DNA from: Raillietiella orientalis
Lineage: Eukaryota
Assembly: GCA_036172245.1 (NCBI GenBank)
Contig: JAYWIR010000001.1
Span: forward strand, 8,494,001-8,558,000
Length of the DNA stretch: 64,000 nucleotides
Direction: 5' to 3'
The notes beneath the pieces are model-generated. The model ran no database searches and was not told the origin of the DNA. It was given only the letters and a program-made list of their open reading frames with translations. Below, piece after piece: positions 1 through 64,000 of the stretch; within the stretch, counting starts at the first letter, position 1; each line of letters begins with the position of its first letter. Both the position numbers and the translations under genes were made by a program.

Positions 1-882
1 GTGCTCGAGCGATCCATGAAATCCTGTAGTTTCTCCTTCGTGCATTGAACATGAAAACTTTTACTTACGTACTGCACCTGATGCAGACGTCGATGGCAAC
101 GAACTTCCACTTAACAGCGGTTGCTTTTCAGCAGAACTCATTCTCTTGTATTTTTTAGGTCATTTTTTCATCTAAGGTACCACAATCAATAGGTTAGAAT
201 GAACCGTAAGTGTTTGTCTCATGCTTTACATTTGCATCCCCCAAAACCACAGTTTTCAAAGCGCTAGCACATTCAACGAATTGATCGCCAACGTTTCAGA
301 AACCCCTTCCAGTCTGTTCTGCTAGCAATAAAACTGAGCGGCTATGGACAGTTATCTGGGAGTATTCCTGGCTGGCAACAAACGAAGAAAAAGTAACAGC
401 TTGAGCAACAGGAACGTGTTAACAGCAGACAGAAATAATGACTACTACACACTACGCTTATTTCATTTTCGTGAACTGCTTTTAAGCAGTAAACATAAAC
501 ATGAAAATTAAAAAAAAAAAATTTTTGCGCTTACGCACATCCCACTCTCAGGAAACAAAACATTGCACCAAAAACAGTGAAATATTTTCTGTCGTTACCC
601 TAAGCTGTTTTAGTTTTCAAATCCTTGGTAAAACGTGGAGAAACGCTTTGCAGCAACCTTACAAAAAGTAAAGTATTCTCGTAAAATTGCAAAAGGAGCT
701 TAATGGACAAAAAGCGCGGAAGCCAAAACACAAGACCATGTATTCTGCAAATTGTCCAGTTTGCTTCGGCAGGCACTGCATTGATGCCCTCTCATTCCTT
801 TCGTAGGAAAAAAAGAAACAAAAAACGGACACTTGCCATCTTGATGTGTTCTACAAAGATAATATGAGCAAAATATCTAGTC

Positions 883-1620
883 ATGAAAGAGAAACCCGAC
901 TACCCTTCCTTCCAGAACGCTCCGGAACAAGTTAAAGAAATGGCGAAAGACTTCTGTAAAGGACATTCTGAAACCCAGCAGATAAATCATCAGGTTTGCA
1001 TCCTGGGTTTTTTTCTGGAATTTCTTTTTTTCCCCGTTTTTACCAAGCACTCCTACGCCACAATTTTCCCGAAACGGCGGAAAACCGAACAGCTGATTCC
1101 AACAATTTTCCCTCGTGTTGAGTTCCTATGGAGACACATAGGAAACAAAACTGAAGGAGCAAAACCACGTCCAAATTAGCAATAAAAGTGCCCCACGGAT
1201 ATCAACATAATGTCCGAAGCGACTCGAACAAACAAGGATGATCCAATATCTATCCGGAAAAGGGAAGGTCCCATTGATCAGAAAATCTATGAATCTCTTA
1301 AAGAATGTCAGCAAAAGCTATCTCTCAAAGACACCAGCCTCAATGCCATGAGGTAAGCTGAGACGAGAGGAACTTTCGGCTCCATAGTCAAGGAGCACCG
1401 GGAACTGCATCGAAGTAAACTCATACAATCCAGATCGCGAGATGGAAATCTTTAGATGATTTCTGATACTTGCAAGAAAATCGAAACGCTGCGCGAAACT
1501 CGCCGGTCCTTTTAGAGATGCAGTCTGCACATCCAAGGAACAAAGCGTGTAAAAAAAAAAAAAAACTCCTTTCTTTATAATTCTGATAAAGTGTGCTGTG
1601 CTGATTCCGATGTGCTGATA
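883..1620 (+). pseudogene. Probable decayed copy of the local coiled-coil family (frameshifts and in-frame stops)
   Basis: Peptide fragments in shifting frames resemble family members in the same order. TNKDDPISIRK resembles STKEDPLLLMR of copy C. IDQKIYESLKECQQKLSLKDTSLNAM resembles VGKKLTEALLRAAAKSDRMEETLRFL (B exon 4). RREELSAP*SRSTGNCIE resembles ERAEALEAVEAARGCIE (B exon 5). FRDAVCTSKEQ resembles SIRESKER (B exon 6). Interrupted by TAG, TGA and frame changes. Confidence 0.4.
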
Positions 1621-4148
1621 AAGATATAGGAACACGTCGTTCCATCAGCAATTGTAGATTAGGATCTCAGTAGGCTTATGATAAAACTGATCGAACTTTA
1701 CTTGTCAAGTGTTACAAATTCTTGAGCACGTCGGAATCGATTTTGAAATAAACATGTGAGCGAGGGCTGCGTTGTGAGTAAGAACATGCTTTTTTTTTTT
1801 CCAAACCCTTTGGTCAGGCTTAAGTGTTCAACACTCAGCCTTTATGGATAGTGTTCAAATACGTGTGCACTCCGAATGCGGATCTCCCCCTGGGGAAATA
1901 CGCGATTCCGTGCCCAATGAAAAAAAAACATTTGCTCATCTGTTGGTGTTTTAGTGCACTATCGGGATTCCATGCACCCATTAAAGAATATTTCAAATCT
2001 ACTTTCAAGGTTTCTTATAATATGACATGAATAAATTCAGGAATAAAATTAATATAAATTTCCACGAAGGAACGGTTACAAAGTTTTCAAGTAAAACCGA
2101 CTTTCGCGTAAGTGCAATAACAACAACTTTTTGTGTCTTTTTTTTTTTAAGGAACGAATTATAAAGATTGATAACCATCCGTAACTTATTAGTAAGCGAC
2201 ATATGCCATCCATGATTAGCTTTATTGGATGTACCTGGCACTGGTTTCCGGAATCATGGAAAGCTTCAAGGCTTCCCCTGGAGTCATTAAAAATCACAAT
2301 TTGAAAAAAGTTCATAGACTTCCGCGTTTATTTTGTGGCGAGAACGATGCAATCCTAACTTTACATTTCCAAGCCCTTAGAAACAGATGCCAACTATTAC
2401 TACGAATCATAAGATGTATTAACAGCTGTATGTAAAGTTGAGTAGCGATCGGATATATGGATATATAGTTACGTTCATTAATATCACCATGAGAAATGCA
2501 ATTATTTGACTGCTGCCGATTCCATTACTTCCTTGTATTTATTTTCCTGGAAGGCATATTCCAGGACTTCAAGTGTATGTGAACTTTCCCAGAGACATTC
2601 TTTGTGCACTACGTCATCCTGGAAGCAAGGGGTTCGGATTGCTTGGGAGAAAACAGCGTTGCATTCAGAAGACTTGACTGATTGGTCAGAAGACAAGTAA
2701 ATTCTTTTTCTCCGTGGAATGAACATTTTTTTGTGTTTTTCTTGACAAAAGAAGATGCACTGCAATAAGCATCATCCTTAAGCACAATGGAGAGAATGAA
2801 GACCTGAAGTAGCATGGTTACTGCGCTGACGGTGGAGGAGAGAAGCGTTGGTATGAGCCGGAAGTAGTTCGATCCCAGTAACATTCGCAAATCGAGTGAG
2901 ATGGTCTCTAAATCAGCAGCGCACGTATGTGGAAAGCCAGGGGAAGACGTGGTCAGGTGCAACGGGAACTCTGCAGGTTTCCTAGTTGCTCCTAGACTGT
3001 GGTTAGATTGCACGGGTGAGTCTTCAAGGGGCCCCTGAAAGTAAGGGCAACAGATGGATTGTGTAACGGACGAGTTCAGAGAGAGCAAACATGAATATGA
3101 AAACACATATACGCATGTGTCCTTTTGGAGAACGGGATCCAGTACCCGCAGCGCGGAGCAGTAACTACAACGGCACAGCTCTATCCTTGGAAGGTGGACA
3201 GATGCATTCCAATGCCAAGCTTCAGTTGCCCGACACTTTTGGCATTGAAGGCTACTCAGTTGTTGCCCATTCCTTGAAGGTGTGTTGGACTCAGAGCCCT
3301 GATCACCCGGGGAACAAGCGCCAAGTTTCCTCCTCGACGGCGATAGAAGACCACGTGCTCCCTCGGATTCACGGGGCCCGGCGGACTTTGTCCCCAGAGC
3401 CTGTCCACGAGCAAGGTGCTGCACGAGACGACTGCTCTCCAATCTTCGCGCTTCGGCAGCTCCGCGTCTCGACCTCGATGCTCGCATTCGACCCGGTGGG
3501 TTTCCAGCACTCGTTTCGCAGCCAGTGGGGAAGGATGCGTTCCGGCGAGTTTTCGCAGTGTCCCGGGGGCAGCTCGGAGAAATGGGAGAGTCTTAGGATC
3601 CAGATGGAAGTGCCGCCCTTTTCCGCGCCCTCTCTGGGGCGAAACTCTGCGGACCCTGGGCAGGAGGTCGCAGCTCACAGGCCCACCGGCGGCATCGGCG
3701 ATAGCAAGCAGGGCCGGCATGCGGGAAAAGTCTGGCATCCGGAACGGCTTTTCCGGGAAGCAGAGGCCGCGACGCGCAGCTGGGAGCCCCAGCGCCTCCC
3801 AGAGTCAGCAGCGGACGCATCTGGGAGCGGAGGCGGAACTCTGGGATAGATGGGCGTTTCCACGATGGGCGACTGAAGAATTCCTCCTTCGCCCCAGACC
3901 TTGTCCACTACTTCCTGCGCGCCCGAATCGGGAGGTCCCGGACTCCGCGAGATCCACGGCCCACGGCAGAGGAAGGGCTCTCAAGTTTCGGACCCGAGGT
4001 CCCTTGAGAGGGCGCAGCCTTACCAGTTCTCTTGCGATTCACGGGCATGCCGTAGGTGCTGCAACCCATGCCCGGAGCAATGTGCGAACGACCCTTCCCT
4101 TTCCCTTTCCTGAAGCTTCCTGATAATTGCTTTTTCCTTCCGTTCTGT

Positions 4149-4174
4149 GCGTGACGTCACGCGAAACGTCACGT
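4149..4174. promoter_or_regulatory. CRE/ATF-type palindrome GCGTGACGTCACGC plus an adjacent ACGTCA half-site
   Basis: Perfect 14-bp palindrome at 4149-4162 containing TGACGTCA, followed by ACGTCACGT. It lies about 780 nt upstream of the predicted ATG of gene B. Function not shown. Confidence 0.35.
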
Positions 4175-4722
4175 ATTTTTTCCTCTTCCTCTCCGCCTGC
4201 CACGGCGCCGGCTGGAGGCGCCGCATCGAATGAGGCAACTGGCATCTACGGAGGCAACCTGGCACTGGTGGGCCTGTGGGGACCTCACCGCACAGAGGGC
4301 GCGTGCGCCACACACGGAAACCGAGGTGCAACCACGGAGAGGACTTGCCGATTCCCGAATTTCCTATGAGAGCCGACCTGTGGTGATGGTGACAGGTGTG
4401 GCGGCGCTAGTCATGTGTGCCGTGTACGTCGCTCCTGCAGCTCGGCCGTATTCCGGGAAGCGACGATGCGCCTGCGAACGATTTCCCCTGTCTCTCTCCC
4501 TCCCCCTTTCCTTTTTTCCCTCCGGTGCCCTCGACGGAACGATGGCAGGCAGACGATGGCTGCTTCTTCCTGAACCCCCTTTCTCCCACGCGAGCCTTCT
4601 TTTCCCAAGGCTGCATCCGATCAGTCGCGGAGGGGAAGGGTGCGCGAACGAAAAAAGACAGAACGCCGACCCTATTTGATCTCTGCTGGGGCTCTTTCCT
4701 GGCCTGGGGCGGAGGATGCAAT

Positions 4723-4743
4723 CACCACCACCACCACCACCAC
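4723..4743 (+). repeat. (CAC)7 microsatellite
   Basis: caccaccaccaccaccaccac read directly. Confidence 0.9.
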
Positions 4744-4939
4744 GCTGTTCCACCCCCCAGCCTCTCTGATTCTCCCGCATCGCCGCCACCTGTCCGACCG
4801 CTTTGTCTCGACGTGGCCCACCATGAAAACCTCCAGCGCGCGCGGGTCGCAGGAGTCAACAAAGGAGGAGAGGGAGAGAGAGAGGAGGAGGGAGGGGGGG
4901 AACCGTGGCGGCAGGGAGGGCGGATGAGGGGCAACAACA

Positions 4940-7932
4940 ATGCGAGGAGGAGACGGTGGAGCGACTCATCCGCCGACGGCGAGACGGCTTGTGTTTCCCG
5001 TTCTTTGCGTGTGGCACAGGTGAGCCATCAGCCATACAGGGGCGAATGCTGGGTCAAGTGCGTTCCGCGAGCGAACGAGAGGGTGTGGGCTTGAAAGTCT
5101 CGCGGGACCGCAAGAGGGCTGTCGAAAGGGAATGGGAAGAGGAAGAAAGGGGGATGGGAGGGTGGGGGGGGGGGAACGCGGAGTCCGAAACGCTCTTGCT
5201 GACTCCTCTCTCTGCTCCCCCAGGAGAAAGTGCCTTCTGGGCAAGTTAAAGGAGTACACGTGCCGTGTAGAGATGGCCATAAAGCTAGAGGAGCTGAGGG
5301 CGGAGCGGTGCGACATCTCGGTAAGGCGCGCGAAACGAGGGAACGAACGGCAGCAGAGGCAGCCAATAGGTGGCTTTGGCGACGCGTTCGCCGTCACCGG
5401 GAGAGGGAGCGTTGCTACCCGGGTACGCCCAGGGCGGGGCAAGGGGGCGAGGGGACGGATAAGGAAGGAGCTGACCTTGTCCATCGCCTCCCCGCCCTTC
5501 GGAAAAGGGTAGGAAAGGGGAGGGCGCCGTCTACTGCTGTCTCTGCTTCTGCTGACGGCGCTCCCCGCTGCTCTCTGCAGTGCAAGATGAAGAACCTGAA
5601 GCGTCAGATGCGGGAGGAGCTGGAGTTCATGTACGGAGCGAAGAAGATGCTGCAGGAGTGCGCGTGCGGCAGCAGGAGGGTGGGCGCTTGCCTCAAGACC
5701 AAGGTACCGGCGGTAAAGGGGGCCCTTGGAGCTGGCTGGGGAGGAGGTCCCGGACTGCCAAGCAGGACCGCTTCGGGATGTTGGAGCTGTTGCGGGAGCT
5801 GCGGTCCGAGAACTGCCTGGACGTCGGCAAGAAGCTGACGGAGGCGCTGCTGCGAGCAGCCGCCAAGAGCGATAGGATGGAGGAGACCTTGCGGTTCCTA
5901 GGAGGCGCGGTGAGTCCCGCGGGTTCCCGATCCCTCCCGACTTCCGGAGGATCCCGGTCAAGGCGAGGGGAGGGGGAGCGGAGGGGAGACGCTTCTCCGA
6001 AGTCGAGCAGGGAGACGCCGGGTCGGCATCTGCGGAAGAGGAGGAGGGTCGGTGAAGGAAGGGAGGGTCCTTATCCTGGGGTCCTGAGCATTTATCCTCC
6101 GCAGTTCAGCAAGTCCGTCGGCGAGCAGAACCAGAAAGAGAGGGCGGAGGCCCTGGAAGCCGTGGAGGCAGCCCGCGGCTGCATTGAGGAGGAGTTGGAG
6201 TCCAGGGCCATCCTTTTGAAGCAGGTATCTGGATGCGGACCGCCAAGCGCGCCATCTGCCTTGCCATCAGGGAATTCGGGACTGTGGGAACACCCGACCG
6301 TATCGCCGGTAGGATTCTTTGTTGGAGAAGGTGTCGCTGTTTTTGTTGTGCTGGTGGTCAGTAGTTTCAGTGGTTTTGCTGCGGTGGTGGCCAGCTCATG
6401 TCACCATTGTTGTTGTGCTGGTGGTGGTCAGTCTCGTAGTGTTTGCGGTGCTGGGCTCCTCCTCCATCCAGACGGGAGGAGTTGCCTCTAGTGGGTAGCG
6501 CCCTTGTGTCACTCAGCTGCGGTCGGCAACAGCGCCCAAGGGCTGCCTTCTCATGTCAGGCGCCTGTCCCTGAAAAAGTTGAAAGGAAGGGGAGCGATGA
6601 GATGTTGCAACCCAACCCCACACCAGCGTCCCCTCTGCAGGGCGGGGGAGGGGAGTTCCCGTTCGGAGCAGTCTGCAGGGAACGTTACTGCTGTCCATCC
6701 CACCGCTGCGCTTGCGGGCGCTCCCAGTGACGCAGCGAATGGTGCGCGCAAGCGGAGTCGAGACGGCCGTTGCAGCATTTGCCGGCGGAATTCCGGGTCG
6801 GAGCCTGGATCCAGGGAGTGCGAGGCAGGAGGCGACGGAGAGTGGCAGGAACCCCCTCGGGGTGGACCAGGCTCGAATCCCTCTCCTGGAGATTCGGCGG
6901 CAGAGTCGCCATGCGCTCTCCGCTCTCCCGCATCCTGAGCCGCGGGCGCGAGGACTCCAGCCGTCTTGTTCCTTTCCCTCTCTTCCCGGTTCTCCAGATG
7001 AAGCAGGTCCTGGATTTTTTCCTGAGCGAAGCCTTCGAGGACATCCTCATCTGCCTGAGGCTGGTCGCCATGGAGCTGCAGCTGGAGGTTCCCGACTGCA
7101 ACTTCATCTGCAGCTTCGAGCACGTCCTGGGGGAGAGCATCCGCGAAAGCAAGGAGAGGTATGCTCCCTCCGCTTCTCTCTGGGAGCAGGGGAGGGGTCT
7201 CGGATCTTCCAGAGCGCGTGCGCAAGAGCGGGAACCCTTCCAGCTCCCCGTTGGGCTGTGGGAGGATGCGCATGCTGAGGGCGGATCAGGAAAGTTCCCC
7301 GCTGTCTCTCGGGAAGCGGGGGGTGGGGATGCTGGCAACGGGCTTCTCTGAGATGCGCCCGTCGCCGCAGCAGCGACCTCGGAGGACAACCTGGACCTTC
7401 GCGGCGCGGCGAGCAGTGACGCCCCAGGCGTCGAGTGCTCAGATCTTCGTGACGAAGCTCGGCCACATGGGTCGACCGTGTCGCGACCGCACTGCCTCGT
7501 TGGAGTGGCCATGCGCTTCGATTCCACACCGCCCTGTCGCGTTTCCCACGCGCCCTGCCTGCATGCTTCCATCCACGGATTTCGCGCCGCAGTGTTACGG
7601 GGCGTGCGGGTGGTTTCCCTGAAAACGAAGAAAGCACCTGCTGCTGTTCCAGGATCGCCAGCTGCATAGTCAAGCACGTCGCTGCGGTCGTTAGCTGCTT
7701 CCAGGAAATAGAGGCCACGTTCAACGAGGAAGCGCGCAAGCTGGTCAGCAGCTGCTCGAGCAGTTTGGTCATCTCCGCTGAAATACCGAATATGAAGAAC
7801 CACATCATCGGCAGCTCCATCAGTAGTTTGCTGGCCGATAACGACAACTTTTACGACATCCTGCTGAACCTGGAAACCTGCCTCTTCGACTCGAAATCTG
7901 TCGAACCTGATGGCGAGCCGATTTCCGATTAA
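4940..7932 (+). CDS. Uncharacterised Cys-containing coiled-coil protein, family copy B (7 exons, about 334 aa)
   Basis: Exons 4940-5019 (tentative), 5224-5320, 5581-5703, 5766-5909, 6105-6224, 6998-7158, 7653-7932 (TAA). All introns GT-AG, phases 2,0,0,0,0,2, with an open frame throughout and mostly G/C-ending codons. Helical E/K/L-rich peptides include CKMKNLKRQMREELEF and VPDCNFICSFEHVLGESIRESKER. Confidence 0.8.
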
Positions 7933-8177
7933 TGCAGAACGAAGCAAGGAAGGGGGAGGGGAAGAAAAAAAAAAAGTTCCCCCCCCAATCTGTGTACTAC
8001 TTTCATCCGCGGCCGCAGACCTCCCACTGTTTCGTCACCATTGTTGCCAGCCGACTAGGCTAGTAATTCGTTCGCCGGAAACATGGCACCCCACCCTCCC
8101 TCAAATTTCAAGTAGTTTTTTTTTTTTGTTGGTTTGTGTGTGTTTCTTCACTCAAGAGTGCTTCAGATACTGCAGCA

Positions 8178-8819
8178 ATGACCCTCAAATTAGGCAGCAA
8201 TACTTGTAGTAGGCTTACCTTGTGTTCAAGTCATACCGGTGGGAGAGCCGAGAGGCATTACGATGCAAGCGAAATTCTTGCCTTCGACAGAAAGCGGACA
8301 AACTCTGCTTTACTGGAAATCACCGAAGAGTACCCTTTTTCGTGTAACAAGCGCACGGCCAAGCTGAGATCGACGAAAGAAGATCCCCTGCTGCTAATGA
8401 GGGAGCTCGATAAGAACGCCAGGAAGAAACAGTCCGGGACTGGCCCCTGGGCGCGCCCGCGCAACTTTTGCTCCCCTCTGGGTGACGAGATCGTCGGCGT
8501 GCAAAGCATGCGGCTTATGAAAGGAACCACCAAATCGACTGATCGTCGTCAATTGTCTTCCGAATATTACGAGGAGAAACCCACTGGAGGACTATATGGT
8601 GTTTTGTGCATCAAGCCGTGGGAGGCCTTCAAAAAGCGCATGGATTCCTGCAATTTTTTCCCCTGGTTTGATGACGAACCCTTGACAGCTACACAAGAAG
8701 CCAAAACCAGGCATCATCGCATTCCTGGAAGAATAGAAAGAAAGCTTTTAGAATTAGAGACGAAGATCCCCTGTCTGGAAGCCGAAGAAAAAGCGAAGGT
8801 GATGAAGGAAACGCAGTGA
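8178..8819 (+). CDS. Intronless copy (C) of the coiled-coil family, 213 aa from the first ATG; candidate retrocopy
   Basis: A single open frame carries, in order, RAERHYDAS (B exon 2 RAERCDIS), KEDPLLLMREL (B exon 4 KDRFGMLELLREL), MDSCNFFPWFDDEPLTATQEAKTR (B exon 6 VPDCNFICSFEHVLGESIRESKER) and KLLELETKIPCL (A exon 7 KVKKIEMQIPCL), with no introns between them. Ends in TGA. Confidence 0.65.
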   Translation: MTLKLGSNTCSRLTLCSSHTGGRAERHYDASEILAFDRKRTNSALLEITEEYPFSCNKRTAKLRSTKEDPLLLMRELDKNARKKQSGTGPWARPRNFCSPLGDEIVGVQSMRLMKGTTKSTDRRQLSSEYYEEKPTGGLYGVLCIKPWEAFKKRMDSCNFFPWFDDEPLTATQEAKTRHHRIPGRIERKLLELETKIPCLEAEEKAKVMKETQ

Positions 8820-9574
8820 TTATGTATCTTGGTTTCTGTTTCTTTGTGTTTCGTACTCAGATTTCATTCTTCCGTAAGTTCTTAGATGTTAAGTGATTCC
8901 AGTGTTAAATATTGTTAGGCGGCCTTAGGTGTACAATGAGTAAGCTTAAAACATTAATGAATCGAAACAGGACATGCGTATGTATACGTACTTATGATGT
9001 GACGTGCACACACAGTGTGATATCGTATTATACATATGCCTATGTACAGTGTACGCACGATGGGCAGATATATAGGGAGGATTTCTGCATACATACATCC
9101 ATGCGTATGTAGAAGAGTTTTTAACATTCGTGCTTGGCTTAGCACATCAACATGTGGAGACTCGATTGTCTCGATTCACTTGCTCCTTACGCGTCCAGCA
9201 TCTCCAATGCATGATTGCTTCTTGTCCTCCATGCACACGTGTTCGCATTCTCACATAGGTCAGTGCGCACAGTTTTTGATGCCTGCGCACACAGGGGAGG
9301 GGGAGAGTATGGGTTTTAACATCGGTCTTGGTAGCCCCGAGCATGGCAAAAGCGAACGGACAGCAAAGATGTTCCGGATCTCCACGCACCTCGGCTAAGA
9401 TCGAATGTTGACTGTTTGTCGGAGGATGGAGCACGGTCTTTGTACACTTGAGACAGGCTTCCTGTATCATTCGATTGTTCATAATTTGCATACAAATGTT
9501 AGGGATCTCTTCCTCGTTTACAACATTTCCCTTCCGTTCGGATTCGCTTCTCTTCGAATGGAGGAAGGCTGGCG

Positions 9575-11649
9575 ATGGCGTCCATCAGGAATGACCTTTT
9601 TCGAGTGATGCCTGCGCGTGCTGCTCTCTATTCCAGCTGAAGAGCTATCCAGATTTGAAAACCTCCCTCCCTTCCTTTCTCTCTTTTTCTCTCTCCCTTC
9701 AGGCCATCAGAATTATAGACATTCTGGAAGACGTGGTTATCGACCATCGCTACGATACTGAACTCATCGAAAGACACGTCGAGACCGAGTACAGCCAGCT
9801 CTCCGACGAGGACATTGCGGTGCTGCTGCGATTTCTACTGGATGCGAAATACGACAGGGGAATGAGCGACGCCGAGCAGCCTCTCTATTCCAAAATCATC
9901 CGGGAAATGGTCGTGCTGCAACTGATCAACAATAGGGAGCAGGACCCGGTCAAGCAAGAGGCCCTGAACACGAGGCTGTCGAAGCTGAGCCGCCTGGAGA
10001 AGGAGAACCTGGAAATCCTGTTGCTGAAGGAGACCGGCATCAGGGACGAACTGCTGGATGAGATTCAGCAGGTGTCCAAGGAGAATGATGTGCTGCTGAG
10101 GAAGACTGTGGAGGAAAGGATGCAGAACGGTCAGCTCATTATCAATATACACGACAAGATGAAGAATTATAACCTGGACTGCCTCCCGGTAAGGGTTCCT
10201 GCGCACCTGCCGCGCTCCATGCCCTTTTGTGACGGCAGAGTCGGGGAGTCGTCATCGCCCTCTGACTTCCCCTATCTCCGTCTCCCAACCTCCCACCGTA
10301 CCCCCTCTCTTTCGGTTGCGTCCCCAGGGAGACAATGATGTTCAAGAGGAGTGCCGCAAGGCTGTCGACAGGGAGTCGCTGTTCCACGAAGCCTGCATGA
10401 AGCTGGAAGACATGGAGAAGGACTGGAACGAGTTTCGCATGTCCATCCAGGTATGCGGGCATTCCTGTGCTTGTCGAACGGTGGGATTTGTGTGAGCGAA
10501 GGAGGGGAAAAAGAGAAAGGCTGCGATAGGGGGAAGGAGAGAGGAAAGTGTCTTCGGTTTCGGCTTCCGGCTTTCCGGAATGGCAGAGACAGCCAGCTGG
10601 CGTTGGTGCCCCTGTTTACCGTTGCTTGGGAACTGCACACCAGTGTCTTTCCTCCCAGAAGCAGGAGGAAGCGACGAGAATTTCTGACCTTGATTCAAAG
10701 TCAAAGATGAGGGCAGGGAAGATGACTGGACTCTGTTCAGTATTGTTTGCCCTCGTCTCAGGCAAAGAAGGGCAGCGAGTAGCAGCAGCAGCAGGATCAG
10801 AAACCTCACGAACCTCAAGCGGTGCGTCCTGATGGTGATGCTGCACAGATGCTTGAGACGAGGCGCAGATCGGGAAGATCGTGTGGGTGGGCGAAGGCGG
10901 TTGTCTCCCTCCCCTTCAAGTTTCTCCCTTTTTCGGCCAGTGCGTGGCGCATGGGCTGGCCACCTACTGGAGGCCGCAGACAGGTTTCCTATGGCAACTT
11001 TCTGGAACGGTCGTCGAGTACCTGGGATGCATAGCTTCTGAAGGAGACCACACCCTTCAGCGTTTCATCCGCTCCCACGAAGAAGGGAAAAGTAGCCTTA
11101 CGCACCCTGCGGAGCGAAGAGCGTGAGTACCCTTCTCCTGCTCCTTCACACGCTTCATACGAGTGCCGTCCCCGCAGCATGCGCAACGAGCTCGGTGGGC
11201 TGCTGAACGACTTTTACGATCGGATCGAGGTCACCCGCCACTGGGCCAGCCAGGACCACGGAGACTACCAGCCACTGCTTCGAGACCCAGTCTTGAGGGA
11301 CACGCCATTACAGGCGTGCTGCGATGCAGCCAGGGGCGCCAGCCGGGTCATGGTGGTGAATCCGGATGACTGGAGCAGCAGCAGCAGTTTCGGCAGCGAA
11401 GGAGCCGGCGGCTACCTGGGAGACGAGCTGGCAAGTTCACCCAAGCCCAGGGAAGGGGTAGATGAGAGCAAGGGATTCCCTCAGGATGCCTGCTCCAGGA
11501 AGCTCTTAAAGGCGATGCCCACGTCCTGCAGCACTGCAAACGCTAGAAACAGCAGCTGTAGTAGGCAGAAAGGGAAGAGGCGAGGGAAGAAGAAGGAGGA
11601 GAAGGAAGAAGGCAGAAAAGAGGAACTCTGCTACAGCCGCCGGCTGTAG
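9575..11649 (+). CDS. Uncharacterised coiled-coil protein, family copy D (about 430 aa, 5 exons; first exon tentative)
   Basis: Exons 9575-9604 (tentative MASIRNDLFR), 9703-10188, 10328-10450, 10941-11122, 11178-11649 (TAG). Introns are GT-AG with phases 0,0,0,2 and join in frame. Strong heptad character (RLSKLSRLEKENLEILLLKETGIRDELLDEIQQVSKENDVLL). The last three exons parallel exons 5-7 of A and B. Confidence 0.75.
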
Positions 11650-13882
11650 TCGGCATGAGCGGGGGAGAGATGCAACTCCCTGAGAGCCCTCGGACGGCCT
11701 CGCTGCCTCCCTGGAGAGGAGGGGAAAGCTACGAAGAACAACCAACACCAAAGTCATGAGTCCAGTAAAAGAGGCTTCTTGGAAAACCAGGGTGTCTGAT
11801 GGACAATGGGGCGGGAAAGGGGGTACGGAACGAACGGGATGGAGAGCACACCCTTCACCTCCTCCCTACGGGCGGGAGGCTGTGCGCCGGAGGGACGCCA
11901 CTGCGGGACAAGCTGATTCCTTCTTTCCCTGGGAACGACGCATCGTCAGCGAAACAGGTGGAGAGACGGGGAAAGCCGCTGCTTTTTTTCCTTTCCTACC
12001 CCCGACCTGTTTACCCGAGCCTTCGGACGGCGGTTGGTTGGAGACGGAAGGCGCGCAAGGGTGCGCTTGTGCACGTCGCGACTTCCTCTAGCAAGAGAGC
12101 AAAATCGAAGGCAGTTGCATCGAAGAGAAGTCGGCGGCAAGCGGGGAGATGGGGATGGAGGGTGGAAAAGGCAACATCATCATCCACTGTTAAAGTCAGA
12201 ACTGGAGCATCAGAAAGGGCAGTAGCGGCGGCGGCAGCAGCAGCAAGGGAGTCATCATCATCGGCAACGGTTCGGCAACTCCATCAGTTTCCGCATTTTC
12301 TGCACTTTCTTTGCAAGGCCGTCGGGGGTTCCGTTTGGGGGTTTCGTGACCAACGAGGAGGCATCCGCAGAATCTTCTGGACTCCAGGAATCCACTCAGA
12401 CCGCCACTTTGCTTTTCTAGTTCGCCCCTGCCGCTCCAGGGGCACTTTCCGCCCACACTTTTCTGAGATGGGACCACTTTCTTCCATCCCATCCGAGTGG
12501 GGGCAGGGAAAAATCCCAGCGCTTCCTGTTCTCATCGGTAGCAGTAGCAGAAAGTGGTCCGTGCCTCCTGCTTTGCATCCGTTTCATCGCCTGAAGAGGT
12601 CCCGGGATTTGCCCTGTGATGCCCGTGTGGTCTTTTCTTCCCCTCCCTCTCGGTGGACAGCTGGCGGCCTCCACAAGAGAATCAATAGAAAGGTCTTATG
12701 ATGCGACAGCAGCTTCGGGGCGGCACGCAGAACTGCGAAGGCAGGCGGGGTCGAGAGCGAAGTCCTCGCGGCAAGAAGGTACTTCGCTCTCGACCCCGCC
12801 CGTCTGCCGGCTCACGCCGCTTTCTTAGTCCCTGCTCTCCCGCGGAAACGGATGCGCATCCGTCCTGGAAGCGTCAGGGAGCTCACGAGAGAGCGGCGGT
12901 AGAGTGCTGCAGGAAAGCGACGCGCGGCGGCGCCGTCTGGGCGTTACCCTGCCACCACTGGTAAACTAGGAAAGAGTCGATAGACAGACCCTCGACCTCC
13001 AGGCTGTCCCTGGGTCACGTCCGCACCGCCTCCTCCGAGGGGTAACCCACCGGAGGAGAAGGAAGAGGAGGATAGAGTCCCCGTTTCCGAAGCCCCTCTG
13101 CTCTCCGACTGGCGTGTCCTCCTCTCTCCAGCTGCTGCTTCCGTCCTTGGGCTGCTCCTCCGGATCCGGCTGTTCGCGAAGCGTGGCGCCGGGGAGTCGA
13201 GATCGCAGGTCTAGAACTGCGCTGTCATCTGGTGCTGAAATGGTGTCGCCGATTCTCTGCTGGAGTTGCGCTGCGCTCGAGAGATGCCCGTCGCCTGTCG
13301 GGGAGACTCCTCCCTTTCGCGGACGGCAGCGTCCTCTCTCTGAAGGGCTTGTTGCTGTTCCCGCAGTCAGGAGTGTGGATAAGACCGGAAGGAGCTCCAC
13401 AAAAAGGCAGATCTCCTGGATGGAAGCAACAGCAAGGGAGAGAGTCTGGTAGGCGGGAAGAGGGCGCTAGAAGAGCCAGGTGGAATCCCGCCTCTCATCC
13501 TCTGTGGACGGAGGGATCCCCACCGGGGCGGAAGGTTAAACGGAGAGACAGTCCGAGAAGTTCTGGAAGCAGCAGGGAGATACTCTTCAAGGTTTCCTGG
13601 GGTCTCTTCCGAGTCCCCTGGAAAGGGGAGATCTCTCCCCTTCGTCTCTGCACGGCAGACTGCCCCAGCTGGGATGGTCCCTTCCTCCTTTCCTTTCCAG
13701 GTTTTCGCGCCTCCCTTCCCCTCTCTCCTCCCGCCCCTCCCGCTTTCTCGACCACCACTACGAGAGTACGCTGCGGAAGGAAACAGCAGCAGCGCCAATC
13801 CCCTCCCTCCTCCCTCCGTGCTAGGAAGACAGCCTGCTCAGAAGAGCGATGTACTTCGAGGGAAGTCACTTCCCTCCGAGGG

Positions 13883-15250
13883 TCAGTTGGCCCGACCGCA
13901 GGTCTTGCTAAAGTCGTGGTACTGCTCGAAGAGGCAGGGGATCTGCATCTCGATCTTCTTCACCTTCTCGTGGGTGTCGTCTAGCAGCTTCACGATCTTC
14001 CTCCCGGCTCTGGAAAGGCGGGTCAGCTTGGGAGGAGGAAGAGGAGGAGGGGAGAAGAAGGGAGGAATCCCCGTTTCCCCGGGACACTTACGCTTTCTTG
14101 TCTACCTGCCCCAGCTGCTTCATCTGCACCTCGAAGTTCTTGCAGACGTGGCAGTCGCAGTTGACACACTTCTTCAGGTGCTTCGAGAAGGCCACCAGCA
14201 TGTGCTGCAGCAGGGGGGACTCCCTCCAGGTGTTGACGATGTTCACCGACTGGAAGCAGCAGCCGTTGACGCTTCGGACCTCAGCCCCTCTTCCCCTCCC
14301 CCCGCTCACCGCCTGGTACAGCTGATCCCCAAGGTTGCGAATGTGCTCCGTCTCGTCGCAGTAGTATTCCAGCTCCCGGCTCAGCTCCTCCAGCTCTTCG
14401 CGCTGGCCCTCTTCGCGGCCATACTTCGCGGACTGCAGCGAGGAGGAGGAGGGAGGGGAGGGGAGTCTCCAGGGAAATAGGGCATCCCGGTCTCACCTTG
14501 CTCTCGATCGCCAGCACCTCCCTTGCAATCTGCTCCGCCTCGCGCATCTGCACATCGATCTGGTGCTCGCACTCGTCGGTGCGCTGGAAGCAGCTCTGCG
14601 GGGAGGAGCAGTCGCACTGCACCGTCGGGACCCCCTTACTCCCCCTCCCTCCTCACAGCGTTCTCGCCCAGCCTCCTCTTCAGGCACTTCAGCTGCCCCG
14701 TCAGCGACTGCGCGCACTCTTCCTGGGCTCGCTTCTCTTCCTTGACCTTGGCGATCTCGGCCTCGATCTTGTTGATGTTGACCTGCGGAGGGGAGGGAGA
14801 CGCCGAGGTCGCCACCGCCCCGCCTCGGAGCCCTCACAGACCCGCAGGTTCTCGAGCTCCTTCTCTTTCTTCCTCTCCTCGTCCTCGAGGGTCATCCCTG
14901 TCCGGAACGAATACTTCATTTCGTCCTTCTTGGAGGCCAGCTCCATGCACAGAGCTTTGGTGTCCTTTTCGCTCCTGGATGTGGGGTGGGGGCGAGGATG
15001 AAGGGGCGTGGCAAAGGTGGAAGGGGCCGGGGGCAGGAAACAGAAGAGAAGGAAGAAGAGGACGAAGAAGAGGGCTTTCTCCTTCCCTCCTCCCATCCTG
15101 ATCCCGGCCCCACCCTTTCCCCTCCCTCCCTACTGACCCGATCCGCTTGTCGCAGGGGCAGCAGGCGCGCACGGGGATGTTGAGGGCAACGCCGTCCGCC
15201 TCCGAGCGTTGGTAAGCGACGCTTCCGGGACCGTTGTGCCAGCCGGACAT
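13883..15250 (-). CDS. Uncharacterised Cys-containing coiled-coil protein, family copy A (7 exons, 292 aa)
   Basis: Exons (minus) 15250-15138, 14974-14842, 14782-14657, 14595-14497, 14432-14310, 14249-14092, 14009-13883 (TGA). Total 879 nt, all introns GT-AG, phases 2,0,0,0,0,2 as in copy B. Peptides include ELENLRVNINKIEAEIAKVKEEK, KKCVNCDCHVCKNFEVQM and KIVKLLDDTHEKVKKIEMQIPCL. Confidence 0.85.
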
Positions 15251-16045
15251 TCTTCACGCAGGTTAGGGAACGCTGGGGGGGAAGGGCTTTGCGGGAACAG
15301 CAGGAGGTAGGGACCGGTGAGCAGAGGATGGGGAACAGGCTGGGGTGACAGGGGGAGGATTCCTTTTTCTTTTTTTTTCGTCGCGCTGAAGACCTCGGGA
15401 AAGAAGCGACAAGAAGACGAGGGGGATGGTAGCTGCGAGGACGAAGAAGGGGGGGAAATGGAAAGAACTGGTAACCCAGGTGACCGGATTGTTGACCTCG
15501 GAGATACCCGGAAGGACGAGTCCATTCCGCCTTATTGTTGGGGCGGAGGAGGGAGGGTCGCCTGCCTCCCGCAGAGGAGGGGGGAATCGCGGACCCCATG
15601 CGTGCCCTCGCCGGAGGATCCGCATCCCTTCTCCCCCATCGACTTCTCCCCGCCTTCTGGGAACGATTGCCTGGTAGTACCCCGGCAAAACCGGGGAGGG
15701 CCGCGCGCACCTGCCCCCATAGAACGCCCAGGCGTTGCTACGCTCTGGCGCCGTGAAAAGGGACCTCGAAAGAGTGGATCCCATCCCGTTCCACCCAGGT
15801 GAGAGTAACCTGAGAGTATCGCCCGAGGCCCTTGGGGCGTGCTCTCGGCCGAAGCGAAAACGGACGTTAACGGCCCGTTTTCGCCTCGGATACGAGTGAA
15901 GGGGCAGGGAGACGGGTCGGTGAGATCTCCCCATTTTTTCGCTCTTCCCCTTCATTTCGGCCCTCTCGTTCGGTCAAACCTTTTCTCTTTTCTCTTCCCG
16001 GAAAAAGCGGGGAAGCTCCTCTGAGGACTCATCCCGCCGCAAAGT

Positions 16046-19000
16046 TCACTTCCTAGGGCGCCTCTCCCCGCTGATGGTGAAGACCGCCGGAGGCTGCGTC
16101 TCGTCAAAGTCGCTGCTCCTCCTCCTGGCGAAGAACTGGTCGGCTGCCACTGACCAGGGACTCCCGGAGAGGTCGGATACGGGAAGCAACCTGCATCTGG
16201 GGCCGTCGGAGGACGCGGGATCTCTCCTGACCAGCCTCTCGCAGGAGAGCACGACGCCCCTCCGGGACGCCTCTCCGGGGGCGTCGCCCTCCACCGCCGG
16301 CCTGGCCGCCTTCAGCATCGGAGATACCGCCTGATGCGCTTCGCGTGGGGAAGGCGAGAAGGAAAGGTCGGGATTTCGTTACCTGAACGACGTGGAACAG
16401 CCTGGGCAAGGGAGGGGTGCATCGGAAGGGCACCACGTGCTCCGCAGAGATGCGTGTCCTCTCCCTACTCCTTCCCTGCTTCATCAGCTTCCTGGAAGAG
16501 ATCCCGATCCCCTCCCAGGCTCTTCCAGGGGTGTCTGCGGAGCGGAGCGGAGAAGAACGGGGCACGCGGGAGAAAAGGATAGGAAGGAGCCCTTCCCGGA
16601 GGAAAAAAGGATGGTCCCCCAGCGGTACTCACGAGGCCTTCTTCTGGAGCACCCTCTGCGCCTCGGGGTAGTCTCGGATGGTCTCGTTGAGGTCCTCCTT
16701 GCTCAGGACGAAAACTCTGGAGAAACCTCTGGAGCTAAGGGCGGAGAGAAAAAGGGGAAATGAGCCGCAGGAGGGACGCCACAGGCCACTCACATGACCG
16801 TCGCTGTCCTTCGGTTGCCTCCGGCCGTGGACAGGAGGCTGATCTCCCCGAACACGGACCCTTCCTTCAGAGTGGACAGCAGCACGTCGCCGTGGTCCCC
16901 GCCCATCACCCTCAGCTCGCCCATCTTCACGATGTACATCTCTTTGCCTACCTCACCCTGGGGAGGGAGACACGTGGGACCTCGCACGTCTCACGCCTCT
17001 CGCGGATGGGTCGGCGTAAGCTCGCCGTTTCCCCCGAAAGGCACACATCGCCCCCACGCTTTTGGGACTGCTCGGAGTTCGCAGATGCTCCCTTCTTGAG
17101 CCTTCCGCAAATCGTTGTCCACGACGGGAGCGGCGCGCGCACGACGTCGTCGGCTCGTTAGCTCGAGCACGGCAGAGTTGTCGCTCCCTCTCCGACCAGT
17201 CCGCGCACGCGTGTCCGCTCGACCCCAGCGCTCGAAGTCCGAAGCGGCAACTTCCCTCACCAAGATGGGAGCGAACGGTGCCGTGGCGTCGTGGTACGAG
17301 GCGGCAGCAAACGAGCAGCGGCGGCAACTGCCGCTGCTACCCCTTCGTCTCTCTTCCCGTTTTGTTCTGCCTTTTTGGACGTCGGTCGCCAATTGCTTTC
17401 CTGAGACCGGAAGCCGGTGACCTTGCTGCTCACGCACGTTCCCGTCGCCACCGTCGCTTCCCTAGCGATCGGCGCTTGGTGATGTCTTCCAGGAAGAACC
17501 GTGAGGGAAGGGGGAACAAAAAGCTGTTGCTACAGGCAACAAAAATGCAAAGGAAGAAGAGCTCCGTGGGCGTCGGAAGCCAGGGCTCTTCCACCCTTTC
17601 TTCCCTCCGTCTTGGGGATCTCAAAGTGTTCGCATGCTGCAGCTGGACCCGTCATCGTGAACCTTTCGACGCGGAGCGGAAGACATGAAGACACGAAAGA
17701 GGTATCCTTGGAGCCGAACTCTGCCAGAGTGCAGCTCCAGGCATCCCGCTGATCCGGACGCAGCGCGCGCGCGCATGGAGATCCAGGGACGGAGGAGGAA
17801 AAGAGAAGGTTCGTTCTTCGGGGGGTGGGGTTGCAGAGAAGCTGTCCCCACCTTCTTGCAGATGTAGTCTCCGGGAAGATAGAGCACGGGTCTCAGCTTG
17901 AGGACCAGATCTCGAAGGAGCGCGGAACCGCAGTCCTGGAAGAGCTTCACCTTCTTCAAGGTGTTCATGTGGACGTTCAGCGCGATGTCTCTCTGCAGCT
18001 TCAGAGGCAGCCAGGAGAGCAGGTTCTTCTCATCTGGAAGAAAGGAGAAAGGAAAGGGAGGGATCAAGTTGGGAGATTTCCGTTAATGCTTCAGGGACTC
18101 CGAAAGGAAGGAAAGGGTGATGTCGCACGGGGATTACGGGAGCAGGGAGGGAGCTCCCAGGAGCCGGTCCTCAGGGAGGAAAACTACTCGTCCACGGAAG
18201 AGACCGATGATGAGAAGAGCTGCGCGTGCCCTTCCGTTTGCGCCCGCGGGAGGGACATTTAGGGAGAGGAATCGCTGAAGGAGGGGGCAATGCGTCGCCC
18301 CCACAAACCCCGCCACCGCGAGCCTTCGCGAGGTCGTCGCCAGTGTCCGCGCCCTTCTTCGCAGACCCCCTCCGCAAGTCACTGAGGGAGCCTCGGCAAC
18401 TCTTCGCAGGATCCATCGGCCGGCCAGCCCATGGGTCTCGCGGAGGTCAGAGAGGGGCCTCCTCGCGTGAGGCGAGCGGCTCAGCATTTCCACCGGGAGG
18501 AGGTGAAGGAATGCGTCCGCGTTCCCATGGTTTTTCCAGCATCCGACGACCAAAGGTCACCTCCGTAGGAACGATGGACCTTCTTCTTCTTCCGCTCTCG
18601 CCTTTTTAAAGCGTTCTCGGATCTTGAGTGAGGAAGGCGAAAGAGAAAGGAAGAGAGCAAGGCAGACGCGCGTCTAGATGCCACGCCTTCCTCGCAGAGG
18701 TCTTCGATGGTCCGTGCAGAAGGAGGTTGCATTTCCTCTGGCCCCGATCCTCGGAACTCGGTGTCTCTGATCCTCTCTCGAGATCCTGGGGACGCTCGAT
18801 GTGAGCCCGGAGGCAGGACGCTTCTTTCAAGGTCACCGACCTGGCGAAGATCGACGTCCTCAGCTCGTTTCTTCGATAGCCAGAAGTCTGCAAGACTGCC
18901 ATCTGCGCCTACGGGAACTTCGACTCGCTCCAAGGGTCGGCCATCGCCGCTCTCCAGGGAGAAGGTCATCCAGCCCAAATTGTCCAGATCGTGGGCCTGG

Positions 19001-22000
19001 GGACTCACGAGGGTGGATCGCCCTCTTCCCCTTTTCTCCGCCAAGCGCTCATTCGCTTCCTTATCCCCCCACAGGTCGAAGGGGAACTTGGAACAGGGGA
19101 GGGATAGATGGGCTGATAGGGATATCGCGAGCTGCACCGGGATCGTCCTGGCCTTGTGGCCCGCACTCCGTCCCACTCTCTCTCCGGGTTGCCGCCGCCA
19201 AAGGGGGTGGAGGCGAAGGAAGAGGGGGAGCGGACTTGGCAGCTGGGCTCCTCCTGCGGCCAGCTGCTTCTGGCAACTCCTCCCTCTCTCTCCGCGATAT
19301 CTTTCTATTCCTCCTCCTCCCTTCTTCCCTTCTAGTCAGGCCCGCGATTCCCTACGGCCGGGATACCCTTCACCCTGAGCCTCAGGTGGGAGGTGCAGGG
19401 CAAGAAGGTCCCCTTTGATTTCAGCTCGAGGGCTCTCTCACCTAGAGTCTTCTGAGTCTTCCACGTGTAGCTCAGCCACAGTTTGACCTTGTTCTGCAGG
19501 GTTTTGGATACCTTCAGGGTGTTCATGTGCTGGCCGATCTGGTCCATCATCTTCGTGTACTCCATCTTCTGCTTGGAGGCCGTAGCGACGATGTCACGGA
19601 CCTGAGGGAAGATACCGGGGCATTCAGCTCCTGTGGAGGAGGAAGGGAAAAAAGCGGGAGAGAAAGAGGGTCCGTGACCCCTGCCGCTTCTTAGCGGTGG
19701 ACGGGAGGGGTCGCGGGCTAGGGTCTTCGCATCAGAGAGGGGAGGTCGAAAAACTTGCCTGACCGATGAGGGACGCGAAGATGAAGACCCCCAGAAGCCA
19801 GCTGGCGATCATGAAGAGGTACTCCACCTCGTTGCCGGGTTTGGGGTTCTTGCCGATAGACGTTGCTGTCTTGGTAGCAAAGAAGAAGCAGCGCACGTAG
19901 CTGCAGGGGGGAGCGGTGAGGCACTTGAGGTGCCTGGGAGCCCTCCAGGGACCTAATCAACTCACGCCACACCCAATCCGTCGTAGACGAAATCGTTGGA
20001 GCCGATCCCCTCGTAGGCCGAGATGGCGTAATAGGCGCAGGCATTCAGGTGGATGAGATACACCATGTAGAGGAGCGTCCTCGCGATGCGGATGAGGTAG
20101 GGAAGGGAAAACACCGCGGCGGACCGGTCGAAGAACTCCCAGAACCTCCTGACCTGACCCCGAGCAGCGGAGTGACTCGCCGTTCCTAGACCCTTCCCCC
20201 CCCCTCCCGGAGATTCTTTCCGTCGCATACCTTCAGGAACCTGGGCAGGCGCCACATCGGGTTGGTGCCGTAGAACAGGTACATCACGTCCAGGGGCAGC
20301 AGAGACAGGACGTCCATCTGAGGGAGACGACTCGAATTGCCGGAGGGTATTTTCGCGTCCCGCTCTTGGCGGTGGATGGGGTCTCCCTCGCCCTTCACGG
20401 CTGAGGGCCACGCCGCACCAGCAGACTACGGCCCTCCTGCGAGGAACACGGACTCACCCAGAACTGAGGCTCCTTGACATGGTGCTGGGCCAGCAGCTTC
20501 GGGTCCTCGATCCAGCTTCCGCTCTTTATGATCCTCACTCGTATCTGGAACACGGTGGCATCCAGAAGGTAGATGACGTCCGCGAAGCAGCTGAGGAGAA
20601 GCCAGATGGGGACGACCCCGTCGATGTGCACGGGAAACACGGCGCACAGAGGGATGCTGACCGCGTTGTAGACGAACGCCAGGGCTACCAGGAACAACCA
20701 GGCAATGTGGACCTTGCCTGAGGGAAGACAAAGGGTGAGGATGAGTGTCTCACGGCATCATGGAGCGCGTGTTCTCTCGGACTCCCGCGCCCCTCGCCGC
20801 CCCCTGGGTAGCTCGCAGCCTCTGGCAAGAGAACTGTGTTCCCTCCCGAGAGAAGGCGCGAACTCCCGCAAGGGCTCTGCCGAGGTTACATAACGCCTCG
20901 GGTCGAGGGAATGGCGGACGTGATGCTTCTGGAAGAGGAGGGAGGGAGAGGGAGGGGTGTTTCCTCTCTGTTTCGTCCTCCGGCATCTCTTTACTTTCTC
21001 TAAAATTCCGCCGATGGTAACGAAACTGCGGCAGCTCCTTTTACATGAGGGCGCAGAAGGGAGAGATTCCTGAGGACTGCGACTTAAACGCAGGTTCCAA
21101 GTGGGAAAGGGGAGAAGGGAGGGCGTCGCATTTTGGGTTTCTTTTTGACGCATAGGAAGTGGCACCATCGTTCGTATGGCATACCAGCAGCGGCGGAAGA
21201 AGAGGAGGGTAAGAAAGGAGGAAGTGAGGAGAAAGAGGAGGAAGAGGAAAGGAGAAGGAGGAAGGGAGGAGGGAGCCTTTCGGTGTCGTTGCAAGAAGAA
21301 TGTCCGAAGCGTTCCTGGAGCTGAGTCCAGCAGGATAATCTGATCGCGTAAGAGAAGCCACGAATGCACGAGTTGGATCCACGGTGCCTCATTCCCTTTT
21401 CCTTTCTCCTCGTCTCCAAAGTCAGAGCTGACCAAGAGTGGGCGGTTAGCGACCTTTTGCCCTGTGGGAGAGTGCGGGGTGCAGGGGTATCGAGGTTTCC
21501 AGGTCAAAGTGCTTCCTTCTTGGAAACAGGTTGAGGAGGAGGAGGAGGAGGAGGAGGAAGGGGCTCGTGGAGAGGGAGGTCCTCCCTCGAGGGAGAAGCG
21601 CTGGTCGAGGGGCCACCAACAAGACCAGAGAGTGGCCTGCAGATACCGACCCGAGGAAAAGCCAAAAAAAAAAAAAAACCATAGGAGTGACAGAGTCGAA
21701 GGTTGCAGCTTTGACACACGGAGCCGGCGACTCTGCCTACCCCTCTTTTCCACTGGAATTGGCGCGTATCTGCGTCATCAACCGCTGGGATCAGCAGGAA
21801 TTGCTAGGTCTCCAGCCGGAAGCCTCCGGCACGAACATCTCTCAGGACTTCCCATGCTTGTTCTCGTTCGCACTGTACGCGTCCAGGCCACCAGGTGTCT
21901 CGTCTCCCCCGGGTGGAGGACCTCTGCAGGTGCCGAAAATCTTCCGAGTGAGCGCCTTGCTTGAAGGGAGGGCGCGTTGGGAGCCAAATGAACGTCCTGG

Positions 22001-25000
22001 GCGGGTGCGAGCGCAGTCTTCCCAAACCTCCAGGCGGCACCCATCCGACCAGGGATCCCAGGACGATCTGCCAGCGCGAACCTGGAGTCTGCAGGACAAC
22101 TGGGCTGCCGAGGATGCGAGGCAGGGAGGAGGCTTGGAGGATCGATCAGAAGATCCCCCCCTGCAAGGGTCTTTCCCGACGGTGCGGATCCGAATGGCCG
22201 TGGGGGACCACCCAATCGACTGCGGCTGCAAGTGCCGGGGTGCCAGCTTTCCCGGGTGCTCCTGCAGGAGGCGCGGGGAGCGATGTCCATTGGGCCGATC
22301 CGTGCACTCTGTGAGCAATCCTAAGAAAGCATGCTTGCTGAAGAAGGGGGAGGGAAGTTTGCGTGCGGTGCCATGGTCTCGCCCCAAGAGAGATCTGCGA
22401 TTCTCCGGCTGTGGGAGGAACGCGCGGCGAGCAGCGGAGTCGGCCACAGGCGAAGGTGACCTCTCGGTCTGTGGCACGATCGATTTCTGCAGCCGGGGCG
22501 CACGTGTTCCTACCATGACTCCACGCATGCGCGACACAGGGTTACCCCACGTGCAGGGAACGTGCACAGAGTGCGACACATAAGCTGCACACTGCGCGGA
22601 AGTGAGGCCAATGGAGTGTGGACCGCGGACACTATGCAGGACGTGCATTCCGTGAAGAACATGTGCACTGAGCAGGGCGTGTACGCTAGGCAAGACGCGC
22701 ACACTGTCCAGTATGCGCGTACAATGGGTACACTATGTGATGTAGGATGCGCATACCGCTCAGATTGAGTGCAGTGCGCAGGATGCCAGTACAGTATCCA
22801 AGATGGTACTGCTCGAAAGACAGTTGTCCTGTGCAGGATGTGTGCGCTACACCAGACAAGTGTACTGTGCAGCTTACGAACATCACGTATACCAGGCTGC
22901 CCAGTGTCTGTAGCCTTCAGGATGATACATTCTGTGGTATATTGTGGCAAGATTACGCACACTGAGCAGGACTTGTACACGCCCACGGTGCGAACGCTGA
23001 CCACGAACGAGAGCAGCAGCTGGGCCGCGAGTTTCGAATGACGCTGCTGAACTTTTGCGCGCCGACTCCAGAACCATTTGCCAGCAGCTCTCCAATGTGG
23101 CCTGCGTCAAGGTTCCGGGGAACCACGAACGGAGAGAGAGCACGTCCTCATTTCCCGTCCCCGGATGGGGGAAATCTCGATTCTTTCACTGGAGATCCGG
23201 GACACGCGATTTCTGGAGTTTCTGGAGCGCCCGCACAGTCGCGACTTCACCATACCTTGCGGCTGGATGGTCTTGCTGGATCTCAGCAACCACGTCCCAC
23301 ATCTGGAAAGCGCGGGTATTTTGCTCCGGCGCGTGGTCTCCTCTTGGTACACCTGGACCACGGAAAGGGTCCGGACGGGCGAATCGGACGAGGACGAGCC
23401 GCGTTCTGAAATTCAAAGAGTGACCCTTGCCTTCGGGAGGAGGGTCTAAAAAGAAGCTCGCGAAGAGGAGTCCCGAGGTGACCGAAAGGGGGACTAAAGA
23501 CGCGTCTCTTCCTTATGGCTATCGAAACCACCGTGGAATCTGCCAGTCGGGGATTCTGGAGTTTCCCACCAAGGGGGACTTTGAGGCGTTCCTGAGTGAG
23601 TCGAAGAGGCTGTCGAAGATGCTGAACTCCAGGAAGGAGGGAGGAAAAGTAAGAGAGGAAGGGAGAAGAAGAAGGAAAGGAGGAAAGGGGAGGAGGAGGA
23701 AGAGAGAAAGAGAGACCAATGTCCCGGATTCATACAGCTCAGAACGAGGCCGCATCCCTCTGGGAAGTCTGCTTGCCGCTTCGTCGTCGGCTCGACTTGT
23801 TGGGGTTATTCCCGGGTCATCGACGCAACAACTTTTTCCTCTGCATGCGGGAACAAAAAGCATGTATCCTCCCGCCAGGAGGGTACACTCCCATCAGGAG
23901 TCACGAGGACTCTCCACGCCAGGGTTCGATCTCTTCTCAGCTTGAGCGGGCGAGACGACGTGCCTCTAATGGACTGCAGGAAGGATCTGCCTCAGGAGTC
24001 CGAATGACTGTCCAAGCTTGGAGTCGGAGAGCTGTTTCGCGAGGGCAGGCAGTCGAAAGCCTCCGACTGTAGAGAAGCTTCACCTGTCAGACGGCGGAGT
24101 GCCACCGATCGCAGCCGGTCAGCTCTTCCTGTCGCAGAGATCTCCCGCTCCGCGAGAGCTCTGCTGCATGTCATGGGGAGACAAAACAGCTCCATCTTTG
24201 AGGAGTAAGCTCTCTGATATCTCGACGGACGAGCGAGCCTCCCAGTAGGATTCTTCTCTTATCGCTCTATGATAGAGGAACCGCCCCCTGCTGCTAAAGG
24301 CTTTCTTCCCAAAGGCCGGTTTCCGCTTCCTCCGGAAGGTCGGAGTGGCAGGCAAAGAGAAGGAGGGGACTAGACTTCGAGCGAGAAAGCGGGCGCTTCT
24401 ACTTTAAGGGTGGTTGCAGCATCTCCTCGCCGATGAGAAGGATTGGAGGGATGTCACTGGGCTAGGCGTCTTTTAGTCCACCAACCGAAGGTAGAGCCGC
24501 GTGAATCTGTGATCCGACGAGCTGCAGGAAGGATGTTCTTCGCCTTCCTCGGCTTCGCTCTGGCCATCCTGAGGCCCTCGGGCGGAAGCATCGAAAGGAA
24601 CAGATGAACTGATTTCCGGCTTGTTGCGACGGTTGCCAGTCACTGCAGGCCGGAAACCAGAACGGGATCGCTGGATTTCTTCTGCTTAGGATCTCTTTCT
24701 CAGGTCTCTGGAAAGTTCGCGTCGCGGAGAGCTATCTCCGCTAGCTGTTTGCAGATCAACTGGAGGGATGTCGAGAGGCTGCTCTGAGGAGTTCTTGTCT
24801 CCCAGTGAACCGTCTTCCGAGTCGACGGGAGCATGGAATCTGCGGGAATAGTCCGGTAGGACTGCGATTTGAAAACAAAGAAGAAGAGGAAGTAGAAAAA
24901 TGAATTGAAGCGGCTTCTGAGGAGATCGGCACCAGCAACCGCAACAGGTCAGCCTACCGAAGGCTTCCAACTCGTTGCTGAGCAGACGAGGCAGAAGAAA

Positions 25001-25240
25001 CTCGGGAAATCGTAGTCCAGCTCTTCCCGAAAGGCGGGAGTTTAAGAGCCTCCTGGATGGAGGCGGCGCCAGCTGGCCACTATAGACGAGAGGAGGTGCG
25101 CGCGCACCCACGCAGCAACAGATCCTTCCTCATTCCTACCTTCGCTCTCCGACGTGGGAGGGTCTTCCAGCTTCTCTTTCACTTTCGAGGCCCTGCTGCT
25201 GAATGCCTCCACCAAGTTATGGACGCTTTCAGACAGGAAC
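16046..25240 (-). CDS. CngB: Cyclic nucleotide-gated cation channel, beta subunit (CNGB/TAX-2 class); 5' end unresolved
   Basis: Exons (minus): 25240-25140 ([28 protein letters not shown], like CNGB1 [23 protein letters not shown]), [unresolved join], 21069-20995 (tentative), 20928-20895 (SLDPR), 20717-20458 (S1-S2), 20317-20231 (S3-S4 WRLPRFLK), 20153-19966 (S5), 19900-19759 (pore [12 protein letters not shown]6), 19601-19442 (C-linker), 18033-17852, 16957-16794 ([22 protein letters not shown]), 16734-16633, 16491-16383, 16330-16046 (TGA). The pore lacks the alpha-subunit TIGE glutamate. A further upstream exon probably ends at 25296 (55-nt intron, matching phase). Confidence 0.93.
19602..19758 (-). 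other. Non-canonical GC-AG intron in the CNG gene
   Basis: Donor CAG|GCAAGT and acceptor TTCCCTCAG. This join gives the conserved peptide SLIGQ|VRDIV. Confidence 0.88.
21533..21557 (+). repeat. (GAG)n microsatellite in a CNG intron
   Basis: Run of about 8 GAG units read directly. Confidence 0.85.
22530..22990 (+). repeat. Degenerate 18-bp tandem repeat (consensus about CAGGAYGTGYRCACTGTG)
   Basis: Consecutive units from 22637: caggacgtgcattccgtg / aagaacatgtgcactgag / cagggcgtgtacgctagg / caagacgcgcacactgtc / cagtatgcgcgtacaatg. More units at 22816-22869 and 22966. Confidence 0.7.
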
Positions 25241-28200
25241 CTGCAACACAAGGAGAGCATCAGAATTCTTCCTCTTTTTTCTTTTTTTCTCCTACACGGG
25301 AGCTCCCAGAGTCCTTCCTAAAATTCCTCTGCCAGTCCCTCGCCTCATGGCCAGCATGTGACAGCTCCACAAGGAGCGCCCACGCCTTCTCTCGGAAACC
25401 AAGTGAACTCTTGGCCCTCGAGCATCGCCTAGGAGTGTTCTTCGTCGCTCGCTCTGGAGCGAAGCCAGGGCGCACCCCCCCTCTCCTTCGGGACTCCTTC
25501 TCCCTGCCGAGCCAACCTGCGAGGCGAAATGGCGCAGAGGACCCCCGAAGTGTTGCCAGGCTGTCCGAACACGGAAACTTGCCCGGAAGCGATCGGCAAG
25601 CAAAGGGACACGCGAACAGCACATGGATGCCTCCTGATTTGCAACTCGAGATTTCATGTGTCTGACGCACGCCGTCGCGGAGGAAGTGCTCGCCAGGGGA
25701 GGACTCTCTGTGCCTAGCTCGAGTAGGACTCCTGGCTTCGAGCCAGTCATCAAACCCCGTGCCCAGGAAAAAGGGAGACCCGGAAGTGCATGGAGAAAAC
25801 GGGACCCCTCCCCTAGGAACCAAGAGATATGATCTAGCTGCCTGAAGATGTGAAGCGGAGGAAACGAGTCTCCCAGTGTCCTCGGAGGGAAGTCGTGGCG
25901 ACTCTCAAAGATCCGAGACGTGGGGAGAAGACAAGGGTCCGGAGGGGAGGAGATGATGGTGGTCCGGGAACCAGTTACGAACTCCACGGGAAGCTCGAGG
26001 TCGCGATGGTGGCTCGAACCACCACGCGCGAGGCCGCCTAGGCAAGACGAGTGCTCCTCCAGTCAAGCTCCGGGGTGGTCCAACCTCCAGAAGTGCGTGC
26101 CTCCAGCGGTTGCTTGCCTGGAATGCCCGGAACCGAAAACGAGTTGGTCCAGCCCCTCGATCCAATCTCTGGAGCTGGCTGTCTTCCTCTTTCTCTTCCC
26201 CCCCGAAGTTTCACGGTCCGGTTCCGGGAGCACTGGGGTGCCCACGGCTCTACGAGCCAAGTCACCGTCGAAGGACTCCTGCACCTGCTCTTCCGACGGA
26301 GAGGACCGCGGAAAGCTCGTTCCAGGAGGCTTTCTCTCCGCACCGTTCCCTCCGTTCTGCTGGCGCGTCTGCTTGCTGTTAGGGACACGGACACGCGCTC
26401 CTTCTGCGCAAAACTTCCGGTCTACCCCGGCTGCCGCTCGTGGCGGCCGACTCCACGGTCTCCGAGACAGAGGGCCTCCCTGCTTTCTTCTGCTCTGACA
26501 CGGCCCCAAAGGGTTTCGACCGCGCGCCCTGTCCCTCCTCCACTACGCGTGAGACCGCTGTGAACTCTACGCTGCAGCGCAGCGGAGGGGTGTCGAGGCA
26601 GAGGGTTTGCAAGCTCCCCATCCCGCTGTCGCCATGGCGACTCGCCGGCGGGAAGGTCGCGGGCTGACCGCTTCAATACCTCACTCGTATGGACTGAACG
26701 GTTCGAGAGAACGAAAGTGTACCCTTTCCCGCTCCCCATATTGCGTGTTTTACCCCCCTCCCCTTTCCCGACTCCACCTTTCCCTGTTTCTGACGCAACA
26801 AGGGGATCTTTGTGACGGTCCGTCCTGTTCGCTTCCATCCCGGCGCGGCGGATCTCGAATTAATTCACCGGGAGTTCCTGGGAGACCGTCGACCGCTGAC
26901 GGGCAAGGAACTACGCATCCGGTTGTGCGGTGCTTAAGGCGGCGCATCTAGGAGAGTGATTGGGGTGACATATATCGGATGCAGGACCACCGCGCGGAAG
27001 AGGAGGGTAGGACGTGGAGGTCACTCCGTGCATATGTTGTCAGGCGCATTTCGTGCAGATGGGTGCCATTCGGGAAGAGGACAGTGGGCGAAGAAATAGC
27101 TGGATTCGGTCTCCGAGTTTCCAAAACGGATACTTGGAGATCGAACTTCCCACCGGAGAGTTGTCATGGTGACCTCGAGATGAGACCCTCCTCCGCAAAG
27201 CAAGCGGGCGTTCGGTGCGGTGCGCTTGAGGGTGTCGCCCTTCTGCATCTCTCGTTCGATCTCCCCTTTTGTGGAGTTTGGCTGCAGCTGCACAGAATCC
27301 CCCCCCCCCTCCAAGGTTTGCTATAATCCCGAAGGAAGCGGTCGACTCTATCCACTCCACTGTGGAGTCCGTAGGGCTCGAGCCAACTGCATCCAGCCGT
27401 CTCCATAGAGATACCACTTCTGGGATCGCCCACCTAGCAGTGCAGGCACAGCCGTTCCTGAACCTGCGCTCAGGAGCCAAGGGTGGCGGGGCACACTGCC
27501 ACCCATTGCTGCTGAAGGACGAACCTGGGGTTGGGGGAGGAGGGAGATGCGACCCCGCTCGCCACCACGTGTTCCTCGCTGATCGCCTCTGCTGGATGTT
27601 TGCTCTCAGAGCAGATGTTTGCTCACCGCCCTCTGCCAGCTGCACGCCGGAAAGGCTGTGGCTCCCGCGTCTGTTCCGCCCTCGATGACGCTACCACTGG
27701 CGGACAATTCGACCTGCTACTCCCCCTCCTTTTCTCCCTGTTTGCCCCCCGTCCCGGCCGGGAAGGACAAAGAGCTCGGGGATGCGGAGGTGGACATTCG
27801 ATTCGAGCCGGCAACTCCTGACTCAAACTGCTGGAGGATCAGACTGCTTCGGGAACCGCCCTCAGATTCCGGGACAGGGCCGAGTGCCCTTTCGGCGGCG
27901 GGAGGTGAGCAGGTCGTCTTCTTCACCGGGCAAGTCCGAGAAAGTAGTTCGCTCACAGTTTTTGCCTCCGGGTCACGCGGGTCTCCAAGGGAAGCTTTCG
28001 AGAAGTCATGAGACGATGTCCTTCGTGGACCGAAAGCGAATCAGCGCTCCAGGAAGTGCCAGCGGCTCCTTTCTGAATATACTGCAGGTGCGCGGACGAT
28101 TTCATCCATGCCTGAGGGGCACGGCTTGTTGACCGAGGGGAATCCCTCGTCTAGGGTTGTTCTCTCCACTGAGTCCGCCGCCAGGGGACTGCGGGCCTCT

Positions 28201-30829
28201 CGGGACTCCAGCAGATTCGCCTGTTGGTGCACGCCGTTTCCCTTAACGATCTTCCCTCTCGTTTCCGAGGAAACTGCGGTCCCCCAAGTGCTGCTGCTGC
28301 TACTGCATTCCTTCATCGCCTTGGAGCGCCGAATCCGGGAGCGACTCGGGATCCGTCCCGGGAGTGGGTCGATCGGAAACCGCCAACCCCCACGGCTCTC
28401 GGATCGTCCCCCTGGACTGGGCAACCGGTTTGCCGCGCCCTTGTTCCCGTTGCGTTCCCTTCTGGGAAAGCAACGCTCTTTCCCCTCTCAGCGTTCCGGG
28501 TCGTCAGCTGGTGCCGTCATCACCGCGGCTCGTTGGGATCCTGGGTCCCGAGGACCAAGATGCTCTGCAAGAGCTGGGAATCCCAGGGACGCGCGCGCGA
28601 GAGCTGCGCATGCCGATGGTGCCGTCGAAACACCTGACACGGCCGAGACACAGTCTCGGACACCTCCCGAAGGAACTCGCGCTGATGTGCACACGGCGGA
28701 GTATCCAGGAGACCATGGGCCTTCCGCGCGCTGCTGCAACTCAGGCAAGCAGGCAGGGTCAAATGTTGGACCCTCCTGGTGCAAAAGGGCTTCAAGCCCC
28801 GGAGGCGAGTAAGACAAATCCTCTCGCTATCCTCCTTCTCCACCCTTTCCTCTATGCAGGACCAGCCCTCTGCCAACAGCGCCGAGGCAGGAAGGGCGCG
28901 ACCGCCCCAGCCTCTTGACTTTCAGCTTCAGCGGCGTCTGCTCTCCCCCTCCCCCTCCTCCCATGCGCAGCTCACCTCAAGTCTGGATTTTCGGAAAGGG
29001 AGCCGGAGTCTCCATGCCCACCTTCGGGCATCCGGATGACCTCTTCCGCCATGTTTTCTCACTTGGTGGAGTGCAGCTGCTCTCACGGCAACCGCGCCGG
29101 AAGCTGAAGGAGTCTCCGTGCCCCCATCCGAGGTGGGGCCTTCCTCGGAAGACGCGCCTCTCTGCAGCCGCTTCGCAAGCGGCGGGCCGCTGCTGGGTCG
29201 CCCGATGGGCCGCTCCCTCCTTCCCGAGCTCTCCTTGGGGGTCTGGAAGAGGCGGAAAAAATCTCTTCCAGGGCCATGAGTCAATTCCCGCGCGGGTCCC
29301 CGCACAGCCAGGGGAGCGGGTGGGCGATCGACTGCGCCCCGGATCCCGGATCGTACGCAGGCGCGCCTTCAGCCCCCCTCTCCTTCCCATATAAAATTTC
29401 TCCTTTCGTCTCGCCAGGACTCTCCCCCTTTCCCTTGCCTGCTGGAGGCGCGGCGCCACGATCCCTGCGCGCAGGGTGGAATTTCTGCGTGCATTTTGTA
29501 GCGACAGGCTGGACGCGAGTCGACGCGGATGGGCGTCGGCGTTCCACGTGGTGGAGGAAGGGGAGGAGAAGAGTGAGGAAAGGAAGCAGAGGGGCCGAGA
29601 CCTGGACGAGAGAGGGCTCGGCGGCAGCGTTCGCAGACTCCTCCGGCCGACTCCCGCCCCGTCGTCCCCCTGAACTCTCCTGGGAGCTTTCCCGACCTTC
29701 CTGGGAGGATAGAGAGGCTCCCTTCCTTAGCCCCTCATTGCTCCGTCGCACCGCGGGCCCCGGGGCTCGTTTACCTTGGTTTCGCCGGCTGGAGTGCCGA
29801 GGCGTGCCGGGGAGGTTCTCGGAGGGGCGTCCGACTGAAGAGCGCACTTCCAGCTAGCGCAGTAACCCGCTGGTCCACATCTCCTCCTCCGTTGCCTGTG
29901 CGAGCGAGCGGAGCGCAGGCGGTCCCCCCGCCTTCCGAACATGCGTGCGCGCGGGTTTCATTTATCGATCGGCCTAATTAAACGCTCCGCGGCCTCGGCA
30001 CACACGCTGGCAGGGGGTGGGGGAGGACACACACCGGCTCTCTCCGCTTCCGAAGACCGAGGCATTTTTTCTTTTCTTTTTGGTTCGTTTAGGTTTCAAG
30101 TAACGTCTCTACCGGGACTCCAGCGGAGAGAGGATGACGCGAGGGTTCCTGCGGATCGAGACGGCGGCAGGTCTAAGGCGCCAGATCGCTGACGGGTGAC
30201 GAAGGAACTGGTTGGCAATCTACGGTCGGCGGCGCGCGGTTGGGCGTCGCTGCCCGTCTTCCGAGCCACACGTGTCCAGAGAGACAAGATCCTTCGGGAG
30301 GAAGAGGGACCGTCGGTCCCGTTTCCGGCGGAGGAGGCAGGCCAGCTCCGGGGGATGGCCACTTCCGCCTTCCCGGACGCGCTCCTTCGGTGCGTCCTCC
30401 GCGTTTTCTCGGCGTGTTCTTGAGGAGTTTTCCGACCGAGGTCGCAGGTCGCATCGGAAAGTCCTCCATCGGAAGATGGAGATCCGGATGACCTATTTTT
30501 TCTAAAGCGGATATGCCCGAGCAGGTCGTCCGTCGGCGCCGTCGAGCCGAGCAGTGGGAGCGACGAGCGAGAAAGGAGAACGTGCAGCAGCCGACATCAG
30601 TCCGCCCCCCTTCCCCCCGTTCCATTCCTTCCTGGCGTCCAGGAGGCCACGAGATCGCTCGCATCGACCGAGCTTCATCGCAGATGCAGAAAGTCCTCTG
30701 GAAAGCTGATTTCAAAGACGATGATGATAGTGGCGGTGGATAGGAATCTGCGACGAGCGTCCATCTTTCCCTCTTTCCCCGCCTGCTGCTGCTGCTCTTC
30801 TGCTGCCTCGGAACTCATCGAGGAAAGGA

Positions 30830-31115
30830 CGATGAGATCAGAAAGAAGAGAAAGAGGAGGAGAAGGGAAGGAAGATGATGCTCGCAATGATGGCAATGAT
30901 GAGGAGGAGGAATGGAAAATGATAAGGAGGAGGACAGAGAACTTGATGTTGAGCAACAAAAGCAAGAGGAGGACGAGAATCCGATGATCAGGAAGATGGC
31001 AACGACGATGATGATGGGGAGGGGGGCAGGAGAAAGAGGAGAGAAAGATGATGATGAAGACCATGATGATAATGAGAAGCGGAGGAAGAAGAAGCGTAGG
31101 AAGAAGGAGGAATGA
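30830..31115 (+). repeat. Purine-rich low-complexity tract of mixed GAG/GAT/GAA triplets
   Basis: Imperfect triplet runs such as gatgatgatg, gaggaggagg and gaagaagaag; strongly depleted of C. Confidence 0.75.
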
Positions 31116-32876
31116 GAACTCATGCTTCTTGGAGACTTCATCGTCTGCTTGCGGCCAAATGGCCTGCAGGCAGCGCCTTCTCGCCCTCAGCGGGCGAACC
31201 CGCGACAAAAGAAGAGTGAGCTCCCACCATCCCATCCAATTTCAAGGAGTGGTGGGATACGCTGCTCGCCAGATAGGTGAACAGAAGCTGGTGAGCATGG
31301 ATTTCATGAGGTGAACGATGCGTTGCACTGACCGCTAAGAAACGCTAATCACAGCGCCCCCTGCAAGATGTTCCGATCTTTGACTGAGGCGGACATCTTG
31401 GAAAATGTTCCCTCAAGGACCCTGTTCGAGTCGTCCATCCCGTTCAACTCTGCTTCGATCGGTTGATCAACACACCCGGCGGCGAGTCCGGTGCCCGACT
31501 GCGCGACCACGAGGTGCCTCGTTTTTCCTGGCATGTGTTCGTGGGATTCTTGATCCACGCACTCCATCCCATTTATCGGCTTCCGGCTGCCTGGGGAGAC
31601 CGCGGCGAGAAGAGGGATCCAACTCCGTTTGTCTTCTGATCATCTCTCGGGCTGTTTCCCGGCACTTAGCTTCCTCTTCCTGTCGTCCGCTCCCGCTGAA
31701 CGCTGCCTCGCCATTCTCGAGAGAATGCAGGCAAAAATTCAGGAGGATCAGATGCCCATGGCCTTCTGGAACACAAGGTCCAGTCGCAGACTCGAGACCG
31801 CTTCGAGGGACATTTCTATCCTGCAGCGTCTGCGGCGTTGCGAATTCTTGGAACGACCGTGTCGTGCCTGGAATCTCATCGGGAAGAGCGCCTCGTGAAG
31901 TGACCCATCGTACGAGAAGAAGAAGCCTCCTCCCATAATCCTCATCTTCGGCACGCACGATACGCCTCCGAGCGGCTCCCGCGTGCTGGCAGCGAGCTCG
32001 ACTTCGCCTTCCGGACAAAACGGCGACCAGAAGGCCTTGGATGATTCCCGGAAGCTGGAGAGAGAGAGAAGCTAGAGCTTCGGTGGAGCCCAACGCAGCG
32101 TATGGCTCTCCCTTGATAGAGACGATGGTTTCCGCTGCTCCTTTCCATGCATCACCACTCTGGGCAGCCCTAAAGTCAGCGGGCAGAGAACTTTCCCCCC
32201 GGTACCAGCTCTAAGACGATTTTATTGCACGTACATCCTGGGCTCGCCTCCGGTGGACTCTAGAGCTGCTCCAGCCCGGGGGCAGCCTCCACTAGCCCGA
32301 GCAGATTTCGCTTCCTTGGCGCGACCTTGAAATCATTTCGTTTCTCTTCCACTCATCCTCCAAGCTGCACCCCGAAATCCCTGGATTGATCGGGATTCTG
32401 CGGAAGGGTTTTCAGAGAGTTGCCTTTGGGCAGAGTGGGGCTGCTCCACCTTGAAAACCCAGAATTCCCTAATCCGGATAGGCACAGCGGCATGTGTGGA
32501 GGGCTGAACTTTACCCTACGCGTCCCTGGAGATTGAGACGCAGGGAGGAAGAGAAAGACGCCATGAGTCCAGCAGGAAGGGTCACCGAAGAGAATTGTGG
32601 CTTCGATTTGGCGCATGTCCCGAGGTGGGACGAAAGGACGCCACTTCAGGGTCGTGCGCGAGCCTGGAGGCGTTTCCTGCATGAAGCACACAGAGGAGGC
32701 ATGCGAAAAATCCCTGGACCCCTCTCGGAAACATCACCCAGCATCCAGACAAGGGGAACTGCAACCACCCAACTCCTTTATTTCGGAAAGTTGAAAGGGG
32801 GCAGCGCACTCAGACGTTGCAGGGAGTGGGGCAGGCGTCCTCCGCAGGCAGATGGTGTTGGGAAGGGGACTCCGCG

Positions 32877-35800
32877 TCAGCAGAGTAACTCGGGGTGTCC
32901 TCTTTCCAAGTGCTTCAGCATGCTGGCGAGGCGTCTGACGGCGCCGTCCAGCAGCTTCTTCTGGTGGGGGTCGTAGTCCGCGGTTCTCTTGGACGCCGGC
33001 TTGGAGGAGATCTCCAGTGGGATAGCGGCACCGCTGGACTCATTCTCTTCCGCCTCGAAGCTCTCCATGAAAGGCTTCAGCGTCTCATCCATCGCGGCGT
33101 ACGATGCGGAGGAATCCCAAGAGGTGACGATCTTCTTTCCCTGAAGAGATCAGGGCCCTGAAGAACTTGGAAGCGACTTGCTCACCTTCCTCCCCATACC
33201 TTGCTATGCCCCCTGGAGACCCTCTGGCGAGCTTCTTCTCGAGATACCGGTCTCTCGAGTCGCAAGGGAGGTAAGCGCGGGGTGGGGTGGTGGTGGTGCG
33301 TGCCGCTCTCAAGATCAGAGAGCGGAGGAGGGGGAAAAGTGGGAAGGAGTGAGCGCGCATCCTCCCGCAGCGATCTTCGAGCAAGGAGGAGGGGAGGAGG
33401 AAGAGCTAGAAGGCGACTGCTTCTTCCTGGATGGAGCCGCCTGCCGCTCCTACCGCGCCCTTTGGAAAGCCACCGACGTCCCTCTGGGGGACTCCCCTAG
33501 CGAGGTCTCAAAGCTAGAGGGTGAACACTGCTGCCGCAACGACGGCCATCTGGGATGAAAGTGTGTTTCCCCGCTCTCTTCCGAGACCCCTCAGAGGTCG
33601 ATGTGTCGCCCCTCTTTCCCCTTCACGAAAAGTCTTCAAACCCTCTGGGGGTACGGTCTTTGGAGAAAACGACGCTGGCCGGCAGGGAACCGCTCCCAGA
33701 CTCAGAGGATGGAGGGGGAGGGATGTCATAGGCGCGGACTTGCTGCTGCGAGAGACGTTCGCGGGGCGGAGCCCAAGAAAGGCAGAGTCGCTCCTTCTTT
33801 CACCTCCCTCCCTCCTCTCTCTCTTTGTCGACGCAGGATCATTTTTTTCCCAGCATCCAACCCTTCGGATGAAGAAGAACGAGGAGGATGGAGAACGGCA
33901 AAGACGGGCCAAACCTCCCTCCGTCCCTCTTCGCCGTCCACTCCGCTCCGGGACGGCGCTGCAGACTTACCAGATCGGTGACATCTTTTATCTTCTCCAG
34001 GAGATTCCGGACCTCGTTCTTGTACTCCTCTGCCTTCGTGTTGGTCATCAGGGCTTTTCTGGCGTCCGAAATCAACAGCTGGATCTCGTTGGCTCTGGCA
34101 GGGAACTGGAAACGCGACGAACTTGGCTTCCTGGCGTCCTAGTCGCACCCTTCTCCCTCCTCGCTTCCCCCGCAGATTCCGCGGGATGGGGGAGGGGAAC
34201 GAGCAAACCCTCTCCGGAACCGGGTGACCCCGAGGTCCCTTCAGTGCGAGGGCACCGCCGGTCCAAACTGCCGACTGGCGGTTGCAGGGGCGCCGGTTCT
34301 CCTGCTCGCTAGGCGCCCATCGGATGTGGCCGGGACCAGCGCAGAAATGGCGGAGGGTGACACTCCTCCACCACCGTCCGCGGAGCCGCGCCGCGAGGTT
34401 CTCGAGATCGCCCCCGCCTCACGTGGGCGGAGCTTCCTCCCCCCTGCAGGGAGCGCTGCAGCGGCCAGGGTTCAGCGACCTCTCCTTTCCCATCCAATCC
34501 TTCCCTTTCTTGGCGTCCCGCTGGCGGGAGATGCTCGCGCGCGAGCCGGATGAAACGCCGATTGACGCTGACGACAGTCCTACATCACCGTCTCCATCGG
34601 CGCTGCCACCGGCAACCGTGGACCTCTCCAGGTAGCCTTTTCCCCTGCCCTCCCATCTTCCTCCAGACATCTCCGGAGGCTGCAGCGCCTCCTCCATCGA
34701 GGGAATTAGCGACGCCCTGTGCTCAAAGCTTCCCAAGGACGCCCGTGTGTTCTCTTGTTCCGCGGGGTAAGAGGAGTGCAGTCCCCCTTGCCCTGAAGTC
34801 CTGTGACTCCGACCTCGAGAGCTCCTTCCCATTCCAGCCGAGGAGCGGTTTCGGGAAGGCTGGGGGGAACCCCAGCGCGTGAAAGACCTCTCAATTGGCT
34901 GGGTCGGCAAGGGATCACAGGAGGAGTATGTTGGCGGAGCAGCAGGAGCTGCGAGGGAAGTCCGAGGGAGACCTTGGCAAAGGCTCTCGGAGGAGCAGCA
35001 GACGAGACCCGGCACTGGGATGCTACAAGTCTCCAGTCCTTTGGAAGCATTCTCTTCCCTCCCCTCTCTTCCACCGAAAGAGGAGGGGGGGAGACACTTG
35101 GCAGCATCCACGGAGCGCCATAGTCTGCCCTACGAGTCGGAATGGTCGCGTGGCTCCGAGACCGCACCAATTCTTTTCCGAAGCTCCCGGTCGCGCACAA
35201 AACATGTCCAGGGCAGCTTCGATGCGAGCCCCTAAGATCCCAGGCCCTACTCTCGCCTGTCGGCCAAGCGACGGGCAAAGCTCAGCCTAGAAAGGTTCTG
35301 CGGAGAAAGGGTCAGCCACGTGGGAACTACGCGATTCGGAAGAGAAGCGTTCCGTCGTCGAAGCACCCGGGAGAAAGACATGGCGGTATGGCGGAAGAAG
35401 TCCCCAGCACAGACGGTCCGCTAATCTGGCCAGCCAGCGAACTGCGTGGTTCGTCGGCCCCGTCCCCGTCCCCGCTTGCAGCGCTCAGAGGCCTGCTCCG
35501 GAGCGTCGCGTCGTCGTCTCCTCTGGCGCCGACGGTGCCACCTGGAAATCCTTCGCGCCGTCCCCTTCGGTGCGGTTCCTCGTCGCACCGGACGGACGGC
35601 GGAGGACTTTCCGCTGAGCTCGCCGCATCTTCACCCGCGGAAAGTGCAGGCAGCACGCGCGGGAAGGGAGGGAACGTGACGAGGTTGCCCCCACTGTTTC
35701 TTTCGCCTATTGCCCTTGCAGCCTTGCTTCTTGTGAATTCGACGAGCTCTTCTCCAGTTCCCCAGCTTCCGGGGAGCACGCAAAACCCTCAGGCGTGTCT

Positions 35801-38800
35801 CAGCAGGCACCTTGGCGCGAAGATCTTATCGTTCTTGACCCGACGCTCCCTCCCTCCACTGCTTTCCCCCGTCCCTGACTCCTGTCTTCGGCATAAACTT
35901 CCCACCGGAGGCTTCAAGAGGAGGAGAAGACCACATGGGTCACGTGCGAACCTTGCCTCCAAGTAGAACATGCTGAAGGGCATGAGACCACATTTCGCGA
36001 GGAAAGTGGGGAGTGGGAGACCTCGCTGTTTCGCGCCATCTGGAGGCAAATGAGGACCTCCATAGTTTGCTTCGGCGTCACCGCCAGGTGTCCTCTTGCC
36101 AACAGCTCTTCCCAGTCATTCATCCCTGCCTCCTCTGCAGAATTCTGGATGCTGCGGGCAGGGCGTACGCTCAGGAGAACTTGGTCTGCCGGTAAGCCAC
36201 GAGTCAACGATACGGCCCGAGAGGAATGAATGCTCCGGTGCCCTCAGGGTGCTGAGGCTATCGCGGCCTGCAAATCCAAGCTTTGCCTTGAGATCCTCCA
36301 GGGATGCGGAAACGATCCACCTTCTCCCGTTTGGGGTCAGGTCGGCCGGGAGCGTTCTCCTTCCGTGCGGACACAGGGAAGCCGCTCGATGCCCTGGGAC
36401 TTTTCGCTCGCAGTCTTGGTAGGGTGCGAGGATTGTGCAGCCCTCCTGGAAGACCACCTCGACTCAGTCTCCTGGGTGAGCCGTGCCTCCGCCTTGAAAC
36501 ACCTGGCACTCGGTAAATGCAGCCGCGCGCTCTCTGCTAGAGAAGGCCCGAAGCTCGGATTCGCAACGGTGGAGCCGGCCGCACTGGTACAGAGGCGGAG
36601 ATGACACGTCACGAAGCTGTTTCTTCCTATCCTTAACTCCTTCCGAGATTTCTGTTCACAGCGAAGGCCGGCCTTGGGCTGTCTCTTCAGCAACCCTCGA
36701 GGCAGCGGCGCTGTGCTCCTGTTTCTGGGTGCGGAAGGAAGCCACCCAGCTCCTCCCAGGGGCAGAGGGATCTTCCCCTATCTCCACGCGCGAACGCTGG
36801 CCAGATGACGCCCTCTTGGTTCCCGGAAACAAAAGACCGCTGTCCCGCACCTCCAGGAATGGCGAGGAAACCCCTTCGCACGGGATCAAGGGTTTGCGCC
36901 GTCCGCCCGGGCTTACTGCTCCCTTCTTCCTCTCACCTTCTTGTTGATCAGGTTCTGGAGGCTGCCTTCCGCCTTCTCCTTCTTCTCGAACAGGACCTGG
37001 TTCTGCTTGGAAAGCTTCCTTAGTTCCTGCTTCTTGCACAGCACCCTGGCCTGCTCCTCTATCTGGGAAGGAAAACGAAGGAGGAGAAAGGTGGGGCAGC
37101 CGCCGTCGATGTCGGGTGCTCCGAGTGTGGCACCTCTCCTTGGCAAACCTCGAAATCGGACAGCGGCTTCCCCTTCCTGAGGCTGCTGTACTTGTTCTTC
37201 AGGTTCTTCTTGATATGGCTGGAGAGGCTGCTCTCGCAGGAGAGGTTCTGGTGGATGAGATCGATCTGCGAACGGATATCCCTGATCTTGTCGCACATGG
37301 CCATCAGCTCTCTCTGGAAAAAGAGCCCAAGGACGTCCCCCATTGCGACAAACGCCACCGGAAACACGCGCCTTCGGCTTCGACGGCGCTCCCGAAAAGG
37401 CAGCAAGCATCTGCGTTTCAGATGGAGCTGTTGGAAAGGCGCAGCGGCCCCCCACCCCCTTCTTCGTGAGCCTGGAGCGCTCCGGAACTCGAGGTGGTCA
37501 GTTTTTACCCTCAAGAATCGCGCAGAGTCCAAAGCGGACTTTCGGACACTCCACTTCCTGATGCAGGGGGGGGGGGCGCAGGTGCTCGTCTAGCCCCGCG
37601 GTCGCCGGCACGGCTGTTGCCTCACTTCTGCATCCACCTTTAACACCTCAGTCTGCCCACCCGTCCATCTAGAGAGACAGATGTGGATGTAGGTGGACGT
37701 TCGATAGGCGTCCGAGTCCTTTCTAGCACCGGGAGACCCCAAAGAGTTGCTTTTTCTTCGCGCGTTCTGCCGCGGTTCCAGACGAGCGACGCGTTCCGCA
37801 TCCGAGAAGCGAGTTCACCTGAAGATCTTCGTTCTGCTGGGTCGTCTTTTCCAGCATGTCCTCCACGGTGGTGTCCGAGCACTCTTTGAGAAGCGCACTC
37901 TGGGCCGACAGCCTCTTCTGAAGAGCTTCCGCTATCTCTTCGTCTCGGCTCATCTTCTCCGTCTGGAAGCACTCTTTCAGCATCCTCTGGCTGTAGCTGT
38001 GCTCCTCCTTCCCCTCTCGGTCCGCTCGATCCGCGTTTTCTTGATCCGGTCTCTGTGGAGGACAGTCCCTTGAGTCCCTCTCAAGACTAGGAACAAGCGC
38101 GCGAGCGCCACTGGCGCTGAGATGAAGCGAAGTCAACCTCCTCCATTGCCTGGGATCTTCCTCGTTCCTACTGAAAGAAGTACCTGTGGGGAAGATGTCG
38201 CAGTTGAGATGGGACGGAAAGTGCTAGTCAGCTGTCGCTTTCGCTATGGGGAAGCGTGGACGGCGTCTCTCCCCCCTCTCTCTAGGGGGAAACTCGAAAG
38301 AGTCCTCTTGGAAGGAGTCTGAGCGCAGTCGGTGAGGGGACGATCCAAAACAGCTTTCGGCAGCCCCGCAGGCGTTCGGAGCACAAAGACCCGCATCAAA
38401 ACAGGCTGTGCACAAGCAACGGAAAATATCCCCTGAGAGCCAGCATGACGGTAAGCGCCTCTCTTGGACACGTTCTCCATGGCAACAGAAGATTTCTACG
38501 ACTGATCTGGAATTTCCTCACCAAAACTTCCAAAAACGGTCTTTGCTTTCTGATCGCTTTTCCCTCCTTGAGGAGCCTTTTGCCTTCAAAAAAAAAACAA
38601 AAAACAAAAAAAGGAGGAGGCAGGTGTTTTTCGCTAAGCAGGAAGCGCCAGTTCTGCATCATTCACAGCGCCATCTCCTCGTCTCCGAGGAACCTTGTGA
38701 TCCCTCGAGGACGAAAGGACTTTCCCCGCAATCTTGAAAGTGGATCTGAGCGAGATGCGCGGAGATCTCTTGTCAAGGAAGAAGAATCGGTTGCAACCAG

Positions 38801-41800
38801 ATGAGGTTCAGAGAAGGAAACGGCTGCAGGGTAGCTTGGAAGCAGAGCAGTGAGCTGGCTTGCACTCGCAGACCTACTTCCGCGTCAGAGAACGGTCGGA
38901 AGGGGGGAAGGCACGAGAGGGAAGGATTCGCGCTGCTTCCGTGAGAGCGCTTGGGACCTCTGTTGGACCTCTCTTGGTGCCGGAGCTGAGGTTGCTCAGC
39001 AGCACCCAGGTACAGAGGGAGCCTCTGGACGATGGCGAGGTGGAAACTCCGCAGGATTCGAGAGCTCAGATCGGACGACTGTGGTGGACAACTACTGTGG
39101 CATCCCCACGGGTACGCACGAGCACTGGAGCATCTTCCGCAGATAAAGAGACCTCTGCCCGCAACTGTGACTGAGGCTCCGGGGGAGGCGGGGATCGCCA
39201 TAGCGCGTGCCCGAGTGGACTGCGTCCAGGAACCACGCGACCAGGAGCGCAGGGTGCTGCACTGCCGCACCCCCCACCGTCCGTGGACCGCAACAGCAGC
39301 AGCGGCGGCTCTCCTCGCACGCACTTTCCGAAGGGAGGAGTCCCACCAGCGTGGAAAGAGAACGCCGCGGATGGTCCAGCGGCAGCTGCTTCATGAATAC
39401 GGGAAAGTGGTCCCCCGGGACGTTCCTAAGGTCGGAAAGCAGATCGAGGACGTCCTGTTGAACTTGGACTCCAGTGCCACCATCTTTTGAACAGCGCCTC
39501 CGTCGCCTAGCGGCAGCAGCGAGCGCGAGCGGAGGCAGCACCAGGCGACGGCGGCGGCAGTCCACTCGGCGGACAGCGGGTGCGGAGGTCCGGTGCCCTG
39601 AGTCGAAGTCCCCAGTCTCGTCCTGAGGACCTTCCTGAGAAAGTGCCGGAATGAGGAGAGCTTCTCGCTCTTCCTCGCGGTCTGGAGAGAGGGATCAACC
39701 CAGCTTTCTTTCGACTCCCTCGCGAATTGCAGGTCTCTTCCCGATGGAGACAACTCCGGTGGCAGTCGGTGGACGGAGTACATCTCCTGGCTCATTGCGC
39801 ACGCGTGGATGGAACGAGGCGGCTCCAGCAGACGACCGGGACGGACCGATGGGAAGTCCACGTCCCTCCCTCCCTTCCCGATTCTCCCCCGACCTGCCGG
39901 TTCTTGGCTGCAACATTGCGGGTGTTTCCGGAAAAAAACAATAAAAGAAGACAAAGGGTCACATGTGACTCCCTCCGGCAGAGGGGATCCTCGCTGGTTT
40001 CGTTTCCTTGGTTGCGAGCTCGTCACAGTGCCAACCGAATGCCTCGTTCTCTCTAAGACCTGAAGAGGAGGGGTCGCACTAGAGGGCAGGTTGTCCTCCG
40101 CACCAGCTGTGGAAGACAACGCCTCCTAAGCGGCCTTCCCTGATTGAAGCAAGTGTTGCCCCTTCAAGCCCCCCCGCGTTTCTCATCGTGGAGGTGGCAG
40201 CTGACCTCAGAACGACCCGTCCCGTTCCATCCGAGACCCTTCCTCCACAGATCTTCTTTCGGAGGAAACGAGGAAGTTGGTTCACTCTGTGGCGCGCTTG
40301 TGACCAGCGAAACGAACCCGGTGAGGGTCCCTTTTGCTGGAGGGAGCCAAGTGACCGACCCTCAGCCGCAGTTGCGAGCAGAGATCTCTCGGGAGAAGGA
40401 AGCGTCTTCCGCGAACACCCCGATGATGCCCTCCTGTCTTCTTTTGGCACCAACCCAGGGGTGGACGCTGGACTTTTGAGCTTCGAGAGCTCGTCCACAA
40501 AGCGACTCCAGGCAGCATTCCCGAACCCAGGGATCGACGCACCTCGCAGGTGCTCTCTCGATGACGAGGGGGGTTCGAGGTCGGCATCCCGATTTCCTCT
40601 GTAGCCACGCAGAGGTGCGCTCAGCAACGGAGGTGGCTCTGGGAGGACACAGCAGATCCCTCAAGCAAGTGCAGGAGGACGGGCGAGACGGGAAACAGGC
40701 TCCCCCTCCCCTCCTTCCGAAGGTCACTTCGGTAGCTGCCAGATGAGGGCTGGGGGAGCTCCGAATGCACTCGAGTCATTCTCGCGAAGGCTGGAGAGTC
40801 TACCGGGGGAGGCTTTCGGGAAGCTGCCTGGGGGAAAGCGACAGGGAGGGGAGGGCGAATGAGATGCAATCGCTCGTCCAGCGATTTCGTTTGCTCTTTT
40901 TTTCGCTCTCTTAGCCGTGTTGCCCTTTGGCGTTCCTGGAGACTCGTTGTCTCTAGGGAGAACTCTGCCCCCTACAGACGAGACAGGAGGACGAATGGAA
41001 GGAAAGAGAGGGGGACGGATGGACGGAGGGGGTGAGGAGTGGGAGGAGCAGCTCCTCTCTCTCCTGTGTGGCCCCTAACCTGTGTTGGGTGTGAGAATGC
41101 TGCCGATGTGAGCAATTGTGGATGACACACAGGTCACAAGATGAGTCGAAGGCACAGTCTGCTGGCGCCCTTCGGGAAAGAAGAGACCACTCCGAAATGC
41201 TCCAGGGGGGAACCTCCTTTGGCAGGCCCACTGCTGATCAGCCTCGCCCTGTCGCGTGCGTCAGGGGGCGGACGCAAAAAGGAAGCTCCACCGCGTCCCG
41301 TTTGCATCCCCCTGGGAGCGGCGCGGATGGCGTCTTCGTTCGCAAGCCCTCCTCTTGGATGACCTTTACTCTCTCCACTCGTATTATTTGCCAAGGGAGA
41401 CCGGAAGGGTCGCCCCTAGCCACAGTTTCCTTTTGCTCCTCGAAGACGTACTTCGGGCAGATGACTGCCTGGGGCGACGAGGCTTCCCCTCCAGCAAAAG
41501 GCAATGTGGGGAGGAGAGTCAATCGCCCCTTCCCCTTTCGCCGACGGGATTGGAAATGTGCTTTTCCGTTAGCGTGTGTGGAGCCTCCAAGAGTCTCAGA
41601 CCGACGAGGGGTCGCGAAAGCCGTAGGCGAAAGGGGTGCAAGGGAGGGAGGAAGGAAGAATCGTTCCACTCGAGGTCTTCCCTCCTGGTTGTCCCGACCC
41701 GAGCGAATGGAATAAGGAAGAAGAAGGGGAGCGAGACCCTCGCGCGTTCGATTTTTGGTGCAGGGTGGGCACTCACGGTGAACAGCTCGAACTGCTGGTG

Positions 41801-41926
41801 GTTCACATTGATGGCCTGCAGCATATCCGGCAGGTCCAGCGTCTTCAGCATTTCGGCGTAGTTCTCGCTGGAGAAGCCGTCGCCATTCCTGGACGCGCTC
41901 CACAAGTCGACGCGGAAATTGGCCAT
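32877..41926 (-). CDS. Uncharacterised coiled-coil protein, family copy E (about 393 aa, at least 7 exons)
   Basis: Exons (minus) 41926-41777, 39454-39347, 38052-37819, 37313-37149, 37062-36937, 34105-33971, 33140-32877 (TGA). All introns phase 0 and GT-AG, 1182 nt in frame. Matches to D: DVLDLLSDLRNVPGDH vs AIRIIDILEDVVIDH, ELRKLSKQNQVLFEK vs EIQQVSKENDVLLRK, NEIQLLISDARKAL vs NDVQEECRKAV. Matches to A: KKIVTSW vs NIVNTW, KKLLDG vs VKLLDD. Extra exons cannot be excluded. Confidence 0.72.
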
Positions 41927-44900
41927 CCCGCTTCAAGGAGCAGGGAAGCAGCGAGTCGACGTTCGGAATTATCTCTTTCTGCTCTTCTCGCTGGACCAAA
42001 AATCAACCTACGCGCGTGTCGAACGAGGGAGGAGGGGGGAGGAGGCAAGAATTTTTAGGACTTAGCTCGTTTCCGTGACAACGGCACGACTTGATTCTCT
42101 CATTCCGGCTAAGCTGCACGCGAGAAGCTGCACGAGGGACCAAGAGATACTCAGCTCTCCTTTGTTCGGGTGGGGTGCCTGCCGGAAAGGGAAGAAGCAC
42201 CTGAGCCTAACGGATATCCCCATCCCAGTCGTGCGTCTGTCGGTCGAGGACTGGACCTGTTCTTTGCGGGCCTCTCCTAACTCGGCTGCTGGACAGGTCG
42301 GGCGAGGTTCTGCTACGGGGTCATTTTCTCCCACCCTCTCTCTCTCCATCTTCATCGCGGTCGAGCTGCTGTCGAGTTCAGCCCGAACATCTGCTGCGGC
42401 TGCGTCGACCTCGAGGTCATCACGGACAGCTGATTGCGGCTCGGCTTTCTGTGAAACCTCCCTTCCGTGCAGAACACGGCTCTCCGACTGGGTTCCCGGC
42501 CAGGGGCTTCGCCGCCCCTGTCTCCTACAGGACCGCTCCTATCCTTCTCCGCAGGATTCCAGAAATGCGGGTCACGCGAGCGCTTCCATCCTGTCGCGGT
42601 TTCCCGGAAGCAGGAGAGCGCGGGAGGCAAGCAGCTCCGAACCCACGAAACAGTCCTCCGGAGGAAGGCTTCTTCCTGAGCCTCGTGCTCGGGCGGAAGG
42701 CTCAGTCGAAGAGCTAGGTAACCAGGAGGAGAGAGGACAGAGAGACGCCCGGCGGTCCCGTAAGAAGACGGGACGAGGGCAGGACAAGAGAGAGAGACTG
42801 AAATCTCTGAAGATGCGCGAGATGGCGCTTCAGGACACCGGGATCAACAGATTCAGAGGGTGCTCCCCTGTCCACAGAGAGACGAATTGAGAATGACCTT
42901 CTGGACTCACATTCCGACTAGGTTCCCTGTCGCTTCTGACTTTTCCGATGGTTTCGCGCACGCGCCAGCTGCCATGTGAACATGGAGGTGGCGTTTATCA
43001 CCGTGGTGACGGGAGTCAGGAAAAGAAAAGGAGGCATCCCATGATGCCAGCATCCGCGCTCCGGTGAGATCGTCTGCATCGGACGGTTAGAGCGCAGTGG
43101 TTTTTCTTGCTCGCGATCATCAGGAAGGACCCTCAAGAGAACAAAGACGTATCCGTGCTTAGCGAATCTGCGCGCCTCTTCGTGCCTTCAGGTGGCCCTG
43201 TAACCAAAGGAATGTCCTTCCGGTACCATCGACGCTAGTGCCCGCAGGCAACGTGCAAAAGCTCTGGGAGCAAGGATTTGGCACCCGGTACGGGCGCACG
43301 GGGAGTGCGCTCAGAAAATCGACTCTGTGCGCACCATGAGGTCTGCGGGCGTCCAAGAAGCTGCGTACATGCAAAGTACAAAATGAACAATAGGACTCAC
43401 GCGCAAGCGGAGGACAGGAAAGGTCGCTGCGCCCGCGTCGGTGGAAATGTGCGGCTGCGGCCTCGAAGAGAGACACCGAGCTTTGCGGGTTCGCATCCCA
43501 TCCAGGGAAGGAACGAAGCCGAGGAATGGCCGCTTAGTGGGTTTTGAGTCGTCGTCCCCTGTGGGACGACGCTAGTTGGCTTCGAAAGCGGAACTGGTTG
43601 ACAGCTGGTCACGTTGGGTCATTTATTTATAAAATAAACATACACGTCTGTGGAAGGACGTTCGACCCTGCCACGTTACTGATGACTAAGAGAAAAAACC
43701 TGCCGGGATCTGGCACGCAGGCCAGCGGGGTTCGTCTCCGCAGCACACGGGAGACAAATAAAGAGAAAAACATAAAAAAAAGAACATACGGTCAAAAATA
43801 TGGGAGGAAGGGAGGGTTCGGGAAGGGATCACTGTGTGCTGGAGGGCGTCCTCTGCATCCTTGTAAGGATGCCGGCAAGTTCCTGTTTCGAGGCTTCCAG
43901 ATGGGGCCATCTTGACGATGTCCTCATGAAGCAAAATAGATGGCCTTCCTGTCGTTCTGGTCTCCCCTGGTGTTGTTCCATGCAGCCACGGTCCCGCCGC
44001 GTGGGCAGCGCAGTGCTGCTGAGGATGCGTCTGGCGTAAGGGCGTCGCTCAGGAAGAGGCACTTTCGAACGTCTCTGGCGTTGAGAGCTAGGGTTCCAAG
44101 GGTCGCAGCAAAGCGTCCCCAAAGGAGCCGGAGGGCCACACAGTCCCCTAGGAGGTGTGGGAAGGATTCCCGCTCCCCGCACCTTGCACAGTTTGGATTC
44201 ACACTGGTACAGCACTGGTGGAAGCCGTAAACCCTGGATGTTTCCGTTGACTGGCCGGGAATGGAAGTTGACTTTTTAAGGTGCTTCCAGGAATGGGAGT
44301 GCGGAGACGGACCGAGCAGATAGTGCTACCGCCGCAGTTCCAGGGAATCGCAGCCGGCCTTCGCTGATATGGCACCTCCGCACTGGCCTCTGAAAGATCA
44401 TCAGAAATAGGAATAAAGAAAAAAAAGCTCTATCGTTTCCAAATTTGCTGCGGGAAGCAGAACAAAAGACATCTTTGTGGGTTCTGGAGGAGCCACCATT
44501 CTTCTTTCTGGCATTGCTTCTTGAACGGCTTGCATGTTTAGCCGCACCCAAAGTCGCCTCTTGAAGGAAAGTTCGAAACAAATTATGACAGCGCCAAAAC
44601 CAACACAGGACGTACACGGGGTCTTGAAGGAGTCTCATGGTTTGTAAACCGAGGTGAGCGAAGATGACGGGCAGGGCAGAGTACTCAAGGAGTATACCCA
44701 CTGCGGGGATAGTGGAAACCCTGCCTTACTTGCTTTCCCTATTCCCCGACACTGGTCCGCACACCTGCTTAGAGAGAGGTTCATCATCTCTTACTGGTTG
44801 CCCCTTCGCTGGTCCTCCTCTCGAATTGCAAGCCACGCTGACAGCTAAAATGGAGGATGGATGTGGTCGTCATCCCGAGGGGCCGTCTGCGATCTCCACT

Positions 44901-47535
44901 GTCAGCTTTGAGCAGGTGAACAAATGGAGCTATCTGGATCGTGGACTATAAGGCAATCTTTGGGCGACTGCGGACGGTCTACCCTGAAATCGGTAAAGGA
45001 ACCCTTTCCTCCTCCCCTCTTCCTGACTCAGGCCCTCGGGAATTACATGAAGCCAGTCCATTGCATTCCCCATTTATTCATCTATATATTGGTGTTACCT
45101 ATTTCTATCCCTTAGTGCGATCCCCAGCGAAGTTAGTCCTCTTCGTTTCGGGCTGTCACATGTCGGTCTTCTAATTACATATCGGTCTATATACATTACG
45201 GTCTATTTCTCTAAATACATATCTCAGAAATCCAGTATGAGAAGGTAAGCGAAGAACGGATTCCCATACCTGTCCTCAATCTTTGATTTCTGGGTACCAT
45301 CAGAATACCTCCTCTTCCCTCATGAATAATCACTTCTCTATAGAACAAGACATTGAGCGTCCTAGAAAATTTCTTACATTCTCGTTTCAAGTCACTACTG
45401 ATTGTCTACTAAGCTTCTTGTAGATGTTGCCAATGAAACAAGAAACAGCAACAAAGTAAAGCAAATGTTATGAATGAATAAATGAATATACTGATCCGTA
45501 AACTTGTATCCGAACAATGATTTGCTTTCTTGGATTTAAAATAAACTTCTATAAAAACTAGTTTTAGAAACATTTTGAAGGACGTTCATCTAGATAGCAT
45601 CAATTAAGCGCATAATGTCATATAGTAAATGATTACTATCGAAAACTTCATTTGTACACATATACAGCTCAAAAGATATCTTGAAATAATTTTTTTGTGA
45701 TTATAGTATATAGAAAAAGTTATAATGCTAATGATCCTCAGACTATCTTACTTTATTACGGAAGGATATTACAAGCATGATTATGCAATAGGTGGTCATC
45801 TTCGCTTGCAAAATTCTAGTGACTGAGAAGTAACGCTTAAAAAATCAAGTGGATGATTTTCTGCAGCAGTATTTTTGATACTCATATTAAGAATACTTTC
45901 TTGATATTAAGTTTATTCTATATTATTTGAAAAAGTAGATTCTGATTTCAATAATGTTCCTTGGCAATGTTGTTATTATGACGTCGAAGTCCACTATTCG
46001 TTTTTGAAGGGTAGGTTAGTATTTAAGAAATGCTCACTGAATTTTGAATTCAAAATAGGTGTAAAATTCTATTCGCTGTCTATAGGTAGTTGACAATTTT
46101 GAATATTTTTGAATGTTTTCATATTGGAATTTTAAACTGGTTTTGAAAATATATATTCAAATAAATTCAATGAATCTCTTTTTTTTTTCCACGGTGGCTG
46201 TAATATTATAGATCCAGTGCTTAAATTTATTGCGCTAATGACATCTTTCAATAATTATTTATTCATTCGATGGAAAAAGATTTCACTTTTAAGAAAATAG
46301 TATTTTGATGAAATTAATTTTGCATAAGTTTCAGTTTTTGATGGGCTAAAATTCCATTTGATCTAGACGTATTTCTATGCTTATTCGGATCGATTTCGGA
46401 GATATCTTATGGAAATAGTTTGAAATTTATTGAAATAGTCTGCGAATTTTCGGGATGTTTTCAGAAATGTTTTAAAAATCTTATTTAAGCGCGATTTTAA
46501 AAACGGTACAGGAGGAGGGGAGGAAGCAAAACAAAGACAAATAAAGCCCAAAATACGGAAAATTATTTGGATCCAACAAAATAAGGACAAGATGCGATTA
46601 AGTAAATGTGTACACTTAAATAAGTGTCAAAGTTGGTCGCAATCATCCTTACTAGTTGAAGAAATCGAAACTTTTTTGGATGACCCTACGCAATCTTTGT
46701 AGCTGACAGTGTAATTGATAATTTATGAGTGCCATGCACATAAGGCCATAAGATGTAAGCCATAAGTATCAAGATAAATTTCTACTCAGTAAAAGCCTTC
46801 CTCGAAAATATTTGCAACAAATGAGATGCTCTTTAAAGGAAAAAAAAAAAAATCCGAAAATCTGAATTCAAGATATGTTAGACTGGGAATGTTATAGGGA
46901 AAAGAAAAATGGTTCTTTGAGGCAACAAGATGTAATGTACCTGTCCTGAAAAATCTTTGTAAGTCCTAATAGCAATCATTAGTCAACAAAGCAATAATAA
47001 ATTGATTGATATGAAAATCTGGAAATGAAATCTGGAAACTAATTCTGAATTTCAAGTTTATAACAGGATGAAAATAATATATCAGGATGAAATGAAAACT
47101 TGTTTATGAGTCATGTGATGTGTGACTGTACTGCATTTTTTAATGTTGGATATTGAGTAGGCTTTGATATTGAGTTTAGGTTCATAAGTAAGTAATCGGC
47201 ATTCGAAAAAAGAGTTTATATTAAATTCAACTAAGATAAAAAGGAATTCGAAGCAAAATGATTCTGAAAAGTGACTGCTGGAAAATTGTAGAAAGCTGAA
47301 GCATGAACATCAGTTTATAAGGTAATCATAAATTCAGTTCAAACAGATGGGTACGTTATTTTTAGTGGCTCTATTGTAATTTATGACCGTCATTACAAAA
47401 GAAGTCAACTTTTTCAAACTTCTGTGCCAGGATTTCGTTTTATCATTTGATTCGAAGTGAAAAATTTAAACTAATCTTCAAATTTGAAGCAAACAGTGCC
47501 ATTGTGCCTCAGAAGTACAAAGGTACCAAATGTGG

Positions 47536-47542
<7 letters not shown>

Positions 47543-47566
<24 letters not shown>

Positions 47567-47569
47567 AAA
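47543..47569 (+). repeat. Poly(A) homopolymer, about 27 nt
   Basis: Read directly, in the AT-rich spacer upstream of the MCT gene. Confidence 0.9.
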
Positions 47570-48260
47570 CTTGGAATCTAAACTTGGATGATAGGATCCC
47601 GCATTACGCAAAGAATAATTAACATCACGCGGAATTTGGGAATAGAAGTAAATCTTAGGATGAAGTCTTAGAAACTGCGATAAAGATAGATAATCTGATT
47701 CGAGTAAAGAAATCTATGCAAAATCCAACATTTTGGCCAAGCTCGGAAACATGCCATATTCAAGTTTCACTGCCGGATCCTGTTTTTATGTGGATAGCAA
47801 GCGTTGATAAAGGGAACAAAATCTTTTCCAAGGAGGTGTGAGACGATCCATAGTACTCGGACCGAGACAGACATTTAAAGAGAGAACGTAAGAGGGCAGT
47901 GGAATAGATGATGTAACCGAAATTTATAAATCCGAATTGTACACACTTTTACTTATGAGAAGTTAAAAAGGGTATAACTCGAAGTTCGAGATGAATGAGA
48001 AACCCCATCACCGTCCGATAAACACTTCACGTGTCCCTCAAGACTAAACTAAAGTAAATTTTCTTTGATACATGTCGTTGAATTTAAGGAAGATCAAATC
48101 TTTCACTCAAAGCGTATGTGTTAATGTTTGTCTACACGTGGCGCTGTATTTTGTCTCCACTCATGTTTCTTCAAATCTTTGCAAAGGCAGTCAATTATAA
48201 TACCAAGGCGATAGATCTCACGTCTTTCATTCCTGATTAAGCGAATCCGTTCGACACGAA

Positions 48261-51200
48261 ATGGAAGTGAACGACATGACCTCTGCGGCTCCTAAGGTTG
48301 GCCTTCTTTGACTGCGTGAACTTTCAAAGAACCGACTGACGCTAGCAGAAGCAGCAGCACGAACACTGCCACCATGTAATAGAGTTCGATTACACTATCC
48401 CTCCCGAGAAAGTCGAAGATCTAAACCTGACCAATTACCTGGAGAGTCAGGCTGCCGAGAAGGAACAGGCGGAACAGATCGAGAAACTCACAGACCGTGG
48501 GTACGGATGGATAATTGTCACAGCATGTTTTGTTTTGCTTATGGTTTGCGACGGCGTGAGTTTTTCCTTTGCTGTTCCTCTGCCAATTTACACGCAGTAT
48601 TTTAACGCATCAGTCGATCAGATTTCATGGATAGGGAGCTTATTGAACGGTTTCATTGGACTGTCAGGTATGATTAACTTTCCTTTCGTATGGCGACCCG
48701 GGTAATTTGTGTGTTTTAGGACCTGTAGCCGGGATGCTGGCAAATAAATTTGGTTGCCGCTTCGTTTGTATGTTCGGGAGTCTTATGGGAACGATAGGCT
48801 TGGCTTTCAGTCCACTTTGCACGTCAGTAATTCAGATGGTGTTTTGTTATGGCATTCTCACGGGTGAGTGGAAAAGTAATTAATCATTCGTGTTTGGCAT
48901 TTCGGAACCGAGCAGAACCAAACATCTGTCTTTGTAGTCGAATTGGAGCAATATTTTGTGTTTGTTTACGGCTGCAGTTTTCTCGAGATGCCGCTCTCAT
49001 AAATACAGGCAATAAGACGTGAACAGCAGTACTGAGTGAATTAATAATTTACGCCTCCCTGACTAGTAGACGTGTGCGGTTACTGCTGTCAAAGTGACAC
49101 CTTCCCCCCCCGTCATCGCAAGTGAAAATTGAAATTTGAGTTCGGCTATATGCACTGCTAATGGCTTTATGTGAGGTTCTAACTTGTCCTATATGTGAGA
49201 TTTCTACATGCATGGGAAGGTTCCTTCAGTTCGTTCACGCAACGATATTTGTTTGGAATTCATCCAATCTTTCATTGTCTGCAAGAGTCGTCGTCAGCCA
49301 GCAATGAAATCTTCCTCGCCATTCTGCTCTCTCGTTTGCTCTTCTTGCTGTAAAGATATTTCAAGTCCAGAGTTCGAAGAACCTGATTTTCCTCTGCTGT
49401 GCTCCCCGTTCTCTTGATGCTGAGTCTCTCCCACTTTCAGGCAGATCTTTTTTGTGTGCTTGCTCGATGTGAAGACAACGCATGCTGCAAGATGAGCACA
49501 ATCAGCATTGCTTGGTGCTGAAATTGTTCGTTGCTGTCATTACAGATAACGATCCTTCCGGTAGTTGCTCTATAGCAAAGTGCACAGTTTCCTCCCGAGC
49601 CAAAAATTGATGCGTGATTTCCCCATCTTCGCGATTAAAGCTCTGCTTTGATCTCGTCTTTGGTACAGATTCACGGGAAATAAAGGGAAAATTCTGTTTC
49701 GAGAAGTGGACAATTCAGTCCTTTTCTCGTGGTCACATATCGCAGTTGCTTGAACAGCTATTGCCAAAGAAACGACATTCGAAAAGAAGGTGCTTGATCT
49801 ATAGGTCATCTCTAAATAGATAGAGATAAAAAAAGAAAAAAAAATACGTTCTTATCGCAAAAGGCGGGCGAACCAATGAGAACGTTACCTGCTTTTCATT
49901 TACTCTTGGTCGTTTGTAATTTTTTTTTTTTTCCTTTCGGAATAACGCGTGGAACTTTCGCTGCTAACACTTGAGAAGCAGACTATCACGGAAACGAAGC
50001 TACCGAAAACATCGGCTTCAATATGCTTACGGCCTGCAGCACGATGGCAGAGGGGAATCAAGCTGAATGTGTTCGGATCCAGCATGCTGCAGATTCCATG
50101 CTATCTCTTTGGATGTATAGGAGATGCATGTAGGATCTTTACCGAGGTCGGATGTTCACAAAAGAATACTTGGAACCATCGCCTTCCGAAAGGCGTGTTT
50201 TGAGGATAATTGCAAGTGTGCTGTCATTTTTCTTTCGTCAACAGTTCTTGAATTCCTGATTGGGAAAACACGGAAGCGCTCACTGCGAAATGCAGTTTCG
50301 TGTCGAATGTGTTTCCTATGTGTTTCTTCGCTGTGTTTACTAGTCGATAAGGAAGGACTCTGCCCTCTAATCTTGACTGGCTAGGGAAGCACAGTGTCAG
50401 GGAATAAATCAGAGGAATAAAAAATCTTCTCGTGCTTCTTGTTTGCGAATAGAATTTTGGAAGTGGTCATTTGGAAAAGTTATGGTTATTCATTATCACC
50501 TGTCTGTTGCTCTGTTCGCAAAGCAATTCGTTATTTTCTACACAGTACCAATATGCAATATGATTGAAAACTGATCCTGTTTTGCTACTCATGGAGATTG
50601 CAATTGGTCAAGAGTTATGCTTTCAACAGTTTTAGAGACCCTTATGCAAAAAATTTCATTTCTTTCTCGAATGTGTTAATTGCTTCCGGAAATATCCCCC
50701 ATGCAATGGTTTCCTATTTCTGTGTCTAATGAACTTTTTTCAGGAATAGGGTCAGGATTCATGTTTGTTGGGTCTGTTATTATTGTAAATAACTATTTTC
50801 ACAAAAAAAGAGCCCTGGCAACAGGAATAGCCACTTGTGGTAGTGGAATGGGAACTGTTGTATTCGGAGAACTCATGCGTTTCTTCTTGGATGTATGGGG
50901 CTGGAAGGGAGCCAACATCCTATTTGGAGCGATTTATTTCCAGTGTGTGGTAAGCAGAAGTTTTTCCTCATGTTTTAGTGCCTTAAAATTTTGAAAAGTC
51001 CTTTTTTGCAGACATTTTCCGCTCTGTTAAGACCAGTGGAACAATACATCATCACGATAGAGCACCTAGATGAGCACATCCATGACATCGAAGACATCAT
51101 CACCATTGCGGAAGCGGAGTCGATCATCTCCAGGACACCGACTCATACACCTGACTTGGCAGAGACACTCGGGAATGATGTAAGTTCCAAAAGTTATTCT

Positions 51201-54200
51201 CTTCAAAATAATAGGTTCTTGTTCATGGTGATTCACCTTTATTTCCTCAAGTGATCAGTAATAATGATAAAAATTGCACGTGCTTAGTCCTCTTGCTTGA
51301 GGGCGTTTCAAACTTGGTGTCGGAGGTGCATACGTAGATGAATAGTAAGATGAGAAGCTGGGTGTTCAAGAAGCTGGGTGGCTCTGCAGAATACGCGTTT
51401 TTGGATGATCTGTGTTGATGGAAAAGAAACAATAGCGAAGAAAGGTGGGATGCGTGGGAAAGTTTTTGTGCCCCGGAGGCTTTCGATCCTAATCGAGAAA
51501 GAAACCTCAACTGTGTTATGTATATGCTTTGGTTCTTGGAATAGCTTCCGTTCAAAGTTTCCGCATCAACATCGCGCATTCTAGACCGGAAGCGCACTTT
51601 CGATTTGCCTAATTAGATGTCGCTAATTTCAAATCGGAAGTTATATTTTTGGCGCAAAATGCAACGTGCGCCCGTGGCATCAAGGTTTGAGCTCAGTCCG
51701 TTCTTCAGTGGAAGGCGAACCACTCTGTACAACGAGTGGCGCCATCATTATGGTTCACGGTTGTGAATGAAAGTTTTTTTTTTTTATCATGCTTTTAACA
51801 GGAGTTAAGGATTTTGGAGAAGCATCGTGTCTTCAAGGTATCGAGTTCACCGACGCGTGTTTTCGCTTTCATAAATTGGAAACTTCCACACGGTGTTCGT
51901 AGAGAAGGTCGCCCGTAGACAGTCGGTTACACGCACTTCTAATCTGCTGATATTTCTCCTCAAGTGCTAAATGAAAGCTCCCCGCCCGCAGTGACACTCG
52001 TTCCATTTCAGGAAGGAGAGGCGAAGACGAAACTGATTCGTCAGTTCGGAATGCTTTCGCTCTCGTATGGTATTTAGCGCTCTGCTACAACCACCACGAA
52101 ATGTAAACTTGTCCTTCTTCCAACGTGTGTGTGTGTGTGTGTGTGTCCTCTCCCTCCGAAGGCCCATTACAATGACTCTCGCAGGTTCTCTCATTTACAC
52201 TCTATCTTATCCGAATTTGATCGATGTTTCCAAAACGTCGGACCGCTTTTGAATAGGAAATCGTCTTTTAGCTTCCTCCACGGAGGCTTAGCGTTTTGTA
52301 TTCAAGTTTTGCTTGTTGCTGAAGTTGCGCCCCCCTTGAACCCTAGCTCCGGTGTGCGTAGATTCCGTGATTTCCCATGCCAGGCTTCATGTCCATATCA
52401 AGAGTCTTCATGACAAAATGGAACAACGTGTCGCAAGCTCGTCCAGACTTCTCGAACAGAGCTAACATCTCCGATAGAAAGCAACCTCTTAACTGCTTCT
52501 TCTCTTTCTTTTCTTGCGCGTTCAGGGAGTTCTTCCTTGCCAACTACCTTCGGATTCGAAAAATGCATTTTGTGCGCCTCGGAAACGGGGGAGCAGCATT
52601 AGAAGCTCGTGCCACTTGGGGGAAATAAGAAATGATGGGAGCAGACCCTGGAAACTCCGAAAGGATACCTACACTGAGATGTGTAGGGTTCGTTTCTGAC
52701 TCCTGCCTGGGTCGTCACGGTGAGCTTTCTTCCTGCTGCTTGGGGATTTCCCAGCCCCCGGAATTGGCGATTCTCGTCACGAAACCCGACGCTACGAGAC
52801 GTCTTTCCTTTTCCTCCATGTTTATCGTTGGGTAACGTCTGGTCATTCAGCGGAGAGCAAATGGCTCTGGACACCTCAGCTCTGCACGATATCAGATTTT
52901 TGCAACTGCAGGAAATTCAATTTGTCATTGACTCGAGGGATGACGCAGTACAGCGCGGTACTCGAATAAATTTGTTTGCCGCCAACGTCTTCCCCCCCCT
53001 CAAAAAAAAAAAATAGTAGATAAAAATGAGATAAAAAATAGAAAATAAAAAAACATCCTCAAGGCTAAAACTGAAAGGGCAAAATCAGCACACATATCAG
53101 CAGAGAATTCATCAAAAATAGTTTTTATCAATATCATTACCTGTGTTATTGTAAAATATACATGAATAGGAGTAATCAAAATTCTGTATGTGTTATATGA
53201 TGCCGTCTAAACTCATTTAGTTACAAGCAGATTATGCTCTGCATAAATAAGTAATTGCGATTAACTACAAGGTATAATCTGAAATGAGGATCCTCGAATG
53301 CAGGGGTTTGATCATCATATGTTGATGATAATGATCCGTAATGTATTCGTCTTCATGGTGCACGTGCATAAGTTGATGGTGTTTATCATTTGAGTGCGTA
53401 AGTTAATAGGCAAAACCAAGTGCAACTGCGTTTCGACAATTAAAGGAATGGTGATCATCGGGTGAATGAGAGCAAAGGCTCAATGCAGGCCATTTCGTGA
53501 CAAGTGCTGATCAATCCCCAAGCAGCAAAAAATTCCATGTTTTTCCTCTTTTGAAATGAAAACGATGGGTTTGCAGCCAGCAGATGATGAGTAGTTCGCA
53601 TCTGCGGAGCAGCCTGGATCTGAATTGCTGAATCTGAAGCGCAAGCAAGCAAATTTTACAGGCTTAGAAAGTTAGATCGAAGGCCTGTATGAATCCAAAT
53701 CTTGAGCGACGGTTACGATTTGATATAAGAGGAAACCCTGATGCACAGATGTGGAGCAGAAAGATAAAAAAAACCATAAGGCTGATAAAATAATCGAAGG
53801 GTCTGCCGAAAAAGACCTGCAAGTTCAGCGCGCTCAGTTGCACAGCTTCAAATTCCACCCTTTTCCCTGACATCTCAGATCTTCCAGTACTGAGAAACCC
53901 CGGGTCCCCCCATCCATTTCCCCCAAAATCACTGAGGCTGCCGAAGATGCATGCTTCTTGTGTGACGTCTCGATGAGATTTCCGAGTTTGTCATGAGTGA
54001 AACCGCTGTGTTGCACTTTTTGATTTTGAGTGACTAACTTGATGATCGCTCCCTGTTTCAACTGATGAGGGATGGTGAGGAAGGTGTTTACGTGATGAAT
54101 ACCATGAAAGCACGAGAGCGAATGCCGCAGAATCGTTGACGCAAACACGAGTCAGCCGTGCCATTCGTCAACGAAATCCGATGAGCATGAGATATTTGCA

Positions 54201-57200
54201 TAATCAGCAGCATCAAACGCAGATACCTCTAGGAACCGAGATCTGACGCGACAGAGCAAGGAAATCCCTCAACTCGGCGAGGCTAACGTAACGTCGGAAC
54301 GGGCTGAAGGTTTTTTGACGCTCTTCTTGCATCGGAAGTTTCGCCCTACCTTATCTCTTGCATGCATGTATGTACGCGCTCGACGTGCTTTCCCAGCTCC
54401 GTAGGTTCCACTCGCCATCTTCATGCAAACAGCAAACAATTCCGATTCGGTCCTCGAGCCACTCGCGTCTCGCACGAAGCACCCTCGATGAACGTTACAC
54501 GGTTGACGGCTACTCTTGAAAGAAGGAACTGTTCGTTGGAAGAATCCCTGATTCTTTTGCCACCCTGAGCGAAAATGGCGTGCGATTCTCCGACGTACGG
54601 ATGTCCAGCGTGCGAAGGTTTCTCTTCCACCTATCCGAATCAGAAACGTGGGCAGGGTTGTTCGATGGAGGGAGCTCGCCCGCATACCTTGCCCCCGTAT
54701 GAGAGGACACCTGGGAAAATGAGACGTCGTTCAGAAGGGAAACCTGGGAGACTACTGCCATAGGAAAACGAAGTTCTCTCTTTTCCGTTTTATTAAACGG
54801 AGCAAAAATGAAGGGGTCGACTTGGTTCCCCTTATTGAAGCATGGGAAGAAGGAGGAACTTTCTCCGAACGAAACATTCCTGCGTGCAAGAGCAGAGCTC
54901 TCTCTGCTGAGCGCTCCAGCTGGCACAAAAGGTCTTCAGTCATAAAGTAGGGAGACCGGAGTAGGAGGAAGGAAAGCTACTCAAACGCTAAGTGAAGTGA
55001 AACAAACCAAACTCCGGCTGCCATTACAGTCCAAATCGATCTCGTGACCGCTCAAGCAACTTCCTAAGGGAGTGCAAATCCTGTCCTTATCCTGCTTTCC
55101 AGTCTTTGGCAAGCAAAGTTTCAGATAAAATCATGCAAAAGGACAAAACAAACCTAAAATTCGGTTTCCGGGAAGCACTTCCTGCTCCCGACTGTGGAAT
55201 GCCTGTGAAGTCCAACCATATTCGGAAGCTGCCTGCTCTGCCAACTTGCTTCTGGGTATTTCCTTGACAACACCGGTGCAGCCCATTGTCTGCTGGATTC
55301 CGGGATCCTGGCTGCGGCCTGTCGGGGTCTGCATCCGAAAACTATTCAGTTGCAGGATTTGTGGCGCGAGCAGCATTCGACCAGGGAGACTTTTAGTTCG
55401 TCTCCAGTGATATTCGCTCCGCGAAGTTTTGTCTGTTATGTTGGGACGCGCTCGCCGTTCAAGTGCTGGGCGCTCTTGTACCCTCAGCGATTCCTAAGAC
55501 TTCAGTAGATCGAGTTCTGTCCGTTTCTTGTCTCTTACAGTAAGACTGTTTATGACGTATCGTTTCGTGTTTCTCATAATGTCTGGTATCCACGAGCAAG
55601 ATCGAACAACTTTGTTTTCCCTTTTGTAAAGACTGGATCTAAATCGTAGATTGGTTCTCCTAGAGTGAGGACTGGGCGAGCGACAGTTTGACCTCCCCAC
55701 GCATCGTGCTGATGACTGGCAAATAGGCATGACGAAAGTATGAAGAGGGAACCATGTTTTCGGACATCTCTGGTCAAACTTTGCGAAGCTTTTCGATTCT
55801 TATCGGAACCTCATCGTAGAACAGCCCGAATGTGCACCTTAGAATCCGCAATGTGCTTTCGGCCATCGCTTAGCAAGCACTGAGGACCGTCATCTCTTAC
55901 ACGCAAGAACGGTGTCCTAGGAATCGGAAGATTCCATATCCAATGGAAATGCCGGGTTGGGAGGCAGTGACCCCAGGTTTGAGGTGACTCACGAAGTGGT
56001 CATCTGGTGAATTCAGCATTCCAATCTTCTCAGGCATCACTTTTCCTCCTGCAAACAATCCTCGGACTTTCTGCAGGGGAGGAACTTTACTGGAGCAGTA
56101 GGGTTTTTTCTGCCTACGTTCAACTGAACGTCGTATTCGCGGCGTAGGAAAGACGGTAGCATTGTCGGTGTTCCCAAGCCGTAACCTCAACGAATGTGTC
56201 GAGGACCTTCTTTAGTCGTATGTGGGCACAAAGAAGGAAACGCCATGGTGAACCAGCGCAGAGCGCCTTCCACTAAAAAATCCTAGTCCATGATAATTAC
56301 TCCCTATGCGTGCTACAGTCTTAAATTCATGATTACCCGCATCCACGGAAGGAACACCGCATACCTGACGCTGTGAAGCGCTGGCAACAGGGAGCGTTGT
56401 AGTCTCAGCAGTCGGCAACACCTCGGGGGAGTGCATTTTTGTGCTTTCTCCTGAACAGCTGTGTTACTTGAAATGTTAATCAGATACCTCTATTCCTCAA
56501 GCACGGAGCTCATGCAGAGAAGAAGAAAACCGAGGCAGATGAGTTCCACTTCATCATACTGAAAAAAGTGGAGGATGCTCCAGCGGACAAACGCGGAGAG
56601 AGCCATCTAATGAAAGTAGCGGAAGATACGCGTAAAGTAGCAGAATAGTTGGATGGAGTTGGTGACGGAGCGAAAATTGCAGAAGAGAAGCCAAATCTGG
56701 AAGCAGTCCACGATACGGAGACGCTAGTAGTGAAGCATCCTGCGGGAATAACACCATCGGACATGGACATTCATCACATACCCCTGAAAGTTCTCGAGAA
56801 ATTGGTGGACAAGGACAAGCACGTGATAGCAGCTGTTCCTTCAGAAGATCTCCTGATCATGGCTCAGAAGCGAATGGAAAAGCCCCTTTCCGAAAGAGAA
56901 GTGTTCTATCGTGGTAGCTTGCAGTCTGTCCGGAAACGGGAGAGGAAAATGCGCGAGTCGCTACCAGAGGAGATACCACAGATAGAAAAGGGTCTGTACA
57001 CCTCCATAGTTCGTGCTTCACGCGATTCATGCCGGGCATCCCCCTTTCAAGCGCTAATGAGTTTCGTGTTTAAGATGTGGGCAGGAAAGATGTTTCTACA
57101 TTGAGAAGAGTTCTGGGGATTTCACTGTTTGGCGACAAGTTGTTCCTGACGATAATCATCGTGAATTTCTTTTTCCACTTGGGCTATTGGATCCCTCTGA

Positions 57201-58883
57201 CTTTCATGGTGGACGCAGCCATATTGCACGTAAACGTTCTGCTAATGGAGTTTTTATCATGCCGCACCACCCTCGCAGCAGTAGCTTTCTTGTAGCGCGG
57301 AATGTCCCTTTCACTTGATCCCATGTTACGCGCCACCAATCTTTGGAAGCGACCATCGACAACTGCTCTGAATTCTTCGCTCGACCGAAGCACCGTCGCC
57401 AGTGCTTCGGCCTGGCAACTGAGTTCTTTTGCCTTCCAGCCTTTTGATTTCCTTCCTTCTAAATCCATCCTTCTTCCTTCGACTCAGAAACTTCTTACGA
57501 AGTTCCCCAGAACCTCCTGATCGACCTTGCCCCCAGCGACGCTTTCTGTGCGGCATGGTTCAGGTCGAACGAAGTCAAACGTGGGCAATTGCCTTCCCGA
57601 CGTGGCCAACCAAATTCGCCGCCAGTCCAGCTTGCGCATCGCCTTGAAGTTAGCGCGCTGGACTGCAAAGCGTCTTCCAAGCAAATCCGCTGCAGCTCAT
57701 GGACCGTTGGTGTTATCTTGGCGAGATCGGAAAGGAAATATGTTCCCTCGTTCCGCCCCATTATTCGTGAGAATGCATGGAACAGGGTTCCTGGAAATTC
57801 AGTCCCGGAACACGAACCCCCTCTGACGCGGATTCGCAACCTCAGCATTGAAAAAAAAAAAAATCCTCCCGATTCCCAGAGCCGCCCTCCTGTCCCGGGT
57901 GTCGCGCTTCGTCCGTCTGCTTGCTGTCTCAGGAGAGCGTGCTGGCGAACCTCACGCAGCCGACTGTTGCCTTCCTCATTCTTCGTCCGGGCTATTCCGT
58001 TGGAACGCTTCTTCGCACCTGCCGGTCGCTCCCTCCCGGAAGCGCTCTTCGTCGTCCTCCTGCAGCAGGATGTCGTGGATCGCGCGCTCACCGTGCCGCT
58101 CGTCGCGAGTGACTGCTTTTTCAATCTTGCACCAGTCTGTTTCTCCAGGGGATAGACGAAAAGACGGCCATGTTTATGATAACCGTTTATGGCCTCAGCA
58201 ATACTGTTGGTCGAGTGGCAACAGGAGCGATCTGCGATAACCCCAAGCTTGACACTCTCTTCATATATAACATATTTTTAACGTTCATAGGAAGCACGAC
58301 GCTGGCGTACGCATTCGTCTTCTCCGATTTCAACGGAACCATCGTGGTGACAGCGTTTTACGGATTCGTCTCAGGTAGTGTGGCCATACCAACTCCCCTT
58401 CTGCACCACTCTCGCTTCTCTCTCGGCTCCGGAACGAAGCACCTCACTCTGCTTCGTTCTTCCCTGCGCTCTCGGAGGCGCCTGCTTGTATGTGTGTGTA
58501 TGCGTATGTGTTTCTGTGTTTCCATCCATCTCCTTCTCCCTCTCTCTCGCTTCAGCTTCGACCGTCACTTTGCGCCCTGTCCTGCTGGTCGATCTGATCG
58601 GACTGGACAAGCTGACAATCGCCTACGGATGGGACTGCTTCTTCTACGGAATATCCACCATCCTGGCCACTCCTTTCGGAGGTAAATTCAGGGACGCATG
58701 GGGAGCTCCTCAATGTGTCGTCCGTGAATGCACGCAGGCATGATCTTCGAAAAAACAGGCAGCTACGAAAAGACTTACTTCGTCGCCACGGCACTGATAT
58801 TCCTGCCAACCATTCTATCTTTCTGCATCCCGACCATCCAGAGACGTTTAAAAGCCAAGATGCAGAAAAAATGCGGGCGGTAA
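48261..58883 (+). CDS. Monocarboxylate transporter family (SLC16/MCT, MFS) protein, 10 exons, with one in-frame TAG at 56646-56648
   Basis: Exons 48261-48296, 48346 (or 48349)-48667 (DRGYGWIIV, the MCT DGGYGW motif), 48720-48863 (NKFGCR), 50744-50949 (YFHKKRALATGIATCGSG, WGWKG), 51012-51179, 56484-56991 (loop, PLSEREVFYRGSL; donor could instead follow 57012), 57075-57229, 58149-58374, 58556-58681 (LVDLIGLDKL), 58738-58883 (IFEKTGSY; TAA). All introns GT-AG with consistent phases. Confidence 0.92.
52125..52146 (+). repeat. (GT)n microsatellite in MCT intron 5
   Basis: About 11 GT units read directly. Confidence 0.9.
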
Positions 58884-61800
58884 CTCAGCTATCCTTCTCC
58901 AGATGCCTACGTGCCTCTGTAAGCAGACGTGCGCAACAGGCATTTCGTGTCAAATACAAAGCTGAAATTTTCCAGTGCCCCTTTCGGGAGGGCACCTTTC
59001 CAGGCTGCTGCGATCGTGGGCAGGCAGGTCGCTTGTGTCTGGCTGGTTCTCCCTTGCGCAAGTCCTGCACATGTCCGGGAAATGGGGATCGTCGAGCTCG
59101 AGCTGCCACATGGCGCTCTCCATCACGTGCGCTGGCAACACTGCTCGGTTCCGGTGGATCAACGGCCCTGCTGCTTCCCCACCTTCACTTGGGATTCGAA
59201 CTTTAGAAGGATCATATCCGAAACACGCCGTCCTCCTCCAGCGGAGCTCGGCAACCGCTTCACAGCTACCGCTTGGCTTAAAGATCAGCCAGCCAGCATT
59301 TGGGTTTCGCATGATCCTCCCTGCTCCAGCCCATTGGCCCGTTCGAATTTCCGCCTCGGTTCGCCTGTCCATCAGATGCACGCAAGTTCGGCTTGCGCCG
59401 CGTGCATTCCTCACACAACAGGGAGGACGAGGGGGGGGGGGGGAGACGGGAACCGGGAGCGGGAAATGAGCTTCCTGCTCCTCCCCTCCTCATCCCAGCT
59501 TGAATCACTCTGAACAGATTCACATTCGCAGAAGCATTCTTTTTGTGCAAGAGGTCGTAGCGATTCCATGTGTGGGCAGGCTGCTGCTGATCTGGCTAGC
59601 AGCAGATGGCCGAATCTGAAAGCACTCCGAAGCGAATCACTCGATGGTCCCTGAAACTTCTGCTGCAAGGATGAATCGAGGCATCGCCTCAGGCTGTCAT
59701 CTCCCCGTGGATTCCTTGGCATGTGAGCAATCGGCTCGGGTCAGGCGCGGGTTGTCGAGAGGGGCACATCTTGACGGCCTGTCACTTTTCAGAGCCAGAC
59801 CGACGGGCAAATTCGAATGTTCGAATCGAATGTTCCAGAGTTAATACCACCTACCGCAACGATTCACTGCACCCGTGCCGGTCAGTGAGGGAAGGGGAGA
59901 GGGAAAAAGGAAGCGTGCTTCTTGATGTGGATGAGGAAGTGCTGTTGAGCGAGGCGCGCGCAAGGGTGGCCAAGGGACGCAGAGCCACCCCCAAGCGCTC
60001 TCTCGGGTACGGCCCAGAAAAAGAAAAGCTGCAGCAAAAGTGGAGTTTTCCTCCTCCGGTGCGAGCGCCCGGTTGACTGCGTGACTCCAGAAAAGCAACA
60101 CACGCAGGATGCTCCCGCTCGTGAAGCCGTCCTTCTTCCGAGAAATTTATTGATCGGCAAATGCATCCGTTACGAGCTCAGTGCCCGGTGATATTGGGAC
60201 GGCAACTGTCGAAGTATTCGTTTTCGTTCGGAGGGAACACCAAGAACTTCTTCGTGCTGGACCCTTCCTGTAAAGACAGCTTTGCCTCGCAAGATTCCAT
60301 GTCTAACTTAGGAACACTTCCTAAACGTTTCCACATCAAACTTGCACGGGTGCGTAAGTGGTGTTTTCTGGAAGAATGAAGGTGATGTCATTTCCTATGA
60401 GACCACAGGCGAAGAAAGTTATCGGCGCGTGCCCCGCATCCGGTTCAAGCGTGCAAGAAAGCTGAAATGACAAAATGCAGAGGCGCCACTTTAAATTGCA
60501 GCTTCCGCTCCACGCCTATAAGATCGATTGATCCACCGCGCTCCTGCTGGAGATCGAATCCAACCTCCCCGAATACGTGACCTTCTTTAGAATTCTGATG
60601 CGCAGGATGGAGGTTTTCAGCTCATTCATCTTAACGTTTTGCCAGGGAATGGTTTCCTCGTAACAGTGCAACGGGAAGCCGACTTTCGAGAAACTTCTGC
60701 CGTAATCGTCTGAGGATTCAGATATTTTGCCAAAGTACCTTCGGCTTCATCAAGATCGGATGCATCGATGGCTCTGATTCCAGTAAAACACACGTCAAGA
60801 GGGCACGACGAATAGAAATGGCCAACCCACCATATGTTTCAGCGGAACTCGTGAGGGGCGGAGAACGGAGTACGGTACAATGCGCTGGCGAACATGGTAG
60901 GTCGGCTGTTCGATTTTTACAGGAATTCTGAGGGGATCAGGAGAGTCGCACGTTAATCCTTTGGAAGACTGCCTCGTGGAATCGATCTGTTCCGGAAAAA
61001 AATCTTTTCGTGCTCTGCACCTGGAATCTGGCGATTCCTTTTCTGAGCTCGTCGGGCAGAGAAAGAATCTTCTGGAATCTCGCTTCCTCCTAAACGTTCC
61101 TTCGAAAACCCTTCTCGAAAGGGAGCTCGAAATCTCAGGTCCATGTCTCAGAAGATGCATGAGATTTCCAAGAAGGTCTCATGATGTGCCGCTGCTTCCG
61201 TAAAGCAGAATTGAACACCTTTAGGGACTTCAAGACAACAACGGATTTGGAACGAGTGCACCCTCATTACGAAAGACACCTCTTTCTGATCTCTTCCTTA
61301 CTTTCCCACCCTACTCTATGAACGAGATGTCGCGTCCTGTTCGAATCTGTACCGTCTTCTTTTCTGCTCCTAGCCTACTCACAACAAACATCCCTCACAG
61401 TCAGGAGTCACTGCAAGGTGGGTTGAGGTCATCTCACATCGAGCAGTTGTATGCACTCATTACCGTGACAGCTGAACTCCGAGGCTGTTCTTTTGTCTGG
61501 AAAGTCCACCTCCATTTAGCTAATCCAAGCGTCCGCGGGCTTTGAGGTGGCTGCTTTTCCATCCCTATGGGGGTTATCTAATAGCTACCGTTCCACATGC
61601 TTTGGTGACTCATTCAGTCTACAGCAGAGCTATGCACTTTCCAGAAGAAGAAGAAGAAATGCAACACAATTTCCATGCTAGGTTGTTCGTTTGACAGAAG
61701 ACAAAATCCAGAGAAAGAAAAAAGAAATGATTTTAGGAACACGTAATCATTTGCCAAGTAACCGTTTCACTCGTTTAGTTGCATCTGATAACTAGCTCAC

Positions 61801-62216
61801 GATGAGGTATCAAAATAGTTCGCAATAGATCGTAGTTTCCTGCCACCTGCTGCGACGAGATGTGCACGATCTTGAAGTGCAGATTCGGGGCACCTGGAAA
61901 TCCTTCTTCTGTTGCTTCCATTTTGGCAAAAGCAACGTGAGATCATAGCTGAAACGATTGCTGCACCGTTTGTGTTTCCGTTTACGGAAGAGAGAAATCT
62001 AAAAGAGGGAAATCGCACCAACAGCAGACCGTTTGGGGCGAAGAATTCATTCCAGAGGCAAAGATGGTAATGCTAATGTATAAAATGCATCTCCAGATTT
62101 GCACGAGGCTCGCGGAACTTGAGACCCCCAGCACGATACGCTTTCTTTCTTTTTTCTTTTTTGAATGTTTGTGCGTTGACGTTATCACCGTCATTAGGCG
62201 AGAGCTTTAAGGGTTT

Positions 62217-63871
62217 CTAGCTGATGGTGGCGAAAACTCGTAGAGGAAGGAACAAAGGGCAAACCACGGATCCAGTAATTTGCATCACACCTAAAAGTGC
62301 ACTGTAATGCAGTTCCCTATTTGTTTTCACCACCTTTTTCCCCCCCTTCCGTGAAAGCTTCGGAGGACGTTTCGAGTACAGGTGGTTGCTAAAGAATCTC
62401 GACGCCCACACCAATCGAGACCAAGGCTTTTCGCGCGCGCACCCACTTGAGAGCACTTACTCGAGGTCTCTGATCAGCTGCTTGGTCTGGTTCGGGGTGC
62501 TGTTGCTTCCATTCTTGAAAGTCACCGACTCTTCGGAGGAAGTGTACATATATCGGACGTCACGTTCTCCGCATTCCGATTCAGACGAAGAATAGATCAT
62601 TCCTTCTTCATCCATTTTGTACCGCACTCCACGGACCGGCTTGTAGCGATTCTTCTTGTCGTGCTGGTGAATCTGCGCGGAAAGGGTGGATCAGTGAATG
62701 ACAGCAGCAGGCAGATTTACAGCTTCGAACAAGCAAACAGACAGACAAACGTGGTTGGAAAAATTCAGTTGCCACGCGAGCAAGAAACCGACACGAAGAG
62801 CACAAATTTAGGCATTGCAACTCACAATGAAATGTAATTTTTCCCTGAGAGGGATGGGAGTGTAGGACTGTAGCCGCAACTGACGAAACCATTCCTCTAC
62901 TCGTGGACTTAGCAAAGATCCTACGTGTTCATAAGAAAGATACTCAAACAGTACAAACAGCCGTTGCTCTGAGCGATCTCCTTTCAAAGTAGGCAACCAA
63001 AGATTGCGCATCATGAGAAGAAGGTGAGCTGGGAGGTTGCACTCCACCAACAGTTCCACCAAGAGGAACAGCAGCAGCTCTCTTTTGTAGTGAGTTAGGC
63101 CAAAGTGACCTAAGCTTTCCAAGATGCGTGCTATCCAAGCATATACCTTATAGCTGCACTTCCTGGAAAATGCCACTGATGATGGTGCGGACCAATGAAA
63201 AATGTCATGCTCACATGGACAAGAGTGAGTAACGAGTTTGCCATCCAGGAGCATGGCAGACGGCCCCCGAGAGGCGATCTTTCATGCGAAAGCCATAGAA
63301 ATCCAGCATCATTCTGTACGCCCGTAAAAAATTCTCTTGACACGTGGTTTCTGTCCTCAACACCTACATAACAGAAGAGCTTCTTCATACGATTCAACAC
63401 CATGGAATTCTCACGATTATTTCTTTTGAGTTCAACAATTTGGCGCAAGGATTTCCTCCTAAACTGCGTGAACTCGGAAATAGCCAAGTGATATAGGTGT
63501 TATTGTGCTCAAGAATATCGTATTGACCCCACCACTCAGTTAAGATGAGCTCAATACATAAGATATCTGGTAACGCAGGAAATACGTTCTGATAAAATAG
63601 TGCATTGGCAAAGTTTTTTTTCATTTCCTAAAATGATCACATTGTTGTACAATTGAAAATTCACTTTCATATGTGTACTTACATCCACAGTAGAGTTTTT
63701 CTGGAGACTCAGTTTGTGGCAGGGATGACCAATGGTGGCAAATCTTCTACCCAGAATTTGCTCTTCAGCGTTAGGGGAACTGCCGGCCAAGGATTGCCGG
63801 ACGCATAGTTGTCCCGAGAGGTGGTGCGCGCTGTTCGGAGGAGTAAGAGGACAGAGACCTTGAGGGGGCAT
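62217..63871 (-). CDS. Opioid growth factor receptor-like (OGFr_N domain) protein, divergent; both ends tentative
   Basis: Exons (minus) 63871-63683, 63627-63415 (NALFYQN..IELILTEWWGQYDILEHNNTYITWLFP), 63363-63215 (FLRAYRMMLDFYG), 63162-62925 (IARILESLGHFG), 62867-62826, 62672-62461, 62388-62217. Introns are GT-AG, 51-153 nt, in phase. These peptides match OGFR motifs LEDNHSYIQWLFP, RAYELMLGFYG and RITRILKSLGELG. The gene may splice on toward 60.8-61.2 kb. Confidence 0.88.
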
Positions 63872-64000
63872 TCTTTTAGTTTCGACATCTCCTTCGATAG
63901 CTCCAGTTTCGAAAAATCTTGTACTTTTGTTTTTTTACCCATTTCACGATTAATGCGGCGACGCTGCTTCCCACAGTTCAAAAGCTTCAAAAAATCTTCC

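Follow-up and report, generated by a model that had tools for sequence, protein, structure and literature searches.

On balance, we favour the reading that the analyzed region of the Raillietiella orientalis genome carries four or five separate coding loci without a recognisable domain, in which two loci (A and B) are paralogues whose sequences have drifted so far apart that the kinship is barely recognisable, two others (D and E) are unrelated orphans of helical or coiled-coil type, and the last one (C) is a doubtful ORF. The window is a stretch of 64,000 nucleotides of contig JAYWIR010000001.1, and all positions given below are counted from its first letter. The first-pass annotation had placed the five loci in one family of coiled-coil proteins. 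Each of them was found where it had been reported, and A, B, E and most of D carry a clear codon signature (GC3 of 0.71-0.88 versus GC2 of 0.34-0.38). The claim of a single family, in contrast, did not withstand the comparisons described below.

The A and B gene pair

Gene A (13883..15250, minus strand) consists of seven exons (15250-15138, 14974-14842, 14782-14657, 14595-14497, 14432-14310, 14249-14092 and 14009-13883) and encodes a protein of 292 aa. Gene B (4940..7932, plus strand), located approximately 6 kb away in the opposite orientation, also has seven exons (4940-5019, 5224-5320, 5581-5703, 5766-5909, 6105-6224, 6998-7158 and 7653-7932), which encode 334 aa. Both splice models were rebuilt independently. 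All introns of A are of the GT-AG type, measure 59-163 nt and are rich in pyrimidines at their 3′ ends, and the exons of B are likewise delimited by GT-AG introns. The reported identity of the intron phases was reproduced, with the series 2,0,0,0,0,2 obtained for both genes, and the exon sizes listed in the first-pass annotation (126/123, 123/120 and 158/161 nt for A/B) proved exact, each of these three pairs differing by one codon.

Base composition by codon position (GC1/2/3) is 0.58/0.34/0.88 in A, where GC3 reaches 0.83-0.94 in each exon, and 0.55/0.38/0.82 in B. Exon 1 of B (0.70/0.63/0.54) is devoid of the GC3>GC2 coding signature and is uncertain; the phase-2 first intron of this gene therefore also lacks coding support. 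In both proteins 5.1% of the residues are Cys. Heptad content was estimated with a crude, home-made scan (not COILS) and compared with composition-matched shuffles, which revealed that heptad-like windows hold 36% of the residues of A (4% in shuffles) and 54% of those of B (7% in shuffles). The heptad-rich part of A corresponds to exons 2-5, and exons 6-7 form its Cys-bearing C-terminal part.

Several short elements occupy the same places in the two genes. Close to the 3′ end of exon 3 of A (14657..14782, minus strand, 126 nt) there is a sequence E-C-A followed by 8 residues and C-L-K, which constitutes one CX9C motif; it recurs with the same spacing in exon 3 of B (5581-5703, plus strand, 123 nt), so that the motifs at residue 105 of A and residue 86 of B are aligned. 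Exon 6 of A (14092..14249, minus strand, 158 nt, phase 0 to 2) contains IVNTW and DCHVCKNFE, and its counterpart in B (6998-7158, plus strand, 161 nt) contains DCNFICSFE. Exon 7 of A (13883..14009, minus strand) carries LL, 15 residues and CLFE. The corresponding exon of B (7653-7932, plus strand) ends with LL, 15 residues and CLFD, and has about 50 additional residues at its start.

The relationship between A and B escapes unconstrained comparison. Their Smith-Waterman score is unremarkable (z 1.5, reached by 30/300 shuffles), and hhalign gave a probability of 0.2% with a best segment that is not collinear. The paralogy of the two genes thus rests on gene structure and on exon-constrained tests (p about 0.006-0.02), the latter designed after the gene models had been seen. 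In the exon-by-exon matrix, the mean z-score is 0.90 on the diagonal versus 0.11 off the diagonal, and the true exon order ranks 76th among 5040 orders of the seven exons, or 4th among 720 when exons 6 and 7 are merged. The summed exon-wise score was 72.0, compared with 29.8 +/- 18.1 in shuffles (19/1000 reach it); with collinear exons, in the 720-order test, the summed score was reached by 9/500 shuffles. Cys residues are aligned with one another in 9 columns (5.3 +/- 1.5 expected; 21/1000 shuffles reach 9). Exon-wise identities are not above those of shuffles (70 versus 63.2, with 122/1000 reaching 70).

The failure of both Smith-Waterman and hhalign to detect the pair is what one would expect if all five loci were unrelated orphans and the likeness of A and B in phases and exon sizes were a coincidence among coiled-coil genes built of phase-0 exons. 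The presence of exons of about 123 nt in D and E as well points in the same direction, and the phase match itself is weakened since phase 0 dominates all of the genes in this block (4/5 introns of D and 5/5 of E). Coincidence nevertheless has to account for first and last introns that are both of phase 2 in A and B, for three exon sizes within 3 nt of each other, for an exon order ranked so high among the 720 and for the excess of aligned Cys columns, and we consider it unlikely.

We are inclined to regard A and B as an ordinary orphan pair of paralogues encoding cysteine-rich (5%) alpha-helical proteins of roughly 290-330 aa. Their heptad-rich middle (exons 2-5) may form a coiled coil, either dimeric or antiparallel. 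The CX9C of exon 3, the DC..C.FE of exon 6 and the LL-x15-CLF[ED] of exon 7 would make up a conserved Cys-bearing C-terminal module that could act as the specific end of the molecule, binding a partner or a metal, being cross-linked, or being lipidated. Given a coiled-coil middle and a Cys-bearing C-terminal module, such proteins would be scaffolds or adaptors and not enzymes. If confirmed, the pair would add one more case of small, fast-diverging orphan coiled-coil genes, helpful in the annotation of this genome, and would illustrate how gene structure can persist after the sequences have lost their resemblance, without opening any long-standing question.

Loci C, D and E and the proposed five-member family

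Locus E (32877..41926, minus strand) has at least six exons (41926-41777, 38052-37819, 37313-37149, 37062-36937, 34105-33971 and 33140-32877) encoding at least 357 aa. In the six-exon model, in which exons may be missing, all five introns are of phase 0. Its codon composition is 0.53/0.34/0.82, heptad windows cover 35% of the residues (4-7% in shuffles), and an AATAAA signal lies 95 nt past the stop codon. E shows no collinearity of exon order with A or B (ranks 291/720 and 169/720, respectively). Of the 10 possible pairs, A-E gave the best raw Smith-Waterman score (z 2.8, reached by 6/500 shuffles), and a z of 2.6 was obtained for exons 6+7 of A versus the 3′-terminal exon of E; a distant link between A and E may exist on these grounds. 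Our preference, held with only slightly more confidence than doubt, is that E is a separate coiled-coil gene.

Locus D (9575..11649, plus strand) was resolved into six exons, of which exons 2-6 lie at 9703-10188, 10328-10450, 10659-10739, 10941-11122 and 11178-11649. Most of it bears the codon signature (GC3 of 0.71 versus GC2 of 0.38 overall). Exons 2 and 3 are solid (0.59/0.22/0.75 and 0.59/0.27/0.78), and exons 4 and 5 (0.41/0.48/0.52 and 0.62/0.52/0.60) do not display GC3>GC2; exons 1, 4 and 5 and the end of exon 6 are doubtful. Four of the five introns are of phase 0, and the last one shares phase 2 with the last introns of A and B. In the home-made scan, heptad windows held 7% of the residues (4% in shuffles). 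For exon 2, a fold of six helices was predicted (pLDDT 69.7). A search of the protein library with this exon returned 845 candidates, none at E <= 0.01, and PDB sequences gave 0 matches at E up to 1. With the structural model, Foldseek found nothing in the PDB at E <= 0.001, and the best result of a wide VIA-align search (Z 9.0 over 60 residues) fell among generic helical hairpins, below a meaningful level; the ESM Atlas provided no usable match. The length of exon 2 (486 nt) is close to that of exons 2-5 of A (481 nt) and of B (484 nt). Intron loss, which this would suggest, was rejected by the pairwise scores (A-D z 0.6, B-D z -0.6); in no comparison of D with A, B or C did z exceed 0.6. That D is a gene apart from A and B seems to us a little better supported than the opposite.

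Locus C (8178..8819, plus strand) is a single intact ORF of 213 codons, with no intron, in the sole 48% GC block inside the GC-rich region. It has no codon periodicity (0.47/0.46/0.56), 0% of its residues fall in heptad windows (shuffles of C and D gave 1-4%), and AlphaFold2 predicted no confident fold (pLDDT 31.4). None of the 87 candidates found for C in the protein library reached E <= 0.01. Its coding status is uncertain, and the A+B exon HMMs gave no support for its membership of a family.

The motifs on which the family had been founded are present as strings, but each is common to just two to four of the five loci: the W-containing element occurs as IVNTW in A, IVTSW in E and TYW in D; DCHVCKNFE in A is matched by DCNFICSFE in B; CNF is found in B and C, IPCL in A and C, and KLLD, KLLE or KLLK in A, E, C and D. 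The description of the products as helical coiled coils holds for A, B and E (heptad content of 35-54%), whereas C and D (0% and 7%) are close to shuffles (1-4%).

A common ancestor of all five loci would fit a number of these resemblances. The products would then be fast-evolving subunits of filaments or scaffolds that assemble together, as proposed for example for the sperm tail or the synaptonemal complex, and that pairwise comparison can no longer connect. In A and E alike, IV[NT][ST]W lies 3 residues past a phase-0 intron, with KLLD located 56 and 58 residues further on; IPCL and CNF connect C with A and B; D shares the phase of its last intron with A and B; and phase 0-0 exons of 120-126 nt are present in A, B, D and E. 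Apart from the A-E score given above, the score of the A-C tails was reached by as few as 23/500 shuffles. Against this stands the all-against-all alignment, in which none of the 10 whole-protein or C-terminal pairs beats chance after allowing for 10 tests. Moreover, tblastn within the window gave 0/36 cross-hits on an exon of another locus, and hhalign probabilities for all 10 pairs were <= 1.5%, the level of shuffled controls. HMMs of the A+B exons recovered A and B only, with the next matches at E 0.065 or worse. Neither pairs nor profiles set C, D and E significantly apart from the generic composition of coiled coils, an outcome that the first-pass annotation itself had named as refuting the family. 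The architectures also diverge: A equals B in phases, D agrees with them in its phase-2 last intron only, E is all phase 0 and non-collinear, and C is intronless. C and D are, in addition, poor in heptads, and the C-terminal motifs that D was said to share, among them ATYW in exon 5, are placed in exons that have no coding signature. We consider descent of the five loci from one ancestor rather improbable, somewhat more so than mere coincidence between A and B. The main value of this analysis is negative: grouping of K/E/L-rich helical proteins by motifs picked out by eye overcalled a family of five.

Likeness to known systems and the neighbouring CNG channel gene

The statement that the loci contain no known domain was borne out at the exon level, since single-exon queries of protein libraries, the PDB and Pfam found no relative. 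A piece of A spanning exon 5, the intron and exon 6 gave 157 candidates in the protein library, none at E <= 0.01, and 0 matches to PDB sequences at E up to 1. Its lone phmmer match among 1.84 billion representatives, P0002 (195 aa, with five copies of a 12-residue repeat), falls on the intron/exon read-through of the piece and was therefore rejected as spurious. Exon 7 of B had no usable match in the ESM Atlas. Rfam gave 0 matches, and there were 0 tandem repeats scoring >= 80.

A parallel for the preferred reading is provided by lineage-restricted orphan coiled-coil genes that arise by local duplication; such genes are common, and their expression is usually testis-biased. They share with these loci the lack of a detectable homologue, a local cluster, a high helix and heptad content, fast divergence, and a gene structure kept better than the sequence. 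Tektins (PF03148) are similarly helical, filament-forming and of similar size. The absence of their nonapeptide was confirmed (0 regex matches in six frames), and the tektin profile gave no Pfam match on 16 exons (E up to 10) and 6 further exons (E up to 1). The twin-CX9C (CHCH) proteins, such as MIC19/CHCHD3, are defined by two CX9C motifs in consecutive helices. One such motif is present at the same place in exon 3 of A and B, but A has only this one (residue 105), the second in the following helix being missing, and in B the motifs at residues 30 and 86 are 56 residues apart, which is not a hairpin pair.

An HR1 finger, the antiparallel coiled coil with which PKN, rhophilin and rhotekin bind Rho, would make B, and perhaps also A, a small protein of the Rho-effector type; this is improbable. 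Exon 3 of B resembles the first HR1 helix, its residues 2-25 being aligned by Pfam (PF02185) to profile positions 1-24 of 67 (E 0.052), but the 13.9 bits obtained are far under the 33.1-bit cut-off, for exon 3 alone of a domain that would span exons 3 and 4. The match thus covers one third of the profile, A has no HR1 match, no kinase, PH, BRO1 or PDZ partner domain accompanies it, and weak chance matches are frequent with coiled-coil profiles.

The immediate upstream neighbour of A, transcribed in the same direction, is a cyclic-nucleotide-gated (CNG) channel gene (16465..20757, minus strand; PDB matches CNGB1 at 1.2e-13 and CNGA3 at 1.7e-20). A scan of metagenomes with the CNG exon as anchor yielded 8 loci (42-70% identity), none with a relative of A-E; the best tblastn match in them (E 0.003) extends over 36 residues and is not collinear.

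The coiled coil of A is positioned just 3′ of the cyclic-nucleotide-binding domain (CNBD), as is the C-terminal leucine zipper (CLZ) of CNGA channels. Exons 2-7 of A might be 3′ exons of the channel gene in at least some transcripts, adding a C-terminal coiled coil. The last CNBD exon ends with ...QKKAS at a phase-2 GTGAGT donor that overlaps a TGA; the acceptor of exon 2 of A, about 1.65 kb downstream on the same strand, is also of phase 2; and the channel otherwise stops at most ~22 residues past the CNBD. Phase compatibility is, however, expected by chance in one case out of three, exon 1 of A has a GC3 of 0.86 and its own ATG, preceded two codons earlier by an in-frame stop, and no channel gene is present upstream of the paralogue B. 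The likeness to the CLZ is one of position, with compatible splice phases, and A, unlike the CLZ, has a start exon of its own. We consider such splicing as improbable as the HR1 assignment.

Least probable of all, by a small step, is that A and B, possibly with E and C as remote relatives, form a lineage-restricted Cys-bearing coiled-coil family functionally tied to the adjacent channel. The channel ends very near the CNBD, and 1.2 kb further along the same strand A begins, bringing an acceptor of matching phase; the coiled coil could thus in principle be supplied by A, whether through alternative splicing or in trans. The CLZ sets subunit assembly in CNG channels, and the coiled coil from A would, if this were true, be of the same kind.

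Gene models and coding signal

Models of the five loci were rebuilt from three-frame prints and splice-site lists, with the outer coordinates, phases and exon sizes of the first-pass annotation as prior input. Locus A (15250-13883, minus strand) comprises seven GT-AG exons of 113, 133, 126, 99, 123, 158 and 127 nt (phases 2,0,0,0,0,2; 292 aa), with introns of 59-163 nt whose 3′ ends are pyrimidine-rich, while B (4940-7932, plus strand) comprises seven GT-AG exons of 80, 97, 123, 144, 120, 161 and 280 nt with the same phases (2,0,0,0,0,2; 334 aa). This independent rebuild returned the phases and exon sizes previously quoted for A and B, and those statements are therefore exact. C (8178-8819, plus strand) is a single ORF of 213 codons; D (9575-11649, plus strand) has exons of 30, 486, 123, 81, 182 and 472 nt (phases 0,0,0,0,2; 457 aa); and E (41926-32877, minus strand) has at least six phase-0 exons (150, 234, 165, 126, 135 and 264 nt; 357 aa) and may contain extra exons inside its introns of 3.7 and 2.8 kb. 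Exons of 120-126 nt that are symmetric in phase 0 occur repeatedly (126 and 123 nt in A, 123 and 120 nt in B, 123 nt in D, 126 nt in E), and exon 2 of D (486 nt) is close in length to the summed exons 2-5 of A (481 nt) or B (484 nt); neither match is accompanied by sequence similarity.

GC content at the three codon positions was 0.58, 0.34 and 0.88 in A, 0.55, 0.38 and 0.82 in B, 0.57, 0.38 and 0.71 in D, 0.53, 0.34 and 0.82 in E, and 0.47, 0.46 and 0.56 in C. Examined exon by exon, this signature was present in all seven exons of A and in exons 2-7 of B; it was lacking in exon 1 of B, in exons 1, 4 and 5 of D and in the tail of D exon 6. The ATYW element, one of the motifs previously listed as shared, falls in D exon 5. 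C, for which single-sequence AlphaFold2 gave a mostly non-helical model (pLDDT 31.4), is an ORF of doubtful status.

In a crude heptad scan with composition-matched shuffles as controls, 36%, 54% and 35% of the residues of A, B and E, respectively, lay within heptad-like windows (4-7% in shuffles), compared with 0% in C and 7% in D (4% in shuffles). The predicted fold of D exon 2 consists of six helices (pLDDT 69.7); Foldseek gave no match to it at E ≤0.001, and VIA-align (best Z 9.0 over 60 residues) returned generic helical hairpins and no specific structural neighbour.

Relationships among the five loci

The first-pass annotation had proposed that A-E form one family of Cys-containing coiled-coil proteins. 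The motif strings cited for this are all present, but each is common to just two to four loci. Smith-Waterman comparison of whole proteins with shuffles gave z-scores of 2.8 for A-E (reached by 6 of 500 shuffles), 1.7 for D-E (30 of 500) and 1.5 for A-B (30 of 300), all other pairs being at ≤0.6. When the C-terminal parts alone were compared, A-C scored best (z 2.1; 23 of 500) and the remaining pairs gave ≤0.95; none of these whole-protein or C-terminal scores was significant after correction for ten pairs. A tblastn search of the 64 kb window with the five proteins produced 36 non-self matches at E <5, none of which fell within the exons modelled for a different locus. The hhalign probability was ≤1.5% for all ten pairs, the same range as in controls of A against shuffled B (0.1-1.3%, n=20). 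HMMs built for each aligned A/B exon pair recovered A and B alone from the six-frame translation, the next matches having E-values of at least 0.065 and none lying on coding exons of C, D or E.

Under the refuting condition given in the first-pass annotation, a lack of significant pairwise or profile similarity beyond coiled-coil composition, the five-member family does not hold. C, D and E are three unrelated, unannotated loci. An exon-order test of A-E and B-E gave no signal (ranks 291 and 169 of 720). Exons 6 and 7 of A scored z 2.6 against the last exon of E, so these two loci may be remotely linked at the C-terminus.

The pairing of A with B fared better, in exon-wise tests designed after the models had been seen. 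In the exon-by-exon matrix, the mean z-score was 0.90 on the diagonal and 0.11 off it, and the true exon order ranked 76th of 5040 permutations (4th of 720 when exons 6 and 7 were treated as one). The summed exon score was 72.0, against 29.8 ± 18.1 for within-exon shuffles (reached by 19 of 1000, and by 9 of 500 in a separate run). Nine Cys-Cys columns were aligned where 5.3 ± 1.5 were expected (21 of 1000 shuffles), whereas plain identities were not in excess (70, with 63.2 expected; 122 of 1000). This signal is modest but consistent. Common to both proteins are, in exon 3, a terminal CX9C (E-C-A, eight residues and C-L-K); in exon 5, a single Cys; in exon 6, DC..C.FE; and in exon 7, LL, fifteen residues and CLF[E/D]. 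Together with the exon-wise signal, the shared phases and the three exon pairs that differ in size by a single codon make it likely that A and B are paralogous, with the caveats that phase 0 predominates throughout this block and that the first intron of B is uncertain. The earlier observation was partly confirmed and its interpretation partly supported, the A/B pair holding up and the membership of C, D and E not.

Because the database queries were unspliced pieces of the window, the negatives obtained are exon-level and weaker than those of full-length searches. Neither word-index searches of 5.8 billion clusters (three pieces) nor a phmmer search of all 1.84 billion representatives (one piece) revealed a true relative, and searches of ESM Atlas and PDB sequences (two pieces each) gave nothing. 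The sole phmmer match, a repeat protein, was rejected as spurious. Pfam gave no match at threshold for ORF pieces and 22 single exons, the best lead being HR1 on B exon 3 (E 0.052; 13.9 bits against a 33.1-bit cut-off), and the tektin nonapeptide is indeed absent, as had been noted. None of eight metagenome loci anchored on an exon of the adjoining cyclic-nucleotide-gated (CNG) channel gene carried a relative of A-E.

We regard A and B as an ordinary orphan coiled-coil paralogue pair: the genes look intact and encode helical, heptad-rich proteins with 5% Cys, whose cysteine positions are conserved. The two proteins would dimerise via exons 2-5, and their Cys-bearing C-terminal module could provide the specific end through which they bind, hold a metal or are cross-linked; such an arrangement would suit scaffold or adaptor proteins.

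The adjoining channel gene and the genomic setting

The CNG gene (approx. 16.5-20.8 kb, minus strand) was recognized by exon matches to CNG channels, one to bovine CNGB1 (1.2e-13) and another to human CNGA3 (1.7e-20), at about two thirds identity. Its likeness is mixed across exons 17852-18037 and 20398-20757 (minus strand): the first transmembrane exon most resembles CNGB1 (54.5 bits versus ≤34 for CNGA), and the C-linker/CNBD exon most resembles CNGA3 (76 versus approx. 51 bits for CNGB). The last CNBD exon (16465-16700 region, minus strand) ends in ...QKKAS, with a phase-2 GTGAGT donor overlapping TGA; a 22-codon terminal exon is possible at approx. 16537-16467 (minus strand). Beyond the binding domain, the channel therefore has hardly any C-terminal tail. 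The acceptor of A exon 2 (14974), which lies 1.65 kb further downstream in the same orientation, is also of phase 2 and hence compatible with a CNG-A fusion, but such splicing is improbable: exon 1 of A supplies its own start codon (ATG), preceded in frame by a stop two codons before it, and has a GC3 of 0.86, and A was therefore kept as a separate gene.

The window is eukaryotic, with a sharp compositional boundary between a GC-rich block (approx. 4-44 kb, 57-64% GC) and flanking DNA of 32-55% GC. The block (4000-44000) holds compact genes with GC3 up to 0.94 and is broken at 8-10 kb by a 48% GC island containing ORF C. Intron 5 of B (773 nt) contains a degenerate stretch with many GTGGTG/GCTGGTGGT (6340-6440, plus strand), for which Tandem Repeats Finder gave no call at score ≥80. 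Long C/H/T/V-rich ORFs overlapping on both strands at 22460-23110 (e.g. ...VHSV..., ...CTHCTR...) point to a repeat that is degenerate or of low complexity; no tandem array was identified there. At the edge of the block, an ORF (43927-44325, minus strand) carries a C-x2-C ... H-x4-C knuckle that looks like a non-LTR retrotransposon reverse transcriptase tail, with a Pfam zf-RVT match at only E 0.16. The AT-richer flank contains an MFS gene (exons 48346-48702, 50680-50991 and 58113-58400, plus strand; MFS_1, E 1.3e-9), which by eye resembles a monocarboxylate transporter and has introns of 2-7 kb, as against introns of 59-64 nt in gene A.
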